A DNA stretch of 64,000 bases from Candidatus Poribacteria bacterium. GTDB taxonomy: Bacteria > Poribacteria > WGA-4E > PCPOR2b. The translations under genes were made by a program, and so were the position numbers. Below, one piece after another: positions 1 through 64,000 of this stretch (position 1 is its first letter; the number at the start of each line of letters is the position of its first letter). Under the pieces are notes generated by a model. The model was not told the DNA's origin. It saw nothing but the letters and a program-made list of their open reading frames with translations, and searched no databases. Location of the stretch: the NCBI GenBank assembly GCA_965218095.1, contig OZ244587.1, positions 3,968,001 to 4,032,000 of the forward strand, in the 5' to 3' direction.

Positions 1-675
1 GCGGCGCGGGGGATTGGAAAAGCGACAGCGGAAACCCTCGCACAGGCAGGCGTCGACGTGGCACTGCTGGATGTGGACGCAACGGCAGTGCAGGAGATCG
101 CACGAGAAATTCAGGAGCGAACGGGGCAGCAGGCGTTGGCGGCACCCGCAGACGTAACCGTGAAAGCACAGCTCGAAGATGCCGTTGCTGATGTGCTTCG
201 CACCTTCGGGCAGATAGACATCCTCGTAAACAATGCGGGCGTCTGGGGACACGGACTTCTGAGCGAGGTTTCAGAAGACGAGTGGGATCGTATCTTTTCC
301 GTGAACCTGAAAGGCATATTGTTCGGCATACAGGAGGTTGTACCGACGATGAAAGGGCAGGGTAGTGGGAAAATTGTCAACATCGCGTCCGCAGCGGGCT
401 TGGGGCACTCACCGGAATGGAGCGCCTACTGTATCTCCAAAGCCGCCGTCATCACCCTCACACAGGTCGCGGCGAAGGAGTTGGAACCCTTTCACCTGCA
501 GGTCAACGTGATTTGTCCTAGTGCAGTAGACACCGATTTGACACAGGGCATCACCGAACAGACGGGCGAAGTATTTCCCCACGTGATACCGCCGGAGAGA
601 GTTGCCGTCGCCGTGTTGAAATTGGTTTGTCCCTTCGAGCAGACCACAACCGGCACTATCGTGAGAGAGCTGTGA
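1..675 (+). CDS. SDR family NAD(P)-dependent oxidoreductase (5' partial)
   Basis: Frame is open from base 1 (AARGIGKATA...); NNAG motif and YxxxK catalytic motif (YCISK). Confidence 0.92.
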   Translation, partial: AARGIGKATAETLAQAGVDVALLDVDATAVQEIAREIQERTGQQALAAPADVTVKAQLEDAVADVLRTFGQIDILVNNAGVWGHGLLSEVSEDEWDRIFSVNLKGILFGIQEVVPTMKGQGSGKIVNIASAAGLGHSPEWSAYCISKAAVITLTQVAAKELEPFHLQVNVICPSAVDTDLTQGITEQTGEVFPHVIPPERVAVAVLKLVCPFEQTTTGTIVREL

Positions 676-716
676 GTGGGAACCAGCATCGGTGTGCCTG
701 ACAGAAATTATTATGC

Positions 717-1652
717 ATGATCGAACACATCTTTGAAGCAACCATTCGCTATGCGACGCCGCTTTTGCTTGTCGCCCTTGGAGAAATTATCGCCGAACGC
801 GCCGGGGCGATCAATATCGGGCTTGAGGGCATGATGATTCTGGGGGCTTTTACCGGCTGGCTGGGTTCATTCTATATCCAGGGCATGAACCCTGGGCTTG
901 CGCCAGGGCTGGGTATTCTGTTCAGTGGACTGAGTGGCGTAATTTTAGCTGGGCTCTTCGCGATCTTTATTTTGTGGTTAAAAACCGATCAAGTCGTGAC
1001 AGGCACGGGGATCAACCTCTTAGCTTTCGGGCTCGTCGAAGTGTTGTACCGCCGGATCTTTGGCGTTACCGGAGAGGCGCTAAAGGTGACGATCTTCCAA
1101 CCAATTCATATCCCACTCCTATCCAAAATTCCGTTTATCGGTCCCGTCCTATTTCAGCACAATCTCCTGGTCTATGTGGCATTTCTCGCTGTTCCGCTCG
1201 TCTACTTTTACCTGTTTCACACGCATCACGGTCTCGCTATCCAAGCCTGCGGTGAACACCCCAAGGCAGCGGATACGGTCGGCGTAGACGTTCACCGGTT
1301 GCAGGCAAAATGTGTCCTCTTTGGCGGGTTTATGGCGGGGCTTGCCGGGGGGTATCTCTCACTGGCGGATGTGCCATACTTCAGCACGGAGATGACCGCC
1401 GGGCGCGGCTTTGTCGCACTCTCGATTGTCATCTTTGGGAAGTGGCATCCCGTCAAGGCATGCGGCGCAGCGCTATTATTCGGTCTTGCCAACGCCCTGC
1501 CAGACCGTTTGCAAGCAATACCAGATCTCGGGTTTATTCCCTACCAATTCTTCTTAATGCTGCCCTACGTCTTGACGCTCCTGGTTCTGGCTGGATTCGT
1601 TGGACACGCCAAACCACCTACCGCGCTGGCGCTTCCCTATCGAAGAGAATAG
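717..1652 (+). CDS. ABC transporter permease (nucleoside/sugar, NupC/YufQ-like)
   Basis: ATPLLLVALGEIIAERAGAINIGLEGM, GEHPKAADTVG and GRGFVAL motifs; multiple TM helices. Confidence 0.9.
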   Translation: MIEHIFEATIRYATPLLLVALGEIIAERAGAINIGLEGMMILGAFTGWLGSFYIQGMNPGLAPGLGILFSGLSGVILAGLFAIFILWLKTDQVVTGTGINLLAFGLVEVLYRRIFGVTGEALKVTIFQPIHIPLLSKIPFIGPVLFQHNLLVYVAFLAVPLVYFYLFHTHHGLAIQACGEHPKAADTVGVDVHRLQAKCVLFGGFMAGLAGGYLSLADVPYFSTEMTAGRGFVALSIVIFGKWHPVKACGAALLFGLANALPDRLQAIPDLGFIPYQFFLMLPYVLTLLVLAGFVGHAKPPTALALPYRRE

Positions 1653-1657
1653 ATTTG

Positions 1658-3076
1658 TCACGAAACGGCATCCGCTTTGACCGCACACGGCACGATAATC
1701 GAATCGACCATGCCGTGCAGCACTTTTTTGTCGTCGGGGCAGATGGTCGCCTGAATCCCAGCGAGGCGAATCTTGTCTTCCGTTGTAAAGTAATAGGGAC
1801 GAAGCATTACTCTTCCCAGCATCCGTCGAACCTCGCCGAGATCGAAGTCGTAATGGGTCATGGTGGCCCGATTGGCTTTATGGAATTTTTGCAGGATGTA
1901 AGGGGTTTGATGGAAACTCGTCAGCGTGGTTTCCACGACATGCTCCCAATCCTCGGTGGAGAGGTCATGCCCAATTGAGACCCCCCGACTCCCCCATGCC
2001 AATTCCGAGAATCCTGATGGTTTGATAACAATCTCACGCTGACGCTGCGTGACAGGAATGATTTGCCGCCAGTTTGTGACAGGCACCCCGTCGATTTCGA
2101 GGTCTGGAATGACGGCGTGTGGTGGGAGTTCACGCGGATCAAGCAGCCACGTCTGTGGAATGACGTTCGGCAGGAATCGGTACGTTTTTTTGCCAAGTTC
2201 TCTTCGCCAGAAAGGTTGGAGAGTTGGGTGATGAAGTAGCGCAAATAGCAACTTTTCTTCAAGGTATGCCTTCGGTGGCGGGGTCATGACCACCGTTCGT
2301 CTCTTGGCGCTGTAGAGCATCAACTCTATTTTGGGGATGTTTTTCAGATCGAACAATTCAAAGAAGCGATAGAGAACATCAATTTGAACCCTGCTATAGT
2401 CCGATTCAAGGAACAACCCATTTTCCGCAAAGATTACTTCGCGTGGTTTGATGGCGTAGGTATCCAAGCCAGCTTCACGCAGAGCAGACTCAAACCACTT
2501 CATTTCGTCCCAGTAATCTTGCGACTCATCGGAAACGACGATAGCCAGCGTCGGGGATTCGCGTTTTGCAAGGGCTCTGATCATCTCTGCAAAACTGAGC
2601 ATCATCCCATTGCTACCGCCAACGATGTTGTAGTCAAGTTTGGCGTACTGCGTCGCCAGATTTCCCGTGAACCCCATACCCCCGGGGACGGAATCCAGTT
2701 CGGTGATGATAAAGCCATCTGAAGTCGGCAAGATGTCCGGACGGATGACTTGCGGCAGTTGGCTTTTGAAGCGATTCATTCGACCGAGCTCGATAACGGA
2801 CTCTGGCTTTCCCTGATCAAGGTACGCTGCAACCCAACCTGGCTGAATGCCCCGCACGCTCTGCGAGTAGAGTAGATTACAGGCCTGGTAAAACCGCAAT
2901 AGATGTGTCCCAAGTGCCTCAAACCATTCCAGATCTCCCTGAGAAATCCAAAACGGCTCCGGCGAAATGCGCCACGGTGTATTACTATCGGGGTGAACCG
3001 CCTTCTTTTCTCCTGTGAAGAGTCCCTCTTTGGGAATCTGGCTGTTAATAAATAAACACTTTTCTTCAGCATTCAA
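1658..3076 (-). CDS. Glutathionylspermidine-synthase-like / circularly permuted ATP-grasp protein
   Basis: 472 aa; IRPD...TELDSVPGG, VLYRFFE, VIKPSG...WGSRGVSIG and YILQKF motifs. Confidence 0.65.
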   Translation of the reverse strand: MNAEEKCLFINSQIPKEGLFTGEKKAVHPDSNTPWRISPEPFWISQGDLEWFEALGTHLLRFYQACNLLYSQSVRGIQPGWVAAYLDQGKPESVIELGRMNRFKSQLPQVIRPDILPTSDGFIITELDSVPGGMGFTGNLATQYAKLDYNIVGGSNGMMLSFAEMIRALAKRESPTLAIVVSDESQDYWDEMKWFESALREAGLDTYAIKPREVIFAENGLFLESDYSRVQIDVLYRFFELFDLKNIPKIELMLYSAKRRTVVMTPPPKAYLEEKLLFALLHHPTLQPFWRRELGKKTYRFLPNVIPQTWLLDPRELPPHAVIPDLEIDGVPVTNWRQIIPVTQRQREIVIKPSGFSELAWGSRGVSIGHDLSTEDWEHVVETTLTSFHQTPYILQKFHKANRATMTHYDFDLGEVRRMLGRVMLRPYYFTTEDKIRLAGIQATICPDDKKVLHGMVDSIIVPCAVKADAVS

Positions 3077-3405
3077 ACCAATACTCCTTGCGTATTGCGT
3101 ATATCTTAAGTCTACAAGTTCATAATCCTATCACAGCTTGACCTGTTTGACGAAAGCAATCCGGTTTGGTTGCAATATGTTGAATCACATTGCGAGATAC
3201 CGAGCTACAATGTTAATGATCATGGCAGCGAGCGCTCCGATACATGAACTTCCAACAGTCATATCCGTGATGTCAATGTTGAAAGATCGAATCCCTGCTT
3301 CGACAGTGAATCGCTGACCTGCGCTTTCATATATCAATGCGTCCAGATTCAAAGATGATGCGTAACTATAACACTGAGAAAAAACGTTGTCAACAGAAAA
3401 TTCAC

Positions 3406-3435
3406 TTGACATCTTGTCCGGGTGTCTGTTAAGAT
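3406..3435 (+). promoter_or_regulatory. Sigma70-like promoter of the DUF4160/DUF2442 pair
   Basis: TTGACA-18 bp-TAAGAT with an extended -10 TG. Confidence 0.5.
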
Positions 3436-3469
3436 ATAGCCGCTTATCGTCCAGAAGGGGCTTTGAACA

Positions 3470-3706
3470 ATATCTACCGTTCTGAGAAGTGGCCCGTACC
3501 GAATATACCTCTGGAGTCACGAACCCAATGAACCACCACCTGTTCATGTTGATCGTAATGCCAATTCAGCCAAGTTCTGGCTTGGGCCTGTTAGCCTTGC
3601 CCACAATCTTGGTTTCAGTGCAATAGAGTTGTGCAGAATCGAGCGGATAGTAGCCGAGCATGAACAAGAACCTTTGAAGGTGTGGCATGACTACTTTGGA
3701 CATTAA
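3470..3706 (+). pseudogene. DUF4160 family toxin-like gene with degenerate start (ATA)
   Basis: Hand translation ISTVLRSGPYRIYLWSHEPNEPPPVHVDRNANSAKFWLGPV...WHDYFGH*; in-frame TGA just upstream; overlaps the DUF2442 start. Confidence 0.75.
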
Positions 3707-3971
3707 ACCGGGTAAAGGTGTCAAAGATGTACGCGTTACTGAAGACACCTTAAGCGCAGACCTCATCGACGGACGCACCATTATCGTGCCGTTGGTATGG
3801 TATCCGAGACTACTTCATGCGACGCCGGCACAGCGGGCGCATTGGCAAATATGTGGCGGCGGCTATAGTATTCACTGGCCAGGTATCGATGAAGATTTGA
3901 GCATAGAAGGCTTACTACGAGGCTCCCCTGCTCCTCGCCGTGTCGTGCTAGTAAACCAGGCAGCTGATTAA
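3687..3971 (+). CDS. DUF2442 family protein (putative antitoxin)
   Basis: DGRTIIVPLVWYPRLLHATPAQR...IHWPGIDEDLSIEGLL signature. Confidence 0.88.
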   Translation: MTTLDIKPGKGVKDVRVTEDTLSADLIDGRTIIVPLVWYPRLLHATPAQRAHWQICGGGYSIHWPGIDEDLSIEGLLRGSPAPRRVVLVNQAAD

Positions 3972-4156
3972 TGCCGAATGCAGACATATCATACAGAATT
4001 GTAATCCGATAAACTCAATTGATTGGATACCCCACTATTGGGGCACATACCAGAAAGAAATAATCATGAAGATTTTCCACCAATACACCCACATTGCAAG
4101 CCAAACAAGTAATGATATGCTATACTACCTCTATCTCTTTTTGTTGTATTTGCGCT

Positions 4157-4267
4157 GTGATGGTGGGCTGGTGGACCTCACGAGAAAGACGTAGAGATTT
4201 CCCCACATCAGATTGTTCATTGACGCCCATCATCGAAAACGCATTCGGTGGTGGGCGTTTTTATTTT
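4157..4267 (+). promoter_or_regulatory. Putative Trp-responsive attenuator leader
   Basis: ATG GTG GGC TGG TGG ACC TCA (MVGWWTS) at 4160-4180; 15-bp GC hairpin at 4223-4258 followed by TTTTATTTT, just before RBS AGGAGG. Confidence 0.6.
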
Positions 4268-4282
4268 CAGGAGGCAGCAAAA

Positions 4283-5350
4283 ATGATGCAAACCAATGGT
4301 ACGATTGACAGAAATGTCAAGGACTATCAGACCTTAATGAGTCCAAGACAATTGGTGACAGATCTGCCAAGAACAGATACGATGACGCAGACAGTCGAAT
4401 ATGGCAGAACCAGCATCAAAAATATCTTGGATGGCACCGATTCACGAAAGTTCGTCATTGTTGGGCCTTGTTCGATTCATGATCCGGAAGCGGCCCATGA
4501 CTACGCCGCAAGATTAAAGGAGATTTCAGATGTCGTTTCAGACCATTTAGTCATTATAATGAGGTCTTATTTTGAAAAACCTCGCACCAGTTTAGGCTGG
4601 AAAGGCTTAATTTACGATCCGCATCTCAATGGAGAGGGGGATATCAAGGGGGGCTTGCACATTTCAAGAAGAATATTAATGGATAATCTTGAAATGGGGT
4701 TGCCGTGCGCCACGGAATATCTTGAATCGTTCACGCCCCAGTATAATTCTGATTTAATATCGTGGGCAGCGATTGGCGCACGAACAGCAGAATCGCCACA
4801 GCATAGACAGCTCGCTTCGGGGCTCTCCATGCCGGTCGGCTTCAAGAACAGCACGCAGGGCGACATCTCCATCGCGGTCAATGGGATTTTATCTGCACAA
4901 GGTGAACATTCTTTTTTGGGAATCGATGGATATGGCGTCCCCTGTGTTGTACGAACAACGGGTAATTCATATACCCATATTGTGATAAGGGGTAGCAATA
5001 CGAGTTCAAATTATGACTCACAAAGCGTTCAAGACGCCCAAGCGATGCTGATGGAAGAGAACCTGCCTCCAAATGTTGTGATAGATTGCAGTCATGGAAA
5101 TTCAGAGAAAGATTACGGCAAGCAACCCATTGTTTTTGAGGAAGCGCTGAAACAGATTCGTGACGGAAATGATGGGATTGTGGGAATCATGCTAGAATCA
5201 AATATTAAGGCTGGAAATCAGAAAATACCTTCTGACTTGACGGGGTTTGATCGATCAGAACTTGAGTACGGCGTTTCCGTCACTGACAGTTGTGTTGATT
5301 GGGAAACCACCGCTTCATTGCTTAAGGCAGCACATAAAAGCCTTGCTTGA
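4283..5350 (+). CDS. 3-deoxy-7-phosphoheptulonate (DAHP) synthase, class I-alpha (AroF/G/H type)
   Basis: GPCSIHD, YFEKPRT..GWKG, IGART.ES, PVGFKN, DCSHGNS and YGVSVTD.C motifs; RBS at 4269-4274. Confidence 0.95.
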   Translation: MMQTNGTIDRNVKDYQTLMSPRQLVTDLPRTDTMTQTVEYGRTSIKNILDGTDSRKFVIVGPCSIHDPEAAHDYAARLKEISDVVSDHLVIIMRSYFEKPRTSLGWKGLIYDPHLNGEGDIKGGLHISRRILMDNLEMGLPCATEYLESFTPQYNSDLISWAAIGARTAESPQHRQLASGLSMPVGFKNSTQGDISIAVNGILSAQGEHSFLGIDGYGVPCVVRTTGNSYTHIVIRGSNTSSNYDSQSVQDAQAMLMEENLPPNVVIDCSHGNSEKDYGKQPIVFEEALKQIRDGNDGIVGIMLESNIKAGNQKIPSDLTGFDRSELEYGVSVTDSCVDWETTASLLKAAHKSLA

Positions 5351-5640
5351 GTGACTTCAAGGACCTTCCGCACGTACTCAGGAGAATTTCCCAATGACAT
5401 GGTATGAAACGTTTTCTATGAAGACTGAGCAAGAAAAGATCTACATTTGACTGTGTATCATTTACGCTGATGCCGTCGCCACAGATTCGCGCAAAATGAG
5501 TTTATACCAGTCGTAAGGAGGTGATGAAAGTAGGGTTGACGACTACCGACGAACCGGGTTTACATGACGCCGAAGGCGATCTCGCATCGTTAGAAGAACA
5601 TACCGAATTCAACACAATCACGAAAAAGGAGAATCACACT

Positions 5641-7176
5641 ATGTCAGAGAAGATTTACATTTTCGATACAACCCTCCGTGACGCTGAGCAGACGCCTGGC
5701 GCCGCACTCAATATTGAGGAAAAACTGGAGATTGCCAAACACCTGGCGAAACTGAATGTCGATATTATCGAAGCGGGCTTCCCTATCTCTTCGCCCGGCG
5801 ATTTTGATGCCGTGAAACGTATTTCCCATGAAGTCGAGGGCCCGGAAATTTGTGGGCTTTCACGCGTGGTAGAAAAGGATATCACCGCTGCATGGGGGGC
5901 AATTAAGGACGCGCCAAAACCACGCATTCACACTTTCGTTGGCACATCGGATATCCATATTGTCGGCATTACGAGATCTGATCGCGAGACGATTCTGAAA
6001 CGAGCAATCGATGCCGTCGCCTATGCAAAGAGCCTGTCTGCCGGACACCCAAATGTGAGGGTTGAATTTTCACCGATGGATGCCGCACGAACAGAACCAA
6101 GCTATCTCTACGAAGTTGTTGAGGCGACAATCAATGCCGGGGCGGCAATCATCAATATCCCCGATACGGTCGGCTATGCGATTCCGTCTGAGTTTGGACA
6201 GTTCATCGCGGACATCTTCGCCAATGTGCCGAACATCGACAAAGCAATCGTCAGCGTCCATTGCCACAACGATCTGGGGCTCGCAGTCGCCAATAGTATC
6301 GCGGCAATCAAGAACGGCGGACGCCAGGTTGAATGCACCGTTAACGGTCTCGGTGAACGTGCCGGCAATACATCATTGGAAGAGATCGTGATGGCAATCC
6401 GGACGCGCCCGGATCACTTCAAGGGCTTTTACACAGACATCAACGCGAAAGAGATCGTCCCAATTAGCAATCGGGTCAGTCGGACGATGGGAATACCCGT
6501 TCAGCCGAACAAAGCCATCGTCGGCGCGAATGCCTTCGCACATAGCTCCGGCATTCACCAGGATGGCGTCATCAAGCAGCGGGACACCTTCGAGATCATC
6601 GCCCCTGAAGATGTGGGTCTGAACGAGAGCCAGATTATCCTCAGTCCCAGATCTGGGCGAAACGCGCTAAGGCATCGTCTGAACGTCCTTGGCTATGATG
6701 TCACGCCTGAGCAACTTGATAAGATTTATGAGCAATTCCTTGAAGTCGCTGATAAGAAGAAAGGTGTTCACGATGCCGATCTCGAGGCAATCATGAGAGA
6801 CGAGGTTCACTCAATCCCCGAAGTCTTCCGACTTGAGTACATTCAGGTTGTCAGCGGGACGAAGATCTCCCCAACAACGACGGTCGGTGTCCGAACCGAG
6901 GCAGACGTCGTTGAAGAAGCCTCAGCCGGCGATGGGCCCGTCGATGCCGCCTACAAAGCGATTGATCGGGTTGCCAAGATTCCTCTCGTACTCACGGATT
7001 ACAGCATCCGTGCTGTGACGGAGGGAAAGGATGCTATCGGTGAGGTCACAATCAAAGTGCAGGACAACGGACACACAGTCATCGGACATGGCGCAAGCAC
7101 AGATATCATTGAGGCAAGTGCGAAAGCCTACATTGATGCCATCAACAAGGTTGTCCATATGCGCTATGAAGCGTAG
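5641..7176 (+). CDS. leuA: 2-isopropylmalate synthase
   Basis: FDTTLRDAEQTPG, HCHNDLG, GERAGN, AFAHSSGIHQDG and C-terminal GDGPVDA regulatory domain; RBS AAGGAG. Confidence 0.96.
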   Translation: MSEKIYIFDTTLRDAEQTPGAALNIEEKLEIAKHLAKLNVDIIEAGFPISSPGDFDAVKRISHEVEGPEICGLSRVVEKDITAAWGAIKDAPKPRIHTFVGTSDIHIVGITRSDRETILKRAIDAVAYAKSLSAGHPNVRVEFSPMDAARTEPSYLYEVVEATINAGAAIINIPDTVGYAIPSEFGQFIADIFANVPNIDKAIVSVHCHNDLGLAVANSIAAIKNGGRQVECTVNGLGERAGNTSLEEIVMAIRTRPDHFKGFYTDINAKEIVPISNRVSRTMGIPVQPNKAIVGANAFAHSSGIHQDGVIKQRDTFEIIAPEDVGLNESQIILSPRSGRNALRHRLNVLGYDVTPEQLDKIYEQFLEVADKKKGVHDADLEAIMRDEVHSIPEVFRLEYIQVVSGTKISPTTTVGVRTEADVVEEASAGDGPVDAAYKAIDRVAKIPLVLTDYSIRAVTEGKDAIGEVTIKVQDNGHTVIGHGASTDIIEASAKAYIDAINKVVHMRYEA

Positions 7177-7194
7177 AACGAGAAAACCATGAAC

Positions 7195-7247
7195 CAGAAA
7201 GCCGCAGGGGGACGGTGCGTTGTGCTCCTAGGGCTTTCTGATTTTTT
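7195..7247 (+). terminator. Rho-independent terminator after leuA
   Basis: CAGAAAGCC...GGCTTTCTG stem followed by ATTTTTT. Confidence 0.65.
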
Positions 7248-7305
7248 AACTTAGATGTCGCACGATAGTATAGAATAGAGAATTGCTACTATTTCACGTT
7301 TAGAC

Positions 7306-7334
7306 TTGATCCACAACAGGGGATCTGCTATAAT
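7306..7334 (+). promoter_or_regulatory. Sigma70-like promoter
   Basis: TTGATC-17 bp-TATAAT with an extended -10 TG. Confidence 0.6.
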
Positions 7335-7439
7335 CATGCAGATGATTGATGGATAAAGTAGTAAAGTAAAATTTATTGCGCTGATGACTTGGGTTGGTAT
7401 TAAAGAATGAACCCGTAATCGTTAAAAAAGGCACTTTGT

Positions 7440-7609
7440 GAATTCGGAATCCACGATTACGAACAGGAAGCTAGACGCAATTATAAAAAAGTGAGAGATA
7501 GGAAACAACTTTTTGCAAACTCGATCCGGACATGGCTTACCAAAAGTGTCCTCGACTAAAGGAACTCTTGGATCAGATGTTACAGCTCGCAAAACAAGCT
7601 GGTCTTTGA
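7440..7609 (+). pseudogene. Remnant resembling a DUF4276-family C-terminus
   Basis: Frameshifted reading DYEQEARRNYKKVRDRKQLFAN/LDPDMAYQKCPRLKELLDQMLQLAKQAGL*. Confidence 0.35.
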
Positions 7610-7658
7610 CAAATTCGATTGACGCCAGCATTAGAAATTTGAAGGGAAAAGTATCCCA

Positions 7659-8687
7659 ATGAAAGAAATCAGAGTCGGCATCATAGGCGCGGGTGGAATT
7701 GCAGGCGCAAAGCATCTGCCAGGACACCGGAAGGTCAAAGGCGTCTCCGTGCTCGCTGTGTGCGACATCGATGAACAGCATGCAAAGAATTTCGCTAAAA
7801 AACATGAAATCAAATACGTCTTCACGGATTACAATGATCTCGTCGCAATGCCTGAATTGGATGCGGTCAGCGTTTGTACACCGAATAATTTTCATGCGGG
7901 GCCGACGATCGCGGCGCTAAAAGCGGGGATGCACGTCATCTGTGAAAAGCCGATCGCCGGGAATGCCAAAGATGGACAGGCGATGGTCGATGCCCAAAAG
8001 GAATCCGGGAAAGTGCTTCAGATTGGATTGCAATCACGATTCAGGACGGAATCGCGGACATTGCGGAAGCTATGCGAAGATGGGTTTTTCGGTGATATTT
8101 ACTACGCACGCGCAATGGTAATGCGGCGTCGGGGGGTGCCCGCTGCACCGACATTTATCCAGAAATCGATCTCCGGGGGAGGGCCCCTCATTGACATTGG
8201 GGTGCATATCCTCGATGTCCTGCTGTGGATGATTGGCAGCCCGCAGCCGATTGAGGTGTTTGGATCTGTTGCGCAGAAATTTGGACACCGACGTAATGTA
8301 ATCAACCCCTGGGGAAAATGGAATCCCGCTAAGTTTGATGTCGAAGATTTCGCCATGGGCGTCATCCGTTTTGAAGGGGGTTTAACCGTGACGTTGGAAA
8401 CCGCGTGGGCATCTCATATCGAGAAAACCGGAACGACTTTTTTCATGGGTAATCAAGCGGGCGCAACATATAACCCTGCGCGTATCTATACGGATAAAGA
8501 TGACGAAATGATTGATTACGAACCCGAGATACTTACCGGGTTACCAGGTGAATTTGAGTCTTTCCACAAAGCCATTCGTGAAGGGTTGCCATCACCCGTG
8601 CCAGCGGAAGAGGTGCTGACCGTCGCGAAAATCTTCGATGCCCTCTACGAATCTGCCCGAATCGGTCGGTCGACACCGATTCTCTAA
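7659..8687 (+). CDS. Gfo/Idh/MocA family oxidoreductase
   Basis: GIIGAGGIA, CTPNNFH, CEKP and GGGPLIDIGVH motifs. Confidence 0.93.
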   Translation: MKEIRVGIIGAGGIAGAKHLPGHRKVKGVSVLAVCDIDEQHAKNFAKKHEIKYVFTDYNDLVAMPELDAVSVCTPNNFHAGPTIAALKAGMHVICEKPIAGNAKDGQAMVDAQKESGKVLQIGLQSRFRTESRTLRKLCEDGFFGDIYYARAMVMRRRGVPAAPTFIQKSISGGGPLIDIGVHILDVLLWMIGSPQPIEVFGSVAQKFGHRRNVINPWGKWNPAKFDVEDFAMGVIRFEGGLTVTLETAWASHIEKTGTTFFMGNQAGATYNPARIYTDKDDEMIDYEPEILTGLPGEFESFHKAIREGLPSPVPAEEVLTVAKIFDALYESARIGRSTPIL

Positions 8688-8753
8688 CAATTTGCTTGAA
8701 CTCTCCTATGTTTTTCATCGGGTGCTAATCGTGGACTTCGCTGATTTCAAAGA

Positions 8754-9260
8754 TTAGATTTGATCATGCAGATCGCTATATGAACCGGAAACGAGATCTT
8801 GATCCTGAATTCCGAGTACGTCTTTTACAAGCTGATGTTCTGTTTGTGCATCTGCTTCCGCCTGATCGCTGATTACCGTTTCCAATTCGACAAACTCACC
8901 CAGACTAACCACCTCATCCAGATGGATACGCGTGTTACCAAACACCCACAACTCCCTCTGTTTTTCGACGACAACCTTCACGCCAAGGACCATCGACATA
9001 ATCTGCTTCAACGCCGTCGGATTGGGAATATCGCAGATCTGATAATGACTATAACGCGAATCCGTTATATCTGGGCGTTCATAGTAAACCAGACATGCCT
9101 CACGATTATCAACTTCCCGGAGTTTCAATCTGCCTTTGGGTGGACTAAAATAGGTATCGATTTGCACCATTGTTCGACGGTATTCTGCCTTGAGATTGAC
9201 GAGTCGTTGACGGTATGCAGCCAGTGAACGACATTTCGCTTTGAATTCTAAATTTTTCAA
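8754..9260 (-). CDS. CYTH domain protein (class IV adenylate cyclase-like)
   Basis: NLEFKA, QIDTYF, RLKLRE, VEKQR and RIHLDEV..LGEFVELE motifs; probable TTG start after AAAGGGAG. Confidence 0.88.
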   Translation of the reverse strand: MKNLEFKAKCRSLAAYRQRLVNLKAEYRRTMVQIDTYFSPPKGRLKLREVDNREACLVYYERPDITDSRYSHYQICDIPNPTALKQIMSMVLGVKVVVEKQRELWVFGNTRIHLDEVVSLGEFVELETVISDQAEADAQTEHQLVKDVLGIQDQDLVSGSYSDLHDQI

Positions 9261-9403
9261 TGTTTTTTGAGAGCTCCCTTTGTTCAAAAAAAACAGGGCC
9301 AGGAATCGCTTAACAAAGGCCGGTTTTACGGTCGAAATGACACCCTTCGGTTATCTCCACAAGTTTTCACTCCATGTCTCTGGCGAATCGCTTGGACGAG
9401 TGT

Positions 9404-10385
<982 letters not shown>

Positions 10386-10569
10386 TCCTTGGTGTACGTT
10401 CAACAGAGTAGGCGCGCGGAGGTGAAGTATAGCACGGATTATCAGAATGAACGGATTTGTCAAAAGACCACCCGTAAATTCTGTTTATCTGTGCTATAAA
10501 CCGAGTTTTGAGTTGCCTCCGATGTGTTATCTGCTTATAGATGGCTTTTGAGTTATTAGTTATCATACC

Positions 10570-11805
10570 TCATCGTTTACGTTTCAGAAGGGGTATCAGC
10601 GCGGTGGTCGCCAACGGCAGCATCACCAATCCGTCCAACACCGTCGGCAGCCCAAAGTGATCGCCGAGCATACCCACTGGAATGCTCGACAGCCCGCCAA
10701 CGCCCCACGCAGCACCCATCATAAAACTGGAGGCGATGTTTTCGTTTTCGGGAAGCAACTGCTGGGCTAAAACGATATTAACCGTAATCGAACTGGAGAG
10801 GATGAAATTCCCTAGAAAAAGCAGAATCAGAAACAAGCCGCCCGTGCTATGCAGAGAGACGTATAAAAGTGGAGGTGCAGCGAGCAAAGAAAACAGCAAC
10901 AAGCCGTAGCGGTTAATCCAATCTGAAAGCGCGCCGCCAATCATGATACCCATCGAACCGGCGAAGATGAAAAGAGCAATAACTCCCGACCGCGCGAGGT
11001 TGGAGTACTGCTGGTCATCAAGGTACAACGACAGGAAATTTTCCAACCCAAGCGATGTTATTGTTCTGAGGACAGCGATCAGGTATAGCACAAGAATCCG
11101 ACGCCAATGAGGACGAATCACACCCCACAAATCTTTTCGCTTTTCAGGCAAGATCGGTGTGTCAATTACCGCTTGCGATGCCAAATTCGCGTTGACATGA
11201 GGTCGCTTCAAGATTTTCGGGATAAGTAACGCGATGAGAATTCCGGGGGGCATGCACCACGCCATCCACTTGAGCCCATAGCGGTACACCACCAGATACA
11301 TGATGAATAGTGGACCAAGGGCTCGCCCAATGTTTCCTCCCGTCAGGAACACCGATATGCCAAAGCCTCTACCCCCTTTGGCCAATGCAGCGGCTTGGGC
11401 GGTGGCTTGCGGGTGGAAGGCGGCGACACCGCAGCCACCGATTGCCAGCAGTACCAACACCAAAAGAAGCGAAGGTGCAACGCCCAGTAAGCTCAGACAA
11501 GCGACAGTCAGCACAACGCCAAAAGTCACGAAATGAATCGTCTTCACGCGGTCCGACAACCAACCGAAAAATACTTGCCCCAGTGAGCCAAAGCAGCTAT
11601 AGACTGAAATTAAAACCCCCGCGAGACTGTTTCGAGCAGCGGTTTGAGACGCGAGCTTTTTGAGCAGTAGGGGGAGCAGGTGCGGTAAGACGGTGGCGTA
11701 GGAATCAAGGACGGTATGGACAAATGTGAGGAAATAGAGTTGTTGGCGTGGAGAAGGTATAGTGGTTTTTGACATCAATTTCAGGGGTTTAAGCAAGAGA
11801 TTCAA
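10570..11805 (-). CDS. MFS transporter (Fsr/fosmidomycin-resistance-like)
   Basis: HTVLD, GWLSDR, GVAAFHP and GGNIG motifs; about 12 TM helices; likely start at MSKTT (11775). Confidence 0.88.
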   Translation of the reverse strand: MNLLLKPLKLMSKTTIPSPRQQLYFLTFVHTVLDSYATVLPHLLPLLLKKLASQTAARNSLAGVLISVYSCFGSLGQVFFGWLSDRVKTIHFVTFGVVLTVACLSLLGVAPSLLLVLVLLAIGGCGVAAFHPQATAQAAALAKGGRGFGISVFLTGGNIGRALGPLFIMYLVVYRYGLKWMAWCMPPGILIALLIPKILKRPHVNANLASQAVIDTPILPEKRKDLWGVIRPHWRRILVLYLIAVLRTITSLGLENFLSLYLDDQQYSNLARSGVIALFIFAGSMGIMIGGALSDWINRYGLLLFSLLAAPPLLYVSLHSTGGLFLILLFLGNFILSSSITVNIVLAQQLLPENENIASSFMMGAAWGVGGLSSIPVGMLGDHFGLPTVLDGLVMLPLATTALIPLLKRKR

Positions 11806-11860
11806 GAGGGTTCACAGATTCATTCGCGCATCGTATTTCGCTAACTTCAGAACGAATGAA

Positions 11861-12485
11861 CTAAAGAGATTCACCATTCAACTTCGCGTTTTCTTCGCAT
11901 GCGGCAAAGCAGCCGTCCAAAATTCCCAACACCTCTTCAGGTTTCTGAATCGAAGCAGGCATTGGATGACGGATAAAAAGATCCCTCTCCAGTTTGCCAA
12001 ACTGCCAAAGATCTCCTGTTGAAACGACGGCTAAGATCGGAATTTCATTGGTCCCATTTCTTCTGACAAATAACCAACTGAACGAGTGCCTGAAACTAAC
12101 CTTCTTCAAACTTTTCATCCTTGGCTTCGACGACGAGAAGAAGCGGTGTTGTTAGATCTTTCCAGCCTGTTTGTGTCTTCACCGATACCAACATAGTCTG
12201 GAATCGCTGTCAGATCATTGACCTGGATGGAAAGATGGCTAAACAGGTTGAGGTCTGGATGTCGCTTCCACGCTTCTTTTAGAAAAGGAACGATCAGAAA
12301 CTCACAAGCAAATGCTTCTTTGTCAACCGCACCACGATGGGTCATCGCAAACTCCAAATCTTCCAACATCAGTGGGTTTAAGGCAATTTGAGGTGGGTTT
12401 CTGAGATCGATGAATTATCGTATTGAAAGCCTATACCGAAATGTCTTAAGATATCTCCTGATTTCTTGAAATCACTAACGGTCAT
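11861..12485 (-). pseudogene. Fragmented HsdR-N-like / PD-(D/E)XK-like hypothetical protein
   Basis: Three adjacent ORF pieces: MTVSDFK..., ACEFLIVPFLKEAW...IPDY, and PILAVVSTGDLWQFGKLE. Confidence 0.5.
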
Positions 12486-12556
12486 TTCTTTTCTTCCTTC
12501 CCTGATCCTGTTCAACGCGACAATGTAAACGTCAAATGAAATCTTGAAGTTGAATA

Positions 12557-13564
12557 TCACAGCCGGCCTGCGGGCTCTTGGACAGCTTCTAACAAACGGG
12601 TGATGACTGCATCCGAATCAACTCCCTCGGCTTCGGCGTGAAAATTAGTGAGTACGCGATGCCGGAGGACAGCACGCACCACCGATCGAACATCCTCGCA
12701 GGAGGCGTTGAACCGTCCACGTAGAATTGCCCGCCCTTTTGCGCCAAGAATAAGGTATTGTCCGGCGCGTGGACCCGCGCCCCACCGCACCCATTGCTGG
12801 ATGAAATCCGGTGCATCTTTGCTTTTGGGACGTGTCGCCCGCACGAGCTTGACAGCGTATTGCACAACGTTATCGGCTGCTGGAACCCGCCGGACAATTT
12901 TGTGCAGCTCCATGATGTCTTCGCCTGAAAGTGCTGTTTCAAGCTCAGGTTCATTGACGCTCGTGGTAGCCGAAACAATCGTGACCTCCTCCTCCTCGCT
13001 GGGATAGTCGATCACGATCTTGAACATGAAGCGGTCTAACTGTGCCTCCGGAAGCGGATATGTCCCTTCCTGCTCAATCGGGTTCTGTGTAGCAAGGACG
13101 AAGAACGGCTGTTCCAACTCGTACAGCGTTCCACCCGCGGTGACATGATACTCCTGCATCGCTTCAAGCAGCGCAGCTTGTGTCTTGGGGGGCGTCCGGT
13201 TGATTTCATCCGCAAGCAGGATGTTGGCGAAGATCGGTCCCCGAATAAAACGGATCTCTCGCTGTCCTGTCGCGCGATCCTCTTCCAAAACATCTGTGCC
13301 GGTAATGTCTGCGGGCATCAAATCCGGTGTGAACTGAATTCGCTTGAACTTCAGATTTAAGATCTGAGCGAGCGTTTTGATCATTAAGGTCTTGGCGAGC
13401 CCGGGGACACCCTCAAGTAGACAGTGCCCCCCTGCGAAAAATGCCATCAGCATCTGATCAATAACGTCCTCTTGCCCTACGATGACTTTTTTGAGTTGCT
13501 CTACGATGAGGTCTCTGCCCTCCATGAGCTTTTCGACTGCTTGAACTTCTTCTGTTGCTGGCAT
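12557..13564 (-). CDS. moxR: MoxR family AAA+ ATPase
   Basis: [34 protein letters not shown] and [22 protein letters not shown] motifs. Confidence 0.95.
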
Positions 13565-13701
13565 GTTGATCGACTCCTTCAGGTCATACGTGAAAAAGTT
13601 GAGACGTGATGCGTAAAACATTCTACCTGATTGCGTAACGCCTCAAGTAGTATAGCAAATCCCATTGCCGAAAGCCAGAGAGAAATTGAAAGTTAATCCG
13701 T

Positions 13702-14829
13702 TCATTGTCCCGGCAACAGATCCAATACCTGATCTATCTCCGCCTCCAAGTTATAAAAATGTGGCGACAAACGTACTCCTCCCCGCTCTGCACCAATGAC
13801 GTTTTTTTGCCTGAGCCGTTCACACAGTTCGGCTGATGAATATTGATCGCTTTCAAACACAACAATCCCGGAGCGTTCGGATTCTCCTGCTGGCGTCAAA
13901 AGATGATACCCTTTTGCGCGAAGTCCGTTGATGAGCCGATCTGTCAGATCTAAGACTCGCTGCTCGATGTTTGGTACGCCAATCTCCAGCAAAAGCGCGA
14001 TAGCTGTACCGAGCCCATACAACCCAACGCTATTGTATGTGCCTTCCTCAAACCGCGTTGCATCTCGTTTGGGTGTGAGATCGTAATTCAGGAAATCCCT
14101 TGGGTTGATGACGCTCGCCCAGCCAACGTTCGTGTTGATTAACTTATCCTGTTTTTCCTGTGCGCAATAGAAGATTGCCACCCCTTCAGGCGCAAGCAAC
14201 CACTTATGTCCATCCGCCGCCAGGATGTCGATGCCACACGTCTTCACATCCAGATTGATCGCACCCAAGCTCTGGATGGCGTCTACAACAAACCAGACCC
14301 CGCTTTCACGGCAGATCTTGCCTATCGCTGCGATATCGTTCCGAAATCCCGACGCAAATTCGACATGGCTAATTGTCACGACCTGCGTCCGCCCATCAAT
14401 CGCTGCCTCAATATCCTCGATGTGAATGCGTCCTTCCCGCTCTGGCACCATCCGCGTTTCCACGCCGAGACGCTTCAGGTTCCACCACGGATACACATTC
14501 GCCGGAAATTCCACTGCCGTTGTCACGACATTGTCGCCCTCACGCCAATCTATTCCGTTAGCAGCGATGATGATACCTTGCGTCGTATTTTTCATAAACG
14601 CGATCTCATCGGCATCTGCCTTAATCAGCTTGGCAGCGGCTTCACGGCATGCTCCAGCGGTCGCCGCCCAACGATCTGAGTTGACCGCGCCGTTATGGGT
14701 TGCATCATCCAGAAAGCCACCCATTGCTTGGCGCACACGCAATGGGAGCGGGGCAATCCCTGCATGGTTCAGATAGATATATTTCTCCGTTACTGGAAAC
14801 TGCTTTCGCCACTGGTGCCAATTACTCAT
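13702..14829 (-). CDS. Aminotransferase class V / cysteine desulfurase-like PLP enzyme
   Basis: YLNHAG, DAIQSLG, DGHKWLL, RFEEGT and RLSPHFYN motifs. Confidence 0.9.
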   Translation of the reverse strand: MSNWHQWRKQFPVTEKYIYLNHAGIAPLPLRVRQAMGGFLDDATHNGAVNSDRWAATAGACREAAAKLIKADADEIAFMKNTTQGIIIAANGIDWREGDNVVTTAVEFPANVYPWWNLKRLGVETRMVPEREGRIHIEDIEAAIDGRTQVVTISHVEFASGFRNDIAAIGKICRESGVWFVVDAIQSLGAINLDVKTCGIDILAADGHKWLLAPEGVAIFYCAQEKQDKLINTNVGWASVINPRDFLNYDLTPKRDATRFEEGTYNSVGLYGLGTAIALLLEIGVPNIEQRVLDLTDRLINGLRAKGYHLLTPAGESERSGIVVFESDQYSSAELCERLRQKNVIGAERGGVRLSPHFYNLEAEIDQVLDLLPGQ

Positions 14830-14871
14830 GTCATCCTCCCAATCTGAAATAAACTCATCTAATAATGTTAC

Positions 14872-14900
14872 ATTATAGCCGAAAAGCGCGTTGAAATCAA
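14872..14900 (-). promoter_or_regulatory. Sigma70-like promoter
   Basis: Minus strand TTGATT-17 bp-TATAAT upstream of the aminotransferase. Confidence 0.55.
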
Positions 14901-15016
14901 TACCTGAAACGTGATGTGTGATGTGTGATGAGTCATTCGTATTTCATGAGTGGATTGAGATTGCCCGCAGAGAGATCTAAAGAACTGCGCCTAATCTATC
15001 ATCGTGCAGGGTTCTG

Positions 15017-15132
15017 AGTAATTTTCAGGATTAAACTATACATTCCGTTTGTAGTAGCGCAATTCATTGCGCGTTTGGGACAGTGATGGAATCGCCTCAC
15101 TACAAACCATTACTTTCTTTTTGAAAATTACT
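15017..15132. repeat. Small inverted-repeat element enclosing a GTAG-type REP-like palindrome
   Basis: Outer IR AGTAATTTTCA/TGAAAATTACT; inner GTTTGTAGT...GCGCAATTCATTGCGC...ACTACAAAC at 15047-15107. Confidence 0.55.
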
Positions 15133-15143
15133 TGAAATATTTA

Positions 15144-15927
15144 GGTTCTGTTGACATTTCATCGTAACCAGATAATCACAGCAACGAAACTCAGAAACCC
15201 CAAATAGCGACCCGCCAACTTATCAAAACGACTGAAGATACGCCTATAGTGCTTAATTTTGTTGATGAAGCATTCCACCCGATGTCTCTCTCGGTACAGA
15301 TGCGTATCATAGTCTCGTGACTCACGGCGGTTGATACGGGGACGAATCACTGGCTCTACACCCATACGGGTTATCAACTGCACCAATGAATCCGCGTCAT
15401 ACGCTGAGTCGGCTATCACATACTCACTGCTATACCCTTCTGCACAAGTCATGGCGTGGCGTTGTCCAGCCGTCAGCGCAAAACGTAATGGATTGCCTAA
15501 GCCATCAACCGTGATGTGAATTTTGGTTGAAAATCCACCCGCATTACGTCCGAGTGCCTGCGAGGCTTGACCGCCACTTGTTTTCAAAGCCCCTGCAGCA
15601 CAGGGGTGAGCGTGGCAGATGGTACTGTCACCATATCTGGGTCGTTGACAAAGTGTTGATGCAGCCGTTGGAAGATGCCTTTATCGCACCAGCGAGCGAA
15701 TCGTTTATAGACGCTGTTCCAACTGCCGTACTCTTTTGGTAGGAGTCGCCATTGACTACCACTACGAGTTATCCAAAGCACTGCTTGGACAAAACGTTTT
15801 AAGTTCGCTTGCTGTCCGGTGTAGACATCGGAACAGGTTTGCAGGAATGCTGCTATTTTTGACCATTGATTATCGGATAAGGTAAGTGTTGACATATCGT
15901 TATTATGCCATAAATGTCAACACGTCC
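15144..15927 (-). mobile_element. IS5-family (IS427-group-like) element with frameshifted transposase
   Basis: TIRs GGTTCTGTTGACATTT / AAATGTCAACACGTCC, TA flanks; ORFs 15584-15895 and 15159-15587 split by a small deletion at DPDM/DST. Confidence 0.88.
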
Positions 15928-15929
15928 TA

Positions 15930-16088
15930 GGTTCTGTTGACATTTCGCTGTCGCGAATTCGGCAAACGCTGTAATCATCATGCAACCCGCCAAAAACCAA
16001 GACAGTTGTCCGAAATCGCCTCAGGGTGCATCAGGCCGAAGACTCTCGGAACGGAGATTGGTTCAATCCGTCAAATGTCAACAGAACC
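15930..16088. mobile_element. 159-bp MITE with IS5-type TIRs (copy 1)
   Basis: GGTTCTGTTGACATTT...AAATGTCAACAGAACC, TA flanks; near-identical to 59409-59567. Confidence 0.9.
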
Positions 16089-16408
16089 TAGTAATCGCAC
16101 AAAGTTTGTGCTTGACCTTTTTCGCGAACATGGCTAAAATACGCTTCCGTGACAACAGGGTTGATGAAGGATAAGTCCCAGCCCGACGTGCTTACGATAA
16201 AGCAGGTTTTGACATTGCACACTCAGGATTATGGAACAATGACGCTAAGATATCATTGACTTCTTACCATTTTCGATTTATACCAGGAGTAGTGGTTCAT
16301 TTTTTAAGTCCATGTAGGGTGGGTAAACCTATAAACCTATACGAATTTAAAAAGCAGATCAGCAGTTCGACACATATTTTCTGGAATCCATTATAAGGAG
16401 AGCAAATT

Positions 16409-17476
16409 ATGGGAAAAACACATCGCCTCCAAGCGAGTCATCTTCATTCCATCACGCGAAAATTGTTCGTAGCAGCAGGCACACCACGCCACATCGCCGA
16501 CGACGTGGCAGAAATCCTGGTGAACGCAAACCTTGCCGGACACGACTCACACGGCGTACTCCGCATCCCTGCATACCTGCGCAGCATCGACGACGGCACG
16601 ATTGTCCCCGATGCTGAACCGGAGATCGTGAGGGAAACCACGAACACCATGTTTTTTGACGGAAAGCACGGCTTCGGTCATTACACCGCTCGACAGGCAA
16701 TGAACCGAGCGATTGAGAAGGCAAAGCCCGCAGGTGTTTGCTGCGTGAGTCTCATCAACACCGGACACATTGGTCGGTTGGGTGAGTATGCAGAAGCGGC
16801 GGCCCATGCGGGCTGTATTGGCGTCATCACTGTTGGTGGTGGTGGGAAGAATCAGGGAAGTACTGTACCTTTTGGCGGCGCGGGCGGGGTAACAGGCACC
16901 AATCCTATCGCTGTCGGTGTCCCAACCGGTGACGACGCCCCGTTTATCATTGATTTTGCTACAAGCATGATTGCTGAAGGCAAAATCCAGGTTGCCCAAA
17001 GCAAGGGCGAGGATTTGCCTGAGGGATACATCGTGGACAAGCATGGTAACCCGAGCATCAAACCGGTGGATTATTACGATGGTGGATTCCTGCTACCGTT
17101 TGGCAGACACAAGGGTTACTCTATTGGGTTGCTGATCTGTCTGCTCGGCGGGCTGTCCGGAAGCTTTGACGTTGAAAAGCGCACGATGGGAGGCTCATTT
17201 ATGCAAGTGATGAATGTCAACGTACTTACACCGTTAGATGAGTATCAGCAGGGCGTACGCGCATTCCTGGACGGTATTAAGTCAACACCGCCGGCGCCTG
17301 GCTTTGACGAAGTGCTGGTCCCCGGTGATTTCGAGCATCGTTCCCGTATCCAGCGTTTGGCCGATAGCGTTGAACTGCCCAACACCATCTATCAACAGAT
17401 TCGGAAGTGTGCGGAGAAGCTGAATGTGTCGATGCGCGAGGAGACCGTCGAACCTGCCGACGCGGAGCGATACTAA
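16409..17476 (+). CDS. Ldh_2 family oxidoreductase (malate/L-lactate/ureidoglycolate dehydrogenase type)
   Basis: GHDSHG, GHIGRLG, GTNPIA, DFATS and PFGRHKGY motifs. Confidence 0.93.
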   Translation: MGKTHRLQASHLHSITRKLFVAAGTPRHIADDVAEILVNANLAGHDSHGVLRIPAYLRSIDDGTIVPDAEPEIVRETTNTMFFDGKHGFGHYTARQAMNRAIEKAKPAGVCCVSLINTGHIGRLGEYAEAAAHAGCIGVITVGGGGKNQGSTVPFGGAGGVTGTNPIAVGVPTGDDAPFIIDFATSMIAEGKIQVAQSKGEDLPEGYIVDKHGNPSIKPVDYYDGGFLLPFGRHKGYSIGLLICLLGGLSGSFDVEKRTMGGSFMQVMNVNVLTPLDEYQQGVRAFLDGIKSTPPAPGFDEVLVPGDFEHRSRIQRLADSVELPNTIYQQIRKCAEKLNVSMREETVEPADAERY

Positions 17477-17554
17477 ATGTGTAAAACGTGATTCGTGAAA
17501 CGTAAATTCTGCGAAAGTGCAGGGAAATACCGAATTATCAAAACCACCGTTCCT

Positions 17555-17623
17555 GTCATTCTGAACGAAATGAAGAATCTCGGTTGATATGTTGTAAACG
17601 ATCCTTCGCTTTGTTAGGATGAC
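17555..17623. repeat. GTCATTCTG...GATGAC palindromic repeat between convergent genes
   Basis: GTCATTCTGAACGAAATGAAGAATCT...GATCCTTCGC...AGGATGAC; relatives at 44550-44610 and 56158-56218. Confidence 0.6.
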
Positions 17624-17660
17624 GGAAACGTGCGATTCTGAAAGCAGGAGAGTGTATCCT

Positions 17661-18686
17661 TCAGATTTTTGTCCGCCCCTGATAGATGAGCGGGTGAACA
17701 ATCCCAACCCTGTCTATAGAAGCCTTGATGTCATTTGGCAGAACACCGCGAAGTGCAGCAGAAATATTGGCTTCGACTTCCTGCAAATTACTGAAGCCAA
17801 CAACAATGGATTGTTGCCGCATCTCCGACAGCATCCAGCGGATGCAAAGTTCTGCCATCGGAATTCCAGAATCTGCGTGGATGTCAATGAACCTGAAATA
17901 GGAACCCGCGAAGGTTTCGTCCATCCAGTCAGGGGGATTCTCCCGCCATTCTTCCTGGGGAACGGCAAGCCAACCTTTCATAAGCGGCGCGCCAATAACA
18001 ACACCAATACCCAGTTCTTGAGCGGTTGGGAACAGGAATTCGTTGGCGTTTCTAAAGACCGGGTTGAACTGATGGGCGATCATAACGGAATCCACCTCGA
18101 CTACTTTCAGTATCCGTGCCAAAAGCCGTGCATTTTTAGCCGTCAATCCCACAAAATGCGCCTTGCCGCTATGTTTGGCGTTTTCGAGGAATCTGATCGC
18201 CGGTGCATTTACGAAGTTGTAGTCCGCATCACTTTCAATGAGTGCGGTCCAACGATCCAGACTCTTGCCAGAAAGGAGATTATCGCCCCACCATTTAAGA
18301 AAATCCGCTTCGTGAATCTGGATGATGTCCACGTAGTCGGTTTGAAGCCGCTTGAGGGAGCCTTCAAATTGCTGCATGAGCTGGTCAGCGTTGCGATGAT
18401 CTTTCAGATTATCCCGGCGCTGGTTCGTATATCCCACTTTGGTGGCAACGATTGCTTTGTCCCGCCTCCCTTTCAGGGCGATTCCGAACATGGTTTCATC
18501 GTTGCTATCCCCATAGTTTGCCGCCGTGTCGAAATAGTTCATGCCGTGTTCAATCGCATAATCCACGCAGCGGTTCAGGTTCTCCTGCCCCTGCTTAGCC
18601 ATGAAAGCAGACCCCAGCCCGAGTTCACTGACGTTGAGTCCTGTTTTTCCAAGTACCCGTGTCTTCATTTCGGTTTTTATGTCCAC
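17661..18686 (-). CDS. Aldo/keto reductase
   Basis: LGKTGLNVSELGLG, NYFDTAANYG, ATKVG and SLKRLQTDYVD motifs. Confidence 0.92.
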   Translation of the reverse strand: MDIKTEMKTRVLGKTGLNVSELGLGSAFMAKQGQENLNRCVDYAIEHGMNYFDTAANYGDSNDETMFGIALKGRRDKAIVATKVGYTNQRRDNLKDHRNADQLMQQFEGSLKRLQTDYVDIIQIHEADFLKWWGDNLLSGKSLDRWTALIESDADYNFVNAPAIRFLENAKHSGKAHFVGLTAKNARLLARILKVVEVDSVMIAHQFNPVFRNANEFLFPTAQELGIGVVIGAPLMKGWLAVPQEEWRENPPDWMDETFAGSYFRFIDIHADSGIPMAELCIRWMLSEMRQQSIVVGFSNLQEVEANISAALRGVLPNDIKASIDRVGIVHPLIYQGRTKI

Positions 18687-18977
18687 AACCTCTCCCCCGG
18701 TCCCCTTCGGAACGGAGATTGGTGTAACGCCGTGAAATCCTGCATGCTCGGACTGATTATATCAGAGCGCAAAAATGCTGTCAATAAAAAGGGTATCGGC
18801 ATCAGGTTTTCAATTGGTTCCGAGTGTGCGCTAAGGTTTTCATGAGATGAGGTGATAGACCTTGATTTCCATATTTCACACCGAATCATGGCGAAACTTA
18901 TAAGGGGCTACTGGTGTTTTAATAAGATAATGACTTGTGTTATTGGTCTATTTTTAATCATATTGAGTTTAACCTCC

Positions 18978-19010
18978 AGACCTGACAGGTTTTTGAGACC
19001 TGTTAGGTCT
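18978..19010. repeat. Short palindrome (REP-like)
   Basis: AGACCTGACAGGTTTTTGAGACCTGTTAGGTCT. Confidence 0.55.
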
Positions 19011-19312
19011 AAAACCGTTCAAATCTACGAAATGAACCGCTATTGATTTAATGGCATGGATGCGATATAATCAAAAGAAGATGGCGTGCCATCACTAAAT
19101 GCGTGAGAAAATCCGTTCCATTTGGCGTATCGAGAAGACGATCCGGGATTTGAGTTCAAAGGTTCAAGAGTTCAATGAACCCATGAACTTCTGAACTCAT
19201 GAACTTTTACGAGTGAATTTTCCAGTTCCGATGCGGGTTCTCAAAGGTTTGGTCATAGCACACCGTCCTATAACATTGTTAGATCCCTGTCTTCCAAAAA
19301 GGATGATACATT

Positions 19313-19912
19313 TTGCGGACTTCAGATGAAGAGTTGATGATGAAATGTCGCAACGGTGACATGAGCGCCTTTGAACTGATCGTGATGCGTTATAAGGATC
19401 TAATTACCAATTTTATTTCTCGATCTATTGGCGACTATCACCGGGCTGAAGATTTAGCACAAGAGACGTTTCTGCGAGTTTTTAAGAGTGCCAGTCATTA
19501 TGAACCAAAATGCCAGTTCAAAAATTGGATTTATCTCATCGCAACGAATCTTTGTCGGAACGAAATCCGGAATCGAAATCGACGAAACACTATGTACCTT
19601 GACGATCTTGTTCCTGAAGATGAGAATGTCAACTATTCCACGGTGATGCAGGATATCAGCCGGCTTCCAGACGAACTCTACGAAAAAAAAGAGCAGCAAC
19701 TTATAATTCAACAAACGATTAACCGCCTTCCTGAAAATCAGCGGTTGGCATTGCTTCTTGTGACTTATCAAAATCTGAGGTATGACGAAATCGCAGAAGT
19801 TCTTGATTGCTCTGTGAGTGCGGTGAAATCACTCATCCACCGCGCCCGCCAGAACATGAAAAAACTCCTTATAGAAGTTGGAATTGGAGAGAGTACACAT
19901 GCTAAAGTGTGA
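19313..19912 (+). CDS. ECF RNA polymerase sigma factor
   Basis: AEDLAQETFLR, WIYLIATN.C.N, LPENQR, YDEIAEVL and VKSLIHRAR motifs. Confidence 0.93.
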   Translation: MRTSDEELMMKCRNGDMSAFELIVMRYKDLITNFISRSIGDYHRAEDLAQETFLRVFKSASHYEPKCQFKNWIYLIATNLCRNEIRNRNRRNTMYLDDLVPEDENVNYSTVMQDISRLPDELYEKKEQQLIIQQTINRLPENQRLALLLVTYQNLRYDEIAEVLDCSVSAVKSLIHRARQNMKKLLIEVGIGESTHAKV

Positions 19913-20450
19913 AACTATTCAACCACAATTATCCACTTATTTAGATCGCGAGATGCCCTTGTGGAAAGTCCGAATCATCCAGTGGCACCTCAGAGGCTGT
20001 CCAAGCTGTGCACATGAAGCCATGCGCCTGCGGCAGGCAGACAAAATCCTTCGCCAACTCGATGCGGTGAAAACCTCTGATAGTTTCTTGACGGATGTGA
20101 TGCATAAGGTTTCAACAATCACCACGACTGAAAAGTATCAGATTCCTGTGATACGTCGCGTCTTACGGCGATTGGAATCGTCGCTTGCGTGGGTGCGTTA
20201 CAGTTTTCGGACACGCGTTCGTCCTCATGCCATTGTGACTTCATTGGCTCTGATCATGATCGTCGTGAGTGTTGCCACACTTTATCAACCCTGGCGGCTG
20301 CCACTGCCATCAGAGAACACACTGACGTTAACTCAGTCACTAAGGGATAAGCAGATCGTGCTTGTGGAATTTGAGATTGTCTTAATTGATCAGTCCCCTA
20401 AGCCGCATGTGCCTTCTGATCGTCACGCGCCAGACCGTACAAATCCATGA
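19899..20450 (+). CDS. Zinc-finger (ZAS) anti-sigma factor with one TM helix
   Basis: CETIQPQLSTYLD...HLRGCPSC (HxxxCxxC); overlaps the sigma stop. Confidence 0.85.
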   Translation: MLKCETIQPQLSTYLDREMPLWKVRIIQWHLRGCPSCAHEAMRLRQADKILRQLDAVKTSDSFLTDVMHKVSTITTTEKYQIPVIRRVLRRLESSLAWVRYSFRTRVRPHAIVTSLALIMIVVSVATLYQPWRLPLPSENTLTLTQSLRDKQIVLVEFEIVLIDQSPKPHVPSDRHAPDRTNP

Positions 20451-20745
20451 AATTGGCGCCACGTTATGCGCTTATCATCTCTTTATCTCAATTGGCGAGG
20501 AGACGCCTTCTAAATCTGTGGTTTCGATACGTTATTTCGCTCCTGCTCCCTTCCACGGAATAAAGCCCTCCCCCTATAATCTTTTCGTTGCATTCATAAG
20601 GCAAGTTATGAGATAATGATAATACGAGCTCGAAAACTACTGAGTGGGCGGCTTCGTAAACTCGTGGAGGGTTTTGATTTCTAACCCTGCTCTCCGATCG
20701 AGTTCAAAACCTTTGGAAGGATCTGACCCTATATGGATTTATGAA

Positions 20746-21030
20746 ATGAATCCCAAGGAGACGTTTGTTTTGGACAAAATCCGCGAATTGGTTATCATGC
20801 TTCAAACAGGGATTGAGGACTACGAAAAGCAGTTAAAAGCGTTACAGGAGGAACGTCTCAAATATATCCGACTATCAATCACCAATGGGTTTGGCGCCGA
20901 CGAGAATAGCTCTAAAGAATCGTGGCTGATTCACCTCAAACAACTTGAGGATTCTCTGGAGGTCCGCTTGAACGCACTCAAACAGGCAATCAAGGAAGCT
21001 ATTGATGATATCCTTTCGGAAAGGAACTAA
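20746..21030 (+). CDS. Hypothetical coiled-coil protein
   Basis: 94-aa helical ORF ending 2 nt before the peptidase start. Confidence 0.6.
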   Translation: MNPKETFVLDKIRELVIMLQTGIEDYEKQLKALQEERLKYIRLSITNGFGADENSSKESWLIHLKQLEDSLEVRLNALKQAIKEAIDDILSERN

Positions 21031-21032
21031 AT

Positions 21033-22157
21033 ATGCTGACCCAGCGAGGAAGTGCATTACGACAAAAACGTGTCCGCGAATATTTATCTGAGAACCAAAT
21101 CGACGCGGTACTCATTTCAGACTATCGCGATATTCACTATCTAACGGGGTTGCTTCTGGCCAAAAACTTACCTGCGTTGCTGCTACTCGAAACCGAGGGT
21201 CACTCATGGCTTGCCGCAACAACAGACGGAGGGGATGCCCTCGTTGATGATCGCCTCGTCTACGAGTGGGAACAACTTGGCACAATGAATCCTGATCCAA
21301 TGCGATGCCTGCAAAAGGTTGTTGAAGCGCGATTGAAGAATGCGCCCTCTGTCAAGTGCATTGGTTGGCAAGCTGAGTCCCTGCCACGTGTGCTTGGGGA
21401 AACTGTCGCAAATGCGTTACACTTTGATGAGTGGGTTGCGGTCGACGATGCCCTGGCGGGGATGCAGATGCGGAAAGATCCGGACGAAGTGGATCTGTTA
21501 CGTCGTGCGATTCAAGCCTCGCTGGCGGCTTATACGTCGGTACAGAAAGTGATCGCCCCCGGCGTCAACGAACTGACCGTGTTAGCTGCAGGAAAAAAGG
21601 CGGCAATGGAAGCAGCGGGTGAACCCATCGAACACGGCGGCGACTACTGCGTTGGTGAGTTAGGTGGTCCCGCCAGGGATCACATCATTGAGAAAGGGCA
21701 GATGTACATTATCGATGCCCAAGGCGAATATCGCGGTTACTGGTCAGATCTCTGCCGGACATTTGTTGTCGGCGGCGAACCGACTGACTTGCAGCAGTCG
21801 GTCTACGACCACGTCGCAGGAATCCTCGCTGATGTGCCAAACCTTGTGAAACCGGGCGGCAGGGGTACTCAACTCTGGCGAACAATCGATGAGCGGCTGC
21901 GCGAACACCCTCATCTTGTGGATAAAGGACTCATCCATCACGCAGGACATGGCGTTGGATCGCGCGGGCACGAAATGCCAGATCTCAACCGGGATCGGGA
22001 AGGGATTTTTGAAGTTGGCAACGTGTTTTCCTGTGAACCGGGAGCCTACTCGGATGAATTGCGCGGCGGTGTTCGACTTGAAAATACCTTTCTGATTACC
22101 GAATCCAGAGTCGAGAATTTATCAGAGTATCCGACCAATCTGATTCCAAAAAGATAA
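21033..22157 (+). CDS. Xaa-Pro aminopeptidase family (M24)
   Basis: KDPDE, IDAQG..GYWSDLCRT, HHAGHGVG..HE, EPGAY and GVRLEN motifs. Confidence 0.92.
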   Translation: MLTQRGSALRQKRVREYLSENQIDAVLISDYRDIHYLTGLLLAKNLPALLLLETEGHSWLAATTDGGDALVDDRLVYEWEQLGTMNPDPMRCLQKVVEARLKNAPSVKCIGWQAESLPRVLGETVANALHFDEWVAVDDALAGMQMRKDPDEVDLLRRAIQASLAAYTSVQKVIAPGVNELTVLAAGKKAAMEAAGEPIEHGGDYCVGELGGPARDHIIEKGQMYIIDAQGEYRGYWSDLCRTFVVGGEPTDLQQSVYDHVAGILADVPNLVKPGGRGTQLWRTIDERLREHPHLVDKGLIHHAGHGVGSRGHEMPDLNRDREGIFEVGNVFSCEPGAYSDELRGGVRLENTFLITESRVENLSEYPTNLIPKR

Positions 22158-22349
22158 AAATTAGACGGGAATATGCTAAGGATATATTGAACGCATCGAT
22201 CTCGATTTTCCTTTTGCACAAGCTCTCAATGTAAGCCAAAAGTTAAGATTGGAGATGTCCCTGTCCTCAACCTTGAGAGGGCAGACTATATCGTTCACAC
22301 GATTGACGAACCAACAACTCAACAGAACCTGAATCGAACTCTCAGCAAG

Positions 22350-22640
22350 ATGAACCCGTTGCTCGTCATCAAAGTTATATCCAATCGCTCTGTAGATGAG
22401 GCAGCGCAGGATCTTGCGGAAGCCCTCGCCATTGAACATCCTGTTGCCGGTCTGCATCTGCTGGGCTCTGAAGTCCGCGATCTCGTTCTCACTAGGCTTC
22501 GTAATATCAATCAACTCGATAACGCAATTGTTTGCGATCTCGCGACTCACGACATCACCGAAATTGTTCAGTGGGAGATTGAAACCTTTATGCTCGACAA
22601 GGAGAAAGAATTCGAACGGGAGGGGACATATAATAGATAG
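22350..22640 (+). CDS. Hypothetical protein, probably 5'-truncated
   Basis: Protein-like composition; the frame stays open upstream to about 22191 without a start codon. Confidence 0.35.
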   Translation: MNPLLVIKVISNRSVDEAAQDLAEALAIEHPVAGLHLLGSEVRDLVLTRLRNINQLDNAIVCDLATHDITEIVQWEIETFMLDKEKEFEREGTYNR

Positions 22641-22667
22641 AACAGACCCTGGAGGAGGGGATGAAAT

Positions 22668-23642
22668 ATGCCCAAAGCCCTTTGTATCGGCGAGCTTCTC
22701 ATCGATTTCGTTTCCACAACAATTGACGCCACCCTTGCAGAATGCACCGGATTTGCCAGAGCACCGGGCGGTGCACCGGCGAACGTCGCGGTTGGCCTGG
22801 CAAGACTCGGGATCGATTCAGGATTTATCGGCAAAATCGGCGATGAGCCGTTCGGGGATTTCCTGCGAGTGACGCTTGAGCAGCATCACGTTGATACCTC
22901 CTATCTCATTTCAGGCACGGGTTGCCGCACGACATTAGCGTTTGTTGCGACCAGATCGGATGGGGCGAAGGACATCGTTTGCTATCGTAATCCGGGGGCT
23001 GATATGCTGCTCACGCCTGACGAAATCGATGAAACATACATTCAATCTGCGAATCTGTTTCACTACGGTTCAGTCAGTTTGAGCCACCAACCTAGTCGTG
23101 ATGCCACGCTGAAAGCAATTCAGTCCGCGAAGGAGGCGGGCGCACTGATGTCGTATGACCCGAACCTGCGATTGATGTTGTGGGATACGCCGGAAGAAGC
23201 CAGATACTGGATCTGGGAAGTCATGTCGTATGCGAATGTCGTAAAAGCGGCGGAGGAAGAGTGGGAATTTATTACCGACACGTCACAATTGGAAAAGGGA
23301 AGCGAGCGCATCTTGGAAACCGGCGTGGAGTTGGTCGTTGTGACGCGAGGCGAGCACGGCTGTTACTACAGCAACGGCTCATATCGTGGATATGTAGACG
23401 GGTTTCAGGTTGAAGTGGTTGATCCGCTCGGCGCAGGCGACGGATTTGTCGCGGCAATGCTGGCACAAATGATATGTACATTTGAATCAGTGGGGACCCC
23501 GTTTCCACCCGACGATGATCAACTCTGGGCAATTATGACTTATGCCAACGCCGCGGGCGCTTTGACGACGCAGAAGGTTGGCGTTATCCCTGCGCTGCCG
23601 ACAGCATCAGAAATTGAAATGTTCCTGAAACACGGGACATGA
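22668..23642 (+). CDS. PfkB family carbohydrate kinase (fructokinase-like)
   Basis: GELLIDF, PGGAPANVA, YDPNLR and DPLGAGDGF motifs. Confidence 0.93.
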   Translation: MPKALCIGELLIDFVSTTIDATLAECTGFARAPGGAPANVAVGLARLGIDSGFIGKIGDEPFGDFLRVTLEQHHVDTSYLISGTGCRTTLAFVATRSDGAKDIVCYRNPGADMLLTPDEIDETYIQSANLFHYGSVSLSHQPSRDATLKAIQSAKEAGALMSYDPNLRLMLWDTPEEARYWIWEVMSYANVVKAAEEEWEFITDTSQLEKGSERILETGVELVVVTRGEHGCYYSNGSYRGYVDGFQVEVVDPLGAGDGFVAAMLAQMICTFESVGTPFPPDDDQLWAIMTYANAAGALTTQKVGVIPALPTASEIEMFLKHGT

Positions 23643-23692
23643 TGCGTAAATCATCAATGGTTATAATTCGCTGATTCGAGGATGTGGAAGGA

Positions 23693-24202
23693 CTACGGCG
23701 TAATGATTTGTTGGGGACGTGACTGTTCCAGCAATTTGTCCAACTTGCTATCGATGCCATCCAGCCGGTTTTCGACATGGGGCAATCGGGTATCAATTCC
23801 TACCATCCAATTTTCCACTTAATCCAATTGACTCTCAACGTGGGTCAATCGGGCATCCATTTGACCCAATCGGTTTTCGACCGAAAAGGTTAATCGCGTA
23901 TCAATTCGACCATCCATCGCATTGAACCGCAGATCAACCGAATTGAACTTCTGGTCAATTGCGTTCAATCTAGATTCAATCGTATTGAATCGTTTGTCCA
24001 TCTGATCCAGTCGTTCATTGATATTTTTTTCGATCAGATCGATTTTCGTGTCGAGCTTATCAATTTTTAGATCTACATAGTTCTTGATGTTCTTTTCTAG
24101 CTCTTGCAGGTCGTTTTTAGTGATTTGACCCGTGCTGACGCCCGGCAAACAATGGACGAACAGTACCAAAATCTAGATGGTGCAGATAGAATGTTTTTGC
24201 AT
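23693..24202 (-). pseudogene. Secreted heptad-repeat coiled-coil protein with two in-frame stops
   Basis: MQKHSICTI*ILVLFV...RLD/RFN heptads...SQLD*VENWMVGIDTRLPHVENRLDGIDSKLD. Confidence 0.6.
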
Positions 24203-24269
24203 TATGGATACCCCCGGAAAGTTTGCCGATATTTTACCATATCGACTCAACAAGTTCAAATACTTTCCG

Positions 24270-24980
24270 TTAAGGTCGCATCTGAAAAAAACGCCAGGTT
24301 GATTCCGAACCCACCGCTGCTCGCTCTTCAAAATCCACACGCCATTGATACTCCCGACCCGGCAGCAGCGACTCAGTTGCCCTCCCACCTTGGTTGTAAA
24401 TTACCTCGAATTGATCAAAATCGATCGTTTCATAGTGCCAAATCTCTCGAAATAGATTCTCGGTTTCTCCTGTGCTGGCGAAAACGCAGACAGTATAAAA
24501 TCCCGTTTCACCAATTCCAAGCCAACGAAACGTCGGCAGCCCATCAAGAATTGCCTGACCGGGTGGGTGTGTTAATATCGGTTTACGCATCAGTGTATAA
24601 AAAGCCGCCTCAGACATTCTACCTTCGTTTCCCAGCTCGTCGGCTGCCGTGACACGATAGTAATATTTGGTTTCCAGCTTCACTTCCGAGTCTTCATAGA
24701 ACGTCATAGCTTTTGATACGCTACCGATTCGTTCATATCCACTTGCTAGATCCGCGGAACGGTAGATCTGATAGCCAGAGAAATCCGTTTCTGGACTCGC
24801 CTCCCATTCGATATAGATGCCGTCTGTGTCTGTATCTGTTAGTGCGTCAGGTCCCCACAGGTCATCCGGAATATCGCTTCGATGCAGGTGCATTTTGGGT
24901 GGCAATGGCACCCCTCCGATTGGGTCTTCCACCTCCTCAACTGCATCCTCACCACAGCCAATCAGAACAGTGAGTATCAG
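24270..24980 (-). CDS. Fibronectin type III domain lipoprotein (signal peptide disrupted)
   Basis: LIGC lipobox upstream of the GTG; IEWEAS..D..GYQIYRS and YYYRVTAAD..GNEG FN3 motifs. Confidence 0.7.
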   Translation of the reverse strand: MILTVLIGCGEDAVEEVEDPIGGVPLPPKMHLHRSDIPDDLWGPDALTDTDTDGIYIEWEASPETDFSGYQIYRSADLASGYERIGSVSKAMTFYEDSEVKLETKYYYRVTAADELGNEGRMSEAAFYTLMRKPILTHPPGQAILDGLPTFRWLGIGETGFYTVCVFASTGETENLFREIWHYETIDFDQFEVIYNQGGRATESLLPGREYQWRVDFEERAAVGSESTWRFFQMRP

Positions 24981-25419
24981 CTAAATCCATCAATAGAATG
25001 CCATAGGAACTTCTGTCTCTCTTCTTCTTAAAATCGCTTGACAGCAAACGGGCTCACTTCTATATGAGAGCCCTTGCTACAAAGGCGAAATATTATACCA
25101 TAGGAATTACGCCGTTAGCAGGCGATGAAACCTGGGAAGTTTTTACAGCGATTTACCATCCAATTCATTTCATCAGATGCTCAAATGCGCTAGCAAAGGT
25201 ATTGTCAGAGACTTCCGAAGTCTGAACCGTTTAACGCCTCGAATTTTTGGAGGAAGCCTCATATTTTTCGGAATAGGAGACTCCATGAGGTTTATGTACA
25301 GGAAAGAGATAGCTTATCGCTTATGCTGTATCGGGATGGTCAGGCGCCCGTCCCGGAACCCAAATTCCAATCGATGAATATTGCCGCGGATGGTTTTGAA
25401 AAACGGTCCGTGAATCAGA

Positions 25420-26381
25420 TTAAGCAATCATTAGATCTCCCACGGCAGCTTCGGAACCTCTTTGGAAGTTATTCTGGAGTCCAAAGCAATGGAAGGCACT
25501 TGTATTCCACTACCGGCGGCACCGTCAGGATCTGATGAGACTTTGTGGGAATTCCAGATCCAAACGCAGCGAAGTTCCAACAGAAGGTGGAGCAAGTGGG
25601 TGAAGGCTTACCTCCGCTCAGATGATGCGGGGAAATTTACTTTAATTGGGGTGCAGCGCCAAAAATAGGTAGGTCGTTCACGGTATTAGATGCGGTGAAA
25701 AATGCCTCATTATCTGCAGTATCCTTGAAAAAGTTTGAAACCTTTTCAAGATTGAAGCAACTTGATTGAAAGGAGACCTATGAAAATATTAGCTTTTACA
25801 ATCGTGTTTTTCCTTATGCCATTCTTTCAAGCATGATCACAGCCCACGAAAACCGTTTCAGCAGCTAAGGTAGAAAGTGGGGATGGAACCCCTTCGACTC
25901 GGCAGACACAACTTGATGAATATATCGCTAAATATCCCTGATTAGAACACTCATCGAACGACGGGATAAAGTTGGGCGGTATTGGTTTTCATGGATGAAT
26001 CCTCTAGATAAGTTTCGGTTTGAACGCAAGAGCAATGGGGAGGTGACGCTCAATTTCAACGATCTGGCTGTTGATGGAAACTCAGCCGAAGCCGAAACGT
26101 CCAAATACATCTACACCCTCTCCCATCCGAAAAAAGGGATCAATGACAAGGCGGTAACCGTTGATGCCCTCGTGATTCCAATTTCTCAAAATGGTGAAGG
26201 ATTTCTGGACGACACTTTAGCACGTCTCGGCGAAATCTCTGACGAGTCGGATAAGATCTTTCGTGTAAAAATTGAAACTCAATGGGGAGAGAAGTTGATT
26301 AGCAAAGCCGTTGAGGTCTATTTTTATTACCCTGGCAATTCAGGAGAACCGCGGGTTGTTGGAATCGTGAGGGAGGAATGA
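25420..26381 (+). pseudogene. Remnants of two tandem paralogous hypothetical genes
   Basis: Similar C-termini (...FTLIGVQRQK* and ...PRVVGIVREE*); a signal peptide at 25780 stops early, then YLIRTLIERRDKVGRYWFSWMNPLDKF. Confidence 0.4.
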
Positions 26382-26856
26382 ATCCCTGAAAATAGACAGA
26401 TAAGTCCCCAGACTTTGCCAAGTTACAAGCGGATTACGTACATTCCATTCTGATTACCGGTTCTGTCCATTTGATTTTATCCTCGGAGGAAAGGAATACT
26501 CCAAACAAGAGGGAACGAAAGCGGATAAACCAATTCTCTAAATCCAGCCTTACTTGCGACGAGAGCGGTACCCACCGCGTTTACGACGTTGAAATGGACA
26601 GCAACTTTTTTATGTCCGCATCGTCACGCTTTCACGCCGTTCAGATGTGGATAAGGTCAACCTTGCTGATTTCCTCTCTGAGCATTCAGCAGCAGACCTC
26701 GGCAATCTGATGTCCAACGGCCCGGATCTGATTGAATGGCAGATTCATCAAGCAAAGGGCAAACTCAGTATCGCTAATAATTCTCCAACAGGCAACCTAG
26801 CGATAACCATCAGAGACTTTTTCAAAATCTCCAATGCCACCGACCATCCCGCACTA

Positions 26857-27573
26857 TCAAGGTCGCGTGGCTATTCTGAGCCGGTCAACGATGGTAAGGT
26901 GAGGCCAGAGGTCTTGCAGAAACTGTTCCAACGTTTCCTCGACAGTCGTGCACGTCGTGTCCAGGGTAAACTTGCGTTTAATCAGTGAATTATCGTACTC
27001 CTCTTGAAAGCGGTCCAGCACAAGCTCTACATCTCTGTCTTTGAGAATGCCTCTAATCCGCGGGTTCTGTCTCATCCGGTACTTGATGAGCTAGGCTGCT
27101 GCGCGCACCAAAATCAACATCGTGTCGGGCGCAAGCGCCAAGAGCTCGGCGTCCCAGGCCCGCGCACACGCACGACGGTCGGCGAACGAACTGGGATCCC
27201 CGTAGCCGTAGTAGATTGGGGCGTAAATGGCTTCGGTATAGTAATGATTGATGAACAGCGTGTCTTCATCGCGGAACATATCCGGGTGCAGATGACGCCA
27301 GACATTGTGACGTTGAAGCTGTTCAAGCACCGATGGCCGTAATGACAAGATCTGCTCTTCGTCTTCGGCGGTATTGAGGTCGGCCGCTGTTTTGCCTATA
27401 CTCGTTTGGTCACCTGCTGCGTGCACCAGCAGGTGACCATCGAGTTGCGGAACCACAAAATGATTGTGCCATCGCACCAGCCGCAATCCCATCGCTTCGA
27501 TCATCCATTTGGAGACCTCGGTGGCGAGAGTCTTCTTGCCGGTGTATTCACAACCTATGATAAGCAGGCGCAT
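26857..27573 (-). pseudogene. P-loop nucleotide kinase-like protein with in-frame TAG
   Basis: MRLLIIGCEYTGKKTLA Walker A; stop at 27091-27093, after which the same frame continues as LIKYRMRQNP. Confidence 0.65.
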
Positions 27574-27604
27574 TGGCTGCCTCCGTATGAATTAGTTGGA
27601 GCCC

Positions 27605-27700
27605 TAGGGCGTAATCAGGACCTTCATGGTTTGATGAGCGGGATGGGTGAATCTGTCGAAGGCCGTCTCCCAGTCTTCCAGCGGGAACCTGCAGGTAATG
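27605..27700 (-). pseudogene. C-terminal remnant of a Zn-dependent alcohol dehydrogenase
   Basis: LITCRFPLEDWETAFD...KVLITP*. Confidence 0.45.
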
Positions 27701-27716
27701 AGGGACTTTACGGCTA

Positions 27717-28497
27717 TTACTTGAAGCCAAGCTCCACCAGCTTCGCTGTCATGCCCCGGATGCGCGGACGGTCGCTGCTGAGGAACGACTCTTCGTAGAA
27801 CCGGTCCGTTTGGATGAACTGCATCCGCTCAATGTTCTGTTGGTTACTCTGGTACGAGCGCTGCAAATAGGCGATGTGCACATCAGTCGTTGGCTTGGCA
27901 CCAAAGTTCAGCGTGAACATGCGGCGCCCCGTCCGCCCACCGAACGACGAGTGCCAAAGATTCTGATTGAGAAACACCACGTCACCAGGCTTCGATTCCA
28001 GAGGGAAGCACGGCACGTCGCGTGGGGAAACAGCGAAGGGTACCACGCTAGGGTCCAACTGCTGACGCGTGAGCAGACTGACATCCTCGTGCAGCGGCGG
28101 CCGGTGGGAGCCGGGGATGACACGCAGGCGGCCGGTATCTTTCCCCACCGAGTCGAGATAGAATATCACCTTGATCTTGGCAGTCGGGGTGCCAGTCGGT
28201 ATCACCGACGTAGAGGTTGCCGGCGGACCCGATCCAGACGAAGCCCGGCCCCAGCAGTTGTTGGATTGGCTCGTAAATGCGGTCGTCGTCGGCCAGCCGT
28301 CTCAGCAACAGCCGTTTCTCGATAAAGCCAAACACCGCTTGCCGTTTCTCCCCCGGGAACGGTTATCCCTGACGGTCCTTAGACAGCAACTCGTCGAACG
28401 CATGACTGAACGCGTCCATCTCGTCCAGCGAGAAATACTGTCGCATCAAGAGAAAGCCAAAGATCTCAAAGTGTAATTTTTGTTCCGCAGTTAGCAT
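27717..28497 (-). pseudogene. Phytanoyl-CoA dioxygenase (PhyH) family, frameshifted
   Basis: MLTAEQKLHFEIFGFLL, WHPD, LRVIPGSH and PGDVVF..NLWH pieces in three frames. Confidence 0.85.
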
Positions 28498-28511
28498 CGT
28501 GCGTCCCCTCT

Positions 28512-29443
28512 CTACCGATCCGCAGCTAGTCGTCGCTGGTTCCATTCGCCCAATTCGAATCGGCGCGTATTGGCAGGCATCGACAGCGTTCGATATCGCG
28601 GTCCACGCGTGTGGGAGGCCTTGCCCTCGAACAGGACCTTCAGTTGCTGCGGGATCTGCCGCCGAAAAGACTCACTCAACTGGCCATGCTCATGGCCATT
28701 ATCCCAGTTGGGAAACAAGGTCGAGCCATATCCGGTGATGATGATGACGCGCTCCTTGTCGGAACAGTTCTGACCCGTAGCATGGATCAACGCCTCGCTG
28801 AACAACAGCGTGGAGCCGGCCGGGGCCACGACCTGATGGATCAAACTGCAGTCTTCGTACGTTACCTCGACGAGTTCCTTGGTCGACACGTCGATCTTGT
28901 GGCTGCCCGCGATCACTACCGTGCCCCCGTCATCCGGACCAAGGTCAGTCAGGTTCGTGAGCGTTTTAACGAAGTTGCAGTGAAAAAGGCCGTGGTGCGT
29001 GTGGCTGGCGAAGGGGATATCCGTGCCCCGGTGGAAGCCGTACTCTGGCGGCTCGTCGCAGCGCTAGGAGGGGTCGCGGCGGTTGATGTGGGCATTCATC
29101 TCGACGATGCGGGCCTCGCCGCCTATCAGTTCCTCTGCCATCGACACCATGAAGGGGTGGGTCGCGTACGCAGTGATGACCGGTGCCGCCTCAATGATGT
29201 TGGCCATATAATGGTGGTGGGGTTTGTCGACCACAATAAAGGCGTCGCGCACCCGTGGCCCCGATGCGGAGGGATCGTCAAGTTGCTTCAGCTCATCTCT
29301 GAGCCGATACAGGGCATCTTTGATGCGGGACACCTCCGCCGGTTTCAGCGTGTTCTCTACGACCACATATGCGCCGGCGTCAAAGGCGGAAACGGGCGAT
29401 CGAAGGTGAGGCTGTCGTTCATTCGTTCGGTGATTGTGTCCAT
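28512..29443 (-). pseudogene. PhyH family dioxygenase with a deletion and an in-frame stop
   Basis: GFHRG, NLTDLGPDDGGTVVIAGSHK and AGSTLLFSEALIHA motifs; TAG at 29064. Confidence 0.85.
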
Positions 29444-29659
29444 CCTTTTCTCCCGTCCAGGCGACCCTGTCATATTGTTGAAATTGGAAGTGAGCAGCGT
29501 TCGGACTGATGAAGCGGATGGCCGCCCTGATGAACCCGCATCAGGTGTCCTGACTCTTATTGCCGCATAACGCGATAACGATCAGCAGATTGGTGTGAGG
29601 TTTGTCATGAAGGGATACTTATCGTGTCCAGCCCCCTCTTAAATTCGTGCTGTACCACT

Positions 29660-29947
29660 CTAAGATGCAACCTCGAACTGTTCTGACTCAGGAGGCTTCG
29701 ACCACAGAACGCTCGCTCTACTCATTACGGCTGCGCGCTCTAGAGAAGCGCGCCAAGCGTCGTAGATCTCCAAACTCTCCCAAGTCACCAATGTCGTTAT
29801 CTTCGTCTCGTCGGCCAAGGAGATAAGCGTTTGCCGATTAATGAATCCGGGCGCTTTGCTCTGCGCTAGCCCATTGCGGTCCAAGAGCTCGTGCGCCTGA
29901 TTGACCTGTTCCTTCTTTGCCCAATGGTGAGTTAATACGCCTATCAT
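29660..29947 (-). CDS. Antibiotic biosynthesis monooxygenase (ABM) family protein
   Basis: APGFINRQTL...TLVTWES...W; RBS GGAGG. Confidence 0.8.
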   Translation of the reverse strand: MIGVLTHHWAKKEQVNQAHELLDRNGLAQSKAPGFINRQTLISLADETKITTLVTWESLEIYDAWRASLERAAVMSRASVLWSKPPESEQFEVAS

Positions 29948-30255
29948 AATTCCTCCATCCGGTTGTTAGGTTGTGTCATTGCTCTCACTAGCATAATTCC
30001 CTTGAGCTTCCCGCTTGGGCACGCTGGCCAAGTGACGTGCTGCACGGAAATCTTCGATTCCGCTAAACAGTACGAGGACAGCCATGCCTGCTAATGTAAT
30101 GCGGAGGATTCCCGGAACCTCCGCCGGTTGATATTTAATGGCTGTAGACATCATTCCCCCGGCGCCGATTTCAAAAAAGACTGAAGTTCAAATGAGAATT
30201 CTATTGAAATTCGTCCCGGCTAAGTCATAAAACTACGCACCCGGCCTATCAAATT

Positions 30256-30690
30256 TCACGGAAGAAAACGGTCTTTCTCCTCGGCACTCGGAATGCGACA
30301 GGAATCTCTCCGCCTGAACCATCGGTATCGATTTCGAGCGATCACTCGATAAACGGGATTTCGAATTCGTCGGGGGACGAAGCACAGAAGGCTCAAGAAC
30401 CACCAACCACCTCCCAAACGTCGATATACCTCAAGAGAGGCATCTGACTGATCGTGAATTCCCCGCTCGTCTAAATAAAGCATAGACCACTCCTGAGAGT
30501 CCTCGGAGAGTGGCGGTAGCAGTCTCTTGGCAGTTTCTCCTTGAAATGGCGCAAACCTGAACACATGTTTGGCGTCAACGCTCAGGATCAAATCCACAAA
30601 TCCGTTGCACATTCCACACACACCGTCGAAGAAGATGATCGGTGGCGCCTGCACGACACCCTTTGTTGTTTTTTCTGTCTCCGAATTCAT
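30256..30690 (-). CDS. DCC family thiol-disulfide oxidoreductase (DUF393)
   Basis: FFDGVCGMC, FAPFQ and YRVIARNRY..F..C motifs. Confidence 0.9.
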   Translation of the reverse strand: MNSETEKTTKGVVQAPPIIFFDGVCGMCNGFVDLILSVDAKHVFRFAPFQGETAKRLLPPLSEDSQEWSMLYLDERGIHDQSDASLEVYRRLGGGWWFLSLLCFVPRRIRNPVYRVIARNRYRWFRRRDSCRIPSAEEKDRFLP

Positions 30691-30730
30691 ATTCAGAAAT
30701 GGGACATTGAATTACATCGAGGTGAGTGTA

Positions 30731-30841
30731 ATCTAACACTGGAATTCACCTGGGCTGCCGCGAGATTCCGAAGTTATATTTGATCCCCAAAACGAGGAAA
30801 GGACCGGTTGCGGCAGCGTCAGGTGCAATAACTGGTTAGCG
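30731..30841 (-). other. Integron attC-like recombination site (111 bp)
   Basis: Minus strand: CGCTAAC-CAGTTA-TTGCACCTG-ACGCTGCCGC...GCGGCAGCC-CAGGTGAA-TTCCAGT-GTTAGAT; R boxes, an extra base in L'' and a palindromic core. Confidence 0.75.
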
Positions 30842-30924
30842 ATCTCTGCTAGCTATGAGAGAACGTGTTTGCTCATCCGTATTATAATCTGTATCAGCAT
30901 ATCGACCGTACACATCCGTAGATT

Positions 30925-32241
30925 TCAGATTTTGGACTTGCACGCCTGATGCGCCTCGATGAGTTCGATGATGTCCGTACGCTGAAAGTTGTGTGCCCAA
31001 CCGAGCGGAGTGCCGCCGAACGTTGCATCTTTGATGTCCAGATCGGGGTTCGCGGTCAGCAGAAGGCGAGCCAGTTCGATGTCGTCCCGCTCCGCCGCTA
31101 CGTGCAAGGGCGTCGTCTGCATTTCACCTGAACGCCGGTTGACGAGTTCGGGATTCTTAGCCAGAAGATCCGCAACGCGGTCCTTCCAGCCAAAGTCCCA
31201 TGCCGACAGCACGTCAAGCGTAACACCATGATCGACCAGCCACTGGGCTAAAGTGGTCTTGCCCAGCTTGACCGCGAGTTCCATGGGCATCATACCGTTT
31301 GTCAGGGGCACGTCAAAGCCATCAGTCTCAACCTGTTTCTCAAGCCCATCCAGTGCGTCAATGTCACCCCGTCCTATGGCCTCGGCAAAGGCAATCCGTG
31401 TTGGAGTGGGGGGATTGGCCTCCAGCCGTGCCACGTTCAACCACCACGTCATTCCATAACCGATCCGCTCGAAGCCGATCTGCCGATACATCCGCTCACC
31501 TGTGCCGTTGAGCGTGGCGTGTCGGCATCCGATCTTCTGGCCGTGCGAGCAAGCAGCGATTGTGACCGCTTTACCAACCCCCTGGTTACGAGCCTCTGGA
31601 ACGACGCCGATATCGTAGATTCCTGCAATGCCCAAGGCGCCTGTCGTCAAACACAGCGTGCTGTGGCCAACCGGTTTGCTGTCCAGCCATGCAGCAAAGT
31701 GCCATACCCGCTGGGGGCGTAAGCGGGTGGTGGCAAAGCGGATAGGCTCGGTCTTCTCGACGTAATAGGGAAGGTTGTCGACATCCCAGTCCGTTGCCTT
31801 TTGCACCATTTCGACGCACAGACCGTCCGGTCGCGGGTGGTCAATCCTCATTTTCTGCAAGTCGAGCCACATCCAGCGTGGACGCCATCCCAACTGGAAG
31901 CCACGAGCCAGAAGTCGAACCCCTAAGTCCGGTGGCTGGGTTGGGACCAGTGACCAACATCCGATTGAATTCTTGGGTCGGCGACTGCAATAGAATTGTA
32001 TGATCTCATCAATCTGATCATTCGCATTCGACTCTGTTAGACGAGGAAAGAGAATATAACACCCGCCATTTTGACCAGGGGTAAATACCCAGGTCACGCC
32101 ATTACTCACATGTATCTCTCCTCCTGCAGCTCGCGCTTTTAGTGTCATCCATATATGATGGTTCCATGCAGTAGCCGCTTCGAGTTGGTCATGCGACGAA
32201 TCTTGGAGAAAAGTCAACTCGGACTTCTGCTTCTCTGTCAT
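30925..32241 (-). CDS. GNAT acetyltransferase fused to ankyrin repeats
   Basis: GIYDIGVVPEARNQGVG GNAT motif A; TPLHVAAE..D and GGTPLGWA ankyrin motifs; RBS GAGGAGG. Confidence 0.85.
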   Translation of the reverse strand: MTEKQKSELTFLQDSSHDQLEAATAWNHHIWMTLKARAAGGEIHVSNGVTWVFTPGQNGGCYILFPRLTESNANDQIDEIIQFYCSRRPKNSIGCWSLVPTQPPDLGVRLLARGFQLGWRPRWMWLDLQKMRIDHPRPDGLCVEMVQKATDWDVDNLPYYVEKTEPIRFATTRLRPQRVWHFAAWLDSKPVGHSTLCLTTGALGIAGIYDIGVVPEARNQGVGKAVTIAACSHGQKIGCRHATLNGTGERMYRQIGFERIGYGMTWWLNVARLEANPPTPTRIAFAEAIGRGDIDALDGLEKQVETDGFDVPLTNGMMPMELAVKLGKTTLAQWLVDHGVTLDVLSAWDFGWKDRVADLLAKNPELVNRRSGEMQTTPLHVAAERDDIELARLLLTANPDLDIKDATFGGTPLGWAHNFQRTDIIELIEAHQACKSKI

Positions 32242-32258
32242 CTCAATATCCTCCTCAA

Positions 32259-32305
32259 ACATAAGGCCACAACTCCCCGTCGTCAACGGCAACGATTGGT
32301 TAGGA
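32259..32305 (-). other. Collapsed attC-like site
   Basis: Minus strand TCCTAAC-CAATCG-TTGCCGTTGACGACGGG-GAG-TTGTGGC-CTTATGT; the left arm closely resembles that of the 38433 site. Confidence 0.55.
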
Positions 32306-32450
32306 GAGCAATGCGTTCCAAAAAGGCTAACGGGTTTCTCCTTCTGGTTTATCCGATAGCAACCAATCCGTTAGCCCCAAAATCATCTTTCCCGTAAGCC
32401 TTCCGTTTCTTCTCTCGCTTCCTAACGACACAAGTCAGGTTGTGCCTGAC

Positions 32451-33137
32451 CTACCTGCTCGTCGGAGTCTCGCGTGCTGCTTCACGGATAAACTCATTAT
32501 CGTCGTTCAACGCCACGTTGAGTGAAGAAACAACATCCTTAGCCTCCGGGCCGGTGTGCCCCAAGGACTTCGCCGCATGAGATCGAACGGCCCATTCCTC
32601 ATCCTTCAACGCCTCAGTCAGTGCTTGCCATTCGCGCCCTGGGGCCAATACACCCCAGCGTCTCGCATGCCTGCCCACGAACCCGATAGTCAGCGTCAGC
32701 GTCCGCCAACACCTCTATCAAAGCTGGAATAGCATCCTCTGCTGAAGAACCGAGTTTACCCACGGCGAAGACCGACGGCCACTTATCTTGAACTTCTGCA
32801 TCAGTCAACAGGGGCCACCAGCGACGGTACCGCTTCGCGCCCAATAGCGGACAGCGCGCAGGTGGCGCTTAAGCGCACACCATAGTCCTGGTCCTGCAGT
32901 CTGAAGCAGTGAAGGGATTGCTTTTGGCGCCGCGTCGGCGAAACTCCCCAGGCGATTAGCTGCGGGTTTCCGAACAAGGTTCTTCAGTGACTTGCTGCCG
33001 TGCTTAAAATCAAGCGCACTAACAAGTGCAGAAATGGGGCCTTCCGGTTGATTTTCGAAATCGTCAACGATGGCAGCCGCTGCCCATTTCGCAGTTTCGC
33101 GGTGTCTGCCGAGTCCGACGGTGTCGAACTCGTCCAA
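32451..33137 (-). pseudogene. HEAT-repeat protein, fragmented
   Basis: AIPALIEVLAD...VRGQACETLG and ALKDEEWAVRSHAAKSLG repeats in three frames. Confidence 0.75.
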
Positions 33138-33396
33138 TTATACGGAATTTTTCCGTATAATTCGAGTTGAATCTTGCCTATAAACCGGGTAAAATACTTG
33201 ATGATTGTAGTACAATAAAGCAAGTAAAGTCAAGGATAGAATTCAGTATTTCATTAGGAATTTTTGACCATGAATTTACCAAACCACCAATGCTATATCG
33301 ATGATTGGCAGTCAAGCATTGTGCCCTGTCTGACGTTCCCGGCGTTCAGCTGATATGGACGCATCTACGTGTTCTACAACCAGAACCTGGAGAATT

Positions 33397-34269
33397 CTAA
33401 TGGCGCTCCCACCGGCTGGGGTTGATGCCAGAAGCTTCGCGGGGCATATCGGGCGGTTTGTTGCCACCCTCGTAGATCCAGATACGGGCGCTGCGATCGC
33501 TCATCAACTCGCGCAGGGCCGGAGAGAGCCTAGCTACTTCGTTCGCATCCCACGCCTCGACATCGCCGGCTGGGCCTGCCCAGGTCGGCCGGTACGAGAG
33601 TTGCAATGCCTCCCGCGCGTACGTGCCCACGTTCGGGTAGTTGCCGTGGAAAACATAATTGTTGAACAGCACCGCAGAGCCGGCTTTGCACGTTACCATC
33701 ACTTCCTCTGGGTGTTCCTCGTAGCGCAGGTACGGGTTAGCCTCGTTGTGGAAACTCAAATGCGACCGCGGCACCACGCGGAAAGGCGAAACTTCGGGTA
33801 TCAGGTCATCCAGGTAGTAAAGGACACGGATCAGTTTCGGACAGGTGTATTCCGCGCCGAAGATCCTGGACCCCCAGGGCTGGCCGTCGCAGTGCAGACT
33901 GATGCCCGGGTGCCCCGGCTCAGAGCGAGAGTAGTCGCAGGACATCAAAACCACCTGGTCGCCGCACAAGTTCTTGAGGAACTCGATCATCGGCGGGTAC
34001 ACAATCAGTTCGGTAATGGCCCCGCCGGTGAATTGGATGCTTTTCCGACCCCGCTGGTGCACGCTGTAGTCTACGTGGGTGGTTTCGAATTGCGCCGTCT
34101 GTTGTTTGAGGCGCGCAATGTGGTCGGCATCGAGTAAATCGGGTAGAACGAGGTAGCCTTCGACCTCGAGTTGCTGAATGCGCTGCCCGAGCGTGAGTTG
34201 GTTCCAGTCGCGGTCGTCTATGCGCGGGATGCCAACCGCCAGTCGGGACAAAGCAGGTGTATCTGACAT
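33397..34269 (-). CDS. PhyH family dioxygenase
   Basis: EGYLVLPDLL, SLHCD, FRVVPRSH and KAGSAVLFN..VFHG motifs; RBS AGGAG. Confidence 0.88.
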   Translation of the reverse strand: MSDTPALSRLAVGIPRIDDRDWNQLTLGQRIQQLEVEGYLVLPDLLDADHIARLKQQTAQFETTHVDYSVHQRGRKSIQFTGGAITELIVYPPMIEFLKNLCGDQVVLMSCDYSRSEPGHPGISLHCDGQPWGSRIFGAEYTCPKLIRVLYYLDDLIPEVSPFRVVPRSHLSFHNEANPYLRYEEHPEEVMVTCKAGSAVLFNNYVFHGNYPNVGTYAREALQLSYRPTWAGPAGDVEAWDANEVARLSPALRELMSDRSARIWIYEGGNKPPDMPREASGINPSRWERH

Positions 34270-34375
34270 GGCTCGATCTCCTCTTAAAGCATGTATCTTA
34301 TCGAAACGAATGAGCTGCATTTAACAATTAGGTGGAAATTGTCCGTTCAACTGCTTCACAGTGAATTGAAAGGCG

Positions 34376-34501
34376 GCCTGACAGTAGAGCTCAACGGATC
34401 GCGGTGCTCGTGGAGCGATAACATTTATCCCCACATTTACAGGATGATTTGCCGCGGCTGTCGATCTGCTGTCGAGATTCCGCTGCATGGCGTCGGTAGG
34501 T
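34376..34501 (-). other. Degenerate attC-like site (126 bp)
   Basis: Minus strand: ACCTACC-GACGCC-ATGCAGCGGA...TCCGTTGAG-CTCTACT-GTCAGGC; both R boxes are one base off consensus. Confidence 0.55.
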
Positions 34502-34521
34502 TGTTCAACGATAAAGCCGCT

Positions 34522-34612
34522 AACTCATGCCAAAAGAAAGTGCAAAAGTGTTAGAGAAGCCATGAAATCATTGGTGTGAATTTTGCCTTTGCACGAAGTC
34601 TTAACATGAGCC
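34522..34612. mobile_element. About 90-bp MITE with an 8-bp target duplication
   Basis: AAGCCGCT on both sides; ends (AA)CTCATG.../CTTAACATGAGCC; the same left end recurs at 36884-36918. Confidence 0.55.
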
Positions 34613-34708
34613 AAGCCGCTAACGTACCAGGACAGCATGACTAGTATGCCAACGGGGCTATCTCCATAATTAGTACACCTGAGACCTTGGACATCTACAG
34701 TGGCCAGT

Positions 34709-35641
34709 TCAAAATTGTGGAGCTTCATGACTGGAAGCTGGAATATCTGGGTCGCCTGATTCGGCCGATGTCAACCGTACTGCTCCTGCAAACTCCGGAA
34801 GTCGCGATAGAACAACTTGGCAGCCCGTCTTAAGGTCCTTCTGAAGCGATGTGTCAAAATAGTCAAAGGCTTCAAATTCCACGCTGAGACAGCCCTCGTA
34901 GCCAATACGCTTCATCGCGTCGAAAAAGCCGGGCCAGTCCACGCGGCCCTCGCCGAGGAAGGGGAAGCTGTCGCCAAGAATCTTGCCAACGATACCGGCA
35001 ACGTCCTTCACATGGCAGTGAAAGATCCGATCTGCCAATTGATGGATGGTCCAGGCTACTGTGTTGTCGTGCAGGGCCATGTGGGAGGGGGCGTAGTTCA
35101 CGCCGAAGCAATCCGAGTCGTAGCGCCTCATGAGCTCAGCAAGGGTGTAATACTCGCGGCAGACCATACCGTAGACTGCCTCAACAGCGATCTTGACACC
35201 GACCCGCTCGGCGATGGGAATAATACGGTCACATGCATTGCAGACCATTGACCAGGCCTCACCCTCGCTAATCTCTTGATGCAGTGTAGGTGAGCCGATT
35301 CCCATGAACGGCACCGGGCCGGTGAAGCAGTTGCCGACGCCAATCCCGAGATCGCCGGCGGCGCGGATGCAATCCGCAGTGAGCCTTATCTCGTTGTCAC
35401 GCACGATGTCGTTGAAATGGACGAATTCCCGCTGTACGACCCATTCCGAGATGGTCAGGCCGTTGGCCTCGGTCATGCGCACGAGTGCTTGCATCTGTGC
35501 TCGGGTCATGGTCTGCGGATTGAGGTGACGGATGGAGTATTCGATGCACTGGTAGCCGACCTCCGCTAACATGCCCACGACTTGCTCATCGGTCATGGGG
35601 CCCTGATCCAGATTCAGAAAGAAGCCTATCTTGTTGTTCAC
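34709..35641 (-). CDS. Sugar phosphate isomerase/epimerase (TIM barrel, AP_endonuc_2); 3' end possibly frameshifted
   Basis: IAVE, NYAPSH, HCHVKD, GEGRVDW and LSVEFE motifs. Confidence 0.8.
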   Translation of the reverse strand: MNNKIGFFLNLDQGPMTDEQVVGMLAEVGYQCIEYSIRHLNPQTMTRAQMQALVRMTEANGLTISEWVVQREFVHFNDIVRDNEIRLTADCIRAAGDLGIGVGNCFTGPVPFMGIGSPTLHQEISEGEAWSMVCNACDRIIPIAERVGVKIAVEAVYGMVCREYYTLAELMRRYDSDCFGVNYAPSHMALHDNTVAWTIHQLADRIFHCHVKDVAGIVGKILGDSFPFLGEGRVDWPGFFDAMKRIGYEGCLSVEFEAFDYFDTSLQKDLKTGCQVVLSRLPEFAGAVRLTSAESGDPDIPASSHEAPQF

Positions 35642-35723
35642 GACGAACCTCCCAGCCTGGACTTTCCACTTAATCTTGAAACTCACCAACCGGTTATCGA
35701 CGACAACCCGGCTGATACGGCAT

Positions 35724-36839
35724 TTAGCCAATCTGAGTCAACACCGCTTTACATCGCTCGGCAACAATCCGTTCCTGCCCAGGCTGCAGCATGTGGGGAT
35801 TGATCGCAATGCTGTCAGGGGTCAAGTGTTGACCAACCACAATACGTGGTTCGCTTTCTTGCAACGCATCTGCTATCATCTCCCGGGTGAAGCCAGCATC
35901 TGCTGTCGGGCGGATATAGAGCAGCGGCACCGTATACGTCTCCGCCTTGGTGAAACGCCCCACAGCTATATGCGGAATACCCTGCAACACTGCTTCGATA
36001 TAGTCCAGTTGAGCCGTCCAACGGGTGCTATCGGCCTCGTGGTCTCTCGCCAGATACAGTTCCAGCGCCTTCAGAAATCCGATGATTTCCTCCCGGCTCA
36101 CTTTCATCGGGCGACCGACCGTGGCGAATGGAACGCCGTTGGCGGCGCACGCTGCAACGAGGTCTTTGCGACCGATGATCAGCCCGGTGGATTGCGGTCC
36201 CATGATGCTCTTGCCACCACTGAAGATAACCAGATCCACACCCGCCCGCCAGAAACGCGTGAGGGTGGAGACCGGCGGACACTCCGAGGCGGCATCCATG
36301 ACCACCGGCACTGATGCCGCCCCGGCCATTGTCACGACATGATCCAATGGCACGGAGGCTGGATGGTCCATAACGTTGGCCATGTAGAAGATGGCCGCTG
36401 TGTTCTCATTGATGGCATGCCGCATCGCCTCAGTTGGCGGCGTCCCCTGATCATCAATCTCAATCAGAGTTGCCCCAGCCAGACGAATCGCCTGATCATA
36501 CGCAATTCGGTGCAGTTTCTGGATGATTACCTCATGCTTCATACCGGTCGTATCCGGCAATTGTCTAATCTTATCCGGATCGCTGCCAGCCATACAGGCG
36601 GCAGTAGTCAGCACCAAACCGCAGGCCGCGCTCGACGTCACATAGGCTGCCTCTACCTCAAGCATGGCGGCGATCTTTTGGCCGACCTTCTCGTGCAACT
36701 CATCGAGAAAACAGAACTGTTGGGATGCATGGCGCATACTGTCCAATACTTCGGGCGCCATCAGGGAACCGCCGTATCGGGTGACGGTTCCCGCTGCATT
36801 GATTAGCGTGCGAACGCCTAATTCCTCATAAATGCTCAT
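35724..36839 (-). CDS. SelA-like PLP-dependent enzyme (DgaE-type family)
   Basis: IYEELGVRTLINAAGT.T..GGS, DAASE, FSGGK and RPMKV motifs. Confidence 0.85.
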   Translation of the reverse strand: MSIYEELGVRTLINAAGTVTRYGGSLMAPEVLDSMRHASQQFCFLDELHEKVGQKIAAMLEVEAAYVTSSAACGLVLTTAACMAGSDPDKIRQLPDTTGMKHEVIIQKLHRIAYDQAIRLAGATLIEIDDQGTPPTEAMRHAINENTAAIFYMANVMDHPASVPLDHVVTMAGAASVPVVMDAASECPPVSTLTRFWRAGVDLVIFSGGKSIMGPQSTGLIIGRKDLVAACAANGVPFATVGRPMKVSREEIIGFLKALELYLARDHEADSTRWTAQLDYIEAVLQGIPHIAVGRFTKAETYTVPLLYIRPTADAGFTREMIADALQESEPRIVVGQHLTPDSIAINPHMLQPGQERIVAERCKAVLTQIG

Positions 36840-37006
36840 AGCGGGGTCTTCCTCAGCTTATTGAATTTTAACTTCAATCAATTGGCTCATGTTAAGAAAA
36901 CGTGCAACGAGTGTTAGACCAGATTGTTGAGTTCATGGAACTCCAGACCAGGACACCGGAAGTAATAGTTGAGAGAGAAGATCCGACGGCGCCAGTGCAG
37001 CACTGA

Positions 37007-37798
37007 TTAAGCTAACACCCTCAGACACTTATCGTCGATCGGCTCCAGGGGCGTAAAGTCGCGATTGTTTTGATACCAGGGACGCTCAGTGCCAGTACAG
37101 GCGTTGCTGACAGCGTTGTAAATCAAGTACATGATTGCCCGCTGCCACGGGGAGACATTATTGGCCGAACCGTGCACCACGTTGCAGTGGACGAAAGCGA
37201 CAGATCCCGCAGGCCCGATTAACGCTTCGATCCCGCTCTCTTCGGCGAGCCGTTCCAGGGTGGCGTCATCGATATGATGCAGCGCATACCCTCTCCCTTT
37301 CGCGTCCTTGTGAAGCTTAGAGTCGAGAAGACCATGGCGATGCGAGCTCGGCACGACCAGGAGAGGCGACGTGACCGCTGTGCAGTCGTTGATGAACACG
37401 GACGCCATAATGCATCTCGGCTCAGGCATACCGTCGATCGTATGCCAGGGCGGGTAATCCTGATGCCAGTCCCATGACGTGCCCCCGCCGAAACCCTGTT
37501 TGGGATTGATACGGCTCTGATGGAGATACACATCATCCCTCAACAGTTGGCAGACCGGGTTCAACAAACGTGGAAGCAGCGCGAGACACCGGAACGGTTC
37601 GGAATACACATGCGCCCCAAAGACTAGCCTGGCCGCTGTCGGATCTTCTTTCTCACGGACCACTTCCGGCCCCTGGCAAGTCAGGGTTTCCGGCATCGCC
37701 CTCTGCAAGATTGCCACCTCATCGTTGTCCAATAGACATGGAAAAAACAGGCAGCCCTGTTCATCAAACTCTGCAATCTGGGTGTCGTTGAGTTGCAT
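37007..37798 (-). CDS. PhyH family dioxygenase, ectoine/proline hydroxylase-like
   Basis: YLHQSRINPK..G..WDWHQD..WH..DGMPEP, VVPSSH and HGSANN motifs. Confidence 0.85.
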   Translation of the reverse strand: MQLNDTQIAEFDEQGCLFFPCLLDNDEVAILQRAMPETLTCQGPEVVREKEDPTAARLVFGAHVYSEPFRCLALLPRLLNPVCQLLRDDVYLHQSRINPKQGFGGGTSWDWHQDYPPWHTIDGMPEPRCIMASVFINDCTAVTSPLLVVPSSHRHGLLDSKLHKDAKGRGYALHHIDDATLERLAEESGIEALIGPAGSVAFVHCNVVHGSANNVSPWQRAIMYLIYNAVSNACTGTERPWYQNNRDFTPLEPIDDKCLRVLA

Positions 37799-37840
37799 GA
37801 TATTTGTGTTCTCCTTCGTTGAGTAAGGTGTATTCACGGT

Positions 37841-38180
37841 CTAGGACACCGGCAGTACGATTGGATCTTGACGCTGAATCGATTTCAGTACAGCCAGGAC
37901 AACGGCGATCGACCGAATACCATCTTGGCCGTCCACGATCGGCTTTTCCTCGCCCCTGACCACACGGCAAAAATGTTCAAGTTGAGACTTAAGCGGATCA
38001 ACCTGAGTCACTTTACTGCGTGATTCCTCCATCGGATGTTGCCAGCCCAATTAATCCTCATCAGCATAGCGCCACAACTCCATTCGCGGAAAGGCTAAGG
38101 AACCCAAGGTGCCGAGAAAGTGATAGCAGTTCTCATCCGTGTGAAAATAATACGGGTTCTCATGGGTGGTCGCCTCGTAT
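37841..38180 (-). pseudogene. C-terminal remnant of a Gfo/Idh/MocA oxidoreductase
   Basis: ENPYY...GTLGSL.FP...*LGW...QLEHFCRVVRGEEKP.VDG.DG.RS. Confidence 0.65.
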
Positions 38181-38265
38181 GACCAGGTCTATCGTTATAT
38201 TTTTCCGTTCTCCGGGTTTCATAATTTACGGACTCCTCGGTAATCGAGTATTTCACCGTTTTTCC

Positions 38266-38433
38266 TCCTAACAACCAAGTTCAGTTGTCCGATTCTCGGA
38301 CGAGCACAGCCTGCCCCGATCCATCTGGGAAGGGGGTTTACCGAAAAACGTCCGACAAGTCAAAACCCACCACAACCCCAAAAACATTCATAAAACCGAA
38401 GATCCCGCCGTCAACTGCAACGCTTTGTTAGGG
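38266..38433 (-). other. Integron attC-like site (168 bp)
   Basis: Minus strand: CCCTAAC-AAAGCG-TTGCAGTTG-ACGGCGGG...CAACTGAA-CTTGGTT-GTTAGGA. Confidence 0.72.
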
Positions 38434-38593
38434 AATAGTAGGTCTGGCGTAGAAGCATGTTACTGTCAAGCAACAGATGCAAAGTGATTTGGTTCTACAT
38501 AAGTGATAGGCATACCCTTCGTCGGGGATTCCTGAAAATGAGAAAGTTTCAAAAATTGATTCACGGGAATCGTTGTTAGCGCACGAAACACTA

Positions 38594-39429
38594 GGTTCTG
38601 TTGACATTTGAGTATAAGGTTGTGGCATAATAGAAGAATGACGCCAATAACCTTACCTGATGAACAATGGAATAAGATATACCGGTTTCTTCTAAGCTGT
38701 CCCACCATCTATGTTGGCGACGAAGCTGCTACACGCCGCTTCGTCGAAGCCGTTCTGTGGGTGACTCGTAGCAGCGCTCAATGGAGACTTCTACCAGACA
38801 CCTATGGCAAATGGAACACCCGCTACAAGCGGTTTGCTCGATGGTGCGACAAAGGTATCTTCACACAGATGCACCCCCACTTCGCCTCTGACCCCGATAT
38901 CGAGTCGCTTATTGTGGACAGTACCATCTGCCGCGCTCACCCGTCTGCGGCGGGCGCCTTAAAAAGCTGGCGCCTTAAAAAAAAGGGTGGCACTGAAAAC
39001 CAAGCATTAGGTCGGTCTCGGGGCGGTTTCAGTACAAAAAATCACATCACAGTTGACGGACTAGGCAATCCCCTAAGAATTCATCTGACCCCCGGTCAGA
39101 GACATGACATAACTGAGGCGGAAGGGTTGATAATCGGATATAACAGTGAATATGTGATTGGAGACAAGGGGTACGATTCGGACGCTTTTATCGCGGTTAT
39201 TGAGGCGAATGGAGCGATTGCGGTGATACCGCCAAAAAGTCATCGTGTTGACCAAAGAACGTATGACAAACGCTTATACAAAGAGAGACATCGGGTTGAA
39301 TGTTTCATCAACAAGATAAAATGGTATCGTCGTATCTTCTCTCGGTTTGAGAAGCTAGCTGTCCGTTATTTTGGATTTCTCAGCTTTGTCGCCACTCTTA
39401 TATGGCTCCCTTGAAATGTCAACAGAACC
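38594..39429 (+). mobile_element. IS5-family (IS427-group-like) element with an intact single ORF
   Basis: Perfect 16-bp TIRs GGTTCTGTTGACATTT; 836 bp. Confidence 0.93.
38638..39414 (+). CDS. IS5 family transposase
   Basis: WRLLP..YGKWNT.YKRF.RW, VDST, GRSRGGFSTK, GDKGYDS and YKERHRVEC motifs. Confidence 0.93.
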   Translation: MTPITLPDEQWNKIYRFLLSCPTIYVGDEAATRRFVEAVLWVTRSSAQWRLLPDTYGKWNTRYKRFARWCDKGIFTQMHPHFASDPDIESLIVDSTICRAHPSAAGALKSWRLKKKGGTENQALGRSRGGFSTKNHITVDGLGNPLRIHLTPGQRHDITEAEGLIIGYNSEYVIGDKGYDSDAFIAVIEANGAIAVIPPKSHRVDQRTYDKRLYKERHRVECFINKIKWYRRIFSRFEKLAVRYFGFLSFVATLIWLP

Positions 39430-39724
39430 TTAATTCTCGCAAATTCTCTGGCAATTGTTCAAGTTTATCAAGCGGATAACTTCGTGGACCATACTCTGTT
39501 TGTTCGGTAAGAATTGAGAAATGGAGAAGTGTCAAGCTGACAACCCACCCCGTCTTCGGATTCAGCCGTAACAGAATGTAATCGGTCAATTCAACACCTG
39601 TTGCTAGCTCATTGTCACCAAAGAAAATCTCCAGCATATCGCCACTCTCATCATATACCAAGCATATTGTCTCCCCATTTGCAGCTTTGACTTCCGTTCT
39701 TTGGAGTTTCAAGTTGCTCATACT

Positions 39725-40048
39725 ATTCACCCTTTTGGCAGAATATAGTTTGCCCAACCTGTGCCACAAAATCGTTAGGCATGCAATTTCCCGCCCCATC
39801 GAATTGTGTTTTGAAAATCACAACGGCAATGAGGTGATTGTTCTCTGGAAGTAATTCTCAAACCGCTTGAAATAGCGATACTCGTTGGGTATCATCGCAT
39901 CTTGCTTGTGTCGTCTTGTCCGTATCGTCTCCAGAAACTGATCGAAAAACGGCTCTAATTCGGGACGCGATTCCAAGATATAATTCCAACGCTCTTCCGT
40001 CAAATAAATCGTGTTGCCGTATCGGTCTTGAACTGTCGATCTCTTCAT
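39725..40048 (-). pseudogene. Toxin-like partner of DUF2283, frameshifted
   Basis: QDRYGNTIYLTEERW..I...RPEL...YRY; the reading continues in another frame as VVIFK...NYILPKG*. Confidence 0.5.
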
Positions 40049-40205
40049 CGATCAGACCTAACTCGTTTGCACGCTCATGCAGGAAGTACAGCAACACACA
40101 GTGATAGAATACCCGTCGCATGCGTTGGATTTGCTCTGGTGTCCGTTACTTTTCTCAAGTGCTGATTATGCGAAAGGTCAGTCCAAAGTCATTGATTTGC
40201 TGATT

Positions 40206-40403
40206 TTAACGGTTCCGTAAGTACTTACGGCCAAAGAAGGCACTGATAACGACAAGCACCAGGGAGATCGAGACCTTCACCCACCACAACCCCGTGGTGT
40301 AAAAGATGGAAACCAGCAATAAGACCGCTACGAGTAGTAAAAGCACAGCCGTGTACAATCTCTCAAACTGCTTTGTTCTTTTGGATTCTTCTGAATTTTC
40401 CAT
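40206..40403 (-). CDS. Small two-TM membrane protein
   Basis: MENSEESK... followed by two hydrophobic helices. Confidence 0.5.
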   Translation of the reverse strand: MENSEESKRTKQFERLYTAVLLLLVAVLLLVSIFYTTGLWWVKVSISLVLVVISAFFGRKYLRNR

Positions 40404-40468
40404 TTTGCATCCCCTTACCAGAGAAGAATAAAGAGCAGATAGCAGGCAGCGGCAAGATAAATAATCGC

Positions 40469-42122
40469 CTACACCCCCGGACGTTTGAACCAACGCGGGC
40501 CCCGCGCCGTCGGTTCAAACGGATATTCCGGCCGGATCGGCGCTTCCCGTAGTGTTTTTTGCAGCCAGGTCCCTTCCAGCGCTTTCAAGCGGTTGCTCAT
40601 CAGCTCTCGGAGGTCTGCGGCAACCTCATGTCGAGCGTATACCAGACCTTTTATTTCTTCTTCCCTGACGGAGCCCCACAACACATCAATAACCTTTGAC
40701 GCAATTAGCATACTTCCCGCTGGCAGAATCACGTTCCACAAATAAGCCCACCAGGTGTGCGTGTACCAGACCGGCAACGCCCAGCCTCTCGCGTCTGCCA
40801 GGATCGCCGAGATCCCGTAAGCGAGTCCCACGAGGAGTCCGATGATGCCAGTGGCACGATGCACCCGTGTGAAAACCCCCATGAGAATAACGGTCATGAG
40901 GGGAACGGCAATCGCCCCAGCCAAACGCAGATAGAACGCCACCATGCCTTCTTTGCTGAGAAACGGCACATACACAAACCCAAGCGCAATGATGAAGGGA
41001 ACCGTTATCCGGCCCACTCGGGTATAGTGAGCATCAGAACCATTCTTCACAATGAAACGGGCGTAAATATCGCGGACGAAAAGGCTTGAGATGCCGATGC
41101 CAATCGAATCGAAAGTGGAATACCCTCCAGCCACCAACCCCGCCAACACTAGCCCGATCAGCCCTGGTGGCAAATACTTCTTGACCATCAGGGGATATGC
41201 CTGGTCGCCAATCTCCAGCGCGGGAAAATCTGCTCGCGCCAACGGCCCCATGCTCACGTTGAACCAGAGGCAGATCGCCGTCGCGACGCTGGCGACCAGC
41301 GTCGCCATCTTGAAATCCCATTCGGAACGCGCTCCCAAAAAGCGAATGGCTTCGTACTGATTGATGAGCACATACGTTGTCAATACCACGATCCACCCGA
41401 AGACGACGAGAACGGGAGATACCCCGGGCTCCGTATATCCGCCCACATGCAGCAACGTCCTAGGCAAGTCGGTATCGATAGCGGCAAGTTTCTGATTTAG
41501 GCCGCCCCAGCCGCCGACATTCACCCACACCACGCCCCACAGCACGAAGGAAGCAACAATCATGGCGATGCTTTGGAGCGCGTCTGTAAAAACTCCTGCC
41601 GCCAAGCCGCCCCGGACGATGTACAGCACCGCCGTAAACGCCATCGCAACCACGATGGGCCAACTCCAGTTGCTGTCGACTTCCGCCACGATATTGAGTA
41701 CCAGGAACGTGGAAAAGAAGATATTGCCCAACACATTGGTCCGAGATTGAATATTAATCAAGACAGCTAAGAACCGAGCCCCTGGACCGAACCGAAATTC
41801 AAGCCACTCCGCGTTGGTGAATACCCCAGACCGATACATCGGGACAATGACGAAAAATTAGGATAAACCAGCCAACAGCGATTCCTAACCACCACTCGGT
41901 CAGTAGCGATAGTCCGAATTTATAGGCGCCTCCAGCGATGGCAACGTAATCGCCGGTGTCGATTGCAGTCGAAAAGGCGGATAGCCCAACAACCCACCAA
42001 GGTATAGATTTGGCGGCCAGATACCAGTCAAAACTCTCCCGCCGTCCCCTGAAAACAATGATTCCATACAGGACAATACCGCCGTTGATTGCTAGGACGA
42101 GCAGCCAGTCGATTAAGGTCAT
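40469..42122 (-). pseudogene. Sodium:solute symporter (SSS), frameshifted
   Basis: YLAAKSIPWW..GLS / T.AEWLE.RFG and GGL.A..FTD.LQ motifs; split near 41850. Confidence 0.8.
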
Positions 42123-42168
42123 AGAAGAACCTCCCTACGCTGCACTAAAGTGGTTAAGGAACTGAGCG

Positions 42169-43281
42169 CTAACAGACAACCGCCGCCGATACCGCATTGG
42201 AAACCCGCTGGAGCAAACTTCCATTATCCACCATCTGATTCGTCAAAATCACACACAGCAACTCCCGGTCAGGGTCGGCCCATGCCACCGTGCCAGTCGC
42301 GCCGGTGTGGCCAAAGGTCGCCGGGGAGACCAATTCACCGAAAAAGTTCCACACTTTTGAACCTGCCAACCCCCAGCCCAATCCCCAAGGCGCATTCAGC
42401 GTGCTGTTCTGGTCCGTTGTCATTGCCTTGACCGCAGCCGGACTGAAGACCTGTTTCCTGTCGTACGTACCACCGTTGAGCATAGTTTGCAACAGGATGG
42501 CTAGATCTGGAGCCGTGCTGTGCATCCCGCCCCACGGATTACCCAAATCCCGCCAGTAAGGGCTGTTTGGTCCAAAACGCTGCTGGTCTTCGGTCTCCTC
42601 TTTCGAGGTCCCACACCAAACCGTCTCAGGAATCTTAAATCTTCCCAGCCCCAGTGCGCTATTCTTCATTCCTAGCGGCTGGAAGATTTCTTCCGCCTCG
42701 AAATCCCGCAGGCGTTTTCCTGTAAGTCGCGCTACAATCTCCGACGCCAGCAGGATGCCTTTGCTCTGGTAGCTAAAATTTGTATTGGGTGAGTAAAGCA
42801 GCGGGGTTTGAGTCGCGTGACGGACGAACTCGTTTAACGGTGCGTGGGCGCGACGCAACTCCGTATTCTCAGGCAGCATGTCAGGCATGCCCGACGTGTG
42901 CGACAACAGATACCGGACCCGCACCTTGTCGCGTTCCCCGCCTTGAAACTCCGGCAAGTAAAGGGAGACCGAGTCATCAAGGGAGACTTGTCCCCGATCG
43001 ACCAGCAACATCAAGGCGCAAGCCGTGACCGGTTTGGTAATCGACGCCAGCAGGAAAACGGAGTCTGGCTTGACCGGGGGTGAATCCGCGTCAGGTGTCA
43101 GATGCCCATAGCCTTTTGAGTGGACGATTGTCTGGCTGCGAGCCAGCAGCAGCGCCGCCGCCGTAATCCGTCGGTTTTTGATTTCAGATTCAAGCATTGC
43201 TTCCGCCTGTGAAAGAGCTTCCTGAGACATTCCAACATCTGAGGCAGAACCTACCTTTAGTTTGGCGTGGATTGTTGACAT
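42169..43281 (-). CDS. Serine hydrolase, beta-lactamase class C family
   Basis: LASITK (SxxK), LLSHTSG, FSY and FGHTGATG motifs. Confidence 0.92.
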   Translation of the reverse strand: MSTIHAKLKVGSASDVGMSQEALSQAEAMLESEIKNRRITAAALLLARSQTIVHSKGYGHLTPDADSPPVKPDSVFLLASITKPVTACALMLLVDRGQVSLDDSVSLYLPEFQGGERDKVRVRYLLSHTSGMPDMLPENTELRRAHAPLNEFVRHATQTPLLYSPNTNFSYQSKGILLASEIVARLTGKRLRDFEAEEIFQPLGMKNSALGLGRFKIPETVWCGTSKEETEDQQRFGPNSPYWRDLGNPWGGMHSTAPDLAILLQTMLNGGTYDRKQVFSPAAVKAMTTDQNSTLNAPWGLGWGLAGSKVWNFFGELVSPATFGHTGATGTVAWADPDRELLCVILTNQMVDNGSLLQRVSNAVSAAVVC

Positions 43282-43477
43282 AGTTTACCTGATGATTTCC
43301 TTTCGTTGTTCTGTGCTAGCACCGAGCTTATGATACGAGTTTGTCACTTTCGGCGAGTGAAGTAAAAGATGATACCGGAGAGGAAACTGGGAACCCCATC
43401 TTGCCTACCCCTGTCAACATAGATAGCCACTTAGAGCCTTCATTGGCATTCGCGTGAGAAACTCGCACCAAAGGTTC

Positions 43478-44507
43478 TTATAAATACCAAGCCCGTGCCT
43501 CCATCAAAACTTCTCGCAGTCGCTTGCCGACAATCAGCTCTTCGCCCGGCTAAAGACTGAGAGAAAAAACCGTAAGTGGGCTGCCTTTTCGCTTGACCGG
43601 CTTCCCGTCAGGACCAACCGGCGGAAAGAATTCACGGACCCGCGTCACGTAGGGGTTGTAATTGCATAACACCGATATCGGCGGATTGCCTTCGCGCAAC
43701 TCGCGCTCACACTCGTCCGTGCCTAATCCAAGGGCCTCTTCATCCCAGCACACAACCAGTTGCATGAACCGGTTGCTGCCTGTGCGGACTTCAATCCTGG
43801 TTTTAACGCTGGGGACAGATTCCACGATAACCGCAATTCTTTCCGGCATCTCCGTTTGTTCTCGATACAGCGCATCAAGATCGATGGTCAGCCACTTTTC
43901 AAGCGCCGCCATGCAGCCGATAATCTCTTCCTTGCCGACTTTCATTGCACGGCACACCGCGCCTTCAACGGGAGCTGCATTGGCGAGCGCTGCATCGATT
44001 AAGTCCGCCCCAGTAACAGCTAGCTGGTCTGGGGACCGCGTAACCCTTTACCGCCGCTAAACCCATATAAGTCCAAAGTCCACACCCATAGGCGGATATC
44101 TTCGGATATTGTCGATCGGTGGGATGCCGCCGGCCGCGTCAACAAATACGGGGACACCTGAAGATTTGCAGATCGATACCATCTCCGTCAACGGAGGCGG
44201 ATTAACCGGGTCTGGGTCAGCGGGGTATCCCGTGTAAAGCATGGCGGTCTCTCTGTTGATAGCGCTGCGGAGTTCATCCAGGGTGTTGACGACCACCGGC
44301 ACCCCGCTGCAGTTCGACTACGTCAACCATGTAATGCGACGCTTCCTCAATAGCACGGTGCACCTCCGGCCACACCACTGTAGCGCTCAAAAAGGTGAAC
44401 GGAAGGTTCGCATTGATGAACGGCTTGACTCCCAGACGGATGTAAACGTTGTCATCGAAGCTATGGTCTGTTGCCTCTGCATCCGTTCGCTTGGTTTGGC
44501 GATTCAT
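43478..44507 (-). pseudogene. Second SelA-like PLP enzyme, fragmented
   Basis: VYIRLGVKPFINA, VDAAG, SGGK remnant, CRAMKVGKEEI and PGEELIV. Confidence 0.75.
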
Positions 44508-44717
44508 TCAGAGCTCCTTATCCATCTGCATTTTGAGTTGATGCATCCCTGTCATCCTGAATAGAGTGAGGGATCTCCTTTAACCAAGACTCTTCGCTTC
44601 GAGAGTGACATTATACGCATTCTCAAATCTGTGTCAATAAGAAAATGCAGCACATGGGTATCCATCTCGAACCTGCGGAAGGTTGAGGCGGATTGGGGAA
44701 AAGGGTCACAATTTTGA

Positions 44718-44746
44718 TTGACAAAATATATCGGTCGTGATAAGTT
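44718..44746 (+). promoter_or_regulatory. Sigma70-like promoter
   Basis: TTGACA-17 bp-TAAGTT with an extended -10 TG. Confidence 0.55.
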
Positions 44747-44924
44747 ACATCGTATCAGGGGGGAATTGGTGTGATTAATCGAAATCGGGAGACACTAAAA
44801 TCCAAAATAGAGTAGTTGGACAAAATTATCTCAACCCTTCATACCAATGGCATCGGCATCTTGATGACGAGTGACGAGCAGTTATCACTTGTCACTCCAA
44901 ATCAAAAAAGGAGAGTGAATAGCA

Positions 44925-45266
44925 ATGACGACGGATATATATGTCATATGGCTCTCACAAGGAGAGAGTGTAAGCGGAGATCTGGAACGTATTCTCGATC
45001 CAGTGGATATGGCAAGCATCGGCCACTTTACTGTGTCGAAAGCGCAACCAACGGAGCTACACTATCACGATTACGATGAGTATTGGTACTTTATTGAGGG
45101 CACAACCACTGTCATGCTGCGTACCCCTGATGGTGCGAGTAAATCGTATTGGATTGGGCCGGGCGATTTGATTGTGACTCCCAAAGGTGTTGAACACAGG
45201 CACCTCCCCGATGACGCCGTAAAAGGGGTTCAATGGGTCAGCGTGATCGAACCGAATGCCCGTTGA
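44925..45266 (+). CDS. Cupin domain protein
   Basis: HYHDYDEYWY..G and PGD...PKGVEH motifs; the stop may be premature (GHLHRE* follows in frame). Confidence 0.8.
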   Translation: MTTDIYVIWLSQGESVSGDLERILDPVDMASIGHFTVSKAQPTELHYHDYDEYWYFIEGTTTVMLRTPDGASKSYWIGPGDLIVTPKGVEHRHLPDDAVKGVQWVSVIEPNAR

Positions 45267-45455
45267 GGGCACTTACACCGAGAATAAGCAAATCCGTGAA
45301 TGGGCAAAGATAGATGAGTATGGTAGGACGATGGGTTCATCAGTTCATGAGTTCATTTACATTTCACGTTTTACGCATTACGTTTTATACGCTGTGATGA
45401 AAACGTGAGCAGTTACGGTATTTATGCTCAAACTATATTTACACGAGGAGCACTC

Positions 45456-46352
45456 ATGTCAACACAACACGCAACAATACCCCGCCGTCGATTGGGGCGT
45501 ACCGGTTTAGAAGTGACTGCACTCAGTATGGGGGGTGCAGGAATCGGGAGAGGAGGTGTCACCGACGACGAAGCAGTCGAGGCTGTGCATCGAGCAATAG
45601 AGTTAGGAATCAACTACCTTGACACCGCACCGTTGTATGGTGACTGCGAAAGCGAAAGACGAGTGGGACTTGCGCTGACTGGCAGCTGGCGTGAGAAGAT
45701 CTATCTTGCCACCAAGACAGGAACCCATCCAGAATGGCGAGGCAACTTTTCTGCCTCAACAACGCGGAGAAGCATCGAAAATAGTCTCCATCTGTTGGGT
45801 ACGGACTATCTGGATGTATGCCTCGTTCATGACCCAAGCAGCATGGAGCCTGTGATTGCGAAGGACGGGGCGTTCGAGGAGTTACAGCACATGCGTGAAG
45901 AAGGATTGGTGCGCTTTATAGGGCTTGGCGTCCGTGAACATGAGTTTCATCGCATCGCTATCGAAACCGGCGTCGTGGACGTCATCCTGACTCATTTCGA
46001 CTACACGCTGCTTCGCCAGACCGCTGCTGAGAGTTTGCTGCCTTTGGCAGCAGAGCACGACATCGGCGTCATCAACGGCAGCCCAATTGCAATGGGACTG
46101 CTTTCAGGCGTTGAACCGGATCCCAGACCGGCTGAAGGGCAACGGGCGTACCAACTCTGGAAGTGGGCAAAAGAGAACGATCTGAATCTGCTTAACCTTG
46201 CAATCCAATTCTGCCTCCGCCAGTCACTCATCCATGTCAACCTCACCGGCTCCAAAGACGCAACAGAGGTTGAGCAGAACTTTGCTGCAGCGACGACGCC
46301 GGTTCCGGAGGAAATTTGGGAAAAATTAGCGGCTGTGATGCGCGATCTGTAG
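45456..46352 (+). CDS. Aldo/keto reductase
   Basis: LGRTGLEV..L.MG, NYLDTAPLYG, ATK and LGTDYLD motifs; RBS GAGGAG. Confidence 0.92.
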   Translation: MSTQHATIPRRRLGRTGLEVTALSMGGAGIGRGGVTDDEAVEAVHRAIELGINYLDTAPLYGDCESERRVGLALTGSWREKIYLATKTGTHPEWRGNFSASTTRRSIENSLHLLGTDYLDVCLVHDPSSMEPVIAKDGAFEELQHMREEGLVRFIGLGVREHEFHRIAIETGVVDVILTHFDYTLLRQTAAESLLPLAAEHDIGVINGSPIAMGLLSGVEPDPRPAEGQRAYQLWKWAKENDLNLLNLAIQFCLRQSLIHVNLTGSKDATEVEQNFAAATTPVPEEIWEKLAAVMRDL

Positions 46353-46374
46353 AACGTACTGCTTTCATTTGCAT

Positions 46375-47316
46375 TTATTCTGTTTTTTCACCCTGCCGTA
46401 GTGAGACATAACTCCGATAGCGAACCGGGCTAATCTCACCTTTGCTGACAGCCTCGATAACCGCACAACCGGGCTCAGACAGGTGGACGCAATCGTTGTA
46501 TTTGCATTCACCAAGGTAGCGCTCCAATTCTGGGAAATACAGGTCGAGATTTTCGGTATCAACGCCCCACAAGCCAACCTCTCGAATACCCGGCGTATCT
46601 GCAACGTTGCCACCACATTCTAAGTGAAAGAGTTCAACCAGCGTCGTTGTATGCCGCCCTTTTCCTGTTTTCAGTCCCACTTCAGCGACGCGCAAGCCCA
46701 GGCCCGGCTGAACGGCATTCAGGAGGCTCGACTTCCCAACCCCCGACGCGCCAACGATAACACTGAATTTATCCTTCAGCACCTGCCAGAGATCATCAAT
46801 GCTTTGCGGGGCTTTGATACTCGTAAAAATCACCTGGTATCCGAGTTGCTCGTAGGCACTCAGGATGGATCTCAACTTTCGCCGTTCAGCCGAATCGATG
46901 AGATCGGTTTTATTCAGGCAGACAACGGCATCCATCTCCCCCGCTTCCGCTAAGATCAGGAATCGATCCAGGAAGCGAAAGTTGAGGTCAGGCAAACGGG
47001 TCGAGAGGACAGCGACCACCTGATCGGCATTGGCGACGACAATCTGCTCAATTTCCTCACGCTTGCCAGGGTATTTGCGCGAGAATTTTGTTCGACGCGG
47101 CAGAATTTCCTCAATGACGCCCTCCCCGTCATCAATCTGCGCGAAGATCACTTCATCACCGACAGCGACGGGGTCTGCATAGATCTGCCTGCCTTCCTCA
47201 GATCGCAGTTTACGCTTAACCCGCCCGCGGAGCGTACAGCGAAATACCGCGTCGCTGTGTTGTACATCATAGAAGCTTGTTCGGGCTCGAATGACTTGTC
47301 CTTGTATCTTTTTCAT
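46375..47316 (-). CDS. rsgA: Ribosome small subunit-dependent GTPase A
   Basis: NKTD, GASGVGKSS, GRHTT and DTPG motifs plus the CKYNDCVHLSEPGC zinc finger. Confidence 0.95.
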   Translation of the reverse strand: MKKIQGQVIRARTSFYDVQHSDAVFRCTLRGRVKRKLRSEEGRQIYADPVAVGDEVIFAQIDDGEGVIEEILPRRTKFSRKYPGKREEIEQIVVANADQVVAVLSTRLPDLNFRFLDRFLILAEAGEMDAVVCLNKTDLIDSAERRKLRSILSAYEQLGYQVIFTSIKAPQSIDDLWQVLKDKFSVIVGASGVGKSSLLNAVQPGLGLRVAEVGLKTGKGRHTTTLVELFHLECGGNVADTPGIREVGLWGVDTENLDLYFPELERYLGECKYNDCVHLSEPGCAVIEAVSKGEISPVRYRSYVSLRQGEKTE

Positions 47317-47370
47317 ACCAAGTAAAACGTAAGAGGTAATAGAATTCCGCTTACCCGGACACAAGCCACA

Positions 47371-48141
47371 TCACGAGATATAGGCTTGCATCGTTTGCAA
47401 CGCAGTCTCCACGTCGCGATCAAAATCATCAAAACTGCACTCGCAGGAGACTCGACCATCGTAGCCAGCCTGCTGAAGCGCAGCGAAGAAATCAGTGAAA
47501 TCGAAGTCATCGTTCCCCAGATAAGATCGCTTGACTGGCTCGGCGATGTGGACATGCTCCAACCACTCCGCCGCGTCGAGGATGTTTTGCATCGGCTCAT
47601 CTTCTTGCCAGACGTGGTAGAGGTCTGCCAGCAGTTTAATCCCTTCACGATTCACCTGTTGCGCCATCGCCAATCCATCGGCGACGGTTCGGATGATATT
47701 CCCTTCCCGATGACAAATCGGCTCAATCACGATTGTGATGCCGTTTGCTTCCGCGTGGTCGGCAGCCATGTCCAGAAATTCCGCGATCTGATCCAACGCC
47801 CTCTCGTGTGAATAACCTTCCTCGACATCGCGCGAGCCGCTGCTCCCGTAGACAATGATCTCTCCGCCGATCTCCTTTGCACGACGGCAAGCGGTTTCAA
47901 CATAACGCGACAATCGTGGAGAATCAACGGAATCCCCAACAACGCGTAGATCGCCGGGAATGAAGCCCGCGTAAGCCTCGGGGTTCAAGGAAGCCTGTGC
48001 CACGCGATTACGAATCCTCTGAAACTCTGCATCACTTTCTTCAGGAATGAGCGTGTTTCTCACCCCCAATTCAATGTAGTCGTAGCCGACTGCTGTAAGC
48101 CGATCAATTTTTTCGAGTGGAGCGCACACGCCAAATCTCAT
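47371..48141 (-). CDS. Sugar phosphate isomerase/epimerase
   Basis: GYDYIE, IVIEP, DLYH, HVHIAE and SCE motifs. Confidence 0.88.
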   Translation of the reverse strand: MRFGVCAPLEKIDRLTAVGYDYIELGVRNTLIPEESDAEFQRIRNRVAQASLNPEAYAGFIPGDLRVVGDSVDSPRLSRYVETACRRAKEIGGEIIVYGSSGSRDVEEGYSHERALDQIAEFLDMAADHAEANGITIVIEPICHREGNIIRTVADGLAMAQQVNREGIKLLADLYHVWQEDEPMQNILDAAEWLEHVHIAEPVKRSYLGNDDFDFTDFFAALQQAGYDGRVSCECSFDDFDRDVETALQTMQAYIS

Positions 48142-48450
48142 TTGCCTTTTCCTTCCTTTACCAAATGGTCTAAGATGGTATCGATCAACGAAATAAGGAT
48201 TGCGGCAAAAATTGTGTTGATAAAGCCGTCGATCGTGAATCCTGCGATAAGCCAGTCTGTGATCCAAAGCAGAAAACCGTTAATCACGAACCAGAATAAT
48301 CCAAGCGTCACCACCATCAAGGGCAATGCAAGCAAAGCAAGAATGCCCCGAAACAGTGTTTTCAGGATGCCGTAGACGACAGCAGCCACCACCGCAATCC
48401 AGAGGCTATCGATCTTACGGACGATAGGGTCCACGTCACGATAAAAACTG
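48138..48450 (-). pseudogene. Phage-holin-family (DUF360/YvlD-like) membrane protein, N-terminus missing
   Basis: LPLMVVTLGLFWFVINGFLL...GFTIDGF..IFAAILISLI. Confidence 0.7.
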
Positions 48451-48731
48451 AAGCCGTGCGAAGAAACAGCCCTAAAAGTAGGTTTCGCATAAATTGATCT
48501 CCATCTCAAGTTGTTCAATTTGTTCTCTGAAATCTTGCGTGAAAACTGCAGATTCCTGTGGATGGGTATATTCGCATCTCATCGTCTCTAACTCTTCACG
48601 CAGTATTTTGAGCCATCGCTGAGAAGTCTTGAATCTCAAGGCCATTTCCTTCTTGCAATGGATTTCCGAGATCGATTGACTATTATAGCCAGTTAAGCTC
48701 ATCATGTCAAGCTAACGGGTCAAAAGCGCGG

Positions 48732-49334
48732 TTATAATGACAACTGAAGCACTATCACTGTATTGACGACAGCGATCGGTGCGGCGACAATAGTTTGAAG
48801 GAACGTGTGTCTTTTCCGGTGCACCCTTGCCCACCCAATCAACGGCAACAGGATGAACAACCAAGCAAACTGGATACTGATTAATGTCGTAAGTGCTGTC
48901 ATACACCCCGCGGCAACCCCACTGTGGAAACTGATTTTCCACGCCTGTGTAATTAAGGTAAACACAACCCCGTTAATGGCGCAGGCAATGCAGAGCCAGA
49001 CAATCTTTGGTGGTGCATGGAGGAGGTGTAAAATGCCGCTGCCGACAAGGGCACTCACAAGCGAAAACATCAGGGGTTTGGCGCGCTGTTCTCTAACAGT
49101 CAAGCGAACATCGCTCAGTTGCCCCAAACGAAAAAGTATCAAGATAAAGAGGATTGGCAGCACACTGGAAAACAGTATGACAATCAGCATCCACAAAAAC
49201 CCCTGCTGCATCGTCGCGACGGACATACGGACGATTAGCAGGATTGACGCAATCGGCAATAGGAATGGACTGAAGAGCACGGATATAGTAACAGCAATTC
49301 GATCGAGCATTTGTGTGTTTAGCGCATGACGCAT
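48732..49334 (-). CDS. PAP2-related membrane protein
   Basis: REQR..P, WKISFH and WARV..RHT motifs; multiple TM helices. Confidence 0.75.
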   Translation of the reverse strand: MRHALNTQMLDRIAVTISVLFSPFLLPIASILLIVRMSVATMQQGFLWMLIVILFSSVLPILFILILFRLGQLSDVRLTVREQRAKPLMFSLVSALVGSGILHLLHAPPKIVWLCIACAINGVVFTLITQAWKISFHSGVAAGCMTALTTLISIQFAWLFILLPLIGWARVHRKRHTFLQTIVAAPIAVVNTVIVLQLSL

Positions 49335-49356
49335 TATTTTAGAGTCAGAACCGGTA

Positions 49357-49749
49357 TCAGGCGTGATTGACTATTTCTGACGATTTATGCCGATTCCAAC
49401 GAATCTTCCCACGATTCCATTCTTGATAGATTAGGAAAGCACCCAATGCCAACAATCCGTGGTGGAGTACCCTCGTGACCAATTTATACAGCATCACGAA
49501 CTGCCCGAGTGTCACGCGTTGAGTCAGCCAATTATCCAGTTCACCGCTGCCCCACTGGTCTATGTATAGACTAAAAACAAGGCTTGAAATCAAGCCGAAG
49601 GTCGAAGGAAAAACAAGCACAGCTGTGATAATTATCAAACCCTTTGAGCGTATACGGATACATAGCAATATCAACAAACCTGTGAATACTAACGTTAGGA
49701 CCAAAGTAATACCTAAAAGTGTGTATTGTACAAAATCAAACATCGGCAA
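49357..49749 (-). CDS. Hypothetical membrane protein
   Basis: Three hydrophobic segments; RBS GAGGAGG. Confidence 0.6.
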   Translation of the reverse strand: MPMFDFVQYTLLGITLVLTLVFTGLLILLCIRIRSKGLIIITAVLVFPSTFGLISSLVFSLYIDQWGSGELDNWLTQRVTLGQFVMLYKLVTRVLHHGLLALGAFLIYQEWNRGKIRWNRHKSSEIVNHA

Positions 49750-49839
49750 ACCCTCCTCGCTTTTTCGTACATTACGAAAGCATATTATCTATTGTATCAT
49801 ATCATCAGCCTCCGTGCACATCAAATGCGCTGTTTTCCC

Positions 49840-49868
49840 TTGACACACCCCTTCATTTCTGCGACAAT
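49840..49868 (+). promoter_or_regulatory. Sigma70-like promoter of the dpp genes
   Basis: TTGACA-17 bp-GACAAT with an extended -10 TG. Confidence 0.55.
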
Positions 49869-49954
49869 ACTTTGATAGAAGCCTATATGCTGAAGGCTCA
49901 CTAAATTGTTAATACCGTTAGACTTCAATTATATCAATCTAGGAGTGGCTTTAC

Positions 49955-51529
49955 ATGAAACGACCATATCAATACATCTTTGCAATTTTTTTGTTTTTAA
50001 TATCTTCTGTCTATGTTGCTGACGCCAAAGTAATTGGCGGCACACTGATTTTTGGGCGCGGCGGTGATTCCGTTGGACTCGATCCTGCCCACGAAGAGGA
50101 TGGCGAATCCTTCAAGGTTTGTGAGAATATCTACGATCGGCTGGTACAATACAAAGACGAGAGCACGGAGGTCGAACCGGCGTTGGCGGAATCGTGGGAA
50201 TCATCGGAGGATGGGTTGACGTGGTGGTTCTATCTTCGCAAAGGCGTCAAGTTCCACGATGGCACACCCTTCAACGCGAACGCGGTGCTGTTCTCTCTCA
50301 ACCGACAGCACGATTCAAACCACCCCTTCCACAACGTCGGCGGTCCCTACATCTACTGGTCGGACACCGGGCTTGCAGAAATCGTGGATGAAATCACTGC
50401 GCCGGATGCGTACACCGTCCAGATCGCCCTCAAACGCCCGTACGCCCCTTTTATCTACACCATCGCGATGACGCCTTTTTCGATTGTCAGCCCAACCGCT
50501 CTCCAGAAATGGAAGGAGGATTTTACAAATCACCCTGTCGGCACGGGACCGTTCAAGTTTGCACGTTGGGACCGTGGGGATAAGGTCGTCTTGGAAGTGA
50601 ACAAAGACTATTGGGGGGGGCGTCCGCCGCTTGACCGCATTATCTTTCGATCCATCCCCGACAATTCGGTACGCCTTATCGAGTTGCAAAACGGAAGCAT
50701 CCACGCAATGGAATTTCCGAATCCGGATGACCTGCCCCAAATCCGTTCAGACTCCCAACTTAGAATTATCGAGCAACCCGGCATGAACGTCGGTTATCTT
50801 GCCATGAATCTGGATAAAAAGCCTTTCGACAATCTCAAGGTTCGCCTTGCCGTCAACCACGCAATCAACAAGCACCAGATCATCACACAGCTTTATCAAG
50901 GCATGGGCATCCCCGCCAAAAACCCCATCCCCCCGACAATGTGGAGCTATGATGACTCGATTGAGGAGTACACCTACAATCTAGCAAAGGCGAGAGCGTT
51001 ACTCACAGAGGCAGGTTACCCAAACGGCTTCGATACAACGCTGTGGGCATTGCCCGTACCACGCTCTTACATCCCCGATGGGAGTGCCCTTGCCGCGGCC
51101 ATTCAATCGGATTTGCGCCGCGTTGGAATCAAGGCACAGATCGTGACCCGCGATTGGGGGACGTATCTGGAGAAAACCAAAAATGGCGAGCACGACATGG
51201 CAATGCTCGGCTGGTCAGCCGATCTCGGCGATCCGGACAACTTCTTTTACTATCTCTTGAGTAAGGAGGCGGCGAAAAAACCGGCGGGGAATATCGCATT
51301 TTATCGGAGTGATGAAATGCAGGATACCCTTGTTCAGGCACAGTCAATCACCGACCAAGCCAAGCGAATCGAGCTATACAAAAAAGCCCAGGCGCTCTTT
51401 CACCGTGATGTCCCCTGGGTCCCACTCGCACACGCTAAACAGATCGTGATTATCAACAACCAGATCAAGAATCTCAAACTCCATCCGACGACATGGAAGT
51501 ATTTTCGGCAGATCTGGCTTGAGGAATGA
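49955..51529 (+). CDS. dppA: Dipeptide ABC transporter substrate-binding protein
   Basis: Signal peptide; LDPA, PALAESW, LRKGVKFHDGTPF, PVGTGPFKF and GWSAD.GDPDNF motifs. Confidence 0.9.
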   Translation: MKRPYQYIFAIFLFLISSVYVADAKVIGGTLIFGRGGDSVGLDPAHEEDGESFKVCENIYDRLVQYKDESTEVEPALAESWESSEDGLTWWFYLRKGVKFHDGTPFNANAVLFSLNRQHDSNHPFHNVGGPYIYWSDTGLAEIVDEITAPDAYTVQIALKRPYAPFIYTIAMTPFSIVSPTALQKWKEDFTNHPVGTGPFKFARWDRGDKVVLEVNKDYWGGRPPLDRIIFRSIPDNSVRLIELQNGSIHAMEFPNPDDLPQIRSDSQLRIIEQPGMNVGYLAMNLDKKPFDNLKVRLAVNHAINKHQIITQLYQGMGIPAKNPIPPTMWSYDDSIEEYTYNLAKARALLTEAGYPNGFDTTLWALPVPRSYIPDGSALAAAIQSDLRRVGIKAQIVTRDWGTYLEKTKNGEHDMAMLGWSADLGDPDNFFYYLLSKEAAKKPAGNIAFYRSDEMQDTLVQAQSITDQAKRIELYKKAQALFHRDVPWVPLAHAKQIVIINNQIKNLKLHPTTWKYFRQIWLEE

Positions 51530-51634
51530 AGCGTGAAACGTGATGCATGGGATTCTTTACGTTTCAGGTACGGAGATTCTTCGCTACGCTCTATTAGACT
51601 TCCAAGAAACTACCCGCAATGAGTTCATAGCATC

Positions 51635-51747
51635 AGGACTTACGCAATTGAATAGGCGGATTAATCCCCAACCTTCTGTGCATCTTGCATCGGATTCAAG
51701 ATTCAGGATACCGTAATCAGGTTCTGCACATCGGCTGCGTAAGTCCT
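51635..51747. mobile_element. 113-bp MITE-like element with 12-bp TIRs
   Basis: AGGACTTACGCA...TGCGTAAGTCCT perfect inverted repeat. Confidence 0.7.
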
Positions 51748-51802
51748 AACTGAAAACGGTATAATACATGCTAGTTTTACGCATCACACATGAGGTTGAC
51801 CC

Positions 51803-52825
51803 TTGATCGCCTACATCCTCCAACGGCTACTTTCAATGGCACTCTCCCTCTTTGGTGTATCCCTGCTCGTTTTCTTCATGGTGCATCTGATCCCCGGCGA
51901 TGCAGCACTCACAATTTTGGGGGAACGCGCCACAGAGGAAGCGTTAGCAGAACTTCGCCGCCAAATGGGGTTAGATCAACCGCTGTATAAGCAGTACGGG
52001 GTGTTTCTGTGGGACTTGGCTCACTTAGATCTCGGGAGATCTTTTAAGACCAACGAGCGGGTCATTGATGAAATCCTGCGAAAATTTCCTGCAACGGTTG
52101 AACTGACGCTTGCAGCAATGAGTTTTTCGATCGTTTTCGGTATTGGCGCAGGAATTATCGCCGCCGTCAATCGTGGGAAGTTCTGGGATCACACGACGAT
52201 GTTCGGATCGCTGGCGGGAATTTCGATGCCGATTTTCTGGCTTGGCTTGATGCTTATCCTGCTGCTCGCCTACACTTTCCCGATTTTCCCAAGCTCACAA
52301 CGGCTGGACGCCGTGTTAGATCTCGACATCCAGCACCGCACGTACTTTTACTTGATTGACACCCTTTTTGCTGGAAACCTCGCCGCGTTTCGAGATGCAA
52401 TTGCGCACCTGATTCTCCCTGCAGTGACGCTTGGCACCGTGCCATTGGCGATTATCGCCCGGATGACGCGCTCCAGTCTGCTTGAAGTCCTCAACCAGCA
52501 GTACATCATGACCGCACATGCGAAGGGGCTACCCAAACGAATCGTCATCCTCAAGCATGCCTTAAAAAATAGCATCATTCCAGTGTTGACGGTAATTGGT
52601 CTCGAATTTGGCTATCTGATGGGCGGGGCGATCTTAACGGAACATATCTTCTCCTGGCCCGGATTGGGGTCGTGGCTGCGGGCTGCTGTCGAAGCCCGTG
52701 ATATTCGTCCAATACAAGGCGGCGTTCTCTTTGTCGCTACGGTTTTCATGACGGTGAACTTGATTGTTGATCTGCTCTACGCATATTTTGATCCGCGTAT
52801 CCGGATCGGAGGAGAGACAACATGA
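51803..52825 (+). CDS. dppB: Dipeptide ABC transporter permease
   Basis: GLDQPL..QY, FPATVEL, SMPIFWLG, TRSSLLEVL..Y..TA.AKGL and FSWPGLG motifs. Confidence 0.9.
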   Translation: MIAYILQRLLSMALSLFGVSLLVFFMVHLIPGDAALTILGERATEEALAELRRQMGLDQPLYKQYGVFLWDLAHLDLGRSFKTNERVIDEILRKFPATVELTLAAMSFSIVFGIGAGIIAAVNRGKFWDHTTMFGSLAGISMPIFWLGLMLILLLAYTFPIFPSSQRLDAVLDLDIQHRTYFYLIDTLFAGNLAAFRDAIAHLILPAVTLGTVPLAIIARMTRSSLLEVLNQQYIMTAHAKGLPKRIVILKHALKNSIIPVLTVIGLEFGYLMGGAILTEHIFSWPGLGSWLRAAVEARDIRPIQGGVLFVATVFMTVNLIVDLLYAYFDPRIRIGGETT

Positions 52826-53664
52826 GGGAGCATCGCCGTCAATTTTACCGAGAGCTGCTGCGCCAGAAATCGGCGGTGATTGGCGCATCGATCTTGACCT
52901 TCTTCATCGTCGCCGCAATCTTTGCCCCGCTGATTGCAACGCACGACCCTCGCGACGCAGATATCATGGCACGACTCAAAGGGTGGTCTCAGGAACATTA
53001 CTTCGGGACCGATAAGGTCGGGAGGGATATTTTTAGCCGCATTGTCTACGGCTCACGGATCTCGATCAAAATCGGGTTGGTTGCGATGACGTTTTCGATC
53101 TCGATTGGCACATTGTTGGGCGTCATCGCTGGCTATTACGGAGGTTGGCTCGACAACGTCATCATGCGGGTGATGGATATGATGCTTGCCATGCCAAGTA
53201 TCCTGCTGGCGATGGTCATTGTCACTATCTTGGGCCAGAGCCTGACAAATGCGATTGTTGCCGTTTCGATTGTTTACATTCCACAATATGCTCGAATCTT
53301 GCGGGCCTCCGTCCTCATCATCCGCGAGCAGGATTATGTGACTGCCGCACGAGCCATCGGGACAAGGGACTTTCGCATTCTGACCCGGGCGGTTTTGCCC
53401 AACTGCCTTGCGCCCCTGATTGTGCAGGCGACGCTCGGCATGGGAGCGGCCATTCTTGATGCGGCCGGTCTCAGCTTTCTTGGGCTCGGTGCCGAAATTG
53501 GTGAACCGGAGTGGGGTGCGATGCTCAACGAAAATCGGGCGTTGATCCGTCGTGCACCGTGGGCCGTCATGACACCGGGCATTGCGATTTTCCTGATTGT
53601 GTTGGGATTTAATCTGCTGGGGGATGCGTTGCGGGATGTCTTAGATCCGCAGGTGCAGACGTGA
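52822..53664 (+). CDS. dppC: Dipeptide ABC transporter permease
   Basis: FGTDKVGRDIFSR, AGLSFLGLG, PEWG and FNLLGDALRD motifs. Confidence 0.9.
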   Translation: MREHRRQFYRELLRQKSAVIGASILTFFIVAAIFAPLIATHDPRDADIMARLKGWSQEHYFGTDKVGRDIFSRIVYGSRISIKIGLVAMTFSISIGTLLGVIAGYYGGWLDNVIMRVMDMMLAMPSILLAMVIVTILGQSLTNAIVAVSIVYIPQYARILRASVLIIREQDYVTAARAIGTRDFRILTRAVLPNCLAPLIVQATLGMGAAILDAAGLSFLGLGAEIGEPEWGAMLNENRALIRRAPWAVMTPGIAIFLIVLGFNLLGDALRDVLDPQVQT

Positions 53665-53799
53665 TGCGTAATGCAAATTTGCGTTCGATAATACAACATT
53701 GTCGTTCAGCGATCTGTCGCTGTTTTTCCGCGCTATGAATGTCGTAACGACATTAGAAATTCCCCATGCGTAAGCCTCCCGTTTCCTCATTTCCCTGTC

Positions 53800-55146
53800 C
53801 TATTTACTCATTTCGACCCAATTCTGCGGCGACAGCGGCGTCCCTAAAAGTGGGGCATTCACAATGATTCGCGCATCTCCTCCAAGCTCGCCAAAGGCTT
53901 TTTGAAGGACGTCATCGAAGGAACACGTCGCATAAGCGAAGCCGTAGGAGTAAGCCTGCACCTCGCTCATTTCAGTCACGATGAACGTCCGTCCGCGTTC
54001 AATAGCACGACGATGGCTCCATGCCATGCACGTACTGCGCGGCTCTCCTTCACGACGGCGAGACGGCTCAACGGAAGCTGCATCAGCCGAAAGCGGGCGA
54101 GCAGATCGAGTTCCCCTGCATTCCCACCAGCGTTGAATGTCCCTGTATTTTCCATCCAGGCGTCGGTCGAATCAATCGTTTGTTGGAGCACACGTTCCTC
54201 CGACCAATCCGAAACGTCGGGTTGCTCGTGGGCTGAACAGACGAGGATGACGATTCCGTTTTCACGAATCACCTGTTCGGCAGTTTCAATTTTCATATAG
54301 AGACAGCCAAGATTCGGGCTAGCGCCAACCCCCATAATATAGATGTCCGCCGGTTCGACCGGCGTCATGGTATGCTCCTGGCAATATTTCACAGCGGTTG
54401 GCCATTCGGCGCGGTGATACCCGGCAAAAACAGTGTTAGCTGTAAAATCAATCTTCATGTTGAACCCCCCGAGATCGCCGGCATCCTGGATGTCCTCCCG
54501 TTGCGGGTTGCCAGGCCCCCAGCCGCTAATCGGACGATCCATCAGGATGTAAGTATGGTTATGCCAGATGGTGTCACGCCCGGACGCGCCCGGCAGAATG
54601 ATGCCTGCTCCGCCGTGCCAACCAAAAAGCGAGGGAGCGCATCCACCCACGCCAAATACATAATCCGCCTCGGCGACAACTTTGTTGACCCACACCGGCG
54701 TCCCTATACGCGTTGTCCCAAGGAACGCCAAATCTTCCGATTTATAAGGATGGTGTTCCACATAGCGCACACGGTGAAGCCATCCTTCGCCCAGTTTCTG
54801 CTCCGCCTTGGCGTGACCGTGCATACCTGCCGCGTGGAGGATGGTAACTTGTTCATCGGGCACGCCGCCGGCATTGAGCTGATCAAGGAGGTAGGGGCCC
54901 GATGTTGTGCGGCGGTCCCATAAGACTGTCCATGGTGCCCGTGATCAGAAACGACACACGATCCGAGGATTTGACAGCATCCTTGATCGGCGGACAGCCA
55001 ATCGGCTTTTCGAGGGCACGCTTGACGAGATCGATGGGGGCACCCAAGTCAGGCAGATCTGGAGGGGTGACAACTGTCTCAATGTTCTCGCCGGGAACGT
55101 TGAGGGACATATGCCCGTCTACCCAGGGAATTTGAAAGGTCGCCAT
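53800..55146 (-). pseudogene. Lactate racemase (LarA / DUF2088) family, frameshifted
   Basis: ALEKPIG, AAGMH, GTT..GTPVWVNK and GG...ILPG.SG..TI..NH motifs; three frames. Confidence 0.75.
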
Positions 55147-55349
55147 GATGGAACCCCCCCTTGATCGGGACATGAAGTGCGAAACATGATGAGTGAGACG
55201 TAAAACACGATTTGTGAATGTAAGTTCAAAAGTTCAGAGATTCAGGAGTCCGATGTAATGCACTGTCAATGAATTCCTGAACTCTTGATACCCATGTACC
55301 CATGAATTCTCATTTTCCCTTTCCTAGCTCGCACTGACTTGCTGACACT

Positions 55350-56033
55350 TTATCGCGGCGTTATGCGTTCCCACGTCCCATCATCCAACTGCCGGTAATG
55401 GGTGTGGCTGGGGACGCGGTTTGGCGTTACCGTCAGCCACATGACCAGCGGCTCGTCGAAAGACTTGATTTTGTGCTTGTGCTCGGCGGGCGTGACAACG
55501 ACATCTCCCGGCCCAACGCGGAAAACCTCGCCCTCCTCGGTGACGTCGCCTGTGCCACTGAGGAACAGGAATACCTCGTCTGCTCCGTCGTGACTGTGAT
55601 AGTCGCACTCGATGTTCGGCTGAAATGTCAACATCCCGCCGCGAATCTTTTTCGAATCTGGAAAACGTTCTCCGTCCTTCGTGCCTAGCATAACTACCGG
55701 CGCCTGTTCAGTGGGGGCGGGCAACTTCCGCATTTCAGGGGTTTCGCTTGGGGCAAGCGTCCAGACCACTTTGAGTGGCTGCGTTCCGACGTTCTTCAGG
55801 GAGTACGACGTGCCTGCCGGAATGTAGGCTTGCATTGGCGCGGTGAATCGTTCAACCTGTTCCGCCCCCGGCGCGACGATTTCGCATTCGCCGGACATGA
55901 ACAGGTAGACTTCATCGGAGGCGGGATGGTTATGCAGTGCCCATCCGCCATCTGGGGCCAACTCCGTTATGCCGTACTTGACCGTCGGTGTGTGGACGAT
56001 GACCGTGCCGGGTTCTGGTCTTAGAAAGTGCAT
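55350..56033 (-). CDS. Bicupin protein
   Basis: HNHPASDEVY and HSHDGADEVF...PGD...PAEHKH motifs. Confidence 0.85.
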   Translation of the reverse strand: MHFLRPEPGTVIVHTPTVKYGITELAPDGGWALHNHPASDEVYLFMSGECEIVAPGAEQVERFTAPMQAYIPAGTSYSLKNVGTQPLKVVWTLAPSETPEMRKLPAPTEQAPVVMLGTKDGERFPDSKKIRGGMLTFQPNIECDYHSHDGADEVFLFLSGTGDVTEEGEVFRVGPGDVVVTPAEHKHKIKSFDEPLVMWLTVTPNRVPSHTHYRQLDDGTWERITPR

Positions 56034-56365
56034 GGGTTACTTCTTGTCGTTCTGATGTGCTTTTTGGCTTCGTGATGATGTTTTCCCCAACCCTTTATTG
56101 AGTGTCAACGAGAAGATTATCTAAAAACTTATAGCGAGTAAAACGTGCTCTTCTCCCGTCATCATCAATGAAGTGAAGGATCTCTTGCACCTTAACAAGG
56201 AGATTTTTCGCTGCGCTCTATTAGACTTCCAAGAAACTATCCGCAATGAGTTCTAAGGGAAGTACAGAGGTAGTATTTCTAATCGATCTTCTTCCAAAAG
56301 TGAATGGGTAGATCGCGTTAAGCCCGCTTCACGAGTAGAAATTCATGAATTCGCAATTTGTGCTA

Positions 56366-57188
56366 GGTTCTGTTGACATTTGAGTATAAGGTTGTGGCAT
56401 AATAGAAGAATGATGCCAATAACTTTACCCGATGACCCATGGAAAAAGATATACAGATTTCTTCTAAGTTGCCCCAACATCTATGTTGGCAACGAAGCGA
56501 CAACGCGCCGCTTTGTCGAAGCAGTTCTGTGGGTGACTCGTAGCGGCGCTCAATGGCAGCTTCTGCCAGACACCTACGGTAAATGGAACACCCGCTACAA
56601 GCGGTTTGCTCGATGGTGCGACAAAGATGTTTTGACACAGATGCACCACCACTTCGCCTCTGCGAGTCGATTATTATTGACAGTACCATCTGCTGCGCTC
56701 ACCCGTGTGCGGCGGGCGCCTTAAAAACTGGCGCCTTAAAAAAAGGGTGGGACTGAAAGCCAAGCATTAGGTCGCTCTCAAGGTGGCTTCAGTACAAAAA
56801 ATCACATCGCAGTTGATGGACTGGGCAATCCCCTAAGAATTCATCTGACCCCCGGTCAGAGACACGACATAGTTGAGGCGGAAGGGTTGATAATCGGATA
56901 TAACAGCGAGATGTAATTGGAGACAAGAGATACGATTCGGACGCTTTTATCACGGTTATCAAGGCGAATGGAGCGATTGCGGTGATACCGCCAAAAAGTC
57001 ATCGTGTTGACCAAAGAACGTACGACAAACATTTATACAAAGAGAGACATCGGGTTGAATGTTTCATCAACAAGATAAAATGGTATCGTCGCATCTTCTC
57101 TCGGTTCGAGAAGTTAGCTGTCCGTTATTTTGGATTTCTCAGCTTTGTCTCCACTCTTATATGGCTCCCTTGAAATGTCAATAGAACC
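56366..57188 (+). mobile_element. IS5-family element, degenerate sibling of 38594-39429
   Basis: Same TIRs (one mismatch on the right), TA duplication in CTAG, transposase broken by deletions. Confidence 0.9.
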
Positions 57189-57318
57189 TAGTACGCTGCT
57201 TATTGGTCAAGGTGAGTATAAAGTTAGAGAGGTCGGGCAGGATTATGTGATGACTGGATACCCACAGCCTGATGAGGACGGTGTGCTTTATTCTCCTCTT
57301 AATCGTGCGGTTCTTCTT

Positions 57319-57501
57319 TTAAACACTGGCTTCATCACGTACAGGCTCAAAGAGGACGCTGCAACTGCTGCAACGATACCCATTTTCTGAATTCGACTCA
57401 TCAATGAGAAACAGCATGCCACAACAGATCGGACACGGTTCCTCCATCTCCATCTCCACCTGTTCAATGAGTCCGGTTCTATCTTCAAACTCAACAAGCA
57501 T
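57319..57501 (-). CDS. Small CxxC...CxxC zinc-ribbon-like protein
   Basis: CPICC...CSSC; RBS AAAGGA; directly downstream of the rhodanese gene. Confidence 0.55.
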   Translation of the reverse strand: MLVEFEDRTGLIEQVEMEMEEPCPICCGMLFLIDESNSENGYRCSSCSVLFEPVRDEASV

Positions 57502-57520
57502 TTGTATCCTTTCTAACAAA

Positions 57521-57892
57521 TCAATAGCGATTTAGCGTGGGATCAATTTCAACCGCCCACTGATCAATTCCGCCGGCTAAACTTTTGACATTCTGAAAAC
57601 CGTTCTGGTACAGGTAGTACGCCGCCTGCATACTTCGCATGCCGTGATGACAATGGAGGACAATTTCGCGGTTTGGATCGAGCTGATCCATCTGTTGGGG
57701 TAGGTCGTTAATTGGGATGAGAGTGGCTTCCTCAAGATGAACAATCTGATGTTCATCCGGCTCCCTGACATCAATGAGTTGAATTGATTCACCTTGATCG
57801 AGTTTTCGCTTGAGTTCACGAACCGAAATTTCGTGTTTCTCTGGCTGAAAAGGTGGAGGCACATCGGAGGGAGAGGCGTCTGCTATTTTCAA
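57521..57892 (-). CDS. Rhodanese-like sulfurtransferase
   Basis: LIDVREPDE, CHHGMRS and LAGGIDQW..EIDP motifs. Confidence 0.9.
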   Translation of the reverse strand: MKIADASPSDVPPPFQPEKHEISVRELKRKLDQGESIQLIDVREPDEHQIVHLEEATLIPINDLPQQMDQLDPNREIVLHCHHGMRSMQAAYYLYQNGFQNVKSLAGGIDQWAVEIDPTLNRY

Positions 57893-57912
57893 TTTTTATA
57901 CCTCAGTTTCGA

Positions 57913-58260
57913 TTAAGTACACTGCGGACAGGGACAGATTTCCCTGAGTGTTTCAAAAGAGTAGATGCCGGTCGAATGGCCATCATTCCAGGTAAACTGG
58001 ATGGCATAGCGGCCCACAAGTTCAATGTTAATTGCTTGCATATCTTCTGGAACTAAGATCTGGTCCGGATTGCCCAGTCCTTCTGGCCCAAATAGGGAGT
58101 GAACATCCTGCCCCCTGTGCCTTGTCGTTGAACACTCCGCACATGGACATAGTCGCCTGAGATATGGATAGGTATATTCACTCTCATGCCCATCTTTCCA
58201 GACGATTTGCAGCCCGTCGTTCCCCAACCTTTTGATCGTTTTCGGCTGTTGCTGTTTCAT
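57913..58260 (-). CDS. DUF971 (gamma-butyrobetaine hydroxylase-like N-terminal) domain protein
   Basis: W.DGHES.Y...LRRLCPCAEC and VGRYAI...W.DGH.TGIYS motifs. Confidence 0.88.
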   Translation of the reverse strand: MKQQQPKTIKRLGNDGLQIVWKDGHESEYTYPYLRRLCPCAECSTTRHRGQDVHSLFGPEGLGNPDQILVPEDMQAINIELVGRYAIQFTWNDGHSTGIYSFETLREICPCPQCT

Positions 58261-58455
58261 AAAAAAGATAGGACTTGCGCGCTTCAGTTCTAAAAGTAGA
58301 TAGGGACGCAGATTTCGCTGATTGTCGCAGATAAAATAGAAAGACCCAAGGGATTTGCGTTCCCCTAATAGGATCTCGTTTCAAAGCAACCTTTTAATCG
58401 TCGTTGTTGGGTTTACCCTCCAACAGTTTAACCCGCCGTGGTCCATACAAGCCTT

Positions 58456-59367
58456 TTAACGTATCAAAACCCAAGTAGGTGAACCATCAGATGCTGGATT
58501 GTTAGTAATATTAACTTCGTCTGTGCCGTCGGCGTTTATGACGTAGATCTCAGAGTTGTCTACAGGATTTGACCCAAAGGCAATTTTTTTCCCATCCGGA
58601 GACCAAGCAGGATTCCAGGCCTCACCCCGTCCAGCCTTGGTAATATTGATGACATTTGTGCCGTCGGCGTTCATCACGTAGATATCAAATGACCCAAAGG
58701 CAATTTTTTTCCCATCCGGAGACCAAGCAGGATCCCAATCCGACTTCCAATCATCAGAGGTAATGTTGACGACATTTGTGCCGTCGGCGTTCATCACGTA
58801 GATATCATCATGGTCTGACCCAAAGACAATTTTTTTCCCATCCGGAGACCAAGCAGGGCTAGAGTTGTAAGCGTCATCGTTGGTAATGTTGACGATATTT
58901 GTACCGTCGGCGTTCATCACGTAGATATCATTGTCCTCCGGAGGGGGACCGGCACGGTCTGAATCAAAGGCAATTTTTTTCCCATCCGGCGACCAATCAG
59001 GGTTATTGTCCGAAGCGTCACGGTTGGTAATGTTGACGACATTTGTGCCATCGGCGTTCATCACGTAGATATCATCGTTACCTTCACGGTTGGACACAAA
59101 GGCAATCTTTTTCCCATCCGGCGACCAAGCAGGGGCATAGACGTCAGCTTCATGATTGGTAATGTTGACAACATCTGTGCCGTCGGCGTTCATCACGTAG
59201 ATATCATCGTTACCTTCACGGTTGGACACAAAGGCAATCTTTAGTAGAGAAGACTCGCTGGTGACATCATTATTGTTGTTATCATCATCATCGTCATTAC
59301 CGCAACCCAACCAAATGACAGCACACAGAATCCCTATAATAGCTAGGGATGATTGAGAAAGTGTCAT
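58456..59367 (-). CDS. TolB-like beta-propeller (PD40 repeat) lipoprotein
   Basis: WLGC lipobox; six repeats of PAWSPDGKKIAF...DIYVMNADGT. Confidence 0.92.
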   Translation of the reverse strand: MTLSQSSLAIIGILCAVIWLGCGNDDDDDNNNNDVTSESSLLKIAFVSNREGNDDIYVMNADGTDVVNITNHEADVYAPAWSPDGKKIAFVSNREGNDDIYVMNADGTNVVNITNRDASDNNPDWSPDGKKIAFDSDRAGPPPEDNDIYVMNADGTNIVNITNDDAYNSSPAWSPDGKKIVFGSDHDDIYVMNADGTNVVNITSDDWKSDWDPAWSPDGKKIAFGSFDIYVMNADGTNVINITKAGRGEAWNPAWSPDGKKIAFGSNPVDNSEIYVINADGTDEVNITNNPASDGSPTWVLIR

Positions 59368-59408
59368 TTTTATTTCCCTTTCTTATAGTCTAGCACAAGT
59401 TGCTAGTT

Positions 59409-59567
59409 GGTTCTGTTGACATTTCGCTGTCGCGAATTCGGCAAACGCTGTAATCATCATGCAACCCGCCAAAAACCAAGACAGTTGTCCGAAATCGCCT
59501 CAAGGTGCATCAGGTCGAAGACTCTCGGAACGGAGATTGGTTCAATCCGTCAAATGTCAACAGAACC
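59409..59567. mobile_element. 159-bp MITE (copy 2)
   Basis: Same TIRs as copy 1; by eye it differs from copy 1 at two positions. Confidence 0.9.
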
Positions 59568-59673
59568 TAGTTGCTACCAAGTGTCAGCAATCAACGCAAT
59601 CGTCGGGAATCGGAATTCCCTCCTACAATCCCTACGGGAAAACAGATGGATTTTCAATAACTAGCGACTTGCG

Positions 59674-59973
59674 TTAAAAGATACCCAATTCGTCCTTAGC
59701 CTCTTCGCTCATCATCTCTGGGGTCCAACGCGGCGTCCAAACGACATTGATGTTCACTTCGTCAACTCCCTCAAGCTGCTGCGTTACAGCTTGTGTCCCG
59801 TTGACAAGTTGCCCGCCGGCGGGACACCCTGGACTGGTCAGGGTCATCGTGATGTCAACAGTCTCATCCTGAATATCAACACCGTAAATCAATCCCATAT
59901 CGACGATGTTAATGCCAACCTCTGGATCGATAATTTCTTTTATCGCGTCAAACACAACCTCTTCCGTTACCAT
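59674..59973 (-). CDS. DUF59 / SufT-like Fe-S assembly protein
   Basis: DPEVGINIVDMGLIY, MTLTSPGCP and WTP.MM motifs. Confidence 0.92.
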   Translation of the reverse strand: MVTEEVVFDAIKEIIDPEVGINIVDMGLIYGVDIQDETVDITMTLTSPGCPAGGQLVNGTQAVTQQLEGVDEVNINVVWTPRWTPEMMSEEAKDELGIF

Positions 59974-59985
59974 TGCAGGCCTCCG

Positions 59986-60300
59986 TTAATAATCCACACT
60001 CACAAGAATATCATCACCCTCGATTTTGACTTCATAACACTCGACCGGCTCAACCGCCGGCATGCAAAGCACCCTACCGGTACGTACATCGAAACGGGCG
60101 CCGTGTCGGGGACATTCAATCTGGTCGCCTTCTAATTCACCTTCAGCGAGGGGGCCTCCATCGTGGGTGCACACATCCTCGATGGCATAAAATTCACCAT
60201 TGACGTTGAAAAGCGCGACGGGTATGTCGTCCACTTCAACTAGCTTTTTCCCTCCCGGCGGCAACTCGCTCGCTTTAGCAACCTTGAAAAACTCACCCAT
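59986..60300 (-). CDS. Rieske-type ferredoxin
   Basis: CTH...CPRH Rieske motif. Confidence 0.92.
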   Translation of the reverse strand: MGEFFKVAKASELPPGGKKLVEVDDIPVALFNVNGEFYAIEDVCTHDGGPLAEGELEGDQIECPRHGARFDVRTGRVLCMPAVEPVECYEVKIEGDDILVSVDY

Positions 60301-60699
60301 TCAGTCGGTCTCCTCGTCTTCTTCTCCGGGCCATCCCTTGAGCCCATAAGTCCCCGCTTTTAGCACTTTCAAAGCTAACAATCCACATTTCAGGCGCACA
60401 GGACCTAAGGGAATTCCAAGCAGCTCTAGAATATCATCTTTACTGAGTTTTTTGACTTCATCTAAATGTTTTCCTATAATCTCTTCCGTTAGCATGGAAG
60501 CAGCCGCCTGGCTAATTGTACAGCCGTGTCCAGAGAATCGAACGTCTGTTATGATTCCGTCCTCGACCTTGAGATCCATCCGAATTTGATCACCGCACAA
60601 GGGATTGTCTTCTTCGTAAGAGATGTCGGGATTCTCAAGGGTCCCATAATTACTTGGATTTTCGTAATGATCAAGAATATCTTCTTCGTAGATGTTCAT
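60301..60699 (-). CDS. sufU: SUF system NifU-family protein
   Basis: ILDHYENP, NPLCGD, GCTISQAAAS and RLKC motifs. Confidence 0.9.
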   Translation of the reverse strand: MNIYEEDILDHYENPSNYGTLENPDISYEEDNPLCGDQIRMDLKVEDGIITDVRFSGHGCTISQAAASMLTEEIIGKHLDEVKKLSKDDILELLGIPLGPVRLKCGLLALKVLKAGTYGLKGWPGEEDEETD

Positions 60700-62000
60700 C
60701 GTCGCCGTCTCCGGGTCAAAATCCGCTGGGCTTTCAGAAGTCCCTCATAAAGGTTATCGATTTCTTCAAGTTTATTGTAAAGGTAGAAACTTACACGGAC
60801 TGTAGCGATAACACCAAATTTCTGCATGAGTGGCTGCGCACAGTGATGCCCCGCTCGAACCGCAACCCCAACCGTATCTAAGACACCAGCCAAGTCATGA
60901 GGGTGAATGCTCTCCAAATTAAATGTGATAGCCCCTGTTTTTTGCCGTGGTTTCGGTCCATAGATGGTAATGCCCTCAATTTCACTCAGTGTTTGGTGAG
61001 CGTATTCAAGCAATTCGTGCTCGTGGGCATGAATCGCATCGCGTCCAATCTTGTTAAGATAGTCTACGGCAGCCCCGAGTCCAACTGCTTCAGCAATGGC
61101 TGGCGTTCCTGCTTCAAATTTGGCAGGCAGATCAGCGTAAGTCGAACGTTCGCGCTGTACAGAACGGATCATCGAACCACCACCCAAAAATGGCGGCATC
61201 TCCTCCAAGAGATCTAACTTACCGTAAAGCACACCGATACCGGTGGGACCGCACATTTTATGTCCTGAGAACGCGAGGAAATCGCAATCGAGCGCCTGCA
61301 CGTCCACCGGAAAATGCGGCACACTCTGTGCGCTATCAATGAGGACCTTAGCGCCCACTGCGCGAGCGGCGGCTGTAATCTCCCGAACCGGATTGATCGT
61401 GCCGAGGACGTTGGAAACGTGCGTGATGGCAACCAGCCTGGTGCGCTCTGTCAGCAACCCATCCAAGTCATCAAGTTGCAGCAACCCTTCATCGGTTACC
61501 TCAATAAACCGCAACTTTGCACCGGTTCGCTGGGTTAACAACTGCCACGGCAAAAGGTTGCTGTGATGTTCCATCACCGTGACAAGAATTTCATCGCCCT
61601 CTCGGACGTTGGCGCTCCCCCAGCTATACGCGACCAAGTTAATCGATTCGGTGGTGTTCCGCGTAAAGATGACCTGGCTTGAATGACGGGCGTTGATGAA
61701 ACGCGCAATCTTCTGTCGCGCCTCCTCGTACCTAGCAGTCGCTTCCTCAGAAATACGGTAGATGCCCCGATGTATATTTGAATTATAAGTGCGATAGTAC
61801 CCATTCATCGCATCGATTACGCAATTGGGTGTCTGAGAAGTCGCGGCGCTGTCCAGATAGATCAAGGGCAGATCGCTTTCCGGTTTTAGAATGGAAAAGT
61901 CGTTTCGGATAGCTTCGACATCAAATGTGCGAAGCGCAAGCGCATCATTCATAGGTTGAGCGTGCATGGGGGGATCCAGTGAAATAACAGGAGGATTCAC
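60696..62000 (-). CDS. sufS: Cysteine desulfurase SufS
   Basis: YLDSAAT, EHHSN, SGHKMCGPTGIG and RAGHHCAQP motifs; exact start uncertain. Confidence 0.95.
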   Translation of the reverse strand: MNPPVISLDPPMHAQPMNDALALRTFDVEAIRNDFSILKPESDLPLIYLDSAATSQTPNCVIDAMNGYYRTYNSNIHRGIYRISEEATARYEEARQKIARFINARHSSQVIFTRNTTESINLVAYSWGSANVREGDEILVTVMEHHSNLLPWQLLTQRTGAKLRFIEVTDEGLLQLDDLDGLLTERTRLVAITHVSNVLGTINPVREITAAARAVGAKVLIDSAQSVPHFPVDVQALDCDFLAFSGHKMCGPTGIGVLYGKLDLLEEMPPFLGGGSMIRSVQRERSTYADLPAKFEAGTPAIAEAVGLGAAVDYLNKIGRDAIHAHEHELLEYAHQTLSEIEGITIYGPKPRQKTGAITFNLESIHPHDLAGVLDTVGVAVRAGHHCAQPLMQKFGVIATVRVSFYLYNKLEEIDNLYEGLLKAQRILTRRRRR

Positions 62001-62084
62001 AATTCGGTTCGATTTTATGGATTAAGACGTAAAACGTAACAATCCCCGGCTTTACATTTTACGTCTTACGCATTGCTTGGGCAC

Positions 62085-62114
62085 CTCGTTCCCAAGTTGG
62101 AGCTTGGGAACGAG
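62085..62114. repeat. REP-like palindrome
   Basis: CTCGTTCCCAAG-TTGGAG-CTTGGGAACGAG. Confidence 0.65.
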
Positions 62115-62159
62115 ATGGGTTGCGCTATAACAGCCCTCTTCTTACGTTTTACGCATTAC

Positions 62160-62537
62160 TCATTTTGAAAAAAGGTTGCTTGCCCAGTTTGACAGTTTCC
62201 CGCCTGAAAACGAGACATCCACTGCGGCGTCGCCATGGTCGGCGCAGGCCTCATCTGTCGACACATCGGTTTCGGCGTCGCTTGGCTGAACGTAGCCTTT
62301 TTCCAAGAGGTATGCTTCGACTTCATCGCCACTCACATCAGCAATAATTTCATCGTTGATTTCAATAGTTGGCTGAAGCGGCTGACCGCTTTTTTCGACC
62401 ATTTCACGATAGTTATCTGGGTTGTTAATGATGTCCAGATCGTCGTATTCCAAGCCGTATTTCTGGAATATCGCCCGGACGCCATTGCTCCAACCGCAGA
62501 CCGGTTTCATATAAGCGGTAATTTTTGGCTGACTCAT
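62160..62537 (-). CDS. Monothiol glutaredoxin-like protein (CGWS)
   Basis: YMKPVCGWS...SGQPLQPTIEIN (Grx fold). Confidence 0.8.
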   Translation of the reverse strand: MSQPKITAYMKPVCGWSNGVRAIFQKYGLEYDDLDIINNPDNYREMVEKSGQPLQPTIEINDEIIADVSGDEVEAYLLEKGYVQPSDAETDVSTDEACADHGDAAVDVSFSGGKLSNWASNLFSK

Positions 62538-62604
62538 GTTTGTGTCCTTTCGATTTTGAAAAGTTTGAAGTGTCTCCGAAAGGTTCGGAGGCTGTTGTAA
62601 ATCA

Positions 62605-62782
62605 TCAAATATAGCGAACTTGATCTTGTATCTCGGCCGCCGTTACGTGATTGAGGATTAGTAGAAGACGCCGTACAAGTTCATAGGACGGACAGCGTAT
62701 GGCGATAATGATACCATAGTATGTCTGCCACCGGCACATTCACATCTTCGTCCAGATAGAGTTCAATGAAGAGGCGATTCAC
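62605..62782 (-). pseudogene. DUF5615 PIN-like toxin remnant
   Basis: LFIELYLDEDV..., internal deletion, then GIIIAIR...QVRYI*. Confidence 0.65.
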
Positions 62783-63046
62783 TTTCCCTCTACCAGAGGA
62801 ACAATAAGTTCGTCTGGAATTCGATTTCGCTCAATATAAGAATTGATCTCTGCCTGATGGTCGCTGTAGTAACTGAGCGCATCGAACACTTGAGCGAGCG
62901 TGAGATGAGGTAGCTGGCTCAGCATTTCTTCAGGTAAGATCCCTTGCCGCAATAGCCCTAACTAGCGTACGTGTGCCAGCAATGATTGGCTCACTACTCA
63001 AGATGTCCTCATCGGTGATGGTGTAACAATGTTTCGTCGTTTTCAT
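62779..63046 (-). pseudogene. DUF433 antitoxin remnant
   Basis: DEDILSSEPIIAGTRT.VRAI / PHLTLAQVFDALSYYSDHQAEI. Confidence 0.7.
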
Positions 63047-63049
63047 TTC

Positions 63050-64000
63050 TTAAATCGCCAGCTTGCGATCAATTGATTGTTGAAGTTGCTCCCGGACCGA
63101 TTCCAACGTGATTCTTTGCATTAAGGGTTCAAAGAAACCATCGACAATCAGCCGTTCAGCTTGATCATGAGATAAGCCACGACTCATGAGATAAAAAACT
63201 TGATCTTTATCAATGGGCCCGGCCGTCGCACCATGCGTACAACGGATGCCTTCACTCGCCCGAATTTCTAGACCCGGAACGGGGTCTGCTCGGGCACGAT
63301 CGCTCAACATCAAATTATCATTCTTTTGATAGGCGTCAGTGTGTTGTCCGCCGGGGTGGACGTGAATCATGCCGCCCCACACGCTTCGTGAACGGTCTTT
63401 GAGAACTGTCCGATAGAGCAGGTCGCTCGTCGTGTGAGGCGCTTGATGGTCTTGACAGGTGTGAATGTCAAGGTGTTGGCGAGCATGGGTGAACGTCAGC
63501 CCCAGCATTTCAACGTGACTTCCCGGCTTTTCAAGAACTGACACCTGATTGAGTTTGCTTACGCGACTCCCCAACGCCCCCGTAACCCAGCGAAATTGGG
63601 CATCTCGTCCGATGATCGCCCGCTGTGTCGAGAAATTCCAGACTCGAAGATTCCACCTTTGCACCTCGACGTAATTCACATGGGCGCTGTCCCCGACAAA
63701 GACTTCGACGGCGCCACAGTGCAACCCTGGCACCTCCGCATCTACCGAAAGATGTTCCTCCAAAACGGTTACTTGACTCCCAGTATCGGCAATAATTAGC
63801 GTGTGTGCCAGATCTGCTCTCTGCGCTTCAGACAGCGCAACAAATACGCGCAATGGAACTTCAATAACGACGCCTTTGGGAATGTATAACAGGTATCCAC
63901 CCTGCCAGAATGCGCCGTGGAGCGCATCAAATTTATTCCAATCGACTGGAACGGCTTTGGTCATGAAATATGGCTCGACAAGCTCCGGATGTTCCTTCAA
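63050..64000 (-). CDS. sufD: Fe-S cluster assembly protein SufD (5' partial)
   Basis: HTTSDLLY, TDAYQ..NL.LS, PGLEI, CTHGAT.G.ID and FYLMSRGL motifs. Confidence 0.88.
   Translation of the reverse strand: MKEHPELVEPYFMTKAVPVDWNKFDALHGAFWQGGYLLYIPKGVVIEVPLRVFVALSEAQRADLAHTLIIADTGSQVTVLEEHLSVDAEVPGLHCGAVEVFVGDSAHVNYVEVQRWNLRVWNFSTQRAIIGRDAQFRWVTGALGSRVSKLNQVSVLEKPGSHVEMLGLTFTHARQHLDIHTCQDHQAPHTTSDLLYRTVLKDRSRSVWGGMIHVHPGGQHTDAYQKNDNLMLSDRARADPVPGLEIRASEGIRCTHGATAGPIDKDQVFYLMSRGLSHDQAERLIVDGFFEPLMQRITLESVREQLQQSIDRKLAI

Follow-up and report, generated by a model that had tools for sequence, protein, structure and literature searches.

Stray attC sites in a Poribacteria genome as probable debris of a fragmented integron

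Chromosomal integrons with an inactivated intI are known from Xanthomonas, where the array stays at a fixed locus. Clusters of attC sites without an integron integrase have been described as CALINs, recognised operationally by two or more CM-detected sites that share a strand and are spaced at less than 4 kb, and the study that describes them proposes as their origins intI loss, rearrangements that split an array, involvement of IS, and insertion at secondary sites (Cury et al. 2016, PMC4889954). In the treatment of attC structure in PMC5027507, which names the 133-bp VCR2 among the Vibrio cholerae repeats, the unpaired L-box base is usually a G on the bottom strand. Taxon-specific attC models exist, one of them for Planctomycetes (PMC8352920).

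Here we analysed 64,000 nucleotides (the window) of a Candidatus Poribacteria bacterium (contig OZ244587.1, positions 3,968,001 to 4,032,000), in which a first-pass annotation had read positions 26857-44507 as a relic cassette array with metabolic cargo. We consider that the window probably holds the debris of a fragmented integron and not a standing 17.6-kb array.

attC sites and collapsed relics in the window

A search of the window against Rfam at the gathering score, in which a generic attC model is absent, gave no matches. A covariance model (CM R1) was trained on 10 sites that all lie in the same genome but outside the window; its seeds were chosen by a motif derived from attC-A and attC-D, themselves left out of the model, so that the attC family is defined from the two sites of the window. 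The supported elements and one unrelated repeat are:

30731..30841, minus strand: attC-D, full site of 111 nt (CM R1, bottom-strand fold)
32257..32307, minus strand: relic C, collapsed attC (5' half HMM, CM)
32323..32378, minus strand: relic B', palindrome of 56 nt (CM 6.4 bits, fold)
32418..32530, minus strand: relic B (3' half HMM, CM)
34524..34614, no strand assigned: MITE-like palindromic repeat of 91 nt (genome copies, alignment, fold)
38266..38433, minus strand: attC-A, full site of 168 nt (CM R1, half-site HMMs, fold)

attC-A scored 86.3 bits with CM R1 (E = 6.6e-26 in the window with filters off; E = 3.8e-26 whole-genome) and was matched by the half-site HMMs (E = 3.9e-8 and 8.1e-7). 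It reads CCCTAAC (R'', 38427-38433), a 6-nt spacer (38421-38426), TTGCAGTTG (L'', 38412-38420) ... CAACTGAA (L', 38280-38287), a 7-nt spacer (38273-38279) and GTTAGGA (R', 38266-38272). attC-D, at 26.7 bits (E = 3.7e-6 in the window with filters off; E = 3.6e-4 whole-genome), is built of CGCTAAC (R'', 30835-30841), 6 nt (30829-30834), TTGCACCTG (L'', 30820-30828) ... CAGGTGAA (L', 30745-30752), 7 nt (30738-30744) and GTTAGAT (R', 30731-30737). In the folds of both sites, the complementary R'' (ending in AAC) and R' (starting with GTT) are paired, the 6- and 7-nt spacers are unpaired and the L box carries two unpaired bases, while the R boxes follow the purine/pyrimidine consensus only loosely at their outer positions. 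The bottom-strand DNA fold of attC-D (30729-30843) has a z of -2.72, with 2 of 200 shuffles equally good, and leaves a C and a T unpaired 6 nt apart; that of attC-A (38266-38435) repeats this arrangement of R and L boxes, at a non-significant z of -0.55.

The first-pass annotation had asked for bottom-strand folding as a check on extrahelical bases, and these are present in both sites: on the bottom (plus) strand, an unpaired C in L'' is followed 6 nt on by an unpaired T. In attC-A the unpaired L'' base is G at 38418 on the gene-sense strand and hence C on the bottom strand; lying in the AAC arm of the gene-sense strand, the extrahelical L-box base stands opposite AAC on the bottom strand. Placement and spacing correspond to the layout given for attCaadA7 (G16/T23) in PMC5027507, whereas the base is C instead of the G that this source calls usual. 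attC-D lies 3' of a co-oriented GNAT-ankyrin gene, and attC-A is preceded only by a short stretch that an IS interrupts. Judged by their own family model, anatomy and context, 38266-38433 and 30731-30841 are, on sequence grounds, genuine attC sites in minus polarity.

The relics lie close together. Relic C keeps a well-preserved R''-spacer-L'' half (TCCTAAC CAATCG TTGCCGTTG; 5' half HMM, E = 7.7e-6), with the centre lost and R' degenerate (CM R1 12.5 bits, E = 0.19 in the window; fold z -0.59, not significant). Relic B retains the L'-spacer-R' half (32420-32442, ...CAACCTGAC TTGTGTC GTTAGGA; 3' half HMM, E = 0.019) with a degenerate 5' half (CM 8.6 bits; E = 3.7 in the window, 0.034 in a 601-nt search), and overlaps the end of a HEAT-repeat pseudogene. 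Relic B' has a 9-bp R-box stem (GGCTAACGG / CCGTTAGCC) and no clear L box; its CM score (6.4 bits, E = 0.18 in a 601-nt search) and plus-strand fold (z -3.33; 2 of 200 shuffles equally good) hint weakly at an attC relic. This palindrome had not figured among the sites listed previously.

All five elements share one polarity, which is also that of the surrounding genes, and occur in just two places: 30.7-32.5 kb, with one full site and three relics, and 38.3 kb, with a lone site. Two of the three full sites originally proposed stand, with exact coordinates, on CM score and fold anatomy. The third, 34376-34501, gave no CM R1 match at E<=10 and no half-site HMM match at E<=50, and its fold is no better than those of shuffles (z +0.5; 135 of 200 as good). 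Among nine proposed half sites, 32259-32305 (E = 7.7e-6) and 32420-32442 (E = 0.019) were recovered; the other seven (29565-29586, 29953-29971, 33328-33377, 34617-34713, 36990-37012, 40056-40062 and 42138-42159) are absent from the CM and HMM matches, two of them folding with z of +1.64 and -0.37. The intervals 38.4-44.5 kb and below 30.7 kb are without CM or HMM signal. As a family-specific model is blind to decayed attCs of other sequence types, these remaining sites are unsupported, not disproved. Decay and genuine minus-polarity attCs are thus borne out, and a single 17.6-kb array of 12 sites is not.

The 91-nt repeat sits between the claimed sites 34376-34501 and 34617-34713, with ends GGCTCATGT/ACATGAGCC and a flanking direct repeat AAGCCGCT(AAC). 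It is MITE-like and not an attC, with 9 further copies in the genome (81-98% identity), which were aligned and folded.

Genes around the attC elements

The features between 26857 and 44507 are:

27717..29540, minus strand: two PhyH-family pseudogenes (in-frame stops and frame changes on translation)
29660-29947, minus strand: ABM monooxygenase (Pfam)
30256-30690, minus strand: DCC1-like thiol-disulfide oxidoreductase (Pfam)
30925..32241, minus strand: GNAT acetyltransferase-ankyrin gene (Pfam Acetyltransf_1 and Ank_2)
32451..33137, minus strand: HEAT-repeat gene in three overlapping frames (Pfam HEAT_2 on 2 of 3 fragments)
33397-34320, minus strand: PhyH (Pfam/NCBIfam)
34709-35731, minus strand: TIM-barrel sugar isomerase/epimerase-like (Pfam/NCBIfam)
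35724-36839, minus strand: DgaE-family PLP lyase (Pfam/NCBIfam)
37007-37837, minus strand: ectoine-hydroxylase-like PhyH (Pfam/NCBIfam)
37850-38185, minus strand: GFO/IDH/MocA oxidoreductase, last 112 codons (Pfam/NCBIfam, tblastn)
38186..38265, minus strand: joint of 80 nt from R' of attC-A to the oxidoreductase breakpoint (tblastn; GC 0.41)
38590..39430, plus strand: IS5-family insertion sequence (NCBIfam transpos_IS5_3, 246 bits)
40469-42122, minus strand: sodium:solute symporter, frameshifted (Pfam; in block 40469..43281)
42169-43281, minus strand: serine hydrolase of beta-lactamase fold (Pfam; in block 40469..43281)
43550..44507, minus strand: second DgaE-family gene, a pseudogene in three frames (NCBIfam on 2 of 3 pieces)

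As had been claimed, the IS5 transposase (38608-39414) is the one exception to the minus-strand orientation of the Pfam-supported ORFs between 26857 and 44507, and no integron integrase is found among the 89 ORFs of the window; all four plus-strand ORFs tested in 26857-44507 lack a Pfam match. The uniform strand, the single polarity of the five attC elements and the abundance of pseudogenes (at least six in the region; the PhyH-family ones at 27717..29540 match Pfam in their C-terminal parts alone) would suit one old array covering all of 26857-44507, in which most attCs had eroded and the PhyH, DgaE-like, transporter and hydrolase genes once were, or still are, cassettes. We regard this as quite unlikely: 8 of the 12 claimed sites are without CM or HMM signal, and the genes themselves, described below, mostly behave otherwise.

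The only well-formed single-gene cassette is the GNAT-ankyrin gene, which spans the 1.5 kb from relic C to attC-D, probably starts at the ATG at 32241 (GGAGG before it), and bears out the earlier reading of a GNAT as a cassette, lying as it does between two sites. In the fetched flanks of its homologues, at 65% aa in relative G001 and 62% aa in G005, no attC was found. The HEAT-repeat gene is possibly a cassette that ended in relic B; no homologue of it stands beside PhyH in G014 or G017. Downstream of attC-D, 29660..30690 (minus strand) holds cassette-sized genes (ABM, a 62-aa ORF and DCC1-like), after which no CM or HMM match was obtained. Fetched flanks of ABM and DCC1 homologues in G006 and G014, and of DUF2283-like homologues in relatives, are likewise free of attC.

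The genes from 33397 to 38185 (minus strand) are an ordinary chromosomal block. By tblastn, the oxidoreductase remnant corresponds to residues 244-355 of 357, and the GFO-PhyH pair is intact in G020; the missing 243 N-terminal codons are found neither upstream of attC-A nor elsewhere in the genome. The fusion of attC-A to a gene truncated at codon 244, 80 nt away, marks a deletion or rearrangement joint and not a cassette boundary, at odds with a single array. An IS5-family element lies 155 nt from attC-A and has 129 genome matches longer than 600 nt; across the genome, proximity of attCs to IS is not significant (11 of 34 within 5 kb of a copy, 7.0 expected; P = 0.07).

The transporter-hydrolase pair forms a contiguous 3-kb block in 9 genomes of genus g4 (74-78% nucleotide identity) and two adjacent pieces in a tenth, G003; this conservation in 10 g4 genomes identifies a two-gene block, not cassettes. 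The second DgaE-family gene, whose middle piece is matched by tblastn, is contiguous in g4 genomes. Orthologues of PhyH and DgaE (84-85% aa) lie near cupin-AKR genes in G014 and G017, with no R1 match. Overall, sister genera contain orthologues of the PhyH, SelA-like (DgaE family), SSS-transporter and serine-hydrolase genes, some of them in conserved blocks. The scan for attC in relatives covered the fetched flanks of PhyH, DgaE, ABM, DCC1, GNAT-ankyrin and DUF2283-like homologues and found none there. Since the relatives all belong to other genera, in which gene order is generally scrambled, lack of synteny weighs little either way.

A locus at 566-584 kb of the same genome likewise mixes attCs with large PhyH, TIM-barrel and DgaE-like genes, and 2 of the 5 DgaE-like and 3 of the 18 PhyH paralogues have another attC no more than 5 kb away, which on a rough estimate is mildly above the ~5% expected. 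Both points would favour a single array, but members of the PhyH, GFO and TIM families are so numerous in this genome (>45 GFO-like matches) that closeness to attCs is expected by chance. The "metabolic cargo" is mostly ordinary chromosomal DNA. Taken with the truncated gene at attC-A, the conserved blocks and the orthologues without detected attC leave unsupported both the cassette status of the PhyH, SelA-like, SSS and multi-gene cargo and the suggestion that cassette shuffling expands catabolic families.

The attC family and its integrase

The family comprises 35 matches at ~22 loci in this genome, ~13 of the loci being singletons. It is homogeneous and lineage-specific, with long sites (115-170 nt) alike along their whole length and common to related genera. 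Among 31 related genomes, 12 have no R1 match at E<=0.001 (including all 4 of family f2), and the highest counts are those of G000 (29), G001 (71 or more) and G006 (28), with at most 8 in the others; these top three are also the only genomes with intI-like matches at E<=1e-20. On contig C20 of G001, 7 matches at E<=1e-7 and one weak one lie on one strand, 0.7-1.4 kb apart, among co-oriented ORFs of 95-202 aa that each end just before a site. In G000 and G001, an N-terminal piece of intI has a divergently oriented attC upstream of it, at 0.9 and 1.4 kb respectively, and a 25-aa intI piece is 2.4 kb from an attC cluster at 5.24 Mb. That the repeats are instead a REP- or MITE-like palindromic family merely resembling attC is hardly credible against the canonical geometry, the site after each small co-oriented ORF in G001, the intI pieces divergent from sites in two genomes and site counts that track intI across the 31 genomes. 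Unrelated palindromes such as 34524-34614 do exist here, the centre of the family is unusually conserved, and the C in place of G is atypical by PMC5027507; chromosomal integrons, though, typically have homogeneous attCs according to PMC4889954.

An intact intI occurs in G006 alone (TIGR02249, 505.8 bits), on a short contig with no R1 match within 1.5 kb. None of the 9 TIGR02249 matches in G000, the present genome, exceeds the 265-bit cut-off (best 216 bits, with 7 stops). The genome-wide intI search advised earlier yielded pseudogene pieces and no intact copy in this genome, the nearest piece lying >1.2 Mb from the window. One copy persists at full length as a pseudogene; a second is split between 1.055 Mb (residues 1-110, with 97-143 alongside at 72%) and 2.745 Mb (residues 250-324), its pieces being 82% and 87% identical to the intact IntI of G006. 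As read from these remains, the integrase is dead in this genome.

The attC anatomy, family membership, intI linkage and lack of synteny are observed; the route of fragmentation is our inference. A family that appears to form canonical cassette arrays beside intI in related genomes would have been scattered by rearrangement and deletion to ~35 sites at ~22 loci, in a genome with ~129 IS5-family copies; an illegitimate deletion would have brought the truncated oxidoreductase gene up against attC-A, and what lies between the two attC patches would be ordinary chromosomal genes. Insertion of single cassettes at GTT-like non-attI sites by an active IntI, with never a large array, is a known CALIN origin (PMC4889954) and could explain the many singletons, but we hold it unlikely here. 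The 243 codons found nowhere mean that insertion alone cannot explain the oxidoreductase joint, three tandem collapsed relics within 280 nt resemble an eroded array, and an intI split by 1.69 Mb indicates that large rearrangements did break integron DNA. One attC, flanked by the RNase J and PdxA core genes, might look like such an insertion; those two genes are adjacent in none of the 12 searched relatives from the family, which makes this site a rearrangement joint and not a clean insertion.

With no integrase, the sites would be inert and could recombine only if an integron integrase entered the cell. Co-oriented stray attCs bracket a 5.7-kb block, from attC-A to relic B/attC-D, with the GFO remnant, PhyH, DgaE-like lyase, TIM-barrel enzyme, PhyH and HEAT pseudogene. 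It is a long shot that an incoming integrase might excise this block by attC x attC recombination as a circle with one attC, a ready-made multi-gene cassette, and that attC dispersal is thereby one way in which new cassettes are born. If true, this would offer a testable route to the unsolved origin of cassettes, multi-gene metabolic ones included, and would partly rescue the earlier idea.

Comparison with known integron remnants

The genome offers a worked example of what remains after the death of an integron: intI split and pseudogenised, ~35 attCs at ~22 loci, and a genome rich in IS. With one relative carrying arrays and another an intact integrase, related genomes make up a natural series for integron decay, in which one can ask whether orphan attCs are still relevant targets for recombination. 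A caution also follows, in that co-oriented genes and AAC/GTT-like motifs over-predict attC sites and most supposed cargo was ordinary chromosome.

The window sites are CALIN-like, of a known remnant type. As CALINs are described in PMC4889954, attC sites and cassettes without nearby intI, and cassettes other than resistance genes, are shared features, and all origins proposed there fit. Unlike CALINs as defined there, 7.4 kb separate the two solid sites here and the relics score below significance, so that the window may fall outside the operational rule: attC-D is 1.4 kb from the relics (32.26-32.53 kb; CM 12.5, 8.6 and 6.4 bits), and attC-A is 5.7 kb from the nearest. Many of the ~22 loci are moreover single sites, of a kind discarded in PMC4889954.

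With sedentary chromosomal integrons such as that of Vibrio cholerae, the family shares long homogeneous attCs and, in relatives, arrays of small co-oriented ORFs; it differs here in having no working integrase, no large array, dispersed sites and C instead of G in the L box, and an intact intI adjoining attI and an array was not found in G000. The Xanthomonas integrons are alike in their pseudogenised integrase and persisting attC sites and cassettes; their array, however, holds a fixed locus, whereas in the present genome integrase gene and attC sites alike are scattered.

Two complete attC sites and their worn-down neighbours

The first-pass annotation had placed three full attC sites in the window. 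Two of them (38266-38433 and 30731-30841) show textbook anatomy at exactly these coordinates and are scored by R1, a covariance model (CM) of their family, whereas for the third (34376-34501) no CM or HMM match was found. The full sites and the relics, that is, worn-down attC sites, are as follows.

attC sites and relics in the window
38266-38433, minus strand: full site, attC-A
30731-30841, minus strand: full site, attC-D
32257-32307, minus strand: relic C; R1 12.5 bits, E 0.19; 5' half-site HMM E 7.7e-6 at 32306-32274
32418-32530, minus strand: relic B; R1 8.6 bits, E 3.7; 3' half-site HMM E 0.019 at 32435-32420
32323-32378, minus strand: relic B'; perfect 9-bp R-box stem; z -3.33; CM 6.4 bits; absent from the first-pass list

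When the complete genome (6.35 Mb in one contig, the window being positions 3968001-4032000) was scanned for the motif, paired half sites turned up in about a dozen places other than the window. Half-site regular expressions on their own matched roughly as often as in shuffled sequence; only paired halves were used. A structural scan of the whole genome (R box at least 6/7, L box at least 7/8, and a bulge) returned 200 matches, spread over both strands and for the most part noise, and did not detect attC-D; it was thus too unspecific for judging weak sites. Ten seed sites, none of them in the window, could be aligned over their full 65-153 nt as one homogeneous family, and R1 was built from these. 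The RNAalifold consensus chose another inner pairing for the seeds and was set aside for an imposed R/L/inner-stem structure, in which 89.7% of cells are paired, versus 28-47% with the partner slid. Because the seeds are too alike, their covariation was no better than that of shuffles (97 of 500 reached its score), and the structure therefore rests on pairing and not on covariation. R1 is family-specific, and long-decayed attC sites of other types could escape it; an Rfam search of the window gave no match.

With filters off, R1 matched the window on the minus strand at 38266-38435 (86.3 bits, E 6.6e-26) and 30729-30843 (26.7 bits, E 3.7e-6). Read from 38433 to 38266 on that strand, attC-A consists of CCCTAAC, a 6-nt spacer, TTGCAGTTG ... 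CAACTGAA, a 7-nt spacer and GTTAGGA; attC-D, read from 30841 to 30731, consists of CGCTAAC, 6 nt, TTGCACCTG ... CAGGTGAA, 7 nt and GTTAGAT. The third base of L'' is unpartnered in both, and their polarity agrees with that of the genes. Folding of the bottom strand, which had been proposed as a check, bore out attC-D, whose plus strand (DNA fold of 30729-30843) forms an R box, an unpaired spacer and an L box with an extrahelical C and T, 6 nt apart (z -2.72; an equally good fold in just 2 of 200 shuffles). The same R and L pairing was recovered for attC-A (38266-38435), although the long centre of this site keeps its overall z (-0.55) from reaching significance. For 34376-34501, in contrast, shuffled sequences folded as well as the site itself (z +0.5 and +0.89).

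All 11 further R1 matches in the window at E<=10 were weak. Among the nine collapsed or half sites initially proposed, two (relics C and B) are supported by half-site HMMs built from R1's own seeds and have weak R1 matches, while the other seven are not among the CM or HMM matches listed; one relic, 32323-32378, is added. Neither 34617-34713 (z +1.64) nor 33328-33377 (z -0.37) folds, and the other five short motifs are absent from the CM and HMM match lists of the window. For 34376-34501, there was no CM match at E<=10 and no half-site HMM match at E<=50. As R1 is blind to decayed attC sites of other types, these sites are to be regarded as unsupported rather than disproved.

The two proposed sites at 34.4-34.7 kb are separated by a palindromic, MITE-like element of 91 nt (34524-34614; ends GGCTCATGT/ACATGAGCC), of which the genome holds nine further copies (81-98% identity). 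An 8-bp flanking direct repeat was seen in 2 of 9 examined copies, and the window copy is bordered on either side by a direct repeat that includes GCCGCTAAC. The GTTAGCG at 34617-34623 that had been taken for an R' is one copy of this direct repeat, and the 67-aa ORF at 34525-34728 is spurious because of the 91-nt element. A perfect palindrome at 23999-24040 (CATCTGATC...GATCAGATC), with a spurious 15-bit CM match on the plus strand, looks like a terminator rather than an attC.

Integrase remnants and attC sites in the genome and its relatives

The window repeats are attC sites of an integron, as borne out by the following: (i) a 9-kb stretch of one relative (genome G001) carries seven R1 matches at E<=1e-7 and one weak match, all on one strand and spaced 0.7-1.4 kb, with co-oriented ORFs of 95-202 aa each ending just ahead of a site; (ii) of 31 genomes, the source genome and 30 relatives of other genera, three have TIGR02249 matches at E<=1e-20 (the source genome, G001 and a further relative, G006), and R1 matches are highest in these three (at least 29, 71 and 28, respectively), the remaining genomes having 8 or fewer each and 12 having none among the candidates scored (at most 98 per genome); (iii) in the source genome an N-terminal intI piece is preceded, 0.9 kb upstream, by a divergently oriented attC of 125.8 bits, an arrangement also found in G001, at 1.4 kb; and (iv) a 25-aa intI piece lies 2.4 kb from a three-site attC cluster at 5.24 Mb of the source genome.

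The only intact intI among the 31 genomes is that of G006 (505.8 bits against a cut-off of 265 bits; open frame of 342 aa). Against the identification as attC sites, no R1 match was found within 1.5 kb of this gene, which lies on a short contig. The 80 loci listed as relatives of its integrase, in many phyla, are 57-70% identical. A search of the source genome for intI, as had been suggested, yielded only pseudogene pieces: none of nine TIGR02249 matches reached the cut-off, the best (1536854-1537808) having at least 7 stops.

intI remnants in the source genome (genome coordinates)
1055430-1055857: N-terminal piece, residues 1-110 of G006 IntI, 82% identical; residues 97-143 beside it, 72%
2745027-2745251: C-terminal piece, residues 250-324 of G006 IntI, 87% identical
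1536860-1537808: full-length pseudogene, 51-54% identical to G006 IntI
1226029-1226169: intI piece
5237597-5237671: intI piece

At least two intI genes were therefore once present, one of which seems to have been physically split into pieces now 1.69 Mb apart.

Genome-wide, R1 gave at least 35 matches at E<=1 and at least 30 below 1e-3, ten being the seeds, among the 150 of 2626 candidates scored. They occupy about 22 loci, on both strands overall and in a single orientation inside clusters. Re-examination of 566-584 kb gave three additional matches; this larger cluster (566000-584000) has six minus-strand sites, two of them weak, adjoins a BsuBI/PstI-type restriction enzyme and an Eco57I-like methylase, and holds a TPR protein, a GH123-like protein and a BNR-repeat protein. 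The RNase J and PdxA core genes, which are adjacent in none of 12 family relatives searched, have a single attC of 91 bits (4749358-4749496) between them. A test at this locus gave no support to the idea that attC sites mark reciprocal rearrangement joints: the genes found after RNase J in genus g4 of the relatives are, in the source genome, 12.8 kb and 148 kb away from the nearest attC.

IS elements noted in the window
38590-39430: IS5-family element, 155 nt from attC-A
56300-57200: IS element
15100-16000: IS element

The IS5-family element has 129 genome matches longer than 600 nt (85-99% identity), and 11 of 34 attC sites lie within 5 kb of a copy, which is not significant (7.0 expected; P 0.07). 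A second IS has 15 copies, the genome being very IS-rich.

Genes between and around the sites

With the exception of the transposase, the Pfam-supported ORFs in 26857-44507 all lie on the minus strand, as initially described. The one convincing cassette is a 1.5-kb unit between relic C and attC-D that carries a GNAT-ankyrin gene (30925-32241). Homologues of this gene in G001 and G005 had no attC in the fetched flanks, and the regions upstream of them did not align with relic C. The symporter and serine hydrolase genes (40.2-43.3 kb) match ten g4 genomes (74-78% nucleotide identity), as a contiguous 3-kb block in nine and two adjacent pieces in the tenth (G003).

The block at 33.4-38.2 kb holds genes for a PhyH, a TIM-barrel enzyme, a DgaE-family PLP lyase (first called SelA-like; TIGR01437 197 bits, under its cut-off), an ectoine-hydroxylase-like PhyH and an oxidoreductase remnant. 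The orthologues of its PhyH and lyase in G014 and G017 are 84-85% identical; they lie no more than about 14 kb from the genes for cupin and aldo-keto reductase, which also border the window region at 44.9-46.3 kb, and R1 had no match at these loci. Likewise, no flanking attC was found beside homologues of the ABM and DCC1-like proteins in the relatives examined, and none adjoined homologues of the 126-aa DUF2283-like ORF at four fetched loci (two in G001, one each in G005 and G012); the 87-aa ORF at 39858-40121 had no match in five relatives. The proposal of a relic array with metabolic cargo holds for the attC sites, the decay and the GNAT-ankyrin cassette, and fails for most neighbouring genes, which are chromosomal as judged by homologues with no attC in the flanks examined and by conserved blocks. 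In its favour, PhyH, TIM-barrel and DgaE-like genes also lie beside attC sites at 566-584 kb and 4.75 Mb, and 2 of 5 DgaE-like and 3 of 18 PhyH paralogues are within 5 kb of an attC (about 5% expected, by a rough estimate); these families are, however, very abundant here, with more than 45 oxidoreductase paralogues, and the association is read as weak.

Broken genes comprise two PhyH, the HEAT-repeat, oxidoreductase and symporter (frameshift) genes, and a second DgaE-like gene at 43.5-44.5 kb. In G020 the oxidoreductase is intact, at 357 aa, and adjoins the PhyH homologue; the remnant matches its residues 244-355. As the genome has no other close copy (next-best match about 28% identical), the first 243 codons are missing. 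The breakpoint is 80 nt from the R' of attC-A, and this junction is a deletion or rearrangement joint and not a cassette boundary. The two attC patches are probably pieces of former arrays that rearrangement and deletion have relocated and shortened. At some loci single cassettes may instead have been inserted at secondary sites, but this leaves the truncated oxidoreductase unexplained. The attC sites are predicted to be inert as long as no integrase is supplied.

Elsewhere in the window, a possible two-gene module is formed by a 72-aa and 160-aa gene pair of no known family (26857-27573), which has two paralogous pairs in the genome, one near 5.348 Mb and one near 0.770 Mb, and a lactate racemase N-terminal domain split across adjacent ORFs of 96 aa and 295 aa (53976-55173) likely reflects a frameshifted gene.

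Relation to known integrons

Overall, the window carries genuine attC sites of a lineage-wide family, with no working integrase and with neighbouring genes that are mostly chromosomal, not cassettes; the original observation is partly confirmed and its interpretation partly supported. This integron remnant belongs to an already known kind, and the interest of the result is modest. As CALINs are treated in Cury et al. (2016, PMC4889954), they comprise two or more attC sites separated by less than 4 kb, a rule by which the window is borderline; the origins discussed there are intI loss, rearrangement, IS and secondary-site insertion, and integrons are reported in Planctomycetes among other phyla. 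Taxon-specific attC models have already been built (Ghaly et al. 2021, PMC8352920), in keeping with the homogeneous family described here. According to the account of attC folding in Nivina et al. (2016, PMC5027507), the extrahelical bases lie in the arm of AAC on the top strand and in the opposite arm on the bottom strand, the L'' base being usually G and the far base a conserved T (G16 and T23 in attCaadA7). Compared with the sites in that account, attC-A and attC-D share the placement and spacing of the extrahelical bases, the sole difference being the first of these, which is usually G and is here C on the bottom strand.
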